From: Desulfobacterales bacterium
GTDB taxonomy: Bacteria > Desulfobacterota > Desulfobacteria > Desulfobacterales > JAFDDL01
Reading direction: 5' to 3'
Assembly (NCBI GenBank): GCA_963675725.2
Contig: CAXXXZ010000002.1
Span: 1,839,459-1,871,458 of the forward strand
DNA length: 32,000 nt
Part shown: piece by piece, positions 1-32,000 of the stretch
Layout of the letters: each line of letters opens with the position of its first letter
Numbering within the stretch: the stretch's first letter is position 1
Position numbers and translations under genes: made by a program
The notes under the pieces: generated by a model
The model's database searches: none
What the model was told of the DNA's origin: nothing
The model's input: only the letters and a program-made list of their open reading frames with translations

Positions 1-202
1 GATCGGTGAACAGTGAGAAGATAAGGATAAAAGAAGTGATCAGTTATAAGTGATGGGTGATGGATAATGGGTAATGAGTTATGAGAGCGGGTGTAGCGTT
101 TATTTTTTTAATACTCTTAATCAAACCCAATCCGGCTGGGCCGGAAGTCGTGAGTCTACAGTCGAGAGTCAACAGGCACAACCATCCATAAAGATGAACG
201 CT

Positions 203-313
203 TGGGAAGGCTCTATCACGATGAAGTATCGCTTTACCTTTCATTTCGAAGAGGACATAGTCATTTTCAGAGCCATTGGAACGTATGATATCCTTTTACG
301 CGATGCTTCGTGA
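203..313 (+). pseudogene. RelE/ParE-family toxin, 3' remnant (last ~36 codons)
   Basis: 111 nt are near-identical to the 3' end of the intact gene at 23334-23444 (WEGSITMKYRFTFHFEE..ILLRDAS*). The 5' part is replaced by unrelated sequence. Confidence 0.8.
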
Positions 314-430
314 TTCACACTTCGTATTTCTCTGCTTTGGTTACATACCTATCCCCTACCGCTGGTCTCTGACTTCCGATATCTGATCTCTGCCCCCTGT
401 CTTTTCAGTTCACCGGTCACCGATCACTAA

Positions 431-452
431 TTTCTGTCAAGATTCAAGACCC
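431..452 (+). repeat. 20-bp terminal box of mosaic block (copy 1 of 10)
   Basis: Sequence tttctgtcaagattcaagaccc, preceded by cagttcaccggtcaccgatcac. Consensus TTCTGTCAAGAWTSAAGACC. Confidence 0.8.
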
Positions 453-468
453 GTTGCAGTTCAATGAA

Positions 469-576
469 TATAATTTTGAATGCTGAATGTTGAATTAATG
501 TGGGTTGCCTATTCTAATAACAACGAAATTCTTCATTTAATTTTATTCGAAATTCAAAACTCATAATTCAAAATTG
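469..576 (+). repeat. AT-rich hairpin element X (diverged copy)
   Basis: GAATGTTGAATT-type left arm and AATTCAAAAYTC-type right arm around a ~50-nt loop. Same architecture as 9831-9945, 21127-21235 and 21822-21920. Confidence 0.5.
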
Positions 577-688
577 ACCATTGCCGTCCTTAACGTCTTG
601 GCGTCTTCGGGTGACATTTGTTTTTTTCTGTTCTCACGCCCACGCGAAGTCTATCAAACTCGCTTATCTCGTTCAAGCTGCAGCGTCG
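577..688 (+). repeat. Element A (long variant), imperfect palindrome
   Basis: cttggcgtcttcgggtgacatttg...ttctcacgccc...aactcgcttatctcgttcaagctgcagcgtcgc. Related to 9508-9568, 21236-21287, 21920-22005 and 22416-22497. Confidence 0.65.
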
Positions 689-1849
689 CTAAGATTTTAT
701 CTTCCCCGCAAGAATCCGATAGGGCCTTAAAAAATGATAAAGAAACAAAAATCGATCCGGCAGCGGATACTGATCCCATTCCCGAACGGTTGGTTGAAAA
801 AAGAGACGAAAAAAATATCTGATACCATCTATCACGCTATCCCGGACAAAGAAGTGGCCCGCAGAAAATCGCCAATGAACGTTTTTAGAAAATTCGGTCT
901 GGTTATTTTCAATTCTTCGAATAAAATGTTTAGAAAGTCTTTTAAGGACAACCTCTGCGGATATTTTTGGGTGAATCAAAACTGGCAACTTCGCATCAAA
1001 GAAGTATTCCGCGAGCATCATCCCCAGCATCACCATCCGTTTACACTTAAATTTTCTGGCCCGTTCAAAAAGAGCTTCCCAATCGTCAATGTTGCCAGCG
1101 TTGATTATCTCCGCGATGGAAATGATCGGCTCCAGCTTGTCCCAGCAGTGACTGGTGGAATGGATGCAAAGGTAAATCAACAAATCTTCATAAGAGAGTG
1201 TTTGAATAGTCCGATCCAGGAAATCGATTTTAATGGTACGTGAAACCAGGTTTTCAACCGCAACTGGCTTGGTTGCATACCTGCCGGTCAACTCCCAGTG
1301 CAAATCAATATGGACACTGCCGGTTTCATTACTGAGTTCAAAAAAATTTTCTTTATTGAGGAAGGAAGATAATTGGCCATTTGGGATATCCACATTTGTT
1401 CTATAGCCATGATTTTTTAGAAGGCTCATCGCCTTTGCCACATCTTTTTTCCGAATGAGAATATCAAGATCTGCAAAGGCCCTTGCGCCAATGTCTTTAT
1501 AAATCAACTCAGATTGGAGCGGCCCCTTTATGGGGATTGCAGCAATATTGTTTTGGGTAAAAAGGTCGTATATCCCGATGAGGGTTGCGCTTAGCGATAA
1601 GTTTCTATAGCTGTTTTTAAAAAAACTGTTTTTAAATTCACTAAAAACGGATTCTGGGATGTCGGCTTTATCAGCTTTGTTTAAAGTCTTATAGAGGATA
1701 CAGAACAATCCATGGGTTTTGGCCAAAGAAACGACCTGTTCCCAATCGATATCACGAAGGGAACGGTTATCTTTAGAGAGTAAGTCATCCCCACCCTTTG
1801 CCAATGAAAGAACAACCTTCAACGGATCATTTAGCAAGCGCTTGCTCAT
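689..1849 (-). CDS. Uncharacterised nucleotidyltransferase-family protein (NTP_transf_5-like)
   Basis: 386-aa ORF of ~380 aa with a DLDILI motif, as in the uncharacterised nucleotidyltransferase family found in polysaccharide loci. Assigned from memory of the family. Confidence 0.5.
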   Translation of the reverse strand: MSKRLLNDPLKVVLSLAKGGDDLLSKDNRSLRDIDWEQVVSLAKTHGLFCILYKTLNKADKADIPESVFSEFKNSFFKNSYRNLSLSATLIGIYDLFTQNNIAAIPIKGPLQSELIYKDIGARAFADLDILIRKKDVAKAMSLLKNHGYRTNVDIPNGQLSSFLNKENFFELSNETGSVHIDLHWELTGRYATKPVAVENLVSRTIKIDFLDRTIQTLSYEDLLIYLCIHSTSHCWDKLEPIISIAEIINAGNIDDWEALFERARKFKCKRMVMLGMMLAEYFFDAKLPVLIHPKISAEVVLKRLSKHFIRRIENNQTEFSKNVHWRFSAGHFFVRDSVIDGIRYFFRLFFQPTVREWDQYPLPDRFLFLYHFLRPYRILAGKIKS

Positions 1850-1892
1850 AAACCTTTATGGTCTGTTCCATTTTTTGATCAATTACATCCAC
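1846..1892 (-). pseudogene. Glycosyltransferase C-terminal remnant
   Basis: The minus strand reads ..DQKMEQTIKVYEQA and overlaps the ATG at 1849. About 45 nt align with the 3' ends of the glycosyltransferase genes at 7007 and 19122 (..QTIKVYEQALKKR*). Confidence 0.45.
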
Positions 1893-2014
1893 CACGAAGT
1901 TAATGAAGAGCTTGAAGAAACAACGATTCATAATTCAAAACTCAAAATTGTCGCTTACCGCTCTCTGACTTCCGACCTCTTGCCCTTCGCAGTTCACACA
2001 GATCACTGATCACT
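1886..2014 (+). repeat. 129-bp mosaic segment, near-identical copy of 18917-19045
   Basis: ccaccacgaagttaatgaagagcttgaagaaacaacgattcataattcaaaactcaaaattgtcgcttaccgctctctgacttccgacctcttgcccttcgcagttcacacagatcactgatcact occurs in both places. Confidence 0.85.
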
Positions 2015-2156
2015 GTTCACGGTATGACACTAATGTGGTTCTCTGGGTGAAGAGTGATGAGTGATGCGTAATGAGTGAAGTGTTAATGGCTGATTTTGTT
2101 TTTTAGACTTCGAATTAGGCCTAAAAGCATTTTTCTTATTGGCGCCACGGAATTTT

Positions 2157-2241
2157 ATATTTCCATCGCAGCGTCGAAAGCTTTTCTGTAAACTTTCAGA
2201 TCTCTCACTGACCGGATCCTATTCGAATGTCTTTCAACCAT
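2157..2241 (-). pseudogene. Four-helix-bundle (23S rRNA IVS-type) protein, N-terminal fragment
   Basis: Reads MVERHSNRIRSVRDLKVYRKAFDAAMEI*. The fragment plus its upstream leader (2157-2310) is near-identical to 6729-6885. Confidence 0.6.
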
Positions 2242-2326
2242 CGTCCATCATCAGAGCAAAGCGGTCGTCCCACGTCCATCGGTCTTTACTGTTCACCGAT
2301 CACTGATCAACTATTCACGGCAGTTA

Positions 2327-2346
2327 TTCTGTCAAGATTCAAGACC
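2327..2346 (+). repeat. 20-bp terminal box (copy 2)
   Basis: Sequence ttctgtcaagattcaagacc, preceded by cacggcagttat. A unit-specific promoter follows. Confidence 0.8.
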
Positions 2347-2374
2347 TTTTGTTTCCCCAGCTTTTTAGTTCGCC

Positions 2375-2403
2375 TTGACAACTTTTCATAAAACACATAA
2401 TAA
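2375..2403 (+). promoter_or_regulatory. Sigma70-like promoter of RHH-MazF unit
   Basis: TTGACA, 17 nt, TAATAA, about 35 nt upstream of the ATG at 2437. Confidence 0.55.
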
Positions 2404-2436
2404 TACATCATTAAAGACACACTCAAAGGAGGTTTT

Positions 2437-2685
2437 ATGAACACAGAAAATATTCGCCTTAATATTACATTGCCGAAAGATCTGGTCCACATTATAGATC
2501 AGATAACCGGCCCCCGGAAACGCAGCTTGTTTATCGCCGAAGCCATTCAGCTCAAATTGAATCAAGCCCGAAAAGAAGCTCTTGAAAAACAACTGGCCGA
2601 AGGCTATCGCGCTGGTTACCAGGAAAGCCTCGATATCGCGTCTGAATATGAAACCGCCGACCTGGAGGGCTGGGATGACTATTGA
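2437..2685 (+). CDS. Ribbon-helix-helix antitoxin (CopG/MazE-like)
   Basis: 82 aa with an N-terminal RHH pattern (IRLNITLPKDLVHIID) and RBS aaaggagg. Its stop overlaps the downstream MazF-like gene. Confidence 0.75.
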   Translation: MNTENIRLNITLPKDLVHIIDQITGPRKRSLFIAEAIQLKLNQARKEALEKQLAEGYRAGYQESLDIASEYETADLEGWDDY

Positions 2686-3034
2686 AAGAGGGGAAATTCA
2701 TCTGGCAGCACTGGATCCCACCGTGGGCCGGGAAATTGCCAAAACTAGGCCTGTCGTTATCATATCAAACAATGTCAACAACCGATTTGCAGGTACCGTT
2801 TCTGTCTTACCAATCACTTCAAAAAATGTGCAGAAAATTTATCCATTTGAGGTAAAACTGCCCGAAGGCTCGGGCAATCTTCCGAAACATTCAAAGGTTA
2901 AAGCAGACCAAATACGAACCCTCGATAAATGTCGGATCGTCAAGCGCATTGGCGTGTTAAACGCTGAAAATATGGCAAACATAGAAACTGCCCTTAAAAT
3001 ACATCTTGGACTGGAATTTGAGTTAGATTCCTAA
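2675..3034 (+). CDS. MazF/PemK-family endoribonuclease toxin
   Basis: MTIERGEIHLAALDPTVGREIAKTRPVVIISN.. is a typical PemK/MazF N-terminus. The ATG at 2675 overlaps the antitoxin by 11 nt. Confidence 0.85.
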   Translation: MTIERGEIHLAALDPTVGREIAKTRPVVIISNNVNNRFAGTVSVLPITSKNVQKIYPFEVKLPEGSGNLPKHSKVKADQIRTLDKCRIVKRIGVLNAENMANIETALKIHLGLEFELDS

Positions 3035-3049
3035 CGGCCTGCATAATAC

Positions 3050-3136
3050 AGAAGATATCGAAGGATTGGTTAAAAGGCATGTTGATATCGTTAGGGTTCG
3101 TGAAAAAAAGAATCCTCTCCTCCGCGAGCGGATTGA
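3050..3136 (+). pseudogene. MNT-type nucleotidyltransferase, 3' remnant
   Basis: EDIEGLVKRHVDIVRVREKKNPLLRERIE aligns with the C-terminus of the MNT at 17847-18137 (EDIEVLVQRHVDIIRVREQMNPFLRERIE). No upstream part is present. Confidence 0.7.
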
Positions 3137-3244
3137 ACCATCGTCTTTTTGTGTATGTCCGTTGTTCATTCAAACTCCATAACTCATAATTCAAAATTGC
3201 CCCACCATCGGTTTTTGTTGCGTGATGAGTGATGCGTAATGAGT

Positions 3245-5489
3245 AATGGGTTCCGGGTAAAGGCACCGGTTACCCGGCGCCCTCCCCACAGACCCGGACG
3301 TGCAGTTTTCCCGCATCCGGTTCCTCGATTCAGGCCCTTTTTACCGAGCCGTCAACCAATCAGGCGACACCCCGATTGGCGCATAACTTTGCTGCCCTGC
3401 AAGTGTTCAGATATTATGAACTATCCGGGGGAGCGGCAGGGGAAAGGTCTTGAGAATGCGATTGAACTTCTCGCAACTTATATACCCATCCCTATGGCGC
3501 CGTCCGAGCCAGCGTCTCCATGCTTTTCCTGCGAACTCGTACACCACCTCCAGCACCTTATAGTTTCCCCGCACCCCAAAGTATTGGTAATACCCCCGAA
3601 GTTTGCTGCATAGCATTTCATGCTGCTCTTTCAGGGGGTCATGCCGATTTTCTTTGCACCAATTCCACAACATCCGCATAAAGCGGTTTCGCCGTTTCCG
3701 GGCGGTTTGCTTCTTTATCACCCAGTTGCCCTTAAGGCTTTTACCCCAGTAAAAGGTAAACCCGAGAAAATCAAAGGTTCCTTTCGGCTTCCCGCTCCGT
3801 GGTGGCTTTCCGAATGGAATCAACCGGGTCTTTTCCGGATGAAGGTCTAATTTGAAACGGTTGAATCGTTTCGGTAATGCTTCCATTAATCTCTTAGCGT
3901 CCGACTCCAGTTGAAACCCCATAATGAAATCATCTGCAAATCGAATTAGGAAACACTTGCCCTTCAAACGTGGTCCGACCTCCTTGACGTACCAGTCGTC
4001 CAACACGTAGTGCAGAAAAACGTTACTGAGCGTCGGCGAAATAACCCCACCTTGGGGAGTACCCTTCTCAGGATAGATGACCTCACCGCCTTCAGCTACA
4101 CCGGCGTTCAACCACTTGCCGATAAGCCGAATAATGCCGCCGTCATTCACCCTGATTCGGATTATATCCCGCAGCAGGTTACGATCAATATTGTCAAATA
4201 ATCCTGTAATATCAGCGCTCAAGATCCAGTTGATGTTCAGATTTCGGCATTTCTCACGAAGTTCGTGGATTGCCATATGCTGGCTGTGGCCGGGACGAAA
4301 CCCATGCGAAAAATCATGGAATATCGGTTCATAGACCACACCCAATAGGATCGCCACCGCCTTTTGAACTATCTTGTCTTCCAGGGCAGTAATCCCTATG
4401 GGGCGCTTTTTACCGTCTTCCTTATCCAGCCAAATGCGCTTCACCGGGGAAGCAACGTACTGACCTCTGCACAGCCGTTGATATAGATTATAGAGGTTTT
4501 CGTCAAGATCCACGGCGTACTGCTTTGCCGTCACCTTGTCTACACCGGTGGACTCATTCTTGTGCAGTTTGCGGAATGACTTTCTCAACAGGGATAAATC
4601 GATCCTGTGCGCCAGAGACGTAAACACCAAACGCGGGTCCGCCTCTGCCAGCATCTTGACCCGGACGAGCGAAGACTCACCTACCAATAGCGGTGGATTG
4701 TCCTTTACGTCACGGTTTGAACAACTCCTGGAATCGCACGCATCCTGCGACGCAATTCCCTGGTTTTTCGTTGATATGGTTTGTGATTTCTGTGTATCTC
4801 CCATAGTTCCTTCCAGAGAAACGTTATACCCTGCTTCACCTTCCCTACAGTGGGTCGCTTGGGCGAAACTTCCCCACCTTCCCGTCCCGGTTTCCCCGAA
4901 CATCGGTACTATGATCCACTAAGACTTCCGAATGCCTATCTTGGGGTTGTTCGTTTGTCACTCCGCCCCCAATACCTTGTATCACCTCTCTGCGTTCGTC
5001 AATTCTCTCGAACTCTCTGCACAGCGGAGGTTGTCTGTTGCAGAGCCGGGAGTTTTACTCTTTGGACGGTTTCTCCCAACCGTGTCGTACAAGGAAGCAT
5101 TCGGATCTCCCCAGTTCCCGAGTTACCCCCTTGAGCACATGCCCTGGTCTCAGACCCCGGTGGTGTCCTATTCGCTCGCCATAACGCTCACAGGACTTCT
5201 GCCTTCCACTCACTTCACAGTGTCGGCTTTCTCTTCCTTAGTATCAGGACGATTATCCTATCGGTCCACAACTATACATATTTCGGGGCTCAATGCAGGG
5301 CCTACGCCCTTGCTCCGTCCGGCTCCAGACGCCCGTTACCGGGTTTGCCTGCGGACCTCGCTACTGAGCTGGTGGCTAACCTTTGCTCAGATGGGACTTT
5401 CTCATTTTGAGATCACCCATTGGGTAACAATATCGTATTTCTTCTACCTTTCGGTAAAATCCCAACGACTCGGGCTTCGCTGGGCGCGA
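3245..5489 (-). mobile_element. Group II intron 1 (ORF-containing, atypical hallmarks)
   Basis: RT/maturase ORF in domain IV. Domain V-like hairpin at 3291-3323 (gaaccggaugcgggaaaacugcacguccggguc). Borders (+/-1-2 nt) come from comparison with an unoccupied paralogous site at 2054-2084 (junction 2076|2077). The 5' end aligns with the GUGCGCCCAG type but reads UCGCGCCCAG. Confidence 0.75.
3407..4903 (-). CDS. Group II intron reverse transcriptase/maturase (no En domain seen)
   Basis: RT blocks (RPIGITALEDKIVQ, TPQGGVISPTLSN, IRFADDF) and a maturase X tail (LRGYYQYFGV). The true start may be an internal Met (~4804). Confidence 0.9.
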   Translation of the reverse strand: MFGETGTGRWGSFAQATHCREGEAGYNVSLEGTMGDTQKSQTISTKNQGIASQDACDSRSCSNRDVKDNPPLLVGESSLVRVKMLAEADPRLVFTSLAHRIDLSLLRKSFRKLHKNESTGVDKVTAKQYAVDLDENLYNLYQRLCRGQYVASPVKRIWLDKEDGKKRPIGITALEDKIVQKAVAILLGVVYEPIFHDFSHGFRPGHSQHMAIHELREKCRNLNINWILSADITGLFDNIDRNLLRDIIRIRVNDGGIIRLIGKWLNAGVAEGGEVIYPEKGTPQGGVISPTLSNVFLHYVLDDWYVKEVGPRLKGKCFLIRFADDFIMGFQLESDAKRLMEALPKRFNRFKLDLHPEKTRLIPFGKPPRSGKPKGTFDFLGFTFYWGKSLKGNWVIKKQTARKRRNRFMRMLWNWCKENRHDPLKEQHEMLCSKLRGYYQYFGVRGNYKVLEVVYEFAGKAWRRWLGRRHRDGYISCEKFNRILKTFPLPLPRIVHNI

Positions 5490-5590
5490 GAAGTGTTTTT
5501 GTTCTGACCTCTGCTCTCCGACCTCTTGCCCTTCCCAGTTCACACCGATCACTGATCACTATTCACGGCAGTTATTCACAGTTCACTGGT

Positions 5591-5610
5591 TCCTTTCAAG
5601 AATGAAGACC
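5591..5610 (+). repeat. 20-bp terminal box (copy 3, diverged)
   Basis: Sequence tcctttcaagaatgaagacc, preceded by cacggcagttattcacagttcactgg. Confidence 0.65.
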
Positions 5611-5690
5611 TTGGATAGTTATACCGAATACCCTATGCCGAGTTAAATCACCTCGACGAGTGATCAGTTACAAATAACCAGAATTCACCT

Positions 5691-6041
5691 TCAGGCAGAT
5701 TCTATGAGGCTTTCGTAAGGGATACCCAACCCTTTGTGTAGTTTCTTGATTTGCGGCAGCGACAGGGGACGTTTTCGGTTCAGGACATCGCTGACCCTGC
5801 TTTTAGGACCGAGGTATTGCTCAAGAGCCTTACGGTCTATATTCATCTGTTCCATTCGAAACAAGATGGCATTCACCGGGTCAGAAGGAGGGATGGGGTA
5901 ATGTTTCTCCTCATAGGCATCAACCAGAACCAGCAAGATATCAAGCTCATCTCCTCTCGGGGTATCGGGCTCAGCCCCCCAAAGTGCTTCAATCCGTTTA
6001 AGACTCTTTTGGTATGTTTTTTCATCCTTAATAGGCTTCAT
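5691..6041 (-). CDS. higA: HigA-type HTH antitoxin
   Basis: 116 aa with a C-terminal XRE-type HTH (SRVSDVLNRKRPLSLPQIKKL). Overlaps the upstream HigB-like gene by 4 nt. Confidence 0.75.
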   Translation of the reverse strand: MKPIKDEKTYQKSLKRIEALWGAEPDTPRGDELDILLVLVDAYEEKHYPIPPSDPVNAILFRMEQMNIDRKALEQYLGPKSRVSDVLNRKRPLSLPQIKKLHKGLGIPYESLIESA

Positions 6042-6340
6042 TCGACAACCTCAACGTCTATGGCGTCGTATTCAGCATGCGTACCAACGAACTTGATGAA
6101 CATCGCCTGCCTCTTATAATCCATTGCGCACACAATACGATAATCATTTCCCTTGATATTGAAAACAATCCTGTTGTTGCCCACAATCGAAGCATGCCCG
6201 AATGTACTTTTAACCTCCTGGGGTGTCGTCCAAGACTGTTTGGAACAGAAATGATACCACTCAGTTAAATATGACTGGGCCTTCTCATTGCCGGACCGCT
6301 CCCAGTATTTTCGTAGCCGACTTTTTGCAATTATTCTCAT
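6038..6340 (-). CDS. higB: HigB-family mRNA interferase toxin
   Basis: MRIIAKSRLRKYWE..NRIVFNIKGNDYRIVCAMDYKRQAMFIKFVGTHAEYD shows the typical HigB_toxin pattern, with the toxin upstream of the antitoxin. Confidence 0.8.
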   Translation of the reverse strand: MRIIAKSRLRKYWERSGNEKAQSYLTEWYHFCSKQSWTTPQEVKSTFGHASIVGNNRIVFNIKGNDYRIVCAMDYKRQAMFIKFVGTHAEYDAIDVEVVE

Positions 6341-6559
6341 GCATGCATCGTGTTACCATAATGGTAACTACCTTGATTAAAAAAATCAAGCATGTAAAAA
6401 AGATACACTTCCCGGTTAACAGGTTAACTCACGCCCTCGCCCCTCCGTATACCCCGTTCTTGCGCATTGCCGTCACCAGATCAGGTGAATAGGTCGATGG
6501 ACGACAGACGAACGCTTCGCTCAGACGAAGGACGAGGGAAACCCTACTGGGCCAGATAG

Positions 6560-6813
6560 CGAATGGATTCATTGGGTTGATGAGTTACAAAAAGAATCGG
6601 CTCTCCTTTCCATCGAGTTTAGCATGGCAAAAATGTTTTCGTAGGTATCATCCAATATCGCGAACTTCTCCTAATTTGATCAATCAATGAATATGTTTCA
6701 TTTTTTGGGAATTTTTTCGTATGTTCATATATTTCCATCGCAGCGTCGAAAGCTTTTCTGTAGACTTTCAGATCTCTCACTGACCGGACCCTATTCGAAT
6801 GTTTTTCAACCAT
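6560..6813 (-). pseudogene. Four-helix-bundle (23S rRNA IVS-type/Avd-like) protein, internally deleted
   Basis: The N-terminal 53 aa (DLKVYRKAFDAAMEIYEHTKKFPKNETYSLIDQIRRSS) are joined out of frame to a C-terminal piece (..DDTYENIFAMLNSMERRADSF). Confidence 0.6.
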
Positions 6814-7006
6814 CGTCTATCATCCTAGCAAAGCGGTCGTCCCACGTCCATCGGTCTTTACTGTTCACCGATCACTGATCACTCATTACTCATCACTTTT
6901 TCCCTGATCCCTTGCCCTTTTCAGTTCACTGCTCACTGTTCACTGCAGTTATTCACAGTTCACTGATCACAGATCACAGTTCACAGTTCACGGTAGTTAT
7001 TCACAG

Positions 7007-8116
7007 TCACCGTTTTTTAAGCGCCTGCTCATAAACCTTTATGGTCTGCGCTGCAATTTTTTCCCAATTGTATTTTTCTTTTATCCGGCTGATAAAATCG
7101 TTTTTCTCCCCATCTGAAATCCCAACCTCAAGAAGCCGCTCCATTTTCTCTTTCAAATCTTCGACATCCCCGCATGTAAAATACCGATCTTTCCTGAGCC
7201 CCACCTCAAGGTTTGCGGGAATATCAGAAACGAGCACCGAGCGCCCGTAGCCCATGGCCTCAAGCAAAGCGATCGGGAGCCCTTCATGAAACGACGGCAT
7301 GACAAACAGCCTGGCATGGGAAAAAAGCTGATGTAAAGGTTCGCCGGTAATATACCCCGTCCGGATGATATTATCATCGGAATCAATCATCGCCTTTAGC
7401 TGTTTGCTGTAGGTTGTTTCATACTCAGAGTCACCCACAACGACTAATTTAAATTTTGTATTGCATTGCTGAAAAGCGCGAACGAGAAGCTCAAGACCTT
7501 TTTCTGGGACAAATCGCGCAACCGTTAGTACATATGAATCGGGTTCGAGATCAACTGAGTCTAAAAATGACCGCCCCTTATGCTTATTGGGAATGGCAGC
7601 CCCATTATAAATTACCGTTGCAGGTTTTTTATACTTTGTAAGGACAAGGTTCTCGATTGTTTTTGAGATTACAATCATTTCATTTGCAAAGAGACAACCC
7701 AGGTATTCGCCGATTTGGAGAAATAATTTTGAAAGCTTTCCCCACTTCTTTTTTTCATAATCCGGGCCATGGTGGGTGAAGATGACCGTTAAGCCCATTA
7801 TCCTTGCTACGGGAACTAATAAGGCAGGCCCAACCGCATGGATGTGAACCATATCCGCTTTTAACAGCTTCGCTTTTATGATGGATAGGAAGGTATGAAA
7901 TATTGTCTCAAGGTGTAAACTCGAAGGGGCAAAGGTGTTAATGATATTAACCCCCTTCCAGTTGCTTTGCTTCACCTTACAATATTTATTTCGAACTGAA
8001 ATAACGATTTCAAAATCTGAATTTTTCGATAGGTTTGCGTAAAGGTGTTGGCAGTGTGTCTCAATACCACCAGGAACATACGGAATCCCTCTCGTTCCGG
8101 TAACGAAAATTTTCAT
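7007..8116 (-). CDS. Glycosyltransferase (GT4-type with DUF1972-like N-terminus), copy 1
   Basis: 369 aa. MKIFVTGTRGIPYVPGGIETH at the N-terminus and an EGLPIALLEAM (E-x7-E region) in the C-terminal domain. About nine-tenths identical by eye to 19122-20231. Confidence 0.85.
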   Translation of the reverse strand: MKIFVTGTRGIPYVPGGIETHCQHLYANLSKNSDFEIVISVRNKYCKVKQSNWKGVNIINTFAPSSLHLETIFHTFLSIIKAKLLKADMVHIHAVGPALLVPVARIMGLTVIFTHHGPDYEKKKWGKLSKLFLQIGEYLGCLFANEMIVISKTIENLVLTKYKKPATVIYNGAAIPNKHKGRSFLDSVDLEPDSYVLTVARFVPEKGLELLVRAFQQCNTKFKLVVVGDSEYETTYSKQLKAMIDSDDNIIRTGYITGEPLHQLFSHARLFVMPSFHEGLPIALLEAMGYGRSVLVSDIPANLEVGLRKDRYFTCGDVEDLKEKMERLLEVGISDGEKNDFISRIKEKYNWEKIAAQTIKVYEQALKKR

Positions 8117-8174
8117 TCAAACTTTCTAATCTGCGCCGTACCCAGTGAAATCTTATTTTCACATTTCACCAAGG

Positions 8175-8223
8175 TAATCTGTGGATAGAAACTTATAAAC
8201 TTATGTACGTCCCTGAATTCCAC
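8175..8223 (+). repeat. Element Y, 3' part
   Basis: taatctgtggatagaaacttataaacttatgtacgtccctgaattccac. Same right end as 23671, 29093 and 30000. Confidence 0.8.
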
Positions 8224-8249
8224 GTTTCAACATGACACTGAGTCTTTTT

Positions 8250-8282
8250 GGACAATTTGAATTATTGAGTTTCAATTTGTCC
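8250..8282. promoter_or_regulatory. Palindromic operator-like site
   Basis: ggacaatttgaa, 9 nt, ttcaatttgtcc (11 of 12 complementary), about 50 nt upstream of the ATPase gene. Confidence 0.3.
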
Positions 8283-8331
8283 ATTTCTGATGTATGTTAA
8301 TAATACTAAATCCTAAAAAGACAGGTGGTCT

Positions 8332-9495
8332 ATGACCTATATCAAAAGAGATCTGGAGAATTATCTCCAATACATGTCGGAAAAATTTCCTGTCGTTACC
8401 GTGACAGGCCCCAGGCAGTCAGGCAAATCCACGTTGGTTCGTCATGCATTTCCGGATAAGCCCTATATCTCATGTGAAGATCCAGACGTTCGGATGTTTG
8501 CCGCAAAGGATCCCAGGGGGTTTCTGCAAACCTACCAGAATGCGGTAATTGATGAAGTACAGAAAGTGCCCCAGATTTTTTCATATATTCAAACCCATGT
8601 GGACAGGACAGATGATCCCGGCCAGTTTGTTCTCACCGGATCCACTGATTTTCTATTAATTGAAAAAATTACCCAGTCCCTTGCTGGTAGAACGGCGGTT
8701 TTAAGGCTTTTACCGTTTGCATTGAACGAAGTCCATGGCATGCAGGGATTCGAACGTTATGAAGACTACCTGTTTAACGGATTTTACCCAAGGCTGTATA
8801 AAATGAACATCCCGCCGAAAGATTTTTATCCTGGCTATGTGCAGACCTATATTGAAAGAGATGTGAGGGCGATTAAAAATATTTCAAATCTGGGACAGTT
8901 CCAACTGTTTCTAAAAATGTGTGCAGGCCGCACCGGCCAGCTTCTGAACCTGTCGTCCCTTGGCAATGAATGCGGAATTTCCCATACCACGGCAAAATCA
9001 TGGATTGCTGTTCTCCAGGCAAGCTACATTGTTTTCCTGCTGAACCCACATTTTGAAAATTTTAATAAAAGACTGGTTAAAATGCCCAAACTGTATTTTT
9101 ATGACCCTGGTCTTGCAGCATATCTGCTTGAAATTCATTCGGTTTCCCAGCTTCAAACCCACTATTGCAAAGGCGCGTTGTTTGAATCCATGATCATCTG
9201 TGACATCATCAAGCAGAATTTCAACCAGGGTAAACCTGGAAATTGCTATTTCTGGAGGGATAAAAACGGCAATGAAATCGACTGCCTGGTGGACAAAGGG
9301 AATGTTTTTACGCCTATAGAAATTAAATCAGGCAAAACCATTGCCTCTGATTATTTTAAAGGGATTGATTATTTTGTAAAAGCAGCCGGGAAAAAATCGT
9401 CAAAACCCTACTTGATTTATGGGGGAACAGAACAACAGCATCGGACGAATGCTCAGGTTATTCCTTGGAACAGGTTGGAACAGTTGGCTCTTTGA
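8332..9495 (+). CDS. AAA-type ATPase with DUF4143 domain
   Basis: 387 aa with Walker A GPRQSGKST. Overall layout is typical of AAA_14 + DUF4143 proteins. Confidence 0.8.
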   Translation: MTYIKRDLENYLQYMSEKFPVVTVTGPRQSGKSTLVRHAFPDKPYISCEDPDVRMFAAKDPRGFLQTYQNAVIDEVQKVPQIFSYIQTHVDRTDDPGQFVLTGSTDFLLIEKITQSLAGRTAVLRLLPFALNEVHGMQGFERYEDYLFNGFYPRLYKMNIPPKDFYPGYVQTYIERDVRAIKNISNLGQFQLFLKMCAGRTGQLLNLSSLGNECGISHTTAKSWIAVLQASYIVFLLNPHFENFNKRLVKMPKLYFYDPGLAAYLLEIHSVSQLQTHYCKGALFESMIICDIIKQNFNQGKPGNCYFWRDKNGNEIDCLVDKGNVFTPIEIKSGKTIASDYFKGIDYFVKAAGKKSSKPYLIYGGTEQQHRTNAQVIPWNRLEQLAL

Positions 9496-9507
9496 TTTGC
9501 CGCCGTT

Positions 9508-9568
9508 GTTCTCACGCCCGCTCGAAGTCTCGTAAACTCGCTTATCTCGCTCAAGCCGCAAAGACGCA
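9508..9568 (+). repeat. Element A (right half, long variant)
   Basis: gttctcacgcccgctcgaagtctcgtaaactcgcttatctcgctcaagccgcaaagacgcag. It supplies the last 9 codons and the stop of the truncated ORF at 9541-9690. Confidence 0.65.
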
Positions 9569-9690
9569 GGTAGATGTTAAACGACCGAGTTCGTAAAGCT
9601 TAACTGCAAGGGCGATCTTGGCCTCCTGTTCAAATATTTCAGGGCTGATATTAAGAACGGCCGGTATGGCCTCCGGATATTCTATTTCTA
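9541..9690 (-). pseudogene. UPF0175-family antitoxin, C-terminally truncated
   Basis: MKTIEIEYPEAIPAVLNISPEIFEQEAKIALAVKLYELGRLTS then runs into element A. The expected C-terminal HTH and the downstream toxin are missing. This ORF is below the track cutoff. Confidence 0.55.
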
Positions 9691-9830
9691 TAGTTTTCAT
9701 GATGTCGCCTCACTGTATCTAATGGTCTTTGCGACAATATTAACATTTTTACTTGTGCAAGGACAAGCCGAATCCTTTAATTGCCATATTCGTTGTTTAG
9801 TATTTATTTTAATTTAAGATACTAACCATC

Positions 9831-9945
9831 TGTCTTTCCGTTAATTCTGAATGTTGAATTTTGAATTAAGGTAGTTGTCCAATTTTATAACGACGGGCTT
9901 CTTCTGTTTCAACAATTCAAAATTCATAACTCACAACTCACAATT
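9831..9945 (+). repeat. AT-rich hairpin element X
   Basis: A 12-bp perfect stem, gaattttgaatt (9856-9867) with aattcaaaattc (9914-9925), around a conserved 46-nt loop (aaggtagttgtccaattttataacgacgggcttcttctgtttcaac). Confidence 0.75.
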
Positions 9946-10073
9946 GTCTTTTGGCCAGTCACTGATCACTGCTAACTGTTCACTGCCCAATCATTACTCA
10001 TCACTCATCACTCATCACTTTTTCCCTGATCCCTTGCCCTTTTCAGTTCACAGATCACAGTTCACGGCACTTA

Positions 10074-10093
10074 TTCTGTCAAGAATGAAGACC
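10074..10093 (+). repeat. 20-bp terminal box (copy 4)
   Basis: Sequence ttctgtcaagaatgaagacc, preceded by cacggcacttat. Confidence 0.8.
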
Positions 10094-10195
10094 TGATGAA
10101 CCTTCTTACACCTTTGATAACTCATTATTTTTTAGTGCGTAAAGTCGAGTAGACCGGCTTCTTCTATGATGACAACACGTTAACACCCAGTCTTT

Positions 10196-12129
10196 TATTG
10201 ACGCCTTGCCGCACGCGGCTACTACGTGGCTGCCGTTTTCGCCTTGCCTTCACCGTTGTCACCGGCCCCTCTCAGAACCGTGCTTGCGCTATTTACGCAC
10301 ACGGCTCCTCACACGGTCAATTCACCGAGAAGCCAAACATGCTGACCCTGATCCGTGGTTTCGGTAAAGGAAATCGCTTCAGCATTTCATTGAACCTTTC
10401 CCAATTGAGACTGTTTCTCTTCCCCCTACGGTTCAGCCACTTAAACAGCAGCTTTTTCACTTCCCATTCAAACCGCACGATTCCGCGCAGATTGTCGGTT
10501 ACACCGTAGTAGTTATAATGACCTCTCAATTTGGCTTTTACGATTTCCCAAAGCTCCTTGGTCTTCATGGTCCTGGCCTTCATCAGCCATTCCTTGAAGA
10601 TCTTGAGCTTGGCAGTAAACTTCTTGCGGGCTGTCACCCGTTTCATCCGAAACCCTTTGCCATCCTTTCTTGTTCCGCAATAATGAGTCAGGCCCAGAAA
10701 GTCAAATGTTTCGGCCCTTGTCCCTCTTCTTTTGGCATTCTGGATGGCAAACCTCCCAAACTCCATCACTTTGGTCTTGGTCGACTCCACCTCAAGCCCG
10801 AACTTGCCCAGCCGTTTCCCGAGTTCTTCGCGAAACCGTTCCGCGTCCGGCTTGTACTGAAAGCAGACAACGAAATCATCGGCATACCGGATTATCCGGG
10901 CATAGCCCATACAGCTCTTGCGGTAAACCTTCTCAAACCACAGATCAAGGGCATAATGCAGATAGATGTTTGCCAGTAGTGGCGAAATGACCCCACCTTG
11001 CGGTGTGCCCTCGTCACTGACTGTTACACTCCCATCCTCCGCCACCCCTGCCCTGAGGAAACGCTTCACCATGCGTTGAATTCTCTTGTCCTCAACCCGG
11101 TGTGCCAGAAATTTCATCAGCCATCCCTGGTTCACATTATCAAAGAAGCCTTTAATGTCAGCCTCGACAATGTGGTTTACCGGATTGTTCTCCACCGCCT
11201 CGCTCAGTGCCCTGAGTGCTTTATGGCAGCTTCGCGATGGTCGGAACCCGTAGGAATCTTCTATGAAATCCTGCTCGTACACGGATTCCAGTATTCGAAC
11301 AAGGCCTGCCTGGACAAGTTTGTCTTCAAAACTCGGTATCCCCAAGGGACGTTGTTTGGTGCTGCCCGGCTTTGGAATATATTTTCGCCGGACAGGTTGC
11401 GGTTTGTACGCCATCCGGTGCAACCGACCTGTCAGGTCTGACAGATTGGCCTCCAGATTCTCGGCGTACATATCTTTGGTCATTTTGTCGATGCCGGCGG
11501 CTGCATCCTTCCTCAGCCGCTTAAAGCATCCCCGTAACAGCTCCTCATTCATCAGATGATACAGACTGGTGAACTTGAATCTCGGCTCCTTACGGGCCTT
11601 CTCTGCTATGCGGTGCAGTTTCGTTACCACCGGTCCCCCACTTCTGCGAATGGCCGATGTTTCCTCACTCCGCGCTCCCATGTGTAGCCTCCTTCCCTCC
11701 AGCAGCATTACCCGCCTTCACTGGTACTATGAGGCTATCCGACTCCCTGTGCCTCATTTGCCTTCCTCCCTCTTCAGTTGTCCGGCATACTCTCTCAAAT
11801 TCGAGAGAGACACAGGGCCTCCCGGGTTGCCGTGTAATCATAATGTCAGACATGCCATGGTCTCTGACCCCGGGGAAGCAGCCGTCACCTTGCCTTTAGC
11901 GGTGATGTCTGTGTTGACTTCCAGTCCTTGAACAATGTCGTCCTTCCCATCGCGTCAATTACGGGGCTCAGTCCCTTCAACCTTCCGGCTTACGGCCTAT
12001 CTGCTCGCTATCCTACGCTTAAAGCTCTATGTTACCATACAGCCTCCAAGGACTCGCTACCCGGTGGCTGGCCTGCCTTCCGGGACGGGCTTCTCACCCG
12101 CTGGACTACTCGACCTTGCCCGGCCGCAC
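10196..12129 (-). mobile_element. Group II intron 2 (~1.93 kb, class C-like size)
   Basis: The 5' end GUGCGGCCGGG starts at 12129, directly after the vapC stop codon. Canonical domain V at 10274-10306 (gagccgugugcguaaauagcgcaagcacgguuc). The 3' end is approximate (+/-5 nt). Confidence 0.8.
10317..11708 (-). CDS. Group II intron reverse transcriptase/maturase (no En domain seen)
   Basis: RPLGIPSFEDKLVQ, TPQGGVISPLLANIYL, IRYADDFVV and the maturase motif LRGHYNYYGV. Confidence 0.9.
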   Translation of the reverse strand: MLLEGRRLHMGARSEETSAIRRSGGPVVTKLHRIAEKARKEPRFKFTSLYHLMNEELLRGCFKRLRKDAAAGIDKMTKDMYAENLEANLSDLTGRLHRMAYKPQPVRRKYIPKPGSTKQRPLGIPSFEDKLVQAGLVRILESVYEQDFIEDSYGFRPSRSCHKALRALSEAVENNPVNHIVEADIKGFFDNVNQGWLMKFLAHRVEDKRIQRMVKRFLRAGVAEDGSVTVSDEGTPQGGVISPLLANIYLHYALDLWFEKVYRKSCMGYARIIRYADDFVVCFQYKPDAERFREELGKRLGKFGLEVESTKTKVMEFGRFAIQNAKRRGTRAETFDFLGLTHYCGTRKDGKGFRMKRVTARKKFTAKLKIFKEWLMKARTMKTKELWEIVKAKLRGHYNYYGVTDNLRGIVRFEWEVKKLLFKWLNRRGKRNSLNWERFNEMLKRFPLPKPRIRVSMFGFSVN

Positions 12130-12573
12130 TCAAGGTTTGACACCGAGCCCTTTAAAGAGGCCCTCGCATGGCAGGCCAAGGGCGTTTGCAGAATCGAGTA
12201 GTTGGTGATCAGAGGTAAATAGTGTCAGCTGCTCGTTGGAGGCTACGGCAAGATGCAGTGCACCCAATGTCCTTAATGGCGTATTGAATAGAGCCAGCCA
12301 CCCTCTTGCAATTCGCCAATGTTGGATTTCAATCGGAATGACCTGGAAAAGATCGGCGGTCATATGAGACTGGAATTTTGATAAAATACGGTTTCCATCT
12401 GCATGAGTTAATTCACCCATTCTCACCTTTTTGGATATGGCTGAAAACAGTTCGACATCGGTGAGATTGCTGATGGCGGGACGAACTTGAGCGGATAGAA
12501 AGGCCTGAGCTTTTTCACTTAAGATTTCTGGGCAATAATAGGCGGCCAATACGCTTGTATCGATGTAATACAT
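12130..12573 (-). CDS. vapC: PIN-domain toxin VapC
   Basis: MYYIDTSVL.. (first acidic residue) and ..LFTSDHQL (last). Its ATG overlaps the stop of the upstream Phd-like gene. Confidence 0.8.
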   Translation of the reverse strand: MYYIDTSVLAAYYCPEILSEKAQAFLSAQVRPAISNLTDVELFSAISKKVRMGELTHADGNRILSKFQSHMTADLFQVIPIEIQHWRIARGWLALFNTPLRTLGALHLAVASNEQLTLFTSDHQLLDSANALGLPCEGLFKGLGVKP

Positions 12574-12806
12574 CAGTAACGTTCTTCTTTTCTGGCTTGC
12601 GCAACAGCGTCACTTAGTCCTTTTCCCTTTACCGAAATGGAGGATCGAAATCGGCTTAGATCAGGCAGCCGCTTAAGGGCGTTATTTAATGGGACCAATC
12701 TGGCAACCCTTTTTCCTCGTCGCAGAATTACAATTTCCTCACCTTTTTCAGTTCTATCTAAAAGTGAACTGAAATTTCTTCTTGTTTCCTTAACACTGAT
12801 TTCCAT
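12573..12806 (-). CDS. Phd/YefM-family antitoxin
   Basis: MEISVKETRRNFSSLLDRTEKGEEIVILRRGKRVARLVP is a typical Phd/YefM N-terminus. An alternative upstream ATG lies at 12839. Confidence 0.75.
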   Translation of the reverse strand: MEISVKETRRNFSSLLDRTEKGEEIVILRRGKRVARLVPLNNALKRLPDLSRFRSSISVKGKGLSDAVAQARKEERY

Positions 12807-13396
12807 AATCGGATACCTCACAATGGTGATTATGTTCAAGTGTACACTTTAACTGATGTTGTGTCCACAATAAAATCGTTACATATTGTTACTATCCGTA
12901 ATTATAATCGAAATATTTGAATTCCGACTAAACTATTTTGTACATAACTCAAAATTCAAAATTTATAAGCTTCTCTACATACTTGTAACTGACTTCGCTC
13001 GTTGAAGTCATGTCCGTTGATCAAACTGGCCGCTTCGGCAACCAGCGGCGGGGCTGACTTCCGACCTCCGATCTCCAATCTCTGACTTCTGATTTCCGGT
13101 TTCATATTTCTGCATACCGACCTATTACCGAGAAGTTCACGAAGCACGAAGGAACAACAATTCAAAATTGTAGTTAACTGCCCTCCGACCTCTGACCTCT
13201 GATTTCTGCTTACTGTAGTTACTGTTCACCGTTCACAGATCACAGTTCACGGTAGTTATTCACAGTTCACTGCTTTTCAATCGCCTTAACGCCCTCACGA
13301 CTCACGCCTGACGGTCGTTAAGCCCTCCGACCTCTAACTTATATTCATTATTCAAAACTCACAATTCAAAATTGAAGCACCACCCTCCGTCATTGC

Positions 13397-13425
13397 TTGA
13401 CAATCTACTGAAATTGTAATAAATT
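13397..13425 (+). promoter_or_regulatory. Sigma70-like promoter of MNT-HepT unit
   Basis: cattgcTTGACAatctactgaaattgtaATAAAT. The same ~35-bp module recurs at 23723-23757. Confidence 0.55.
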
Positions 13426-13451
13426 TTAGGAAAAATGTTTAGGAATACCCT

Positions 13452-13745
13452 ATGGACCAGGAAGCTATTTTAAAAAAGTTACTAAAACATCAGACAGAGT
13501 TGACGTCTCGTTATGAGGTGGCCTCCCTATCGCTCTTTGGTTCTACGGCCCGTGGTGAATCAACTGCAAAAAGCGATATCGATATCCTTGTAACCTATAA
13601 AAACACCCCCGGAATTTTAGGTTTTCTTGAGTTGAAGGTGTATTTGGAAGATCTTTTTCAATGCCATGTCGATCTCGTTACTAAAAATGCTCTAAAAAAA
13701 CAGTTGCGCACCAAGATTCTTCAGGAGGCAATCCATGCCTTCTAG
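13452..13745 (+). CDS. MNT-type nucleotidyltransferase (type VII antitoxin MntA-like)
   Basis: LFGSTARGESTAKSDIDILV (GS-x9-DxD) nucleotidyltransferase motif. Overlaps the downstream DUF86 gene. Confidence 0.85.
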   Translation: MDQEAILKKLLKHQTELTSRYEVASLSLFGSTARGESTAKSDIDILVTYKNTPGILGFLELKVYLEDLFQCHVDLVTKNALKKQLRTKILQEAIHAF

Positions 13746-14061
13746 AGATTGGCAGTTCCGAATCGATGATATCATCGAAGCAATAGAGAAAATCGAGCGA
13801 TATACCAAAAATCTCGATTTTGATTTATGGTGTCAGGATGAAAAAACCGTTGATGCCGTCATTCGCAATATCGAAATTATTGGTGAGGCATCTGCGCACT
13901 TACCCGATGAAGTTTATAAACAATTCAATGATGTGCCTTGGCACATGATGAGGGCCATCCGGAATATACTGATTCATGAATATTTTGGAGTGGATTTAGA
14001 AATTATTTGGAAAACGGTCAAGGAAGACCTACCGGATTTAAAAAAACGGTTGTTAAAATAA
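13735..14061 (+). CDS. HepT/DUF86 HEPN-domain toxin
   Basis: RNILIHEYFGVD contains the Rx4H HEPN motif. 108 aa, overlapping the MNT gene by 11 nt. Confidence 0.85.
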   Translation: MPSRDWQFRIDDIIEAIEKIERYTKNLDFDLWCQDEKTVDAVIRNIEIIGEASAHLPDEVYKQFNDVPWHMMRAIRNILIHEYFGVDLEIIWKTVKEDLPDLKKRLLK

Positions 14062-14264
14062 CATTTTTTTCTTTGTTCATTCAAAATTCATAATTCAAAA
14101 TTGTACTCAATCGCTCTCACGCCTCACGGTCGTCTTAATCTCATCACTCATCACTCATTACTCATCACTTTTCCTCTGTCCTCCGACCTCTGACTTCCGC
14201 TCTCACGACTTACGCCTTACGGTCGTTCGGTCCTCCGATCTCTGACTTCTGATCTCTGTCTTTC

Positions 14265-14284
14265 TTTTGTCAAGATTCAAGACC
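14265..14284 (+). repeat. 20-bp terminal box (copy 5)
   Basis: Sequence ttttgtcaagattcaagacc, followed by tga as in copies 4 and 7. Confidence 0.75.
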
Positions 14285-14319
14285 TGATATTCATATAAAG
14301 GTCGAAGGGAAATTGGCCG

Positions 14320-14637
14320 TTTTAATGGGGAACGCTGTCCCCCAAACCCCCTGGGATTTACCGCTTTATGGGCTTCCAGATGGGAATGCTAATAGATGCC
14401 ACCAACACGCTGATGGCCCCCCCATCTGTATAGCCGCCTGCAATGGCGCTCGGGTCGCTTCCCAGCGTTGCCCTATCCTCCATACAGGTAAGTGGATTAT
14501 GTCAGCCAGGGTGCTTATATCAAGCACGAAAAACGGTTGATTCTACAATAAAAAAGTGACACCTCCCTAACCATAGCGGGAAACTATGGTACCAGTGCGC
14601 ATGGCGCAACAACGTTGATGGTTTTAGGAGGTGTCAA
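14320..14637 (+). ncRNA. Structured 5' non-coding region of IS110-family element (bridge-RNA candidate / leader)
   Basis: Nested stems: ggggaacgctg (14327-14337) with cagcgttgccc (14463-14473); cagatggg (14377-14384) with cccatctg (14421-14428); accatag/ctatggt (14570-14590). In addition, tgacacctcc (14557-14566) pairs perfectly with ggaggtgtca (14627-14636) and covers the RBS. Confidence 0.4.
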
Positions 14638-15657
14638 ATGAAAACATACGCAGGAATCGATCTTCATTCAAGCAATAGTTTTATCGGGATTATCGACGAA
14701 GATGACAAACGGCTATTTAAAAAACGACTGCCAAACAAAATGGATGATATTTTGACGGCACTCTCACCATTCAAAGAGACCATGGATGGGGTCGTAGTTG
14801 AATCCACCTACAATTGGTATTGGCTTGTAGACGGGCTTCAAGAAGAGGGGTACAAAGTCCACTTGGCAAACCCTTCAGCCATGAAGCAATATGAGGGGTT
14901 GAAGCATACCGACGATCAATCGGATGCCTTCTGGCTCGCCCACATGGAAAGACTTAATATTCTCCCCACAGGATACATCTATCCAAAAGAGGATCGGCAC
15001 GTTCGAGACCTTCTCAGACGACGGCTACTATTCGTCAGGCACCGGACTGCACACATTCTGAGTTTTCAAAGTATGATGACCCGCAATCTTGGTTATAAGA
15101 TCTCGAACAATGATATCAAGAAACTCAAGGAAGAGAACGCCGCAGACCTTTTTGAATCACCAAACCTGGTTGCCATGGCGCAAAACAGCATTAGCACCAT
15201 TGAGTTTTTAAAGCATGTGATCAAGGGCATTGAAAAGACGGTGGCTTCCCAGGTCAAAATGCGCAAGGAGTTTGAAATGCTGCTGACAACCCCAGGCATT
15301 GGTATGATCCTTGGCTTGACCATCATGCTTGAAGTCGGAGATATCAGTCGTTTCCATTCAGTCGGTAACTACTCCTCATACTGCCGATGTGTTGGAAGTA
15401 AAAAAACTTCCAACGGGAAGAAAAAGGGAGAGAACAATAAAAGAAACGGAAACAAGTATTTGGCCTGGGCCTATGTGGAAGCCGCGAATTTTGCAGCACG
15501 ATATTGCAAATCCGCCCAGAGATTTTATCAGCGAAAGATGGCCGAGAAAAACGGAATCGTTGCGACAAAGGCGCTCAGCAATAAAATATGCCGAGCGTCT
15601 TACTATATGATGCGGGATCATGCACCGTTCGATGAAAGCAATCTTTTCCGATCATAA
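14638..15657 (+). CDS. IS110-family transposase/recombinase
   Basis: 339 aa. N-terminal AGIDLHS.. (DEDD RuvC-like domain) and C-terminal TTPGIGMILGLTIMLEVGDISRF (Transposase_20-type HhH). Confidence 0.85.
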   Translation: MKTYAGIDLHSSNSFIGIIDEDDKRLFKKRLPNKMDDILTALSPFKETMDGVVVESTYNWYWLVDGLQEEGYKVHLANPSAMKQYEGLKHTDDQSDAFWLAHMERLNILPTGYIYPKEDRHVRDLLRRRLLFVRHRTAHILSFQSMMTRNLGYKISNNDIKKLKEENAADLFESPNLVAMAQNSISTIEFLKHVIKGIEKTVASQVKMRKEFEMLLTTPGIGMILGLTIMLEVGDISRFHSVGNYSSYCRCVGSKKTSNGKKKGENNKRNGNKYLAWAYVEAANFAARYCKSAQRFYQRKMAEKNGIVATKALSNKICRASYYMMRDHAPFDESNLFRS

Positions 15658-15661
15658 TCTT

Positions 15662-15959
15662 GGGTGTTTGGGGGAACCGGACAAGGGGTTGGCATCAACC
15701 ATGAGGTTTGATTGGAAGCCCAAACACCCGACTCAAATAAGGATCATAGAATGCAATAGAAAAACCAAACAGTTTGGATGCGGCGGTTAACCAGTAACGG
15801 GGTTGGCATCAACCATAAGATCTGATTGGAAACTGCCGCATCCATCCAATGGAGAAAGAATGCAGTAATAACTTGGTTCGCCCATGCTGTGAGCCGTTAC
15901 GGGGCTGGTTAACAACCACAAGATTTGTAACAAATATCAATTGGACACGGTATGGAACC
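15662..15959 (+). ncRNA. Three tandem hairpin modules downstream of IS110-family transposase (bridge-RNA candidate)
   Basis: Module A: stem gggtgtttggg/cccaaacaccc (15662-15729). Module B: stem tggatgcggc/gccgcatcca (15775-15844). Module C is weaker (15875-15959). The stems are unrelated in sequence, but the loops share ggggttggcatcaaccatRagRtYtgattggaa. Confidence 0.4.
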
Positions 15960-16221
15960 GACGAATTTCTGGGGCCTGAAAGGGCCAGGGGCAGTGCGTT
16001 AAGCTGTGGGCCTAACGCACCTGAAATGCCTTGATCCGGATGGGTGACTGGTGCGGATCTTAAATGACCGTTAACCGCAAAGAAGAAGCAACGGGTGCAA
16101 ACCGGTATTACAGCAGAAATCTCCGTAAGAAATTTAGGTCAAGTGAAAAAGAATATTTTTTACACGGGGAGGTGTTTTTTCTCTTGACCGGACCTTTAAT
16201 GGGTGACACCCTTGTTTTAAC

Positions 16222-16440
16222 TCTGTACAAATCGTGAACTGTGAATAGTGAACGACTGGTAACTGTTTAAATGTTGAAAGCGTCCCCACGATTGTTAAAA
16301 TCCGTGAGGGCGTAAGTCGTTAGTCGTAAGGGGTGGGCGTTGCTGTTCCGCTCTCTCGCCCTAACGCTCTCCCGCCTTCCGGTCGTTACATCGTCCGTCG
16401 GTTTTTACTGTTCACCCATCACTGATCACAGATCACCGCA
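16222..16440. repeat. Palindromic mosaic block P1
   Basis: The left arm has inverted motif classes (gtgaactgtgaatagtgaac; cgtgagggcgtaagtcgttagtcgtaagg). The right arm has forward classes (ccctaacgctctcccgccttccggtcgtta; ctgttcacccatcactgatcac). The core 16273-16355 is conserved with 29583-29656. Confidence 0.6.
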
Positions 16441-16513
16441 GTCATTCGCCCCTCTGTCTTTCAGTTTAGCCGTAAATTCAAAATTGAACCACTTTCGTCC
16501 ATGGCTAATTTTA

Positions 16514-16542
16514 TTGACATAACTATCAAGTATTGTTATCAT
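16514..16542 (+). promoter_or_regulatory. Sigma70-like promoter of Phd-PIN unit
   Basis: TTGACA, 17 nt, TATCAT. Confidence 0.5.
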
Positions 16543-16584
16543 TTTAATAAATATGAATGCATTAAACAATTAGAGAGGTAAGGA

Positions 16585-16818
16585 ATGCCGCATCAAATAT
16601 CTGAAACAAACCTAAAAGAGGATATATATAAATTGCTGCATGATGTTGCTCAGACGGGTAGGCCTGTTCAAATAGAGTTTGGGGGCAAACACCTTGTCAT
16701 CAAGCCTTCCGGGAAAAAAAGCCTTGATTGCTTGGAAAATCATTCGGATTATATTGTTGGAAATCCAGATGACCTTGTTCATGTTGATTGGTCTACAGAA
16801 TGGAAAACTGAACTGTGA
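16585..16818 (+). CDS. Phd/YefM-like antitoxin
   Basis: 77 aa with RBS gagaggtaagg. ..LLHDVAQTGRPVQIEFGGKHLVIKP resembles a Phd/YefM core. Overlaps the downstream PIN gene by 4 nt. Confidence 0.55.
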   Translation: MPHQISETNLKEDIYKLLHDVAQTGRPVQIEFGGKHLVIKPSGKKSLDCLENHSDYIVGNPDDLVHVDWSTEWKTEL

Positions 16819-17193
16819 TATATTTAGACACTCACGTTGTATTATGGCTTTATGGCCGAAAAGGGTTAGGGTTAAGCGTTCGAGCACGTGAGATGATTGA
16901 AAACTCCAATACCCTGCTTATCTCCCCAATGGTGATGCTTGAACTTGATTACCTTCATGAGATAGGGCGAACGACTATTCCAGCGGCACCAGTATGTGAG
17001 TATCTTTATAGAAAAATTGACCTTCAAATCTGCAATAAATCGTTTGTTGACATCATTCGATCGGCTTCGAAAATGAATTGGACAAGAGATCCGTTTGATC
17101 GTATTATTGTTTCAAATGCGGCGATAGAAAATGATGTGCTCATTACAAAATGATGATTCGATCCTTGCAAATTATGAATATGCCGTTTGGTAG
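16815..17193 (+). pseudogene. PIN-domain (VapC-like) toxin with +1 frameshift near 3' end
   Basis: MIYLDTHVVLW..ISPMVMLELDYL..DPFDRIIV.. stops at 17151 (LITK*). Removing t17151 restores ..TKDDSILANYEYAVW* ending at 17193. This puts back the conserved TKD acidic residue. Confidence 0.6.
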
Positions 17194-17494
17194 GCGTTCT
17201 TTTCACTTCCATATACCCTCAACACTCAACCCTTTGATTTCCGACCTCTGGTCACACCGTCCATCGTCCAAGCGGCTTGTCGGGCTGTAGCTTGAAAAGC
17301 GGAGCCTGACCTGTCGGGCGTAGCTTCACGCGAAGCCTGAAGCGGTCATCCCTCGTCCTTCGATCTTTCTTCGTCTATCGTCCGAGCAAAGCGATCGTCC
17401 AACGTCCGTCGGTCTTTACTGTTCACCCATCACTGATCTCTGCCCACCGAACCTATTACCACGAAGTTTACGAAGAGCTCGAAGAAACAACGGA

Positions 17495-17589
17495 TATTAA
17501 TTTTGAATGTTGAATTAAGGAAGTTTACCTGATTTTATAACGACAGGTTCATTTTGTTTTACTAATTCAGAATTCAAAACTCAAAATTG
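17495..17589 (+). repeat. AT-rich hairpin element X (diverged copy)
   Basis: attaattttgaatgttgaattaagg...gattttataacgac...ctaattcagaattcaaaactcaaaattg. Confidence 0.5.
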
Positions 17590-17748
17590 TCGTTTCCCCC
17601 TCTCCCGCCTTACGGTTGTTAAGCTCTCCGTTCTCTGCTTTGTTGTCAATTCAGAATTCAACATTCATAATTCAAAATTAAAAAGGCGCCCTCACGACTC
17701 ACACCTGACGGTCGTTGAGTTCTCTGATCTTCGACCTCAGATTTCGGT

Positions 17749-17768
17749 TTCTGTCAAGATTCACGATC
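17749..17768 (+). repeat. 20-bp terminal box (copy 6, diverged 3' end)
   Basis: Sequence ttctgtcaagattcacgatc. Confidence 0.65.
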
Positions 17769-17783
17769 TGCCCCTGCACCCTA

Positions 17784-17812
17784 TTGACAACAACCTATCT
17801 TTCTGTTATTAA
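17784..17812 (+). promoter_or_regulatory. Sigma70-like promoter of second MNT-HepT unit
   Basis: TTGACA, 17 nt, TATTAA. Confidence 0.5.
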
Positions 17813-17846
17813 AAAGAAAATAATACATCAACCAGAGGTATTAGAC

Positions 17847-18137
17847 ATGAATAGAGACGAAATCCTCAACATATTACGTGAATATAAAAAAGATCATGCA
17901 GGAAAATATGGCATCCGGGAAATTGGCATATTCGGTTCAACTGCCAGGGATGAGTCTACACTCAATAGCGATGTGGATATTTGCATAAAAACCGACAGTC
18001 CCAACCCGTTCTTTCTGGTCCACATCAAGGAAGATATCGAGGTGTTGGTTCAAAGGCATGTCGATATTATTAGGGTTCGTGAACAAATGAATCCTTTTCT
18101 TCGGGAGCGGATTGAGAAGGAAGGTTTATATGTTTGA
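17847..18137 (+). CDS. MNT-type nucleotidyltransferase (antitoxin-like)
   Basis: IFGSTARDESTLNSDVDICI motif. Start at the internal ATG 17847, preceded by accagaggt. The upstream part of the track ORF is repeat-derived. Confidence 0.8.
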   Translation: MNRDEILNILREYKKDHAGKYGIREIGIFGSTARDESTLNSDVDICIKTDSPNPFFLVHIKEDIEVLVQRHVDIIRVREQMNPFLRERIEKEGLYV

Positions 18138-18500
18138 CAAAAACCTTGTGTTATCAATCCTAAAACAGGTCGACAATGCCGTTGAGACGATCAAAAGTCG
18201 GGCAGCTATGATACGAAGTGTGAAAGACTTCACCGATTCACGGCTGGAATGGAAACGCTGGATAGTGTTTGTATGCTCTTTATGGCCGTCGGCGATGCTC
18301 TAAAAAATATTGATAAAATTACAAGTGGTGATCTGCTTTCCCAATATCCAGAAATTGACTGGAAAGGAGTTATCGGTTTTAGGGACATTATAGCCTATCA
18401 TTATTTTGATATAGACGCCGAACAGGTGTTCTATATATGTGAACATGAACTCTCGCCTTTATCTATCACTCTCAAAAAGGTGGTCAGAACGTTAGGTTAA
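18130..18500 (+). pseudogene. HepT/DUF86 HEPN toxin with -1 frameshift
   Basis: MFDKNLVLSILKQVDNAVETIKSRAAMIRSVKDFTDS (frame 1) continues as AGMETLDSVCMLFMAVGDALKNID..FRDIIAYHYFDID in another frame. One nucleotide is missing at ~18240-18243. Confidence 0.7.
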
Positions 18501-18758
18501 GTTTTACCCATTTTTACTGTTTGTGGCTGTGTATTGCCGTTATCTGAATTCTGATATCAAATTTCCGACCTCTGTCTTTTGTTCTCTGTCCTCTGACTTC
18601 CGTTCTCCGTTCTCTGCCTTGTTGTCAATTCAAAATCCAAAATTCAAAATTGTACTCAATCCCTCTCCCGCCCTCTGACCGCTGTCTTTTGCCCTCTGGC
18701 CTCAGACCCCTGGTTTTTCCCTTTCCTGTTCACTGATCACGCTTCACCGTTCACTGGC

Positions 18759-18778
18759 TTCTGTCAATATTCAAGACC
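18759..18778 (+). repeat. 20-bp terminal box (copy 7)
   Basis: Sequence ttctgtcaatattcaagacc, followed by tga. Confidence 0.75.
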
Positions 18779-18916
18779 TGACACTCTTGCCTTTATTCGT
18801 GATCTTCGTGATCTCTGTGGTGAATTGTTTTTCAGCCATGAAACTATTTCGAAAGGACCAGCTCATGAGCCTTCCTGGTTCTTTTCAATGAAGTGCAATT
18901 TTAAACCCACCAACTG

Positions 18917-19045
18917 CATTCACCACGAAGTTAATGAAGAGCTTGAAGAAACAACGATTCATAATTCAAAACTCAAAATTGTCGCTTACCGCTCTCTGAC
19001 TTCCGACCTCTTGCCCTTCGCAGTTCACACAGATCACTGATCACT
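18917..19045 (+). repeat. 129-bp mosaic segment, near-identical copy of 1886-2014
   Basis: See 1886-2014. Here it lies 3' of glycosyltransferase copy 2. Confidence 0.85.
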
Positions 19046-19121
19046 CATTACTCATCACTTTTTCCCTGATCTCTTGCCCTTTTCAGTTCACTGCTCACTG
19101 TTCACGGTAGTTATTCACAGT

Positions 19122-20231
19122 TCACCGTTTTTTAAGCGCCTGCTCATAAACCTCAATTGTCTGCTCCGCAATTTTTTCCCAATTGTATTTTTCTTTTATC
19201 TGGGTGATAAAATCGGTTTTCTCCCCATCTGAAATCCCAACCTCAAGAAGCTGCGCCATCTCCTCCTTTAAATCTTCGACATCCCCGCATTTAAAATACC
19301 GCTCTTTCCTGAGCCCCACCTCAAGGTTTGCGGGAATATCTGAAACAAGCACCGATAGCCCATAGCTCATGGCTTCTAACAGCGCGATCGGAAGCCCTTC
19401 GTGAAACGACGGCATGACGAACAGCCTGGCATGGGAAAAAAGCTGATTCAGAGGTTCGCCGGTGATATAGCCTGTTCGAATAATATTATCATTGGAATCA
19501 ATCATCGCCTTTAGCTGTTTGCTGTAACCTGTTTCATACTCAGAATCACCCACAACGACTAATTTGAATTTTGAATTACATCGCTGAAAAACCCGAACAA
19601 GAAGCTCAAGGCCTTTTTCCGGGACAAACCGCGCAACCGTTAGTACATATGAATCGGGTTCGATAGCAACTGAGTCCAAAAACGACCGCCCCTTATGCTG
19701 ATTGGGGATGGCAGCCCCGTTATAGATGACCGTTGCAGGCTTTTTATACTTTGCAAGGACAAGGTTCTCGATTGTTTTTGAAATCACAATAATTTCATTT
19801 GCAAAGAGGCAACCCAGGTATTCGCCGATTTGGAGAAATAATTTTGAAAGTTTTCCCCACTTCTTTTTTTCATAATCCGGGCCATGATGGGTGAAGATGA
19901 CCGTTAAGCCCATTATCCTTGCTAAGGGAACCAATAGGGCAGGCCCGACAGCATGGATGTGAACCATATCCGCGTTTAATAGTTTCGCCTTTATGATGGA
20001 TAGGAAGGTATGGAATATCGTTTCAAGGTGTAAATTCGAAGGGGCGAAAGTGTTGATGATATTAACCCCCTTCCAGCTGTTTTGCTTCACCTTACAATAT
20101 TTTTTTCTGACTGAAATAACGATATCAAAATCTGAATTTTTCGCTATGTATGGATAAAGATGTTGGCAATGGGTCTCAATCCCACCAGGTACATACGGAA
20201 TTCCCCTCGTTCCGGTAACGAAAATTTTCAT
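19122..20231 (-). CDS. Glycosyltransferase (GT4-type with DUF1972-like N-terminus), copy 2
   Basis: 369 aa and collinear with 7007-8116. The flanks are also duplicated (about 19032-20300 vs 6872-8190). Confidence 0.85.
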   Translation of the reverse strand: MKIFVTGTRGIPYVPGGIETHCQHLYPYIAKNSDFDIVISVRKKYCKVKQNSWKGVNIINTFAPSNLHLETIFHTFLSIIKAKLLNADMVHIHAVGPALLVPLARIMGLTVIFTHHGPDYEKKKWGKLSKLFLQIGEYLGCLFANEIIVISKTIENLVLAKYKKPATVIYNGAAIPNQHKGRSFLDSVAIEPDSYVLTVARFVPEKGLELLVRVFQRCNSKFKLVVVGDSEYETGYSKQLKAMIDSNDNIIRTGYITGEPLNQLFSHARLFVMPSFHEGLPIALLEAMSYGLSVLVSDIPANLEVGLRKERYFKCGDVEDLKEEMAQLLEVGISDGEKTDFITQIKEKYNWEKIAEQTIEVYEQALKKR

Positions 20232-20416
20232 TCAAACTTTCTAATCTGCACCGTGACCAGTGAAATCTTATTTTCACATTTCACACGGGTAATCTGCGGA
20301 TTTTCTTTTCTGTTTCGAAGTCGGTGGTGATACACCTTAAGGGTGGTATCTGCGTGAGATTTACAGACTGAGACTATGAATCGTCTTTTGATGGTTTGGC
20401 AGGTGTTGTTGGACTA

Positions 20417-20653
20417 TCAAGCAGCGCAAGTTCGTAACAATTTGCCCACTTCATCAGCATGTAGTTCTCCATCGGCAATTTTGGTACGGACCTCTTCGAT
20501 CCTTTTCATGGTTCCCCTGTCATAATAGCGTTCTCCGCAGGTCGAACATACCATGACTCTGATGGGTAAGAGCACAATATCATTACCAGCTTTAATTTGT
20601 TCGTCAACATCTTTGGGTTCGATATTTAAGCCATTGCAAACCACACATTTCAT
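20417..20653 (-). CDS. YgiT/MqsA-type zinc-ribbon antitoxin-like protein
   Basis: MKCVVCNG..VCSTCGERYY (CxxC..CxxC). RBS aaggag. Its ATG overlaps the stop of the DUF4258 gene (ATGA). Confidence 0.7.
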   Translation of the reverse strand: MKCVVCNGLNIEPKDVDEQIKAGNDIVLLPIRVMVCSTCGERYYDRGTMKRIEEVRTKIADGELHADEVGKLLRTCAA

Positions 20654-20967
20654 AGCCTTCTCCTTAAAAAGTCGACCCATAAGTCGGGGTTGGGTTCATA
20701 AACTGTAACGATAATGGCCAAATTTTCATCCACAGACCATGCGCAAACAACATGAAGTGGCCTGTCACTTGAAGTCCGTCCATAAACGAGGCAACTCGGG
20801 TAAGGAGTATCCTCTGGATAAGTTTCTATGATTTTTCCCGATAATACAGCTTCATGAACCTCAATTTCGCGAATTTCCCCGCGCTCCTCCAATTCCATTT
20901 CATTCCTGGCATGGGCGCTATAAAAAATCCTATCGTTTTCAAAACATGCTCTTATATTATTTATCAT
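20650..20967 (-). CDS. DUF4258-family toxin-like protein
   Basis: ..FYSAHARNEMELEERGEI..IIETYPEDTPYPSCLVYGRTSSDRPLHVVCA.. shows the typical DUF4258 pattern. Start taken at internal Met 20967. Confidence 0.7.
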   Translation of the reverse strand: MINNIRACFENDRIFYSAHARNEMELEERGEIREIEVHEAVLSGKIIETYPEDTPYPSCLVYGRTSSDRPLHVVCAWSVDENLAIIVTVYEPNPDLWVDFLRRRL

Positions 20968-21103
20968 ACCTGTCCAAATAAATCCATGGTGCGTGACCAG
21001 AAGACTCACCGCCTCTCTACAGTTCGAGATTCATTAATCACAGTTTTTAAATCTGCGCTAATATGCGTACCCCTCAGTGGGGCATTAACCAGGGTAATCT
21101 GCG

Positions 21104-21123
21104 AACTGTCAAGAATGAAGCCC
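21104..21123 (+). repeat. 20-bp terminal box (copy 8, diverged)
   Basis: Sequence aactgtcaagaatgaagccc. Confidence 0.55.
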
Positions 21124-21126
21124 CCC

Positions 21127-21235
21127 TGTCTTTCCGTTAATTTTGAATGTTGAATGATGAATTTTGAATTAAGGTAGTTGTCCGATTTTATATCGACGTT
21201 CTTCTTCTGTTTCAACAATTCAAAATCCAAAATTG
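21127..21235 (+). repeat. AT-rich hairpin element X
   Basis: tgtctttccgttaattttgaatgttgaatgatgaattttgaattaaggtagttgtccgattttatatcgac...caacaattcaaaatccaaaattg. Confidence 0.75.
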
Positions 21236-21287
21236 CCTTTCTTAGCGCCTTGGCGTCTTCGCGTGACATTTAGGGTTTTATGTTCTC
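21236..21287 (+). repeat. Element A (left half)
   Basis: cctttcttagcgccttggcgtcttcgcgtgacatttagggttttatgttctc. Confidence 0.65.
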
Positions 21288-21380
21288 CCGCCTTACGGTC
21301 GTTAACTCATCCTGGCTAACACCCGATGAACTCCGCTTTTATATTGAATTTACCGAAGGTTGTATGTTATGCATAGGTAT

Positions 21381-21502
21381 ATGAAAAAACGAACTGAAGA
21401 GTGGTTTAAACAGTCAGATCACGATTTTATAATAAAGCCGCTGTTAAAAATATCCTCACGCAGGGTAAAGAGGTCATTAAATGGATAAAACAGCAATTAT
21501 AG
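21381..21502 (+). pseudogene. HEPN-domain protein remnant (large internal deletion)
   Basis: N-terminal MKKRTEEWFKQSDHDF is joined out of frame to a C-terminal KAAVKNILTQGKEVIKWIKQQL* that overlaps the MNT start. The middle ~90 codons are absent. HEPN assignment is from memory of family termini. Confidence 0.45.
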
Positions 21503-21801
21503 AAATCACCAATCAATTTATGCAGGGAATGGAGGCACGTGGCATCAAACCACAAAAATTGGTTTTATTTGGCTCCCATGCAGACGGTACCAGCAGAGAA
21601 GGCAGTGATATTGATATTGCGATTATTTCTGATGACTTCATCGGGTTAGACTATTGGGAACGTATTGATATCTTATCTGAAATCATTTATGAGATATTCG
21701 CTCCAATTGAAGCCATTGCTCTAACTCAGAAAGAATGGGAGCAAGGCGATTCGATTGTGGCCGATTTTGCCCGCGCCGGTGAAGTTCTCTTTGCAGCATA
21801 A
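21481..21801 (+). CDS. Nucleotidyltransferase-domain protein (MNT-like, orphan)
   Basis: LFGSHADGTSREGSDIDIAI motif, 106 aa. Confidence 0.8.
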   Translation: MDKTAIIEITNQFMQGMEARGIKPQKLVLFGSHADGTSREGSDIDIAIISDDFIGLDYWERIDILSEIIYEIFAPIEAIALTQKEWEQGDSIVADFARAGEVLFAA

Positions 21802-21821
21802 TACCCACAGCTAATGAATAT

Positions 21822-21920
21822 TAGTTCTGAATGTTGAATGATGAATTTTGAATTAAGGTAGTTGTCCGATTTTATAACGACGGGCTTCTTCTGTTTCAGC
21901 AATTCAGAATCCAAAATTGC
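21822..21920 (+). repeat. AT-rich hairpin element X
   Basis: ttctgaatgttgaatgatgaattttgaattaaggtagttgtccgattttataacgacgggcttcttctgtttcagcaattcagaatccaaaattg. Confidence 0.75.
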
Positions 21921-22005
21921 CTTTCTTAGCGCCTTGGCGTCTTCGCGTGACATTTGGGGTTTTATATTCTCACGCCCGCTCCGCTCAAGTCGCAAAGTCG
22001 CAAAG
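21920..22005 (+). repeat. Element A (short variant), abuts GxxExxY stop codon
   Basis: cctttcttagcgccttggcgtcttcgcgtgacatttggggttttatattctcacgcccgctccgctcaagtcgcaaagtcgcaaag. The arms ctttgcgt/acgcaaag-type are inverted. Confidence 0.75.
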
Positions 22006-22383
22006 TTAAAGTCCATTCACCACCCTTTTAATGCCATCTTTAATAACCGGCGCACCAAAATTAATCAGAAGTCCAAGTTTTTTCCCCGAAAGACGCAAAT
22101 ACGTTAGCAATTGCTTGCCATAAACCGGCAGCATTTTTTCAACCGATTTCAATTCAAGAATCACCTTGTTTTCCACAACGATATCCGCCCGAAAAGCATC
22201 CTGTATGTTCAAATCATCATAAACAATCGGGATTGAAACCTGCCTGAGCACCTGGAGGTTGCGTTTCCCTATTTCATAATGGAGAACTGTTTCATATACA
22301 GATTCTAGTAGCCCTGGCCCTAATTTTTTATGCACATGAAAAGCAGCATCCACGACTTCTTTGGCTATTTCATTCTCGATCAT
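22006..22383 (-). CDS. GxxExxY protein (PD-(D/E)XK-like)
   Basis: ..HKKLGPGLLESVYETVLHYEI.. carries the GxxExxY signature, and ..DIVVENKVILELKSV.. is nuclease-like. 125 aa. Confidence 0.85.
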   Translation of the reverse strand: MIENEIAKEVVDAAFHVHKKLGPGLLESVYETVLHYEIGKRNLQVLRQVSIPIVYDDLNIQDAFRADIVVENKVILELKSVEKMLPVYGKQLLTYLRLSGKKLGLLINFGAPVIKDGIKRVVNGL

Positions 22384-22415
22384 TTTTAAAATATATCACG
22401 AAAGTTTTTTACGCT

Positions 22416-22497
22416 GTTCTTCGCGCCTTGGCGTCTTTGCGTGACATTTGGGTTTTATGCCTCACGCCCGCTCCGCTCAAGACGCAAAGCCGCAAAG
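22416..22497 (+). repeat. Element A (short variant), upstream of GxxExxY gene
   Basis: gttcttcgcgccttggcgtctttgcgtgacatttgggttttatgcctcacgcccgctccgctcaagacgcaaagccgcaaag. A direct repeat of 21920-22005. Confidence 0.75.
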
Positions 22498-22727
22498 TTG
22501 TTGAATTTATCTGCGCCAGCTGACCTCTGACCTCCAAACTCTGATCGCAGCCACTTCGTCAATTCAAAATTCACAATTCAAAACTCAAAATTGTCGTTTC
22601 CCGCTCTCACGCCTTACGGTCGTTAGCTCTCCTCATTGATTCCAGATCTCAGTTCATCGTCCATCGTCCGAGCAAAGCGTTCGTCCATCGTCCCTCGGTC
22701 TTTACCGTCACTGATCACTGTTCACTA

Positions 22728-22791
22728 CATTTTAAATTCTGCGTCAATCGGCGCACTCCTCAAGGGGGTATTAAACTGAAAAATCTGTGGA
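22728..22791 (+). repeat. Element Y, 5' part
   Basis: cattttaaattctgcgtcaatcggcgcactcctcaagggggtattaaactgaaaaatctgtgga. Confidence 0.75.
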
Positions 22792-22839
22792 CTGGAAATA
22801 TAAATCAGCAGACCAGGAGAAAGTCCCCCAAAGCTACCC

Positions 22840-22868
22840 TTGACACTATGGAACACGTGTTATAAATT
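22840..22868 (+). promoter_or_regulatory. Sigma70-like promoter of AbrB-RelE unit
   Basis: TTGACA followed 15-17 nt later by TATAAATT. Confidence 0.5.
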
Positions 22869-22902
22869 TTGTTTAATAGTTTAATTGTAACAGGAGCTAA
22901 AT

Positions 22903-23181
22903 ATGTCAACAGTTATGAAAATTAGCCCCCAGGGGCAGATTCGAATTCCCAAGAACATCATGAACATTCTCAAAATAATGCCTGGCGATTATGTTGAGGT
23001 GGATGTTGAAAACGGTCAAGCGGTGTTGAAGCCACGAAAACTCATCGATCCCACTCAAGGATGGTATTGGACCAAAGAATGGCAAAAAAACGAGACCGAG
23101 GTTGATAAGGAACTTGAAAACGAGCAGTGTTCAACGGTATTTCAGACAGCGGAAGAAGGGTTGGAATGGTTGAACGAATAA
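22903..23181 (+). CDS. AbrB/MazE/SpoVT-family antitoxin
   Basis: ISPQGQIRIPKNIMNILKIMPGDYVEVDVENGQAVLKP looks like a swapped-hairpin barrel. Overlaps the downstream toxin gene. Confidence 0.75.
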   Translation: MSTVMKISPQGQIRIPKNIMNILKIMPGDYVEVDVENGQAVLKPRKLIDPTQGWYWTKEWQKNETEVDKELENEQCSTVFQTAEEGLEWLNE

Positions 23182-23444
23182 AGGGATACCGTTTCAGCAA
23201 CCGCTTTAAAAAACAGTATAAAGCGTTGCCCGCTGAGATTCGGCAGGCATTCAACGAAAAGCTTGAAATGTTTCTTCTAAATCCGTCTCATCCATCATTA
23301 AGGGTTAAAAAGATACAGGGTGTTCAAAATCGATGGGAAGGCTCTATCACGATGAAGTATCGCTTTACCTTTCATTTCGAAGAGGGCATTGTCATTTTCA
23401 GAGTCATTGGGACGCATGATATCCTTTTACGCGATGCTTCTTGA
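23166..23444 (+). CDS. RelE/ParE-family toxin
   Basis: FKKQYKALPAEIRQAFNEKLEMFLLNPSHPSLRVKKIQG..WEGSITMKYRFTFHFEE..IGTHDIL. ATG at 23166 lies within the antitoxin 3' end. Confidence 0.8.
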   Translation: MVERIKGYRFSNRFKKQYKALPAEIRQAFNEKLEMFLLNPSHPSLRVKKIQGVQNRWEGSITMKYRFTFHFEEGIVIFRVIGTHDILLRDAS

Positions 23445-23560
23445 TGCTTATTTCGCTTTTCTGCTGTAGTTAAACTCCGACCTCTGGTCTCCGATCTCTG
23501 TCGTCTGTTCTCTGATTTCTTGTTTTTTACTGTTCACCCATCACTGATCACTGTTCACTG

Positions 23561-23671
23561 CATTTTACATTCTGCGTTAATCGGCGCACCCCTCAAGGGG
23601 GTATTAAACTGAAAAATCTGTGGATAGAAACTTATAAATTTATGTACGTCCCAGAATTCCCTGAATTCCAC
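23561..23671 (+). repeat. Element Y (full length)
   Basis: cattttacattctgcgttaatcggcgcacccctcaagggggtattaaactgaaaaatctgtggatagaaacttataaatttatgtacgtcccagaattccctgaattccac. Confidence 0.8.
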
Positions 23672-23728
23672 CCCTCATCATTTTTCCCCCGGCCTCAGGC
23701 CGCCGACCTCCGCCCCCTGAGCTTCCAC

Positions 23729-23757
23729 CTATCATTGCTTGACAATATACTGATATT
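23729..23757 (+). promoter_or_regulatory. Sigma70-like promoter of DUF4258 unit
   Basis: cattgcTTGACAatatactgatattgtaATATAT. Shares the module with 13391-13425. Confidence 0.55.
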
Positions 23758-23825
23758 GTAATATATTATTAGGATAATGAGCGTTTAAAGAACATAATTT
23801 TTGATACATAATAATTCAGAATTTA

Positions 23826-24148
23826 ATGTATAGCCAAATATCAGAATATCTAAGATCAACACTCGATGAATGGGCTATCGAATATCGCGTTCATGCCACT
23901 AAACGAATGTTTAGCCGTTCAATTGAAGAAAAAGATGTGCGACATTTGCTGGCAAATGGTTCAATTATCGAGGAATATCAAGACGATTTTCCTTTTCCGA
24001 GTCTTTTGATCAAAGGTTTCTCATGCAACAACAGGCCATTACATGCTGTTGTTGGAATTGATGCTTACACCGGCTTTACTTGATTACCATCTATGAACCC
24101 GATCCTAAAGAATGGACGGAAAATTATACCAAGAGGTTAACGCCATGA
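23826..24148 (+). pseudogene. DUF4258-family toxin-like gene with -1 frameshift
   Basis: ..RPLHAVVGIDAYTG then a stop at 24081. The next frame continues LYLITIYEPDPKEWTENYTKRLTP* and ends in an ATGA overlap with the zinc-ribbon gene, exactly as in the intact paralogue 20650-20967. One nt is missing at ~24073. Confidence 0.7.
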
Positions 24149-24369
24149 AGTGTGCAATCTGTCGAAACGGACAAACAATTGACGGCCATATTACAGTTGT
24201 TCTTGAAAGAGAACAATCAACGCTCGTGTTTAAAAAGGTTCCTGCAAAAATTTGTGAGAACTGTGGTGAAGAATATTTGTCCGAAGAAACGAATAAATTA
24301 CTTTTACAAAAAGCCAAAGAGGCCGTTGACAGGGGAGTTGATCTGGAGCTGTTAAGATTTGCAGCATGA
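24145..24369 (+). CDS. YgiT/MqsA-type zinc-ribbon antitoxin-like protein
   Basis: MKCAICRNG..ICENCGEEYL. Paralogue of 20417-20653. Confidence 0.7.
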   Translation: MKCAICRNGQTIDGHITVVLEREQSTLVFKKVPAKICENCGEEYLSEETNKLLLQKAKEAVDRGVDLELLRFAA

Positions 24370-24538
24370 ACAGGGCTCAGTTAACAAATGTCTTTTTCAG
24401 TTCACGGATCACTGATCACTGCTAACTGTTCACTGCCCAATCATTACTCATCACTCATCATTTTTCCCCCGACCTCAGGCCGCCGACCTCTGACTTCAGT
24501 TCTCTGATCTCTGTTACAATCCGTTCACTGATCACCTA

Positions 24539-24558
24539 TTCTGTTAAGATTCAAGAGC
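24539..24558 (+). repeat. 20-bp terminal box (copy 9, diverged)
   Basis: Sequence ttctgttaagattcaagagc. Confidence 0.65.
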
Positions 24559-24563
24559 TGAAA

Positions 24564-24986
24564 CTACGTAGTCTTTCGGAGCTCATCAAGCAATTCGGGA
24601 TGCCTGCCAAGCAGACGAAATAGATTGACCACTGCCGGAAGGGGTTTGGATTCTCCGCGCTCATACCGGGAAAAGGCATTATGCCCACCCCCTGTTAATA
24701 AAGCCGCCTGTTTCTGGGTTAGCTTCAACTTTTTACGGATTCGATTCAACTCCTCGGCCTGCGATTGGTCCACCCGCTTCATGAATTCAACCAGCAGTCC
24801 TTCAGTCGCTGCCATATCCTCACCGGACAGGACCGCTTCCCCGCACACGGAACACCAATCTCCTGGTTGGTCGTATGTCAATTTCTCCCCCCGGTAGTCG
24901 AACCGGCTCTTCCGGATTTCCCGACTTAAAGAGCCCCTCGAGCAAACGGGGCATGTTTTGCGTGAATTATGTCTTGTCGCGTTCAT
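24564..24986 (-). CDS. mqsA: MqsA antitoxin (zinc ribbon + XRE HTH)
   Basis: CPVCSRG..CSVCGEAV zinc ribbon plus LKLTQKQAALLTGGGHNAFSRYERGESKP HTH. Confidence 0.85.
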   Translation of the reverse strand: MNATRHNSRKTCPVCSRGSLSREIRKSRFDYRGEKLTYDQPGDWCSVCGEAVLSGEDMAATEGLLVEFMKRVDQSQAEELNRIRKKLKLTQKQAALLTGGGHNAFSRYERGESKPLPAVVNLFRLLGRHPELLDELRKTT

Positions 24987-24989
24987 TAC

Positions 24990-25292
24990 TTACAGTTCCT
25001 TGAACGAGATTGTAAAGTAGCCTGATTCATCTTTTTGAAATTTGATATACAGGCTTTTACGACGCCATTTGGCATGGTAAACATCCTGCCATATCTTCGA
25101 ATCATGATACGTCGTCATGGATTTATAGAAAGAATCATGACCCAACGATTGAATGACCCGTATCGCAACCTCCATGGTGACTCCTGCCCGCAATGCATCG
25201 TTTCTGGCTGAAAGCGTCATTCGGAGACCGTTTATGGATACCATTTGCGCCTGAATATCCTTGAGAACATAATGCGGCCGTTTCTTTTCCAT
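24990..25292 (-). CDS. mqsR: MqsR toxin
   Basis: MEKKRPHYVLKDIQ...KSMTTYHDSKIWQDVYH...LYIKFQKDESGYFTISFKEL shows the typical MqsR pattern, upstream of mqsA. Confidence 0.85.
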   Translation of the reverse strand: MEKKRPHYVLKDIQAQMVSINGLRMTLSARNDALRAGVTMEVAIRVIQSLGHDSFYKSMTTYHDSKIWQDVYHAKWRRKSLYIKFQKDESGYFTISFKEL

Positions 25293-25725
25293 ACCAATAT
25301 AACCCTTAAAGGGTAATTAATCAAGTTTCATATGTACACCATTTTCGTCCATCATTCGAGCGGCTTGTCAGGCTGAAGCTTGAAAAGCTGAGCCTGTCCT
25401 GCCGGGCGTAGCTTAATGCGAAACCTGAAGCGGTCATCCTACGTCCTTTGAGTCTTTAATCGCTCTAACGACCTCACGCGCTCCTGCCTTACGGTCGTTA
25501 GCTTTCCTTACTGATTCCTGATCTCAGTTCATCGTCCATCGTCCATCGGTCTTTACCGTCATACTGTGACCAGCGTTTTAATTCCCGTCCAATTCCAGCG
25601 TTTTAATTCCCATCCGATTTCATCGTTTTGATTCCAGCCATCTAATTCATTTCCGTTTGATTCTGAAAAAAAGAATAAAAATCCATATAGTTGCTCTTAT
25701 TCATCCTGTTGAAGGGAGCCGGCAT

Positions 25726-26148
25726 ATGGAAAAGATCCCCTGTGTTCATTGCGGTACGTTTTTCATGCCTCGGAATCGTGAGCAAAATTATTGTTCGACA
25801 GCTGATTGCCAGCGGGCCAGGAAAGCGGCGTGGCAACGATTTAAAATAAGAACCGATTCGGACTACCGGACCCAACAGAAGCTGAGCCAGCAAAAATGGC
25901 TTAGAAACAATCCAGACTACTGGAAGGATTACCGGCGGCGCAATCCAGATAAAGCGTTAAGAAATCGGGCACTTCAGCATATCAGAAACCGCCGCAACCG
26001 GCGAGCCGGCGGGGGAGTGATTGCCAAGATGGACGCGAGAAAATCCAGTCATTTCGAGCTGGTCGGTGGTTTTTACTTGGTGCCGGTGATTGCAAAGATG
26101 GACGTGAGCCAGGTTAATATTTACACCATCTCAAGCGGTTATATCTGA
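25726..26148 (+). CDS. Hypothetical zinc-ribbon / Arg-rich protein inside IS21-family element
   Basis: MEKIPCVHCGTFFMPRNREQNYCSTADC (CxxC..CxxxxC) followed by a basic region. The 3' end contains the IAKMD-coding DNA repeats. No family recognised. Confidence 0.5.
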   Translation: MEKIPCVHCGTFFMPRNREQNYCSTADCQRARKAAWQRFKIRTDSDYRTQQKLSQQKWLRNNPDYWKDYRRRNPDKALRNRALQHIRNRRNRRAGGGVIAKMDARKSSHFELVGGFYLVPVIAKMDVSQVNIYTISSGYI

Positions 26149-26166
26149 TTGCAAAGATGGACGTGA
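26019..26166 (+). repeat. Three 21-bp direct repeats gattgcMaagatggacgYgag
   Basis: Copies at 26019-26039, 26087-26107 and 26146-26166 (spacing 68 and 59 bp), between/within orf1 and upstream of orf2. Confidence 0.8.
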
Positions 26167-26231
26167 GCACAACCCTGGCCGGCGCATGTTACATGGCCCG
26201 TAAAACCTTTTAGCATTGAAAGGGGGCGGCC

Positions 26232-26612
26232 ATGATCAAGAAAAAAATCCTTGACCCACAGCGCATCCGTCGCATCAGCGGCGGCTTCAGCTTCATCCCG
26301 CATCGATTCCTTACTGGCGGATTTGTATCGTCCTTGGCGCCTGAAGAGCTACTTCTGTATTTTTTTCTGGTGATGGCGGGAGATAAAAACGGGCTTTCCT
26401 ACTACAGCTACGACACGATCTGCAGCCTTCTTAAGATGCCTCTGGAGACGTATCTTCAGGCCCGGAATGCGTTAATCAAATACGACCTTCTCGCCTTTGA
26501 CGGCACGATCTTTCAGGTGCTTGATCTTCCCGATACGGCCCCTGCAACAAAGCCTTGCAGCTCAAACATTAATGGGCTGATCGGCAGCATGCTGAAGGGG
26601 GCGTCGGTATGA
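26232..26612 (+). CDS. Hypothetical protein (possible winged-helix DNA-binding) inside IS21-family element
   Basis: 126 aa with RBS aaaggggg. Its stop overlaps the istA ATG (ATGA), suggesting translational coupling. The winged-helix guess rests on pattern only. Confidence 0.5.
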   Translation: MIKKKILDPQRIRRISGGFSFIPHRFLTGGFVSSLAPEELLLYFFLVMAGDKNGLSYYSYDTICSLLKMPLETYLQARNALIKYDLLAFDGTIFQVLDLPDTAPATKPCSSNINGLIGSMLKGASV

Positions 26613-28093
26613 TAGGCAGCGAACTTCTTTTTGAAATCACCCGCCTGAAGAGCGCGGGGTGGTCCGATCGCAAGATTGCACGTCACCTCGGATGTGATCG
26701 GGCCACCGTCAAAAAATATGTGGAAAACCCATACCAAGAATTTAAAAAGCCGCCGCCCAGGCAGTCAAAACTTTCTGCCTATCGCCACCTGATCCACCAG
26801 TGGTTCAAAGAGGACCCGGAGGTTAAGGCTACTGTGGTGCTGCAACGGCTTTCTGAAAAAGGGTTTACCGGCAAGATCACCATTGTGCGGGATTTGCTTA
26901 GGGAGCTTCGGGGCCGACGGAAATATCGTCAAGCGTATATCCGCTTCGAGTCTGGACCCGGCAAGCAGATGCAGATCGACTGGGGGCATTTTGGCTCGCT
27001 GGCATACGGCGGGACAACCAGAAAGCTCTATGCCCTGGCGGTATTGGAAGCCCACAGCCGCATGCTGTATGTAGAATTCACCCACAGTCAGAAACAGCAG
27101 ACGCTGCACCGATGTCTTCTGAATGCCTTTTTGTTCTTTGGCGGCACTCCTCGTGAGATAGTGGTGGACAACATGCTCACGGCCGTCACCGAGCGCCAAG
27201 GGTCGGTGATTCGATTTAATGATGCGTTTCTGGATTTTTTGCGTATCTTCGCCATCCGACCAATTGCCTGCAATCCCGGCGCGCCCCATGAAAAGGGAAA
27301 GGTGGAGGCGGCTATCAAATATATACGTCGGAACTTCTGGCCCCTGAGATCTTTCGCTGATCTCGCCGATGTAAACCATCAGGTCCGCCAGTGGCTTGAT
27401 GCGGTTGCCAATGTGCGGCTTCACCAGAGCACCGGAAAACCGCCGCTGGAGCGTTTTGAAAAAGATAGCCTTCAGCGGCTTCCGGAACTTTTGCCGGACT
27501 GCCGGGAAGTATATCAGCTCAAGGTGCACAAGGATTTTGCGGTTCGCTTCGACGGCAATAGCTACAGCGTTCCGCCCTGGAGTATTGGCAAAAAGCTTAC
27601 CTTGAAAGCCGATGCCTGCAGCGTAACGCTGTATCACCGGGAGAAGAAAATCGCCGTTCACACCCGGTGTTGGCAGCGCTACCAACGAATTGAGACAGAA
27701 GCCCACGGACAGCAGGTAAAAAGACTCCAAAGAAGGCTGTGGCATGACCGCGAGGTCGCAGCCTTTGCTTCATTGGGGGAAGATGCCCGGCGCTATCTGG
27801 AGGGCATGATCGCTGCGGGCGTTGGTGTCAAAAAAAACGTCGCCAAAATACTTGAACTGAAAAATGAATACGGGGCCGGGGCGATTGTCGCAGCCGTCCA
27901 GAAGGCGCTTTCGTTCAGCGCCTACGGGGCGGATTACATCGAAAATATCCTCTATCAGGAAATAACGCCGTGCAGTCATCATCCGCCGGTTAAGCTGAAA
28001 AATGATGCGCTGAATCGTATCGTGCTCACGCAACCATCACTGTCCGATTATGATGCTCACGTGCTCAAAAAAAAGGGGAAAACCGATGAATGA
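26609..28093 (+). CDS. istA: IS21-family transposase IstA
   Basis: 494 aa. N-terminal HTH (WSDRKIARHLGCDRATVKKY) and a DDE core (QIDWGHF..VVDN..PGAPHEKGKVE). Confidence 0.9.
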   Translation: MIGSELLFEITRLKSAGWSDRKIARHLGCDRATVKKYVENPYQEFKKPPPRQSKLSAYRHLIHQWFKEDPEVKATVVLQRLSEKGFTGKITIVRDLLRELRGRRKYRQAYIRFESGPGKQMQIDWGHFGSLAYGGTTRKLYALAVLEAHSRMLYVEFTHSQKQQTLHRCLLNAFLFFGGTPREIVVDNMLTAVTERQGSVIRFNDAFLDFLRIFAIRPIACNPGAPHEKGKVEAAIKYIRRNFWPLRSFADLADVNHQVRQWLDAVANVRLHQSTGKPPLERFEKDSLQRLPELLPDCREVYQLKVHKDFAVRFDGNSYSVPPWSIGKKLTLKADACSVTLYHREKKIAVHTRCWQRYQRIETEAHGQQVKRLQRRLWHDREVAAFASLGEDARRYLEGMIAAGVGVKKNVAKILELKNEYGAGAIVAAVQKALSFSAYGADYIENILYQEITPCSHHPPVKLKNDALNRIVLTQPSLSDYDAHVLKKKGKTDE

Positions 28094-28823
28094 GCTTATC
28101 GATAAATGCAAAGAGCTCAGGCTCAAAGCCAGTGGGCAGAATATCGTCCAGGTTATTGAGGCGGCCTCGCAAAAAAACTGGACCATCCAGAAAACCATCG
28201 CCCATCTTTTTGACCTGGAATTGGAATACCGACGACTGAATCGCATCGCCTTATACTTTAAAAGATCCAAGCTTACGGAAAAGCTCACCATCGACCAGTT
28301 TGATTTTGGCCACCACCGTTCCCGAAAGGATCAGAAATCGAAAATACTGGACCTGACCTCCCTTACGTTTATGCAACAGAAAAAGGATATCATCTTCATC
28401 GGCAATCCGGGTACCGGCAAATCTTTTTTGGCCAAGTGTATCGCCTATGCGGCGACCCAGGCCGGAAAAAAGGTAATGTTTACCACCGCTATGGACATGA
28501 TTAACCACCTCATCGCGGCTGAAGCGGACCATTCCTTGCTCAAAAAGCTTCAGTTTTATCAATCCCAGGACCTGCTTGTAATCGACGAAATCGGTTATCT
28601 TCCGCTGGGCCGGCAGGGGTCAAACTTGTTCTTCCAGGTCATCAGCCAAAGGCATGATCAACGATCCACGGTGATCACAACCAATCTGCCTTTTGGGCAA
28701 TGGGGGAACATCTTTGACGGCACCACTGTGGCCACCGCGATCGCCGACCGCCTCGTCTATAACTCCCAGGTTCTTATCTTGGAGGGTAAAAGCTATCGAA
28801 AGAGGGAAATCCAGGCTGAATGA
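28086..28823 (+). CDS. istB: IS21-family helper ATPase IstB
   Basis: Walker A GNPGTGKSFLA and Walker B LLVIDEIGY. The ATG at 28086 overlaps the istA stop. Confidence 0.9.
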   Translation: MNELIDKCKELRLKASGQNIVQVIEAASQKNWTIQKTIAHLFDLELEYRRLNRIALYFKRSKLTEKLTIDQFDFGHHRSRKDQKSKILDLTSLTFMQQKKDIIFIGNPGTGKSFLAKCIAYAATQAGKKVMFTTAMDMINHLIAAEADHSLLKKLQFYQSQDLLVIDEIGYLPLGRQGSNLFFQVISQRHDQRSTVITTNLPFGQWGNIFDGTTVATAIADRLVYNSQVLILEGKSYRKREIQAE

Positions 28824-28991
28824 CTAAAAATAAGGGCACCACCGACAGCCCCCTTCAACACACCACACTCACGGCTTGTTCATTGCGCCATTAGGATCGA
28901 CTGCGCGCCTACTGTTGATTGGCTGATATTAAAACGTTGGTTTTGGCTGGAATCTCAAACGTTGGTCACAGTCATACATCACTGTTCACTG

Positions 28992-29093
28992 CATTTTACA
29001 TTCTGCGTTAATCGGCGCACCCCTCAAGGGGGTATTAAACTGAAAAATCTGTGGATAGAAACTTATAAACTTATGTACGTCCCTGAATTCCAC
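28992..29093 (+). repeat. Element Y (full length)
   Basis: Near-identical to 23561-23671. Its right end ...ctgaattccac joins directly to a truncated PIN gene. Confidence 0.8.
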
Positions 29094-29405
29094 CCGGGTA
29101 GTCTATTCACAACCGAAGCTGTTCTCACGGAAGTTCTTTATCTTCTGAATTTTTCGGTCAAGGCTCAGGAAGCGGCCATCAATTTTATTCTTAATTTGGT
29201 GGTTGAATTGATTCCTTCAAGTGCTGACAGTTTAAAAAAAGCAATAACACTTATGAAAAAATATTCTGATCTGCCGATGGATTACGCAGATGCGACGATT
29301 GTTTGTCTTGCAATGGAAACAGGCATACATAATATCATCACTCTCGATAAAAAGGATTTCGGTATATACAGGCTCAAGCGCAAACCCTTTTGTGTTTTTC
29401 CATAA
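29094..29405 (+). pseudogene. PIN-domain toxin lacking its N-terminus
   Basis: ..TEAVLTEVLYLL...MDYADATIVCLAMETGIHNIITLDKKDF.. covers the central and C-terminal PIN motifs. The first acidic motif and the true start are replaced by element Y. Confidence 0.6.
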
Positions 29406-29465
29406 CCCATTGCCCTACGGGCAGATTAATTTTATTTGCGTTTTTGTCTGTGTGGGTCCGTGGCC

Positions 29466-29850
29466 AATTGATAAGTGATCAGTTATGAGTTATGTGCGAT
29501 GAGTGATGAATTCCGTTTGCTAAGTGCTGAGTAAAAAACCGTTAGATCGGAAGTCGTTAGTCGTAAGGAATTAATCTTGAAGGTTGAGAACGTCCCCACG
29601 ATCGTTAAAATACGTGAGGGCGTAAGTCGTCAGGGGTGGTCGTTGCTGTTTCGCTCTAACGCCCTCCCGCCTGACGCTCTCCCGGCAGTTAAGCCCTCAC
29701 GCCTCACGGTCGTTTTGTCTTCCCTCGTCCTTCGATCTTTCTTCGTCTATCGTCCCAGCGAAGCACACGTCCAACGTCCCTCGGTCTTTACTGTTCACCG
29801 ATCACCATTCACAGATCACTGAGGTTATTCTGTCAAGAATGAAGACCCGG
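29466..29850. repeat. Palindromic mosaic block P2
   Basis: The left arm has inverted classes (gtgatcag, gatgagtgatga, gatcggaagtcgttagtcgtaagg, cgtgagggcgtaagtcgt). The right arm has forward classes (ctaacgccctcccgcc, ctcacgcctcacggtcgt, cgtccttcgatc, ctgttcaccgatcac), ending in box 10. Confidence 0.6.
29828..29847 (+). repeat. 20-bp terminal box (copy 10)
   Basis: Sequence ttctgtcaagaatgaagacc, preceded by cactgaggttat. Confidence 0.8.
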
Positions 29851-29860
29851 GCAATTCTCC

Positions 29861-29928
29861 TGAAAATATGGCAAACATAGAAACTGCATTTAAAATACAT
29901 CTTGGACTGGAATTTGAGTTAGATTAGT
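29861..29928 (+). pseudogene. MazF-family toxin, 3' remnant
   Basis: ctgaaaatatggcaaacatagaaactgcatttaaaatacatcttggactggaatttgagttagat matches 2965-3029 (..ENMANIETALKIHLGLEFELD). Downstream flank homology continues to ~29948. Confidence 0.75.
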
Positions 29929-29958
29929 CACGACCTACATAATACAGCCGCGAATCAG

Positions 29959-30000
29959 CGGATAGAAACTTATAAACTTATGTACGTCCCTGAATTCCAC
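29959..30000 (+). repeat. Element Y, 3' part
   Basis: cggatagaaacttataaacttatgtacgtccctgaattccac. Confidence 0.8.
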
Positions 30001-30041
30001 CTCTCACAATTGTCTTTTGGCCGTTCACTGATCAAGGCCAT

Positions 30042-31133
30042 CTACAAATTTTGAATTATGTTGGTAATCCGTTCGGCAGTTTTACCATCCCAAAGATCAG
30101 GGATAACACCTTTCGGAAAACCATTGCTAAGAATTGACGCCACCATTAAGGTAATGTCTTCAGGCTTGCACAGGCGATTGGTACCCTGGGTAACCGTCAC
30201 AGGGCGTTCGGTATTGGCCCGCAACGTTAAACAGGGGATTTGTAAATACGTCGTCTCTTCCTGGACCCCGCCCGAATCTGTAATTATCAGTTTACTGTTA
30301 AAGACCAAATTCATAAACTCGTTATACCCAAGCGGGTCTGTCAAAAAGATATTTTTAGCATTTTCAAGAGAAACAATGCCAAATCGCTTCAGGTTCCCGG
30401 CGGTTCTGGGATGAACCGGAAATATCAAAGGAATCCTTTCTGAAACGTCGACAAGTTCACCACAAAGCATTTCAAGCGTTTCTCTGGTATCAACATTCGA
30501 AGGGCGATGAAGCGTAACAAGACCGTACCCTTTTGGGGAGCATCCAAAGTTACGATACAATTGAAGGTGTTCGAAATTCGATTTTGCCATGATCAGGGAA
30601 TCGATCATGATATTCCCAACAAACTCTACTTTATCGGCCGCCACCCCTTCATTTTGAAGATTTTCATTTCCATCTAAAGAAGGTGTCCACAAATGATCGG
30701 CGATGGCATCGGTCACAACCCGGTTAATTTCTTCAGGCATGGTGCGATCAAAGGATCTTAGCCCGGCCTCGAGATGCGCGACCCTTATACCCAATTTAAC
30801 AGCTGCCAGGCTCGCCGCCATCGTAGAATTGACATCCCCCACCACCACAACCAGATCCGGCCTCTCTTTTAACAGCACCTTTTCATATTCGATCATAACA
30901 TTCCCTGTCTGCTGTGAGTGGCTACCGCTCCCAACATTCAAATGGATATGCGGTTCAGGCAGATCGAAGTTCTTGAAAAAGACGTCGGACATATTCAAAT
31001 CATAATGCTGGCCCGTATGCACAATAATGGCTTCAGCCCATTCATGCTGATTCAGCGCATGGTAAAGCGGCGCTATTTTCATGAAATTAGGGCGGGCAGC
31101 AGCAATCAGATGGATTTTTTTGATAATACTCAT
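30042..31133 (-). CDS. wecB: UDP-N-acetylglucosamine 2-epimerase (non-hydrolysing)
   Basis: 363 aa. ..AARPNFMKIAPL..HTGQHYD..MSDVFF..LNVGSGSHSQQTG.. is the classic WecB/MnaA pattern. Confidence 0.9.
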   Translation of the reverse strand: MSIIKKIHLIAAARPNFMKIAPLYHALNQHEWAEAIIVHTGQHYDLNMSDVFFKNFDLPEPHIHLNVGSGSHSQQTGNVMIEYEKVLLKERPDLVVVVGDVNSTMAASLAAVKLGIRVAHLEAGLRSFDRTMPEEINRVVTDAIADHLWTPSLDGNENLQNEGVAADKVEFVGNIMIDSLIMAKSNFEHLQLYRNFGCSPKGYGLVTLHRPSNVDTRETLEMLCGELVDVSERIPLIFPVHPRTAGNLKRFGIVSLENAKNIFLTDPLGYNEFMNLVFNSKLIITDSGGVQEETTYLQIPCLTLRANTERPVTVTQGTNRLCKPEDITLMVASILSNGFPKGVIPDLWDGKTAERITNIIQNL

Positions 31134-31876
31134 AACGCTTTTTTATTATAAAGTAATTCTTTCGTTAGTTCCCAGCAGAAAACCGGATTGGTCGCTGCAT
31201 ATCTTTTCCACATACGGCGGGGTTCCTGGTATATTCTGTAGGCCCACTCAAGACCAGCGTTTTGCATCCACTGTGGCGCCCGTTGAGTTTTACCAGCAAT
31301 AATATCAAAACTTCCGCCAACGCCCATACAAAATGGCACCTCCATCTTTGGCATCCACTTATTTAAAAAGGTTTCTTTCATTGGGGATGAAAATCCGACA
31401 AACAGCATATCAGCCCCACTTTTTTTTATATCTTCTGCAATTTGGGGCTCCTCATCTTTTGAAAAATAGCCGTTTCGGAATCCTGCAACCTTTAAAGCCG
31501 GATGTTTGGCTTTAAAATTTTCGACCACTTGCTCCACAACCCATTGCCTGGCCCCAAAAAAATAAGGTTGATACCCTTTTACGCTACAGACATGAACCAA
31601 TTCTTGAAAAAGATCCACACCCGCAACCCGGCTGTAGAGAGGCTTTTTTAAAAGCTTTGCTGCCCAAACAATTGGCATACCATCCGCATTGATAATGTGA
31701 CAATTTTTTATGATTTTTTTTAATTCAGGGTTCTTCTTCATTTCAACAAATTTTGAAACATTTACGACCACGTGTTGGCACATTTTACGGCTTTGAATGT
31801 AGTGCTCGATTTCCTTAATGGTCTCTTCCATATTAAATGTATCAACTGGGCAACCCATGATTTCGATTCGTTTCAC
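31130..31876 (-). CDS. WecB/TagA/CpsF-family glycosyltransferase (N-acetylmannosaminyltransferase-like)
   Basis: 248 aa. ..INADGMPIVWAAKLL..VAGVDL..YFFGA.. is typical of the TagA/WecG family. 4-nt overlap with the downstream epimerase gene. Confidence 0.85.
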   Translation of the reverse strand: MKRIEIMGCPVDTFNMEETIKEIEHYIQSRKMCQHVVVNVSKFVEMKKNPELKKIIKNCHIINADGMPIVWAAKLLKKPLYSRVAGVDLFQELVHVCSVKGYQPYFFGARQWVVEQVVENFKAKHPALKVAGFRNGYFSKDEEPQIAEDIKKSGADMLFVGFSSPMKETFLNKWMPKMEVPFCMGVGGSFDIIAGKTQRAPQWMQNAGLEWAYRIYQEPRRMWKRYAATNPVFCWELTKELLYNKKAL

Positions 31877-32000
31877 AGGCCTATCCTTTCATAAGAAAAT
31901 TGTACTTAAGATTGTATTTTTCGACTTAGTTCGGGTTTCTTTATAACGGTTTTTTTTGGTGAGATATCTACCTTAGATAATAAGATAAACAATAATACAG

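Follow-up and report, generated by a model that had tools for sequence, protein, structure and literature searches.

The 20-bp box TTCTGTCAAGAWTSAAGACC, ten copies of which lie in the window (the whole 32,000-nucleotide stretch of Desulfobacterales DNA analysed here), is the inner part of the 27-bp terminal inverted repeat (TIR) GGGGTCAGGTCTTCATTCTTGACAGAA of an element with a RAYT-like Y1 HUH transposase. This element belongs to the little-studied TIRtron/TIRYT class of RAYT-like elements, of which it represents a family new to that class, from Desulfobacterales-type genomes. Its copies in the window are TIR cores and not integron sites; they are probably part of BIME/NIME-like intergenic mosaic repeats that act as hot spots of recombination and insertion.

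The GGGGTCAGGTCTTCATTCTTGACAGAA context was found in about 190 other Desulfobacterales-type contigs. The TIRtron is an element of about 1.05 kb, and its transposase (about 317 aa) combines a Y1_Tnp domain with a DnaA_C-like HTH (Bac_DnaA_C) and scores 90.4 bits (cutoff 80) with the NCBIfam model NF047646, REP-associated tyrosine transposase. Complete transposase genes were found six times in unrelated flanks, with products that share 62-70% identity with the L013 protein; each has GGGGTCAGGTCTTCATTCTTGACAGAA upstream and its inverse overlapping the stop codon. A homologue or fragment of the transposase lies beside the box at about 35 of 186 loci, and the transposase family comprises at least 7997 members. 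A GGGGWSAS start defines TIRYT repeats (PMC3733652), and GGGGTCAGGTCTTCATTCTTGACAGAA begins with this motif; DnaA_C is carried by RAYT subclass 2.1.2 (PMC6006769). Among 192 exact boxes elsewhere, 63 are in hairpin doublets and 17 flank a transposase gene; a further 78 occur singly, and the sequences upstream of these are unrelated. The doublets fold strongly (z -6.2 and -9.7) and are REPIN/MITE-like.

In the window, a pattern search allowing up to 3 mismatches placed all ten copies on the + strand (0.01 matches expected from shuffles; p = 0.002 under random orientation), as originally predicted except that the first starts at 432 and not at 431 (Table 1). Their orientation is independent of that of the neighbouring toxin-antitoxin (TA) genes. 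All ten are single cores, the outer GGGG/CCCC end is mostly absent, and the partner arm has decayed to GGTCTTTACTGTTCAC and slipped GTTCAC/GATCAC runs. Because the outer GGGGWSAS end and the pairing partner are missing, these boxes lack the stem of complete elements: nine of the ten box regions gave no significant single-strand hairpin (z -0.5 to +1.5, including +1.5 for the 85-nt region ending at box 1), and the value of -2.7 at box 5 comes from small unrelated stems. No terminator signal was found at the window boxes. The gene content was confirmed: besides TA modules, the window holds one IS110, one IS21 and, on the - strand, two group II introns. The TA and defence modules are small and self-promoted and have invaded a polysaccharide gene cluster; truncated gene fragments also occur, some of them abutting boxes.

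The box had been described as the last element of a repeat block, usually preceded by a GTTCAC/GATCAC tract and CGGYAGTTAT and in most copies followed by unit-specific sequence. Nine of the ten boxes do end a block, box 8 being preceded by unique sequence. The tract lies upstream of seven, and CGGYAGTTAT is exact at box 2, with near-matches at boxes 4 and 10 and a copy 19 nt further upstream at box 3. What follows the box is not purely unit-specific, as the repeat extends about 16 nt further (TGACCCCNTTGTYTT) in other genomes, and recognisable remnants of this part lie downstream of boxes 6, 7, 8 and 9. Partition of the window by boxes is incomplete, with at least 16 co-oriented mosaic blocks of which at least six lack a terminal box, and the inter-box intervals therefore hold one to four gene modules each. 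The blocks are copies of one another (up to 96-98% identity) with unrelated cargo between them, and this identity indicates that blocks at distant positions were recently copied or converted. These polar mosaics of 7-bp tandem repeats, with the boxes at their 3' ends, occupy the spacers that separate the TA and defence modules. Their C/G ratio on the + strand is 1.66 versus 1.10 elsewhere, and the heptamer motifs are almost confined to that strand.

Table 1. Boxes, repeat blocks, genes and mobile elements of the window
Feature	Position	Strand	Remarks
Box 1	432-451	+	solo TIR core, ATTC variant, 0 mismatches
Box 2	2327-2346	+	0 mismatches; left-arm-like motif GGTCTTTACTGTTCAC (2281-2296) and GATCAC run upstream
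Box 3	5591-5610	+	AATG variant, 2 mismatches
Box 4	10074-10093	+	AATG variant, 0 mismatches
Box 5	14265-14284	+	1 mismatch; IS110-family element directly after last base (GACC^TGA)
Box 6	17749-17768	+	2 mismatches
Box 7	18759-18778	+	1 mismatch; degenerate outer TIR part TGACACTCTTGCCTT kept at 18779-18793
Box 8	21104-21123	+	3 mismatches, weakest copy; TAATCTGCG upstream, as in L195 array, not heptamers
Box 9	24539-24558	+	2 mismatches
Box 10	29828-29847	+	0 mismatches; last copy
Mosaic block	1880-2326	+	7-bp tandem repeats; ends in box 2
Other box-ended blocks	344-431, 5451-5590, 9830-10073, 14062-14264, 17258-17748, 18501-18758, 24370-24538, 29406-29827	+	
Box-less mosaic block	6728-7006	+	96% identical to 2156-2309
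Other box-less blocks	12949-13390, 16267-16500, 18911-19121, 22417-22830, 23445-23720, 25346-25656	+	
Y-tail GATAGAAACTTATAAACTTATGTACGTCCC	8184-8213	+	alternative block ending; further copies at 23623, 29054, 29961, all +
Element X	9840-9941	+	inverted AATTTTGAATGTTGAATT / AATTCAAAATTCA arms, loop about 50 nt
Element X, other copies	472-575, 17484-17596, 21153-21234, about 21823-21916		
Promoter	2375-2404		downstream of box 2
TA module HicB-like/MazF	2437-3034	+	
HigB/HTH	5691-6340	-	
AAA_14/DUF4143	8332-9495	+	
PIN/Phd	12130-12839	-	
MNT/HepT	13452-14061	+	
?/PIN	16585-17153	+	
MNT/HepT	17715-18500	+	
MqsA-like/DUF4258	20417-21009	-	
MNT	21481-21801	+	
PDDEXK_3	22006-22383	-	
MazE/ParE	22903-23444	+	
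DUF4258/MqsA-like	23826-24369	+	
MqsA/MqsR	24564-25292	-	
PIN	about 29095-29405	+	
MazF 3'-end fragment	29860-29947		88 bp, similar to 2964-3051; 12 nt past box 10
NTP_transf_5	689-1849		polysaccharide locus
Two GT4 glycosyltransferases	7007-8116, 19122-20231		polysaccharide locus
UDP-GlcNAc 2-epimerase and WecG	30042-31876	-	polysaccharide backbone genes; strand opposite boxes
Group II intron 1	3150-5450	-	ends approximate; RT gene 3407-4903; in block upstream of box 3
Group II intron 2	10144-12129	-	RT gene 10317-11708; 5' end directly past PIN gene stop codon
IS110-family element	14285-16203	+	transposase gene 14638-15657; NF033542, 179.6 bits
IS21-family genes	26232-28823	+	HTH ORF, IstA, IstB

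The window copies are degenerate, with 0-3 mismatches, a lost outer end and a decayed partner arm; this, together with the lack of structure and of terminator signals, would also suit passive debris, made of decaying hairpin doublets and slipped microsatellites with no role in gene flux; the family-wide strand bias of singles could alone yield the co-orientation. Such debris would have accumulated in this TA-rich, non-essential locus for no other reason than its many tolerant intergenic spacers. We regard this as unlikely in view of the 96-98% identity between distant blocks, the box-edge block swaps and indels between genomes that are 97-99.8% identical, the precise targeting by IS110 in several genomes and the recurrence of the design in a second genome (L195).

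Insertions mark the box repeats as hot spots on the preferred reading, in which they would act as precise IS110 targets and as sites for group II introns, at least one of which is inserted in the repeat in another genome. The box is a precise IS110-family target in several genomes. The IS110 element of the window separates the inner from the outer part of the repeat; the outer part, TGACACCCTTGTTTT, is now an orphan motif at 16204-16218, 1919 nt downstream of box 5. The window, L005 and L076 share the same left-end junction after the box, and beyond the right end the outer TIR part comes next both in the window and in L080 (TGACCCC in the latter). In L001 the left arm of the box repeat is interrupted by a group II intron, and related introns lie near boxes at six other loci. 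The IS110 element and the introns, originally read as a sign of an attC array, are thus present in the window because both families target this repeat and not because of attC sites.

The L195 array has the same polar design, with eight of eight boxes co-oriented, in the same kind of polysaccharide locus. Among the contigs examined, such arrays occur only in the window, in L053/L195 and in L161; given the local density of 10 boxes (up to 3 mismatches) in 30 kb, versus no more than 3 exact copies in any one genome of the scanned species representatives, an array-specific process may be at work. L195 and its relative L196 are 97-99.8% identical. One difference between them is a block swap whose end coincides with the 5' edge of a box. 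Another (11 versus 303 nt) begins right after the box and TGACCC, and its extra segment matches another unit of the L195 array at 96.8% identity. The same box-led segment occupies different array positions in the two. The original prediction had proposed to test whether breakpoints fall at the box, and in the one pair of relatives compared the differences do begin exactly at box edges. On other contigs, three of five intervals between co-oriented box pairs contain TA or defence genes.

Single copies lie on the strand of negative GC skew at 45 of 57 loci (p = 1e-5). In the window the box strand has a skew of -0.078 and in L195 one of -0.115; in each case the polysaccharide genes are on the other strand. 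Uniform orientation probably follows from a strand rule of the repeat family and not from serial site-specific insertion: single copies are on the C-rich strand, the one that does not carry the backbone operon, as expected for replication-coupled single-strand DNA chemistry. The association with GC skew could mirror gene orientation instead of replication.

An alternative is a non-integron cassette platform, in which a Y1 HUH enzyme (a TIRYT acting in trans), or some other site-specific activity, would excise box-ended units and reinsert them beside another box, arrays growing unit by unit. This branch of the original prediction survives as a minority reading, now with a second genome carrying a polar array and box-edge differences. 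It would explain the strict polarity (10/10 in the window, 8/8 in L195, whatever the gene orientation), the TA and defence cargo between co-oriented boxes elsewhere, and the blocks up to 98% identical around unrelated cargo, which recall the attC sites of sedentary integrons. It would also suit the box-led segment found at differing positions. Core conservation ends sharply at both 20-bp edges, and these edges, with the differences between L195 and L196 that begin there, fit site-specific cutting better than plain homologous exchange. However, the window encodes no TIRYT-family transposase, nor was one called in the 21.6 kb of L195, and elsewhere TIRtrons are solitary between ordinary (housekeeping) genes, not at array ends. 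With neither the outer GGGGWSAS end nor a pairing partner, the window boxes do not form the stem of complete elements; many blocks have no terminal box, and the truncated gene fragments abutting boxes indicate imprecise events. The orphan outer part is not enriched downstream of boxes lacking it (4 of 76, versus 18 of 116). We therefore hold the platform to be quite improbable.

A very divergent sedentary integron or CALIN, with the mosaic blocks as attC and the box as one core, has a superficial likeness in its favour (small TA cargo, co-oriented repeats, IS110 and intron insertions), as well as an imperfect hairpin of about 115 nt in block 29560-29870 (z -2.3), but is hardly credible given the absence of complementary RYYYAAC...GTTRRRY pairs with L boxes on either strand of the window, of a fold at the box regions and in block 16260-16480, and of a tyrosine recombinase among the scanned window ORFs (every ORF of at least 150 aa included), with cargo genes on both strands and a box that is demonstrably a Y1 transposon end. 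The missing cores and integrase had already been remarked upon. The generic REP/BIME-like alternative raised in the original prediction is borne out in half: the box is REP/BIME-like and occurs in many ordinary intergenic contexts across the bacterial order.

Several known systems resemble the arrays in part. The NIMEs of Neisseria, with their dRS3 repeats, and the 'minimal mobile elements' are mosaic arrays of repeat units between genes; their short conserved repeats are insertion targets of IS110-like recombinases, and they are proposed drivers of gene exchange between repeats by recombination. dRS3 is a short inverted repeat on both sides of each NIME unit. The window shares the intergenic mosaic arrays, the IS110-like insertion and the proposed recombinational gene exchange, whereas its sequences and host are unrelated and dRS3 flanks each NIME unit on both sides. 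Integron arrays and CALINs also have co-oriented repeats, highly similar within one array, between small, often TA-type, self-promoted modules, and insertions of hairpin-seeking introns and IS110-family elements; unlike them, the window has no R''/R' cores, folded bottom strand or IntI, its repeats are microsatellite mosaics of 100-450 bp, and its cargo lies on both strands. IS200/IS605 elements and their non-autonomous derivatives (PATEs) share Y1 HUH single-strand chemistry, an orientation tied to one DNA strand or replication direction and ends usable in trans, but their ends are differing subterminal hairpins with a tetranucleotide target, whereas TIRtron ends are true inverted repeats and the arrays have no left-end counterpart.

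REP/REPIN-RAYT systems and E. coli BIMEs likewise link short repeats to a domesticated IS200-like transposase, with hairpin doublets as the presumed mobile form and singlets as decayed forms, and the repeats are likewise joined to other short motifs to give intergenic mosaics. REPs, like the box repeat, are targets of IS110/IS1111-family insertion (ISPpu9; PMC8450116). In contrast, REPs are small palindromes with a GTAG tag, the box repeat is non-palindromic and without tag, and BIME REPs usually alternate in orientation whereas the window copies are all co-oriented. The closest match is with TIRtrons/TIRYT (Di Nocera, De Gregorio & Rocco 2013, PMC3733652; subclass 2.1.2, Quentin et al. 2018, PMC6006769), which have a RAYT-like Y1 HUH transposase carrying a DnaA_C-type HTH at its C terminus, long terminal inverted repeats starting with GGGGWSAS (here GGGGTCAG), a downstream repeat overlapping the gene 3' end, and gene-free repeats as singles, dimers and groups. 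The window differs in having only the inner 20-bp core, on one strand and fused to tandem-heptamer blocks, and in its clustering of 10 copies in 30 kb of a TA-invaded polysaccharide locus; the literature searched on TIRtrons/TIRYT gave no description of polar solo-core arrays. Being co-oriented direct repeats up to 98% identical, the mosaic repeats would be substrates for recombination, which may swap, delete and duplicate the modules between them.

A pattern search with TTCTGTCAAGAWTSAAGACC, allowing up to three mismatches, gave ten matches in the window, all on the + strand as the original prediction had stated (0.01 matches in shuffled sequences; p = 0.002 under random orientation). Upstream of these 20-bp boxes, numbered 1 to 10 from left to right, lie tandem 7-bp repeats (GATCACT, TCATCAC, AATTCAA, CTGACCT and CATCGTC, among others). 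The heptamer motifs map almost exclusively to the + strand and form mosaic blocks that are C-rich on that strand (C/G of 1.66 vs 1.10 in the remaining window). The box had been described as always ending such a block and as partitioning the window into units. The first statement fails at box 8, which is not preceded by a heptamer block. The second does not hold either, since at least 6 of the at least 16 blocks have no terminal box, and the box therefore marks just about half of the spacers. A GTTCAC/GATCAC run does precede seven of the ten boxes, but the CGGYAGTTAT said to accompany it is exact at box 2 and is shifted 19 nt further upstream at box 3.

Some of the box-less blocks terminate in a 30-nt Y-tail (GATAGAAACTTATAAACTTATGTACGTCCC), a co-oriented second block ending with four copies, which fills the place of the box after TAATCTGCGG and possibly represents the end of a different repeat family. 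At box 8, as well as in the related contigs L195 and L196, TAATCTGCGG is followed by the box and not by the Y-tail. Boxes 1 and 8 are directly followed by element X, a separate palindromic repeat with arms made of heptamer arrays (AATTTTGAATGTTGAATT / AATTCAAAATTCA) and a loop of about 50 nt. The sequence TTATTCACA, located inside GGYAGTTATTCACAGTTCAC, is a perfect DnaA-box consensus (TTATNCACA) and is present in five copies; the relaxed DnaA-box pattern was just modestly enriched in the window (9 found vs 3.7 expected), and this idea was dropped. A role of the box as a terminator or promoter was also rejected, as no terminator-like excess was seen in the window and none at the boxes.

Coordinates of repeats, duplications and gene fragments in the window and, where named, in the related contigs L195 and L161
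Feature	Position	Strand	Remark
Boxes 1 to 10 (starts)	432, 2327, 5591, 10074, 14265, 17749, 18759, 21104, 24539, 29828	+	pattern search, up to 3 mismatches
TTATTCACA copies	5572, 6949, 6997, 13256, 19111	+	within GTTCAC runs
Element X copies	472-575, 9840-9941, 17484-17596, 21153-21234, 21823-21916		
Y-tail copies	8184-8213, 23623-23652, 29054-29083, 29961-29990	+	TAATCTGYGG before each
GT4 duplication with flanks	6970-8186 and 19084-20301		90 % identical
Truncated fragment, ParE 3' end	203-343		
Truncated fragment, MNT	3051-3136		
Truncated fragment, MazF 3' end	12 nt after box 10		
9-bp repeats, window	18796-18814		
9-bp repeats, L195	12055-13076, 9817		
9-bp repeats, L161	1380-1530		

Scanned for exact matches, a set of genomes with one representative per species contained the box in 66 stretches. 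Almost all of these come from Desulfobacterales, Desulfobacteraceae, Desulfosarcina or Syntrophales MAGs, with the box typically present once and often at a contig end; four of the 66 are chance matches within genes. The species representatives scanned contain at most three exact copies each, and a metagenome scan gave at least 120 stretches. Both the box and the left-arm motif are absent from viral contigs. A relation to the STRR-like heptamers of cyanobacteria was dropped, since in the species scan the box was almost confined to Desulfobacterales/Syntrophales MAGs.

In these other genomes a conserved imperfect palindrome (arms GGGGTCAGGTCTTCATTCTTCAC / TTCTGTCAAGAATGAAGACCTGACCCC) has the box as one of its arms and a loop of mostly 4 or 15 nt; it folds strongly as single-stranded DNA (z = -6.2 and -9.7). 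Such hairpin doublets make up 63 of 192 copies. In six complete loci with mutually unrelated flanks the arms lie about 1 kb apart around an ORF of 312-322 aa, the upstream arm 45-70 nt 5' of the start codon and the downstream arm overlapping the stop codon. The bracketing repeats are GGGGTCAGGTCTTCATTCTTGACAGAA and its inverse, and the box corresponds to bases 8-27 of this 27-bp sequence. The encoded protein contains the Pfam domains Y1_Tnp and Bac_DnaA_C and scores above the cutoff of NCBIfam NF047646 (REP-associated tyrosine transposase). It is a Y1 HUH transposase of the RAYT clade with a C-terminal HTH, and was found in the related loci only. A homologue or fragment of it adjoins the box in about 35 of 186 loci. 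Its family has at least 7997 members, mostly on contigs of 1-3 kb; the source contig is not among the best 120 of these, and no member is encoded in the window.

RAYT-like genes within long terminal inverted repeats sharing GGGGWSAS have been described as TIRtrons, with TIRYT as their transposase; the same work describes singles, dimers or groups of these repeats as well (Di Nocera et al. 2013, PMC3733652). DnaA_C-bearing proteins constitute subclass 2.1.2 (Quentin et al. 2018, PMC6006769). The box-bracketed loci match the TIRtron/TIRYT class in gene type, in the long GGGGWSAS-bearing inverted repeats around the gene (all six complete loci) and in the presence of gene-less copies. The kind of repeat to which the box belongs, the terminal repeat of RAYT-like TIRYT elements, is known, but the family is new.

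At 25 of the 192 boxes (loci including L012, L018, L035, L040, L044, L050, L055, L058 and L062) a conserved partner element of about 75 nt (...gaaaatCACAGGCGCCagcagTTTGGCGTCCTGTGcattttatGGTTCGGCAAAGCCGtt.tttccaa) abuts TTCTGTCAAG directly 5' of the box. The element resembles a terminator in that its hairpin, with compensatory changes in L044 and L058 (CGCC/GGCG to CACC/GGTG), precedes a T-run. Neither the box nor the partner element had an Rfam match in 18 related loci, where the only match was a further group II intron. The outer 16 nt or so of the repeat (TGACCCCNTTGTTTTT), sometimes together with part of the box, are tandemly duplicated two to three times, in a nested manner, just after the box (L007, L030, L038, L045, L048, L049, L054, L057, L066, L080, L101 and L167), and in L045 on both arms. 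These duplications could stem from slippage or from repeated cutting and rejoining at GACC^TGACC. The box-associated transposase family carries a DnaA_C-like domain, and in one member, P0097 (425 aa), the Y1 transposase is fused to a nucleotidyltransferase domain (MNT-type, PF18765/PF01909).

All ten copies in the window are single cores and none contains the complete terminal repeat with its inner and outer parts: TGACCC, with at most one mismatch, follows the box in 2 of 10 cases, vs 115 of the 192 exact copies examined elsewhere. The partner arm is reduced to GGTCTTTACTGTTCAC (five copies, at most one mismatch), with slipped GTTCAC/GATCAC runs between it and the box. No window copy has the hairpin-forming inverted pair of a REP/REPIN, and a candidate stem (GGTCTT upstream, AAGACC in the box) was too weak to fold. 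Self-comparison and the motif map of the window show the blocks to be BIME/NIME-like, i.e. intergenic, built from few short motifs in variable combinations and common to unrelated loci. The blocks are mosaic copies with identities of up to 96-98 %, separated by unrelated genes, and similar short-motif mosaics are present in L195 and L196.

Among loci of at least 3 kb, the strand that carries a single copy has negative GC skew in 45 of 57 cases (p = 1e-5), an association for which gene orientation is a possible confounder; doublets have no significant bias. On their box strands the window and L195 have GC skews of -0.078 and -0.115, respectively. A family-wide strand rule would be the expected outcome of single-strand, replication-coupled HUH chemistry, for which the IS200/IS605 precedent is discussed in PMC6006769, and could make all copies within one 30-kb stretch co-oriented.

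About 12 type II toxin-antitoxin (TA) modules, on both strands, lie between the blocks of the window, together with PDDEXK_3 and an AAA_14/DUF4143 ATPase. The mobile elements are two group II introns (- strand), the sole Rfam matches of the window, one IS110-family and one IS21-family element. The polysaccharide genes, namely NTP_transf_5, two GT4 glycosyltransferases with 90 % identity, UDP-GlcNAc 2-epimerase and WecG, all occupy the - strand. The boxes are oriented opposite to these backbone genes, and independently of the neighbouring TA genes. The GT4 duplication starts within a heptamer run (6863/19023) and ends in TAATCTGYGG, followed by the Y-tail in one copy and by a degenerate box-like sequence in the other. 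Group II intron 2 is co-oriented with a PIN operon and starts (GTGCG) directly after the TGA stop of the PIN toxin gene (12129/12130). A near-identical promoter region (cattgcTTGACAat.tactga.attgTAATA, at 13397-13425 and 23739-23767) serves two unrelated TA modules, MNT/HepT and DUF4258/MqsA-like.

A second array was found in L195 (L053 extended to 21.6 kb), from another Desulfobacterales MAG. Its eight co-oriented boxes lie among TA modules, PDDEXK_3, a 23S_rRNA_IVP protein and two DUF4143 ATPases within a polysaccharide locus (Bac_transf, Hexapep, DegT, Polysacc_synt_2, NTP_transf_5), and, as in the window, on the strand opposite to the backbone genes. NTP_transf_5, the DUF4143 ATPase, PDDEXK_3, DUF4258/MqsA-like pairs and MNT/HepT or 23S_rRNA_IVP are common to both. 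The location of both arrays in polysaccharide loci with common accessory types suggests that a recurrent set of small genes colonises such loci. A third contig, L161, has three co-oriented copies around a MazEF homologue. In other arrays 9-bp tandem repeats (AATCTGCGT, AGATTCGTG) stand before or after the box instead of heptamers, and inverted copies (ccgcagattacgcagatt ... aatctgcgtaatctgcgg) make long-range palindromes.

L196 and L195 share about 7 kb at 97-99.8 % identity and show three differences. At the first, a heptamer block of 273 nt has given way to an unrelated one of 118 nt, and the exchange ends exactly at the 5' edge of a box. Further on, 11 nt in one contig correspond to 303 nt in the other, starting directly after box+TGACCC, with a change of box variant; the extra segment is 96.8 % identical to an L195 unit about 7 kb away. 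Finally, synteny stops at the 3' end of a box-less heptamer block, with different sugar genes beyond. The repeat edges are therefore breakpoints between close relatives, a comparison that the original prediction had proposed as a test.

The box is also hit by mobile elements. The IS110-family element sits exactly at GACC^TGA of box 5, and its left end (TGATATTCATATAAAGG) follows the box identically in the window, L005 and L076. The displaced outer part of the repeat comes after the right end of the element (...CCTTTAATGGG), both in the window (16204) and in L080. In L001 the other arm of the repeat is split by a group II intron that belongs to the Rfam type of the window introns, and related introns lie near boxes in six further loci. 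The IS110 element and introns had been taken as integron-associated; they are indeed present, but because these families target the box repeat, not attC.

We consider it probable that the array consists of BIME/NIME-like polar mosaic repeats that would serve, between modules, as insertion targets and recombination substrates in a polysaccharide locus invaded by TA modules. That the repeats are passive debris appears rather unlikely. A dedicated cassette mechanism cutting at the core edges is less likely again. It is favoured by TA or defence genes in three of the five intervals between co-oriented box pairs in other contigs. Against it, in four long contigs the TIRtron stands by itself among ordinary genes, accompanied by its two repeats and few extra copies of mixed orientation, which also led us to drop the transposase as an array-end 'integrase', and no such transposase was encoded in the window or called in L195. 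Moreover, the idea that every unit was inserted between the inner and outer parts of a split repeat holds for IS110 only and has no general support. In its HUH form, improbable in our view, this cassette platform would use single-strand HUH chemistry and not an integron integrase, the 20-bp core of the TIRYT repeat marking the junction at which TA, defence and sugar-modification modules are excised and re-inserted, and polar arrays would be built inside Desulfobacterales polysaccharide loci.

A divergent integron or CALIN, one of the two readings originally proposed, is highly improbable: no integrase (Phage_integrase/tyrosine recombinase) was matched among the scanned window ORFs, including all of at least 150 aa, the cargo lies on both strands, and a simple pattern scan of both strands, cruder than the IntegronFinder covariance model, gave 0 candidates (0.07 in shuffles) for pairing RYYYAAC (R'') and GTTRRRY (R') cores with inner L''/L' boxes 50-200 nt apart. 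The 85-nt regions ending at the box had no single-strand hairpin in nine of ten cases (z from -0.5 to +1.5); box 5 reached z -2.7 from small unrelated stems. Of the blocks, 16260-16480 gave z -0.7 and only 29560-29870 reached z -2.3. We found no link in the literature between attC, REP or TA arrays and Desulfobacterales.

These results remove a false integron lead, an integron-like array with neither attC sites nor IntI, and indicate that such arrays can arise without integron machinery. A large and almost unstudied transposase family, with at least 7997 relatives and a name used by just two papers of the library searched, gains an identity and an anatomy comprising a 27-bp terminal repeat, hairpin doublets and single copies. 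The terminal repeat is the precise target of an RNA-guided IS110-family element and is split by a group II intron in one other genome. A recurrent design also emerges, in which TA-invaded polysaccharide loci carry polar microsatellite mosaics between their modules and the differences between near-identical genomes begin exactly at the repeat edges. If these edges were enzymatic cut sites, they would represent a second, independent bacterial route to gene-cassette arrays.

Follow-up and report, generated by a model that had tools for sequence, protein, structure and literature searches.

The window analysed here, a stretch of 32,000 nt (C2:1839459-1871458), belongs to a four-contig genome of 47% GC. 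The 20 kb to its left are occupied by - strand genes only, which encode Wzy, a Wzz/tyrosine-kinase, Wza, a porin, an ABC transporter, a radical-SAM protein and an initiating sugar-transferase; the right end of the window holds genes for UDP-GlcNAc 2-epimerase and a WecG transferase, both on -, and two GT4 glycosyltransferase copies within the window have the same direction. The many small units between them include toxin-antitoxin pairs (MazEF, HigBA, two VapBC, three MNT-HepT and MqsRA, as well as DUF4258 with an MqsA-like partner and MazE with a ParE-like partner), accompanied by a PD-(D/E)XK (GxxExxY) gene, an AAA_14-DUF4143 ATPase gene and two four-helix-bundle fragments. The array also contains mobile elements, namely an IS110-family element, an IS21 element and two group II introns. 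The intergenic share of the window is 30%, in spacers of 200-700 bp. The exopolysaccharide locus is thus interrupted by an array of selfish genes, and the repeat blocks described below are the spacers of that array. The genome carries rpoN and dsrA (613 bits, compared to a cut-off of 393), and a Photo_RC (photosynthetic reaction-centre) gene was not found in it; therefore, the host is a non-phototroph with dissimilatory sulfite reductase, and it is probably a sulfate reducer of the Desulfobacterota.

Heptamer tracts, composite modules and the terminal box

The focus block (12940-13390, +) lies between vapB on the - strand and an MNT gene on the + strand. It combines heptamer tracts of the AATTCAA, CTCTGAC/CTCCGAC and GTTCAC/GATCAC types with a K box, CNCGCCTNACGGTCGTTA, and TRF reports period-7 arrays in it at 12949, 13060, 13178, 13224 and 13350. 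The block located 3' of HepT (14062-14287, +) reads AATTCAA, K, CTCATCA, CTCTGAC, K, CTCTGAC and terminal box; it is the most skewed block (71 C, 26 G), with an identity of 0.53 at lag 7 and TRF arrays at 14079, 14140, 14173 and 14233. Seven further blocks on + have related contents: 6787-7006 begins with a P-Q-P-D module, the leader of a four-helix-bundle fragment, followed by CTCATCA, a T module and GTTCAC runs (families D7, D14 and D17); 9831-10093 begins with the hairpin of element X, followed by GATCAC, CTCATCA, a T module, GTTCAC and the terminal box (families D12 and D17); 17194-17714 has the order P-Q-P-D, E, element X, K, AATTCAA, K; 18501-19121 (177 C, 92 G) contains CTCTGAC and AATTCAA tracts, a box at 18762 and then the string E-A-S-G-D-H-T-D-G, which is a duplicate of 1905-2001 and 6863-7006; 22384-22902 has the order CTCTGAC, AATTCAA, K, P-Q-P-D; 23445-23825 contains CTCTGTT, GTTCAC and CTCATCA tracts with a D13 module; and 24149-24563 contains GATCAC/GTTCAC, CTCATCA and CTCTGAC tracts, with a terminal box at 24542 that adjoins the mqsA stop codon. 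A block in a part of the island with mixed polarity (1850-2436, +) contains an E-A-S-G-D string, a reversed (GATGAGT)n tract, P-Q-P-D and a box at 2330.

An earlier sequence-only reading had described such blocks as mosaics of eight short motif families. All eight groups are present where that reading had placed them, except that the GAAG...AACAAC copy at 13128-13160 is strongly diverged. Every named block is strongly periodic at 7 nt, and nearly all of the motifs share this period, a feature absent from that reading. In the focus block (13040-13390), autocorrelation gave an identity of 0.50 at lag 7, and the other named blocks gave 0.41-0.57, compared to a baseline of approximately 0.25 at every other lag from 1 to 15, and of 0.28 for the window as a whole. 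Period 7 accounts for 40 of the 57 TRF arrays in the window. A sliding detector found 213 period-7 tracts in the 5.26-Mb genome, versus 57-149 tracts for each of the periods 5, 6, 8, 9 and 10; within the island, the numbers are 69 tracts with period 7 versus 0-3 with other periods. In a 2-Mb control, 53 tracts were detected in the real sequence and one after shuffling. Because the GTTCAC/GATCAC, CTCATCA, CTCTGAC/CTCCGAC, AATTCAA and CGTCCAT motifs share this period, they are heptanucleotide tandem repeats. The remaining motifs, CNCGCCTNACGGTCGTTA, GAGCAAAGCG..., the TTTTTCCC...CAG string and GAAG...AACAAC, are non-periodic boxes or parts of longer modules.

The 69 island tracts are located in C2:1.815-1.885 Mb, and TRF rows with periods 7, 14 and 21 are highest in the same three 20-kb bins. 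The island, of approximately 50 kb, has its own dialect: its canonical units (AAAATTC, AACAGTG and ACTCATC) are essentially missing from the rest of the genome, where we found approximately 38 scattered elements in which conserved flanks enclose (ACAGTCG)n. Genome-wide motif searches with mismatches showed that the boxes and heptamer dimers are almost confined to the island, and to its + strand. Among the consensus units of the core tracts, 18 of 37 differ from GATCACT by two mismatches or fewer, compared to an expected 11%; a second group of units is centred on AATTCAA, and there are intermediate units, TTCACAA among them.

Heptamers do not follow one another at random in the blocks, which contain recurrent direct-repeat modules. 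The composite modules (families D7, D12, D13, D15 and D17) are 77-114 nt long and are present in 3-5 copies of 62-98% identity, all in direct orientation. We define the following four recurrent modules: (i) P-Q-P-D, which is the 5' leader of both four-helix-bundle gene fragments; (ii) element X followed by the K box; (iii) CTCATCA, the T string, GTTCAC and GGYAGTTATTC, followed by the terminal box; (iv) the string E-AATTCAA-CTCTGAC. The first of the two fragments (6619-6813, -) belongs to the 23S_rRNA_IVP family (Pfam PF05635, E = 1.1e-11), and the second (2156-2241, -) has a matching translation, the DNA of 2156-2309 being 96% identical to 6728-6881. The earlier observation that some of the motifs form the leader of these fragments is confirmed. 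Element X is a hairpin, (TTTGAAT)n-loop-(ATTCAAA)n, and the reversed motif copies in the window are mostly 5' arms of such hairpins. Between fixed anchors, the 3' arm of element X varies in length (2, 3, 4 and 4 units), and exactly 7 nt are missing from one of the 5' arms. It should be noted that most paralogous modules align without indels; therefore, slippage is not rampant. The K motif was also considered as an element of the whole order, and this was rejected, as it is present only in this genome.

The terminal box TGTCAAGATTCAAGACC (14268-14284, +) is one of 10 co-oriented copies in the window; the others start at 435, 2330, 5594, 10077, 17752, 18762, 21107, 24542 and 29831, all on +. Among 201 genomes sampled from the order (126 genera), 45 genomes from 36 genera contain the exact 17-mer TGTCAAGANTNNAGACC, compared to two matches of the reversed pattern that served as a control. 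In other genomes, the box usually continues with TGACCCC, and two inverted copies are often paired across a loop of 10-70 nt. The box is also found repeatedly approximately 70 nt from the start of genes for proteins of 312-317 aa, which match Y1_Tnp (IS200-like) and have a DnaA-type C-terminal helix-turn-helix. Given this spread across the order and the adjacency to Y1 genes elsewhere, the box behaves like a REP sequence of the order; it was not found in the literature searched. In the genome studied here, good copies are nearly restricted to the window, all of them on +, unpaired and with a decayed tail (TGACCCC is lost), and neither a Y1 gene nor a tyrosine recombinase was found near the island. 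Most boxes in other genomes have no adjoining heptamers, with a mean upstream identity of 0.28 at lag 7.

We found the same arrangement, with C-rich heptamers followed by the box in toxin-antitoxin arrays, in two other genera. In a genome of the same family but of another genus (G006), the region C44:50-70 kb contains 24 tracts that are C-rich on + and 5 that are G-rich, six to eight boxes, all on +, and polysaccharide genes on -. The units between them are TacAT, an HI1420-type antidote, DUF4258, UPF0175, MqsA-like, PD-(D/E)XK, four-helix-bundle and AAA_14-DUF4143 genes. The DNA similarity between this array and that of the present genome (G000) is patchy, and the P-Q-P module is multicopy in both, with 74-90% identity. 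In a genome of a different family (G108), a small toxin-antitoxin array contains C-rich mosaics of the CTCTGAC type that are placed directly 5' of the box, and the box adjoins the mqsA stop codon, as does box 24542 in the window. Heptamers of the GTTCAC and CTCTGAC types are also found in G001, G004, G006, G014, G022, G029 and G108.

An exact search for three CTCATCA units returned more than 120 contigs across other phyla, many of them from Pyrinomonadaceae, and others from Planctomycetota, Chloroflexota, Bacteroidota, Nitrospirota, delta-proteobacteria and a few cyanobacteria. The contexts of these tracts are convergent in 25 cases, tandem in 30 and divergent in only 3, a location at the 3' ends of genes that agrees with the placement reported for other heptamers (PMC4692102). 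Long hairpins are frequent among them and are always (TGATGAG)n-loop-(CTCATCA)n, with 24-26 cases versus none in the opposite order. We rejected the idea that in other phyla (CTCATCA)n generally accompanies toxin-antitoxin, four-helix-bundle or PD-(D/E)XK genes: there were no matches within 1 kb in 120 contigs, which is a weak negative because single phmmer queries were used.

Strand polarity and base composition

In the window, 116 motif matches are on + and 21 on -, and just 4 of these 137 matches are within genes, the remainder being intergenic. The earlier description of short, mostly co-oriented, intergenic motif families with more C than G on the + strand is therefore borne out, and counting of motifs and orientations shows both a strand bias and a skew that varies by block. 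The claim of uniform polarity holds within a core of approximately 19 kb (6.5-25.6 kb of the window), where C-rich tracts on + outnumber G-rich ones by 33 to 4, and fails in the flanks of the island, where the remaining tracts are mixed (12 versus 13). The uniformity is confined to the core and does not belong to the motifs themselves. Similarly, the description of the + strand as C-rich and G-poor applies to the tracts, whereas whole blocks are only moderately skewed: the GC skew is -0.14 for intergenic DNA compared to -0.05 for genes, with single blocks reaching -0.46 (e.g., 14062-14287). The near-uniform direction is the sole unusual trait of the mosaics.

Neither replication nor local transcription accounts for this polarity. 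Judging from cumulative GC skew, replication starts near 3.87 Mb and ends near 1.42 Mb; thus, the + strand is the lagging strand at the island. Outside the island, 72 of 125 tracts agree with a replication-strand bias (p = 0.11), and the second heptamer dialect is found in both orientations inside one replichore, which counts against a polarity set by replication; this explanation was rejected. The direction of neighbouring genes or operons was rejected as a general rule as well, because the relation varies among contexts and relatives: the blocks occur in convergent, tandem and divergent gene contexts, and in neighbouring regions and related genomes the C-rich strand is the same as, opposite to, or mixed with respect to the direction of the large genes.

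Origin and possible roles of the blocks

The explanation that we prefer, and to which we give an even chance, is that the blocks are slippage-prone heptamer spacers combined with relics of cassette ends, that their polarity was inherited through direct duplication or directional entry, and that they act mainly as a source of micro-homology in the turnover of cassettes. The blocks would be non-coding spacers of a selfish-gene array (toxin-antitoxin, PD-(D/E)XK and four-helix-bundle genes) colonising an exopolysaccharide locus, and they may consist of three layers: (i) short tandem arrays of 7-nt units, presumably created and resized through replication slippage like other bacterial heptanucleotide repeats, in which approximately half of the units lie one or two steps from GATCACT/GTTCACT/CATCACT and others are grouped around AATTCAA; (ii) modules of 80-115 nt copied from one another, which are likely to be relics of former cassette ends (the leader of the four-helix-bundle fragments, the heptamer-armed element X with the K box, and the CTCATCA-T-GTTCAC-box string); (iii) the REP-like 17-nt box of the order. 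The common polarity could result from direct-repeat recombination or duplication relating the modules to each other, or from one-way entry relative to the box. Dense direct micro-homology, in turn, would promote duplication, deletion and shuffling of cassettes. A probable side effect is that rightward (+) transcripts, being C-rich, G-poor and unstructured, would load Rho, whereas leftward polysaccharide transcripts would be exempt.

Three points count against this explanation. One is the indel-free alignment of most paralogous modules noted above. The conservation of P-Q-P and of the box between genera (74-90%) suggests selection or mobility over neutral debris. In addition, descent by duplication alone leaves unexplained the presence of unrelated cassettes, with genes in both orientations, between co-oriented blocks.

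We consider it possible, but rather unlikely, that the blocks are polar insulators maintained by selection, in which rut-like RNA from the + strand stops cassette read-out and antisense transcription, and the G-rich - RNA of the polysaccharide genes passes. The composition agrees with the earlier suggestion of Rho-utilisation-like sequences. Using windows of 78 nt with a C/G ratio of at least 2 and at least 25% C as the criterion, we found that 27% of windows on + RNA of core intergenic DNA are rut-like, compared to 1% on - RNA and approximately 3% chromosome-wide. The minimum free energy of + RNA equals that of shuffles, so that this RNA is no more structured than they are, and is weaker than that of - RNA; rho is present approximately 6 kb from the island. 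Thus, the profile of a rut site (C-rich, G-poor and weakly structured over approximately 70-80 nt, in a host with Rho) is found on + RNA only. Intrinsic terminators were tried as an alternative and rejected, since such sites in the core are at the chance level (19 observed, 19.3 expected), which fits the insulator reading. That reading also draws on the arrangement in both G000 and G006, where the polysaccharide genes are on - and the C-rich strand is +; however, the arrangement may be shared by common descent, and the two are therefore not independent cases. Moreover, the relation to the direction of large genes is reversed in three other loci (L135, L136 and L140) and mixed in two (L131 and L133), and for the tracts 3' of genes in the window, the sense RNA is C-rich 30 times and G-rich 25 times.

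It is improbable that the heptamer mosaic and box together form the recombination end of a directional, non-integron cassette system driven by an IS200-like Y1 transposase, with the C-rich strand as a single-strand substrate or accessory array. Several observations point in this direction: exact box matches in the order far outnumber those of the control (45 genomes versus 2 matches), the box elsewhere stands close to Y1_Tnp genes and in inverted pairs, and in G000, G006 and G108 it closes each heptamer block, bounding cassettes of 1-4.5 kb with genes in either direction; furthermore, an IS110-family element sits 3 nt past one box. However, most boxes in other genomes lack heptamers beside them, the copies in the window lack the conserved TGACCCC tail, and the searches near the island returned no Y1 gene or tyrosine recombinase. 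Nor do the borders of the glycosyltransferase duplication match the boxes, and cassettes common to G000 and G006 show no box-to-box homology. We give little credence to a broader version, according to which the C-rich mosaic and REP-like box would be the conserved end-module of a directional non-integron array that is served in trans by the Y1 transposases of the order and prefers polysaccharide loci, the heptamer strand being both a landing or accessory region and a one-way Rho insulator.

Finally, the heptamers are very unlikely to be binding arrays for a sequence-specific protein or RNA regulator, such as a post-transcriptional one (of the kind proposed for another heptamer, TAACTGA, in PMC4679880) or a GATC-reading protein acting on GATCACN: although the heptamer families (GTTCAC and CTCTGAC types) recur across genera, many unit sequences are mixed inside each block, the distance to start codons is not fixed, with convergent, tandem and divergent contexts all seen, and a candidate binding protein was not found among the array genes.

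The array thus opens the questions of whether the blocks act as one-way Rho insulators and whether they take part in cassette turnover at hypervariable surface-polysaccharide loci. If neither role is true, what remains is a genomic island with an ordinary, repeat-rich junkyard.

Comparison with known repeat systems

Few long simple repeats of bacteria are as common as those with heptanucleotide units, and we know of no established function for these. The cyanobacterial STRR heptanucleotide repeats were reportedly described by Mazel et al. in 1990, and their published unit is CAACAGT. The nearest units in the island are AACAGTG, with one mismatch, and AACAGTC, which is an exact rotation. An STRR in the strict sense would require a cyanobacterial host and the published units, and the locus has neither; a cyanobacterium is ruled out by the missing reaction-centre gene and the presence of rpoN and dsrA.

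In a broader sense, the repeat class is already known, and heptanucleotide simple repeats are a described kind. The TAACTGA repeat and mixed intergenic heptamers have been found in Beggiatoaceae, cyanobacteria and Bacteroidetes, with 7-nt indels between strains and same-orientation sets in Microcystis (PMC4679880). According to the account of Mrazek 2007 given in the same paper, 7-nt units dominate long simple repeats (LSSR with units of 5-11 nt), and polymerase slippage is blamed. GGGAATC and GGGGAYT heptamer repeats are located just 3' of ORFs (PMC4692102). The island repeats share with the STRR, LSSR, TAACTGA and GGGAATC classes a 7-nt unit, short (2-8 copies) and degenerate arrays, an intergenic location, mixed units within a spacer, length steps of 7 nt, and same-orientation runs, the last of which are also seen in Microcystis (PMC4679880). 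The excess of head-to-tail 7-nt repeats, their mainly intergenic location and the whole-unit copy-number changes in element X place them in the STRR/LSSR class. Therefore, the earlier statement that the motifs match no described repeat family does not hold: they are heptanucleotide tandem repeats of these classes, and the terminal box is REP-like. They differ from the class in that the host is a non-phototroph with dsrA and rpoN and the unit sequences are different. Furthermore, the dialect is limited to one island of approximately 50 kb, whereas the known repeats are dispersed, and the heptamers are embedded in larger modules with a REP-like box at the end and are co-oriented over 19 kb.

The BIMEs of E. 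coli are extragenic mosaics of a REP-type unit and other short motifs, in which the palindromic units alternate in inverted orientation, and roles in transcript 3' end formation and Rho-dependent attenuation have been proposed for them. The blocks studied here resemble BIMEs as extragenic mosaics of a REP-type unit and short conserved motifs, in variable order and number. However, the boxes are single and co-oriented (all 10 are on +, and none is paired), the filler consists of heptamers rather than S/L/r/l motifs, and the sequences are unrelated; the blocks are therefore not BIMEs. The likeness to REP/REPIN-RAYT systems (PMC3116915) lies in a short extragenic box conserved across the order, which elsewhere in the order occurs in inverted pairs and with Y1 genes. 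In the present genome, by contrast, the box is nearly confined to the array, in co-oriented singletons with a decayed tail and without a nearby Y1 gene.

The array also resembles an integron array in being a long series of small, mostly selfish units with co-oriented repeats between them and an over-representation of toxin-antitoxin genes. An integron was ruled out, since no integrase is found within 400 kb (the nearest PF00589 matches are at C2:1333556 and C2:2463319) and neither a Y1 gene nor a tyrosine recombinase is found near the island; moreover, the gene orientation is mixed. Integron attC sites are imperfect palindromes of approximately 60-120 bp with R''/L''-L'/R' cores, whereas the spacers here are heptamer mosaics of 200-700 bp, and by eye the blocks are direct-repeat mosaics without inverted cores of the attC type. 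Compared to all these systems, the blocks are set apart by a dialect limited to one island, by a polarity that is uniform locally, and by their repeated occurrence with a REP-like box where toxin-antitoxin arrays lie within polysaccharide loci. The locus is a compact non-cyanobacterial case, in which one heptamer dialect is limited to a cassette array, is oriented one way over 19 kb, and recurs together with the same REP-like box in at least three genera.

A REP-like terminal box in the window and across the order

The terminal box, a 17-nt sequence that closes the heptamer spacer blocks, reads TGTCAAGAATGAAGACC(TGACCCC), and its copies lie at window positions 435, 2330, 5594, 10077, 14268, 17752, 18762, 21107, 24542 and 29831. 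Exact matches were found in 45 of the 201 genomes of the order, and the loci examined outside the source genome (L141-L160) include inverted pairs of the box, as well as genes of ~315 aa, encoding Y1_Tnp and DnaA_C helix-turn-helix domains, that are located ~70 nt from it. The terminal box appears to represent the REP sequence belonging to a family of RAYT-like transposases.

Related arrays and heptamer hairpins in other genomes

An equivalent cassette array was detected within a polysaccharide locus of a second genus of the same family (L134, G006:C44:50001-70000). Its genes encode toxin-antitoxin, PD-(D/E)XK, four-helix-bundle and AAA_14-DUF4143 proteins, and in several units repeats of the 9-mer AATCTGCGT precede the boxes in place of heptamers. 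Long perfect hairpins built from CTCATCA heptamers occur in Pyrinomonadaceae and several other phyla (L010, L031, L070, L080, L086, L114 and about 20 further named contigs); their arms always follow the order (TGATGAG)n-loop-(CTCATCA)n, and the opposite order was never observed (24-26 versus 0).

Further repeats, rho and a Rho-like gene of the source genome

Contig C2 carries another dispersed element with heptamers, in ~38 copies of either orientation (e.g., C2:282415-282529, 398118-398198 and 1092476-1092528), in which 3-14 units of (ACAGTCG/TCAGTCG)n lie between two conserved flanks: the left one contains a CCGGCAAAGCCGG hairpin, and the right one is CAAGGATTGGGGC. An identical stretch of >60 nt starting with TCAGGGATTCGTGCTCC is present at 10 sites, including C2:800020, 1186873 and 2224791 and C3:520183, and probably represents the terminus of an insertion sequence with multiple copies. 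Within the window, exact dimers of AAACTTAT are found at 8189-8204, 29059-29074 and 29966-29981; one of these falls within the 114-nt copy of the composite D13 spacer module at 28978-29091, which is 98% identical to the copy at 23547-23660. The rho gene (431-aa frame; C2:1813044-1813265, minus strand) is only ~6 kb left of the heptamer-rich exopolysaccharide island, and a second, shorter Rho-like gene is located at C2:4412115.

The IS110-family element next to the box

At window positions 14268-14290, ~3 nt separate a terminal box from the start of an IS110-family element. Because REP-like sequences are known targets of IS1111-type elements, the terminal box may be the target of this element.

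What the first reader, a model, noticed from the sequence alone, without database searches (positions are those of the whole stretch)
14288..16215. IS110-family element with unusually long structured flanks, including three hairpin modules with swapped stems and conserved loops
**Downstream of the recombinase gene.**
- There are tandem modules of ~70-85 nt.
- Their closing stems are perfect but unrelated in sequence: gggtgtttggg/cccaaacaccc at 15662-15729 and tggatgcggc/gccgcatcca at 15775-15844. A weaker third module lies at 15875-15959.
- Their interiors share ggggttggcatcaaccatRagRtYtgattggaa.
- Unrelated stems with retained pairing suggest a selected RNA structure.
- More hairpins follow: gtgcgtta/taacgcac at ~15995-16020 and gatccg/cggatc at ~16033-16058.

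**Upstream of the recombinase gene.**
- Nested long-range stems lie at 14327-14473.
- A 10-bp helix (14557-14566 with 14627-14636) sequesters the transposase RBS.

**Interpretation.** IS110-family recombinases are known to be guided by a bridge RNA encoded in a non-coding end: 5' in IS110-type elements and 3' in IS1111-type. Either flank could encode it. A three-module 3' region would be atypical.

**Insertion site.** The IS lies 3' of box copy 5, and IS1111-type elements are known to target integron attC sites.
Basis: partly seen in the sequence, partly recalled or inferred. Interest (0 to 1): 0.65.

Follow-up and report, generated by a model that had tools for sequence, protein, structure and literature searches.

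The report
Insertion sequence with duplicated guide-RNA loop
This is an intact IS1111-type insertion sequence whose 3' end encodes an RNA guide for insertion; unusually, the target-reading hairpin is present twice with different guide sequences, so one element may be able to aim at two kinds of site.

Summary
The hairpin modules are real and lie at the stated coordinates.

**What the element is**
- It is an IS1111-group (IS110-family) insertion sequence spanning 14285-16206.
- It sits at the 3' end motif of a repeated "box". An unoccupied copy of the same site lies at 18772-18789.

**The 3' non-coding end**
- It is conserved after the transposase stop codon in more than 150 relatives, so it belongs to the IS and not to the host array.
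- Modules 1 and 2 (15662-15729, 15775-15844) are two copies of one covarying RNA module.
- The strands of each module's internal loop match the DNA flanking the IS in relatives. They are therefore target-binding loops of a bridge/seek RNA.
- The "third module" is a branch of a donor-binding multiloop (15875-16059). This multiloop carries a covarying copy of the right IS end.

**What is new**
- The tandem target loop occurs in about 25 relatives and in every close relative examined except one single-module variant (L162-L164); in different elements either copy fits the flanks.
- Loop 2 is almost always preceded by a 1-3-codon mini-ORF.

**The 5' flank**
- It holds a conserved helix that sequesters the ribosome-binding site.
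- It also holds an unidentified, highly conserved structured insert.

**Verdict:** a known kind of system in a new variant. Which loop guided this particular copy cannot be determined.

The parts
14285..16206 (+). Whole IS (1,919 bp plus one extra copy of the 3-nt TGA, which occurs at both junctions: 14285-14287 and 16204-16206).
   Evidence: Ends were mapped from multi-copy relatives. An empty-site paralogue, CAAGACC-TGA-CACTCTTG, lies at 18772-18789. A circularly permuted relative has an RE-TGA-LE junction.
14296..14303 (+). Left subterminal inverted repeat, TAAAGGTC. It pairs as DNA with 16191-16198, GACCTTTA.
   Evidence: The two repeats change together across relatives: AAAGGCC/GGCCTTT, TAGCAGGC/GCCTGCTA, TAGTAG/CTACTA.
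14325..14490 (+). Accessory structured insert in the left end. Its most conserved core is 14419-14488. Function unknown.
   Evidence: It is present in the left end of this clade and of L026, and in the right end of L036/L137/L160, always in the tnp orientation. Helices covary. No Rfam match.
14556..14636 (+). Anti-SD GTGACACCTCC (14556-14566) pairing with the SD region GGAGGTGTCA (14627-14636), with two small hairpins between them.
   Evidence: Nine pairs are conserved in 40 relatives. A-U changes to G-C in 7 sequences at one pair, and the closing pair is mixed.
14638..15657 (+). Transposase/recombinase gene, 339 aa.
   Evidence: Pfam DEDD_Tnp_IS110 plus Transposase_20. Matches the IS621 and ISCro4 recombinase structures by sequence, E about 5e-7. 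More than 8,000 homologues.
15662..15729 (+). Target-binding loop 1 (the extra copy). Stem 15662-72/15719-29. 5' guide ACAAGGGGT at 15681-89. Apical hairpin 15690-15701. 3' guide TGAGGTT-TG-AT at 15702-12.
   Evidence: Covariance-model hit of 73 bits. Register of the guides.
15739..15759 (+). Mini-ORF between the two loops: SD-like AAGGA (15739-43) followed by ATG CAA TAG (15751-59).
   Evidence: An SD + ATG + 0-2 codons + stop is found in 22 of 23 tandem elements, against 2.25 expected from shuffles, and in 5 further relatives.
15775..15844 (+). Target-binding loop 2 (canonical position). Stem 15775-84/15835-44. 5' guide TAACGGGGT at 15795-15803. Apical hairpin 15804-15. 3' guide TAAGATC-TG-AT at 15816-26.
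   Evidence: Covariance-model hit of 82 bits. Guide register.
15875..16059 (+). Donor-binding multiloop. Closing helix 15875-81/16053-59. Branch "module B" 15881-91/15946-55. Candidate right-donor guide GAATTTC at 15963-69. Hairpins 15973-86 and 15994-16020. Left-donor guide GATGGGTGAC at 16039-48.
   Evidence: RNAalifold on 52 sequences. Helix test. The left-donor guide equals the RE tip and covaries with it. The right-donor guide has only weak support.
16089..16098 (+). Conserved motif CAACGGGTGC (TAACGGGTGC in many relatives). Role unknown.
   Evidence: It recurs at the same relative position in many relatives.
16137..16189 (+). Terminal inverted repeat/hairpin GGTCAAGTGAAAAA...TTTTTCTCTTGACC. 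It contains a T-tract and a -35-like TTGACC (16184-89).
   Evidence: Inverted repeat I4. The sequence AGGTGTTTTTTCTCTTGAC is conserved in relatives. A promoter role is inferred only.
16191..16206 (+). Right subterminal repeat GACCTTTA (16191-98), RE tip ATGGG, and core TG(A) at 16204-06.
18763..18789 (+). Unoccupied paralogue of the insertion site at another box end: GTCAATATTCAAGACC-TGA-CACTCTTG.
   Evidence: One mismatch in 18 nt to the reconstructed target; expected 0.03 matches by chance. The box-end motif occurs 9 times in the window.

Best explanation
**What it is.** The region is an intact IS1111-group insertion sequence. Its 549-nt 3' non-coding end encodes a bridge (seek) RNA transcribed with the transposase gene.

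**Shown: modules 1 and 2 are target-binding loops.**
- Modules 1 and 2 are two tandem copies of the target-binding loop.
- Each has a 10-12-bp covarying outer stem and a short inner helix.
- Each has an internal loop with two guide strands. The 5' strand (N4-GGGGU) is complementary to the top strand to the right of the insertion point. The 3' strand (N7-UG-AU) repeats the top strand to the left of it.
- Each also has an apical hairpin.
- The stems differ because helices drift by compensatory change. The interiors are retained because they hold guide and protein-contact positions.

**Shown in part: module 3 belongs to the donor-binding part.**
- Module 3 is a branch inside a multiloop that is closed by 15875-81/16053-59.
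- This multiloop carries a single-stranded copy of the right IS end (GAUGGGUGAC).
- It probably also carries a short guide for the left IS end (GAAUUUC).

**Inferred: how it works.**
- Recombinase dimers on a target loop and on the donor multiloop bring together a circular IS copy (RE-TG-LE junction) and a site of the form yAAGryy-TG-ACCCC.
- The two target loops carry different guides and act as alternatives, giving one element two target specificities.

**Inferred: expression.**
- Expression is held down by an anti-SD helix in the left end.
- Expression is probably raised by a promoter completed at the circle junction.
For: **Family and ends**
- Pfam DEDD_Tnp_IS110 plus Transposase_20. Sequence match to IS621 and ISCro4 recombinase structures.
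- The 3' region 15767-16210 aligns at about 70% nucleotide identity directly after the stop codon in dozens of relatives.
- Ends come from multi-copy genomes and from the empty site in the window.
- L163/L164 are circular permutations with an RE-TGA-LE junction.

**Module structure**
- 14 of 16 pairs have compensatory changes in 60 sequences.
- Plus-strand model hits score 60-90 bits. Minus-strand hits score 14-20 bits.

**Guide-flank correspondence in 71 elements**
- Left flank: 4.65 of 7 matched, against 2.94 +/- 0.14 in permutations.
- Right flank: 4.79 of 8 matched, against 3.91 +/- 0.12.
- Specific co-changes: GGUGU with flank ACACC, AGGGU with ACCCT, AUUGG with CCAAT.

**Tandem loops**
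- 21 of 157 elements have two loops, as do 13 fetched contigs (11 IS variants) of this clade (77-90% aa identity); L081 is cut inside loop 1, and an 80%-identical variant (L162-L164) has a single loop.
- Loop 1 matches the left flank at 6/7 or better in 6 of 16 elements (binomial P about 2e-5).
- Loop 2 matches the right flank at 7/8 or better in 4 of 13 elements (P about 0.003) and the left flank 7/7 in L006.

**Donor part**
- The closing helix covaries.
- The internal ATGGGTGA is identical to the RE tip in 85 of 115 elements, and changes together with it in 18 elements: GGTGC, GGATGA, GCGTGA, GAGTGA.

**Literature**
- IS1111 seekRNA is encoded 3' of tnp, with the top-strand-pairing segment placed 5' (PMC11187229).
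- IS1111 donor-binding nucleotides often lie in a multiloop (PMC11208160).
Against: - No RNA or transposition data exist for this element. Everything is comparative.
- The window copy fits its own guides only moderately. Loop 2 matches 5/7 on the left and 5/8 on the right; loop 1 matches 2/7 and 4/8.
- With G-U pairs allowed, both left guides pair 7/7. However, 32% of the family's guides would also do so with this site.
- Some tandem elements have one degenerate loop: L169 loop 2, the L036-type loop 1, and L093 truncated. Duplicates are therefore sometimes dispensable.
- The right-donor guide signal is small: 5.14 against 4.93 of 7.
- The loci are related to each other, so permutation P-values are optimistic.
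- Module B keeps target-like strands that do not track the flanks. The model does not explain this.
Confidence: 0.75

Rival explanations
1. The bridge-RNA reading is correct, but the second target loop is a redundant or decaying duplicate, or a decoy or regulator. It is not an alternative guide, and only one loop directs insertion.
For: - One loop is degenerate or truncated in several relatives: L169 loop 2 has lost the TGA and scores 53 bits; the L036/L150/L160 loop 1 scores 21-37 bits; in L093 loop 1 is cut.
- The window copy does not discriminate between the loops.
Against: - Both loops are intact (62-81 bits) in most close relatives spanning 77-90% protein identity (weakest: L169 loop 2 at 53 bits, L170 loop 1 at 49 bits), and their stems are kept by compensatory change.
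- Flank matches well above chance are seen for loop 1 in some elements (L112 and L105 at 7/7; L161, L169, L001 and L090 at 6/7).
- They are seen for loop 2 in others (L006 at 7/7; the L167/L168 right flank CCCCTATG at 8/8; L089 and L008 at 7/8).
- A conserved mini-ORF precedes loop 2.
Confidence: 0.2
2. The modules act as folded DNA (single-stranded hairpins) or as repeated protein-binding sites in the IS end, not as RNA guides.
For: IS1111 elements have subterminal repeats and are reported to target structured DNA such as REP and attC sites (PMC11187229). The computations here cannot distinguish RNA from top-strand single-stranded DNA.
Against: - The stems tolerate G-U pairs on the tnp strand only. 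The reverse strand scores 14-20 bits against 60-90.
- The modules lie 360-540 nt inside the element, not at its tips.
- The loop strands track the flanking target sequence. This is the published behaviour of seek/bridge RNAs, which co-purify as RNA with IS1111 transposases (PMC11187229).
Confidence: 0.04
3. The guide RNA is encoded in the long 5' flank, as in IS110-type elements, and the 3' modules are accessory.
For: The left non-coding end is 353 nt and contains a conserved, structured 166-nt insert.
Against: - Most relatives have left ends of only 80-220 nt and lack this insert.
- The same insert lies in the right end in another clade.
- The covariance model finds no target-loop-like module in the left end.
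- No consistent match to the donor was found other than in the 3' region.
Confidence: 0.02

Closest known systems
IS1111-family seekRNA elements (ISEc11, ISPa11, ISKpn4; Siddiquee et al. 2024, PMC11187229)
   Same: - DEDD transposase of about 339 aa.
- Longer non-coding region downstream of tnp.
- Subterminal inverted repeats.
- An RNA module of about 80 nt that starts next to the tnp stop codon. It has a segment pairing with the top strand placed 5' of a segment pairing with the bottom strand of the target.
- A longer RNA form that extends further 3'.
- Insertion at one position in a repeated sequence.
   Different: - Here the roughly 80-nt target module is present twice in tandem, with different guides and orthogonal stems.
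- A mini-ORF lies between the two copies.
- The left end carries an extra structured insert.
- No tandem arrangement is mentioned in that paper: a term search for "tandem" or "two/second seekRNA" found nothing, and "duplicat" occurs only for target-site duplications.
IS621 / IS110-group bridge RNA (Durrant et al. 2024, PMC11208160; Hiraizumi et al. 2024, PMC11208158)
   Same: - Homologous recombinase.
- One target-binding part and one donor-binding part, each reading both strands around a 2-nt core.
- Two extra nucleotides after the core in the 3' guides (AU in the target loops, AC in the donor guide) match the post-exchange partner, as handshake guides do.
   Different: - The RNA is encoded in the 3' end rather than the 5' end.
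- The order of the guides is reversed.
- The core is TG rather than CT.
- The donor guides sit in a multiloop, as Durrant et al. note for many IS1111 members.
- There are two target loops instead of one.
ISPpu9 with its ssr9 module (PMC12288879)
   Same: An IS110-family element with an extra RNA-coding module downstream of tnp, with modular variation between copies.
   Different: Ssr9 is reported as not needed for transposition and as moving on its own. Here the extra module is a paralogue of the target loop itself, and it lies inside the IS.

Membership tests
IS110 family, IS1111 group | DEDD (RuvC-like) N-terminal domain plus the Transposase_20 C-terminal domain. | tested here: met
   Pfam PF01548 (E 2.9e-15) and PF02371 (E 8.4e-13). 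phmmer match to IS621 and ISCro4 recombinase structures.
IS110 family, IS1111 group | The longer non-coding region lies downstream of tnp. | tested here: met
   549 nt downstream against 353 nt upstream in the window. In relatives without the left-end insert, about 400-640 nt against 80-230 nt.
IS110 family, IS1111 group | Subterminal inverted repeats of 7-17 bp set back from the tips. | tested here: met
   TAAAGGTC at 14296-14303 and GACCTTTA at 16191-16198. The two repeats covary between relatives.
IS110 family, IS1111 group | Site-specific, oriented insertion with no target duplication beyond a shared core. | tested here: met
   The reconstructed target CAAGACC-TGA-CACCCTTG has an empty paralogue at 18772-18789. 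Flank consensus is yAAGryy-TG-ACCCC in 74 relatives.
IS110 family, IS1111 group | Circular intermediate with a promoter formed at the junction. | tested here: inconclusive
   Circularly permuted contigs of an 80%-identical relative show an RE-TGA-LE junction. A conserved T-tract plus TTGACC lies 14 nt from the RE tip and would face GATATT/GATAAT across the junction. No activity data.
Bridge / seek RNA | [quoted passage not shown] | tested here: met
   Covarying module. Guide-flank matches exceed all 2,000 permutations on both sides.
Bridge / seek RNA | Donor-binding part that matches the IS ends. | tested here: inconclusive
   Left-donor guide: met. The internal GATGGGTGAC equals the RE tip and changes with it in 18 elements. 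Right-donor guide: only a weak signal, 5.14 against 4.93 of 7; TATTCAT left ends go with GAATTTC in 7 of 17.
Bridge / seek RNA | The RNA is expressed and bound by the recombinase, and is required for transposition. | not testable with these tools
   Needs RNA sequencing, RNP purification and transposition assays.
IS1111-attC subgroup (targets integron attC sites) | Insertion at a fixed position within attC recombination sites of gene cassettes. | not tested
   The IS sits at the end motif of a local box repeat that separates small cassettes. The box was not tested for attC features and no integrase was sought.

The most novel reading that the evidence does not exclude
Natural bridge RNAs with two independently programmed target-binding loops served by one donor-binding part. 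This would give a single insertion sequence two target specificities, and a duplicate-and-diverge route to retargeting. Each target loop would need a translated stop codon just upstream (the tnp stop for loop 1, a conserved mini-ORF for loop 2), pointing to translation-coupled folding or processing of the guide RNA. In addition, an unclassified, highly conserved structured RNA module moves between the left and right ends of these elements.
Probability: 0.4. Interest if true: 0.75.

Novelty: new variant of a known kind. Interest (0 to 1): 0.55.

Why it matters
**Biology.** Bridge/seek RNA recombinases are being developed as programmable genome-insertion tools. All characterised RNAs have one target loop and one donor loop. 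A natural family in which the target loop is duplicated, kept intact, and apparently used in either copy would show two things:
- how these elements change or broaden their target range without losing the old one;
- that the protein tolerates two target loops on one transcript.

**Engineering.** The orthogonal stems seen in this clade suggest a design rule for multiplexed guides: keep the interior and recode the stem to prevent cross-pairing.

**New questions.**
- The mini-ORF before loop 2, and the position of loop 1 right after the tnp stop codon, raise a testable link between translation and guide-RNA biogenesis.
- The left-end insert is a candidate new structured RNA.

**Limit.** None of this changes the basic classification. 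The element is an ordinary member of a known IS group.

Tried and rejected
**Searches that found nothing**
- Rfam at gathering threshold over the window, and at E<=10 over 14000-16600 and 14288-14640. There were no relevant hits.
- Exact-protein look-up of the window transposase. It is not on record.

**Structures not supported by comparative data**
- The local hairpin gatccg/cggatc is rejected in favour of the long-range helix.
Relatives that lack the 5' partner still keep the 3' segment in a local hairpin.

**Guide hypotheses tested**
- A 7-mer search for a right-donor guide found nothing consistent. A 7-nt candidate before CUGGGG has only weak support.
- Module B as a third target loop: its strands do not follow the individual flanks.
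- A 1-nt insertion in the right flank, proposed to rescue a perfect match to loop 1. This is rejected because the empty paralogue has the same CAC(T/C)CTTG.
- Wobble-aware pairing to assign the window insertion to one loop. It is uninformative, because 32% of the family's guides pair 7/7 with this site.
- Complementarity of the left-end CCCCCAAACCCCC (14338-14351) to the 5' arm of loop 1. The left-end segment is invariant while the arm varies, so this is probably coincidence.

**Other**
- The MFE fold of the whole 3' end was not informative by itself.
- The promoter/terminator scan gave no more hits than shuffled sequence.
Full report
**Observation.** Module 1 has the stem 15662-15672/15719-15729. 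Module 2 has the stem 15775-15784/15835-15844. They share a 58-nt interior that is 76% identical. The gene between the flanks (14638-15657, 339 aa) carries the two Pfam domains of IS110-family transposases. By sequence it matches the solved IS621 and ISCro4 bridge recombinases. Rfam has no family matching either flank.

**Do the modules belong to the IS or to the host array?** They belong to the IS.
- The protein has thousands of homologues, mostly from Desulfobacterales-like metagenomes. I fetched 175 loci.
- The stretch 15767-16210 aligns at about 70% nucleotide identity directly after the stop codon in dozens of these loci.
- Printing the first 130 nt after the stop codon shows the same module in relatives down to 52% protein identity.
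- Copies within single genomes define the ends as N6-TGA-TAATCATATAAAGG... on the left and ...CTCTTGACC-N8-TAATGGG-TGA on the right.
- In the window the two TGA lie at 14285-14287 and 16204-16206.
- The subterminal inverted repeat is TAAAGGTC (14296-14303) with GACCTTTA (16191-16198). These two repeats change together between relatives.
- Joining the window's two flanks gives CAAGACC-TGA-CACCCTTG. An uninterrupted paralogue with one mismatch lies at 18772-18789.
- Two 1,616-nt contigs of an 80%-identical relative are circular permutations with the junction ...TAATGGG-TGA-TATTCAT.... This is what an excised circle, or a tandem dimer, would give.
- In one clade the right junction reads TGC while the left reads TGA, and the guides follow. 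The strictly shared core is therefore probably TG.
- These features are those of the IS1111 group as described by Siddiquee et al. (PMC11187229) and Durrant et al. (PMC11208160).

**What the module is.**
- An alignment of 60 modules gives a 12-bp outer stem, a 2-bp inner helix (CC/GG, changing to CU/AG) and an apical hairpin. Compensatory changes occur at 14 of 16 pairs.
- A covariance model built from this alignment finds the two window modules at 73 and 82 bits, and nothing else in the 32 kb. The reverse strand of true hits scores only 14-20 bits.
- The "unrelated stems with retained pairing" are therefore ordinary helix covariation in an RNA read in the tnp direction.
- The two strands of the internal loop behave as guides.
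- In 71 elements with mapped ends, the 7 nt before UGAUUGG equal the 7 nt left of the IS at 4.65 positions on average. Permuted pairings give 2.94 +/- 0.14.
- The reverse complement of the N4-GGGGU strand equals the 8 nt right of the core at 4.79 positions, against 3.91 +/- 0.12. No permutation out of 2,000 reached either observed value.
- Individual co-changes agree: GGUGU goes with flank ACACC, AGGGU with ACCCT, and AUUGG with CCAAT.
- The order of the guides (top-strand-pairing segment 5', bottom-strand-pairing segment 3') and the position next to the stop codon match the published IS1111 seekRNA (PMC11187229).
- The module is therefore a target-binding loop.

**Two target loops.**
- Most relatives have one such loop. 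21 of 157 have two.
- So do 13 further contigs (11 distinct IS variants) of the window's clade: L001 (77% aa identity), L161, L165-L170 and L171-L175 (80-90%).
- L081 (84%) carries the same diverged loop 1, but its contig ends before loop 2 could be seen.
- An 80%-identical variant (L162-L164) has a single loop.
- Within this clade both loops usually score 62-81 bits; the weakest are L169 loop 2 at 53 bits and L170 loop 1 at 49 bits.
- Loop 1 stems differ between members by paired changes, for example GGGTGTTTGGGGG/CCCAAACACCC, GGGTGCTTGGGTG/CCCCAGGCACCC and GGGCGCCGGG/CCCGGCGCCC.
- The two loops carry different guides.
- Loop 1 matches the left flank at 6/7 or better in 6 of 16 tandem elements (null probability per element 0.039; binomial P about 2e-5).
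- Loop 2 matches the right flank at 7/8 or better in 4 of 13 elements (P about 0.003), and matches the left flank 7/7 in L006.
- The L167/L168 variant fits loop 2: 8/8 on the true right flank, read.
- L161, L166, L169, L170, L001 and L174/L175 fit loop 1 better.
- L105 is mixed: its left flank matches loop 1 at 7/7 and its right flank matches loop 2 at 8/8.
- This pattern is what alternative use of two functional loops predicts. It rests on one insertion per variant and on related sequences, so I treat dual targeting as probable, not shown.
- For the window copy, the fit is modest. Loop 2 matches 5/7 and 5/8, and loop 1 matches 2/7 and 4/8.
- With G-U pairs allowed, both left guides pair 7/7. 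This site is permissive, however, because 32% of all family guides would do the same.
- I found no description of tandem target loops in the papers searched.

**An unexpected companion feature.**
- In 22 of 23 tandem elements the spacer between the loops contains a Shine-Dalgarno-like run, an ATG, 0-2 codons and a stop. Shuffles give 2.25 expected. The five extra relatives have it too.
- In the window it is AAGGA (15739-43) followed by ATG CAA TAG (15751-59).
- Loop 1 always begins 2-25 nt after the tnp stop codon. Every target loop therefore lies just 3' of a translated stop codon.
- I have no tested explanation for this. Folding insulation, processing, or protection of the untranslated RNA are possibilities.

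**The third module and the rest of the 3' end.**
- RNAalifold on 52 sequences gives a helix between 15875-15881 and 16053-16059. It is 91% paired, with 28 double-change cells and 0 of 500 shuffles as good.
- This helix closes a multiloop.
- The local gatccg/cggatc hairpin that competes for the same 3' arm shows no covariation.
- The multiloop contains the branch "module B" (stem 15881-91/15946-55, strongly covarying), a small hairpin (15973-86) and the variable hairpin 15994-16020.
- It also contains a single-stranded GATGGGTGAC at 16039-48.
- That last segment is the only consistent 7-mer match between the 3' RNA and the donor junction. It is identical to the RE tip in 85 of 115 elements. It changes together with the RE tip in 18 elements (GGTGC, GGATGA, GCGTGA, GAGTGA). 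It is therefore the left-donor guide.
- A 7-nt segment before CUGGGG (GAATTTC, 15963-69) is a candidate right-donor guide, but support is weak: 5.14 against 4.93 +/- 0.03 of 7. Left ends with TATTCAT go with GAATTTC in 7 of 17 cases, against 1 of 80 for TAATCAT.
- A donor-binding multiloop is what Durrant et al. report for many IS1111 members (PMC11208160).
- Module B's inner strands (GGGGC and CAAGATT-TG) resemble target guides at the clade level but do not follow individual flanks. Their role is open.

**The 5' flank.**
- The anti-SD/SD helix (14556-66 with 14627-36) is conserved in 40 relatives. At one pair A-U changes to G-C in 7 sequences.
- The unusual length of the left end (353 nt, against 80-230 nt in most relatives) is due to a 166-nt insert at 14325-14490.
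- This insert is shared by the window's clade and by L026. A core of about 65 nt that is more than 90% identical sits in the right end of L036/L137/L160, in the same orientation.
- Its helices covary (GGCU/AGCC to GACU/AGUC; CCUGCA/UGCAGG to CUCGC/GCGAG). It ends in CCUAUCCUCC and has no Rfam match.
- It is not a target- or donor-loop homologue. Its function is unknown.
- A T-tract plus TTGACC at 16184-89 is conserved 14 nt from the RE tip. In a circle it would face GATATT across the junction. This is an inference from sequence and from the junction promoters known in this family (PMC11187229).

**Target.**
- The IS sits immediately after GTCAAGATTCAAGACC-TGA. This is the 3' end motif of a composite box repeat that separates small cassettes in the window. 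The motif occurs 9 times, against 0.03 expected.
- Left flanks in other genomes often read (A/G)AT(C/T)AAG(G/A)(T/C)(T/C) as well.
- Whether the box is an attC-like site was not tested.

**Verdict.** The variants worth following up are:
- the duplicated and apparently functional target loop;
- the mini-ORF that precedes it;
- the unidentified structured insert in the left end.

Noticed in passing
window 15739-15759; also L001, L003, L006, L008, L010, L089, L090, L102, L105, L107, L111, L112, L143, L150, L160, L161, L165-L167, L170-L175: A conserved mini-ORF (SD-like run, ATG, 0-2 codons, stop) lies between the two target loops in 22 of 23 tandem elements, against about 2 expected. The first loop always starts just after the tnp stop codon.
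   Followed up: partly
window 14325-14490 (core 14419-14488); L026:2223-2382; L036:4093-4155; L137:3314-3375; L160:1791-1851: A highly conserved, covarying structured element with no Rfam match. It lies in the left end of some IS clades and in the right end of another, always in the tnp orientation, and ends in CCUAUCCUCC.
   Followed up: partly
window 436, 2331, 5595, 10078, 14269, 17753, 18763, 24543, 29832 (+ strand): The motif GTCAAGAWTSAAGACCTGA ends a composite, strand-asymmetric box repeat that separates small toxin-antitoxin-like cassettes. It occurs 9 times against 0.03 expected. It is the landing site of the IS. The nature of the box (attC-like or other) is unknown.
   Followed up: partly
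window 3407-5400 (-) and 10144-12093 (-): Two group II introns (RT ORFs plus Rfam intron domains) each lie within about 50-200 nt of a box-end motif (5595 and 10078). The box end may attract more than one kind of mobile element.
   Followed up: no
L163 and L164 (whole contigs, 1,616 nt): Contigs of an 80%-identical relative are circular permutations of the IS, with an RE-TGA-LE junction. This is consistent with excised circles or tandem dimers in the sequenced samples.
   Followed up: partly
Right junctions of L008, L014, L040, L116, L121 and others (18 of 115): The right junction reads ...AATGGG-CG-A, while the left junction and the internal donor guide keep TG. This may be a trace of core mismatches between donor and target.
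   Followed up: no
L168:1785-1812; L110:1609-1637; L113:1592-1620; L026:3926-3954; L153:2227-2257; L016:2622-2650; L054/L055:3965-3990: The RE tip (TAATGGGTGA, or just TGACCCC in L054/L055) is repeated in tandem 12-21 nt apart at the right junction.
   Followed up: no
window 16166-16180 and 14556-14566: The RE sequence GGGGAGGTGTTTTTT resembles the tnp SD region and is complementary to the left-end anti-SD. It also forms the T-tract upstream of the -35-like TTGACC. It is conserved in most relatives.
   Followed up: no
window 7007-8116 (-) and 19122-20231 (-): Two paralogous GT4 glycosyltransferase genes, each 369 aa, about 90% identical in nucleotides over the compared 300 nt. Each is flanked by box repeats.
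   Followed up: no
window 26609-28823 (+): An IS21-type istA/istB pair (rve plus Mu-transposase C-terminal domain; IstB ATPase).
   Followed up: no
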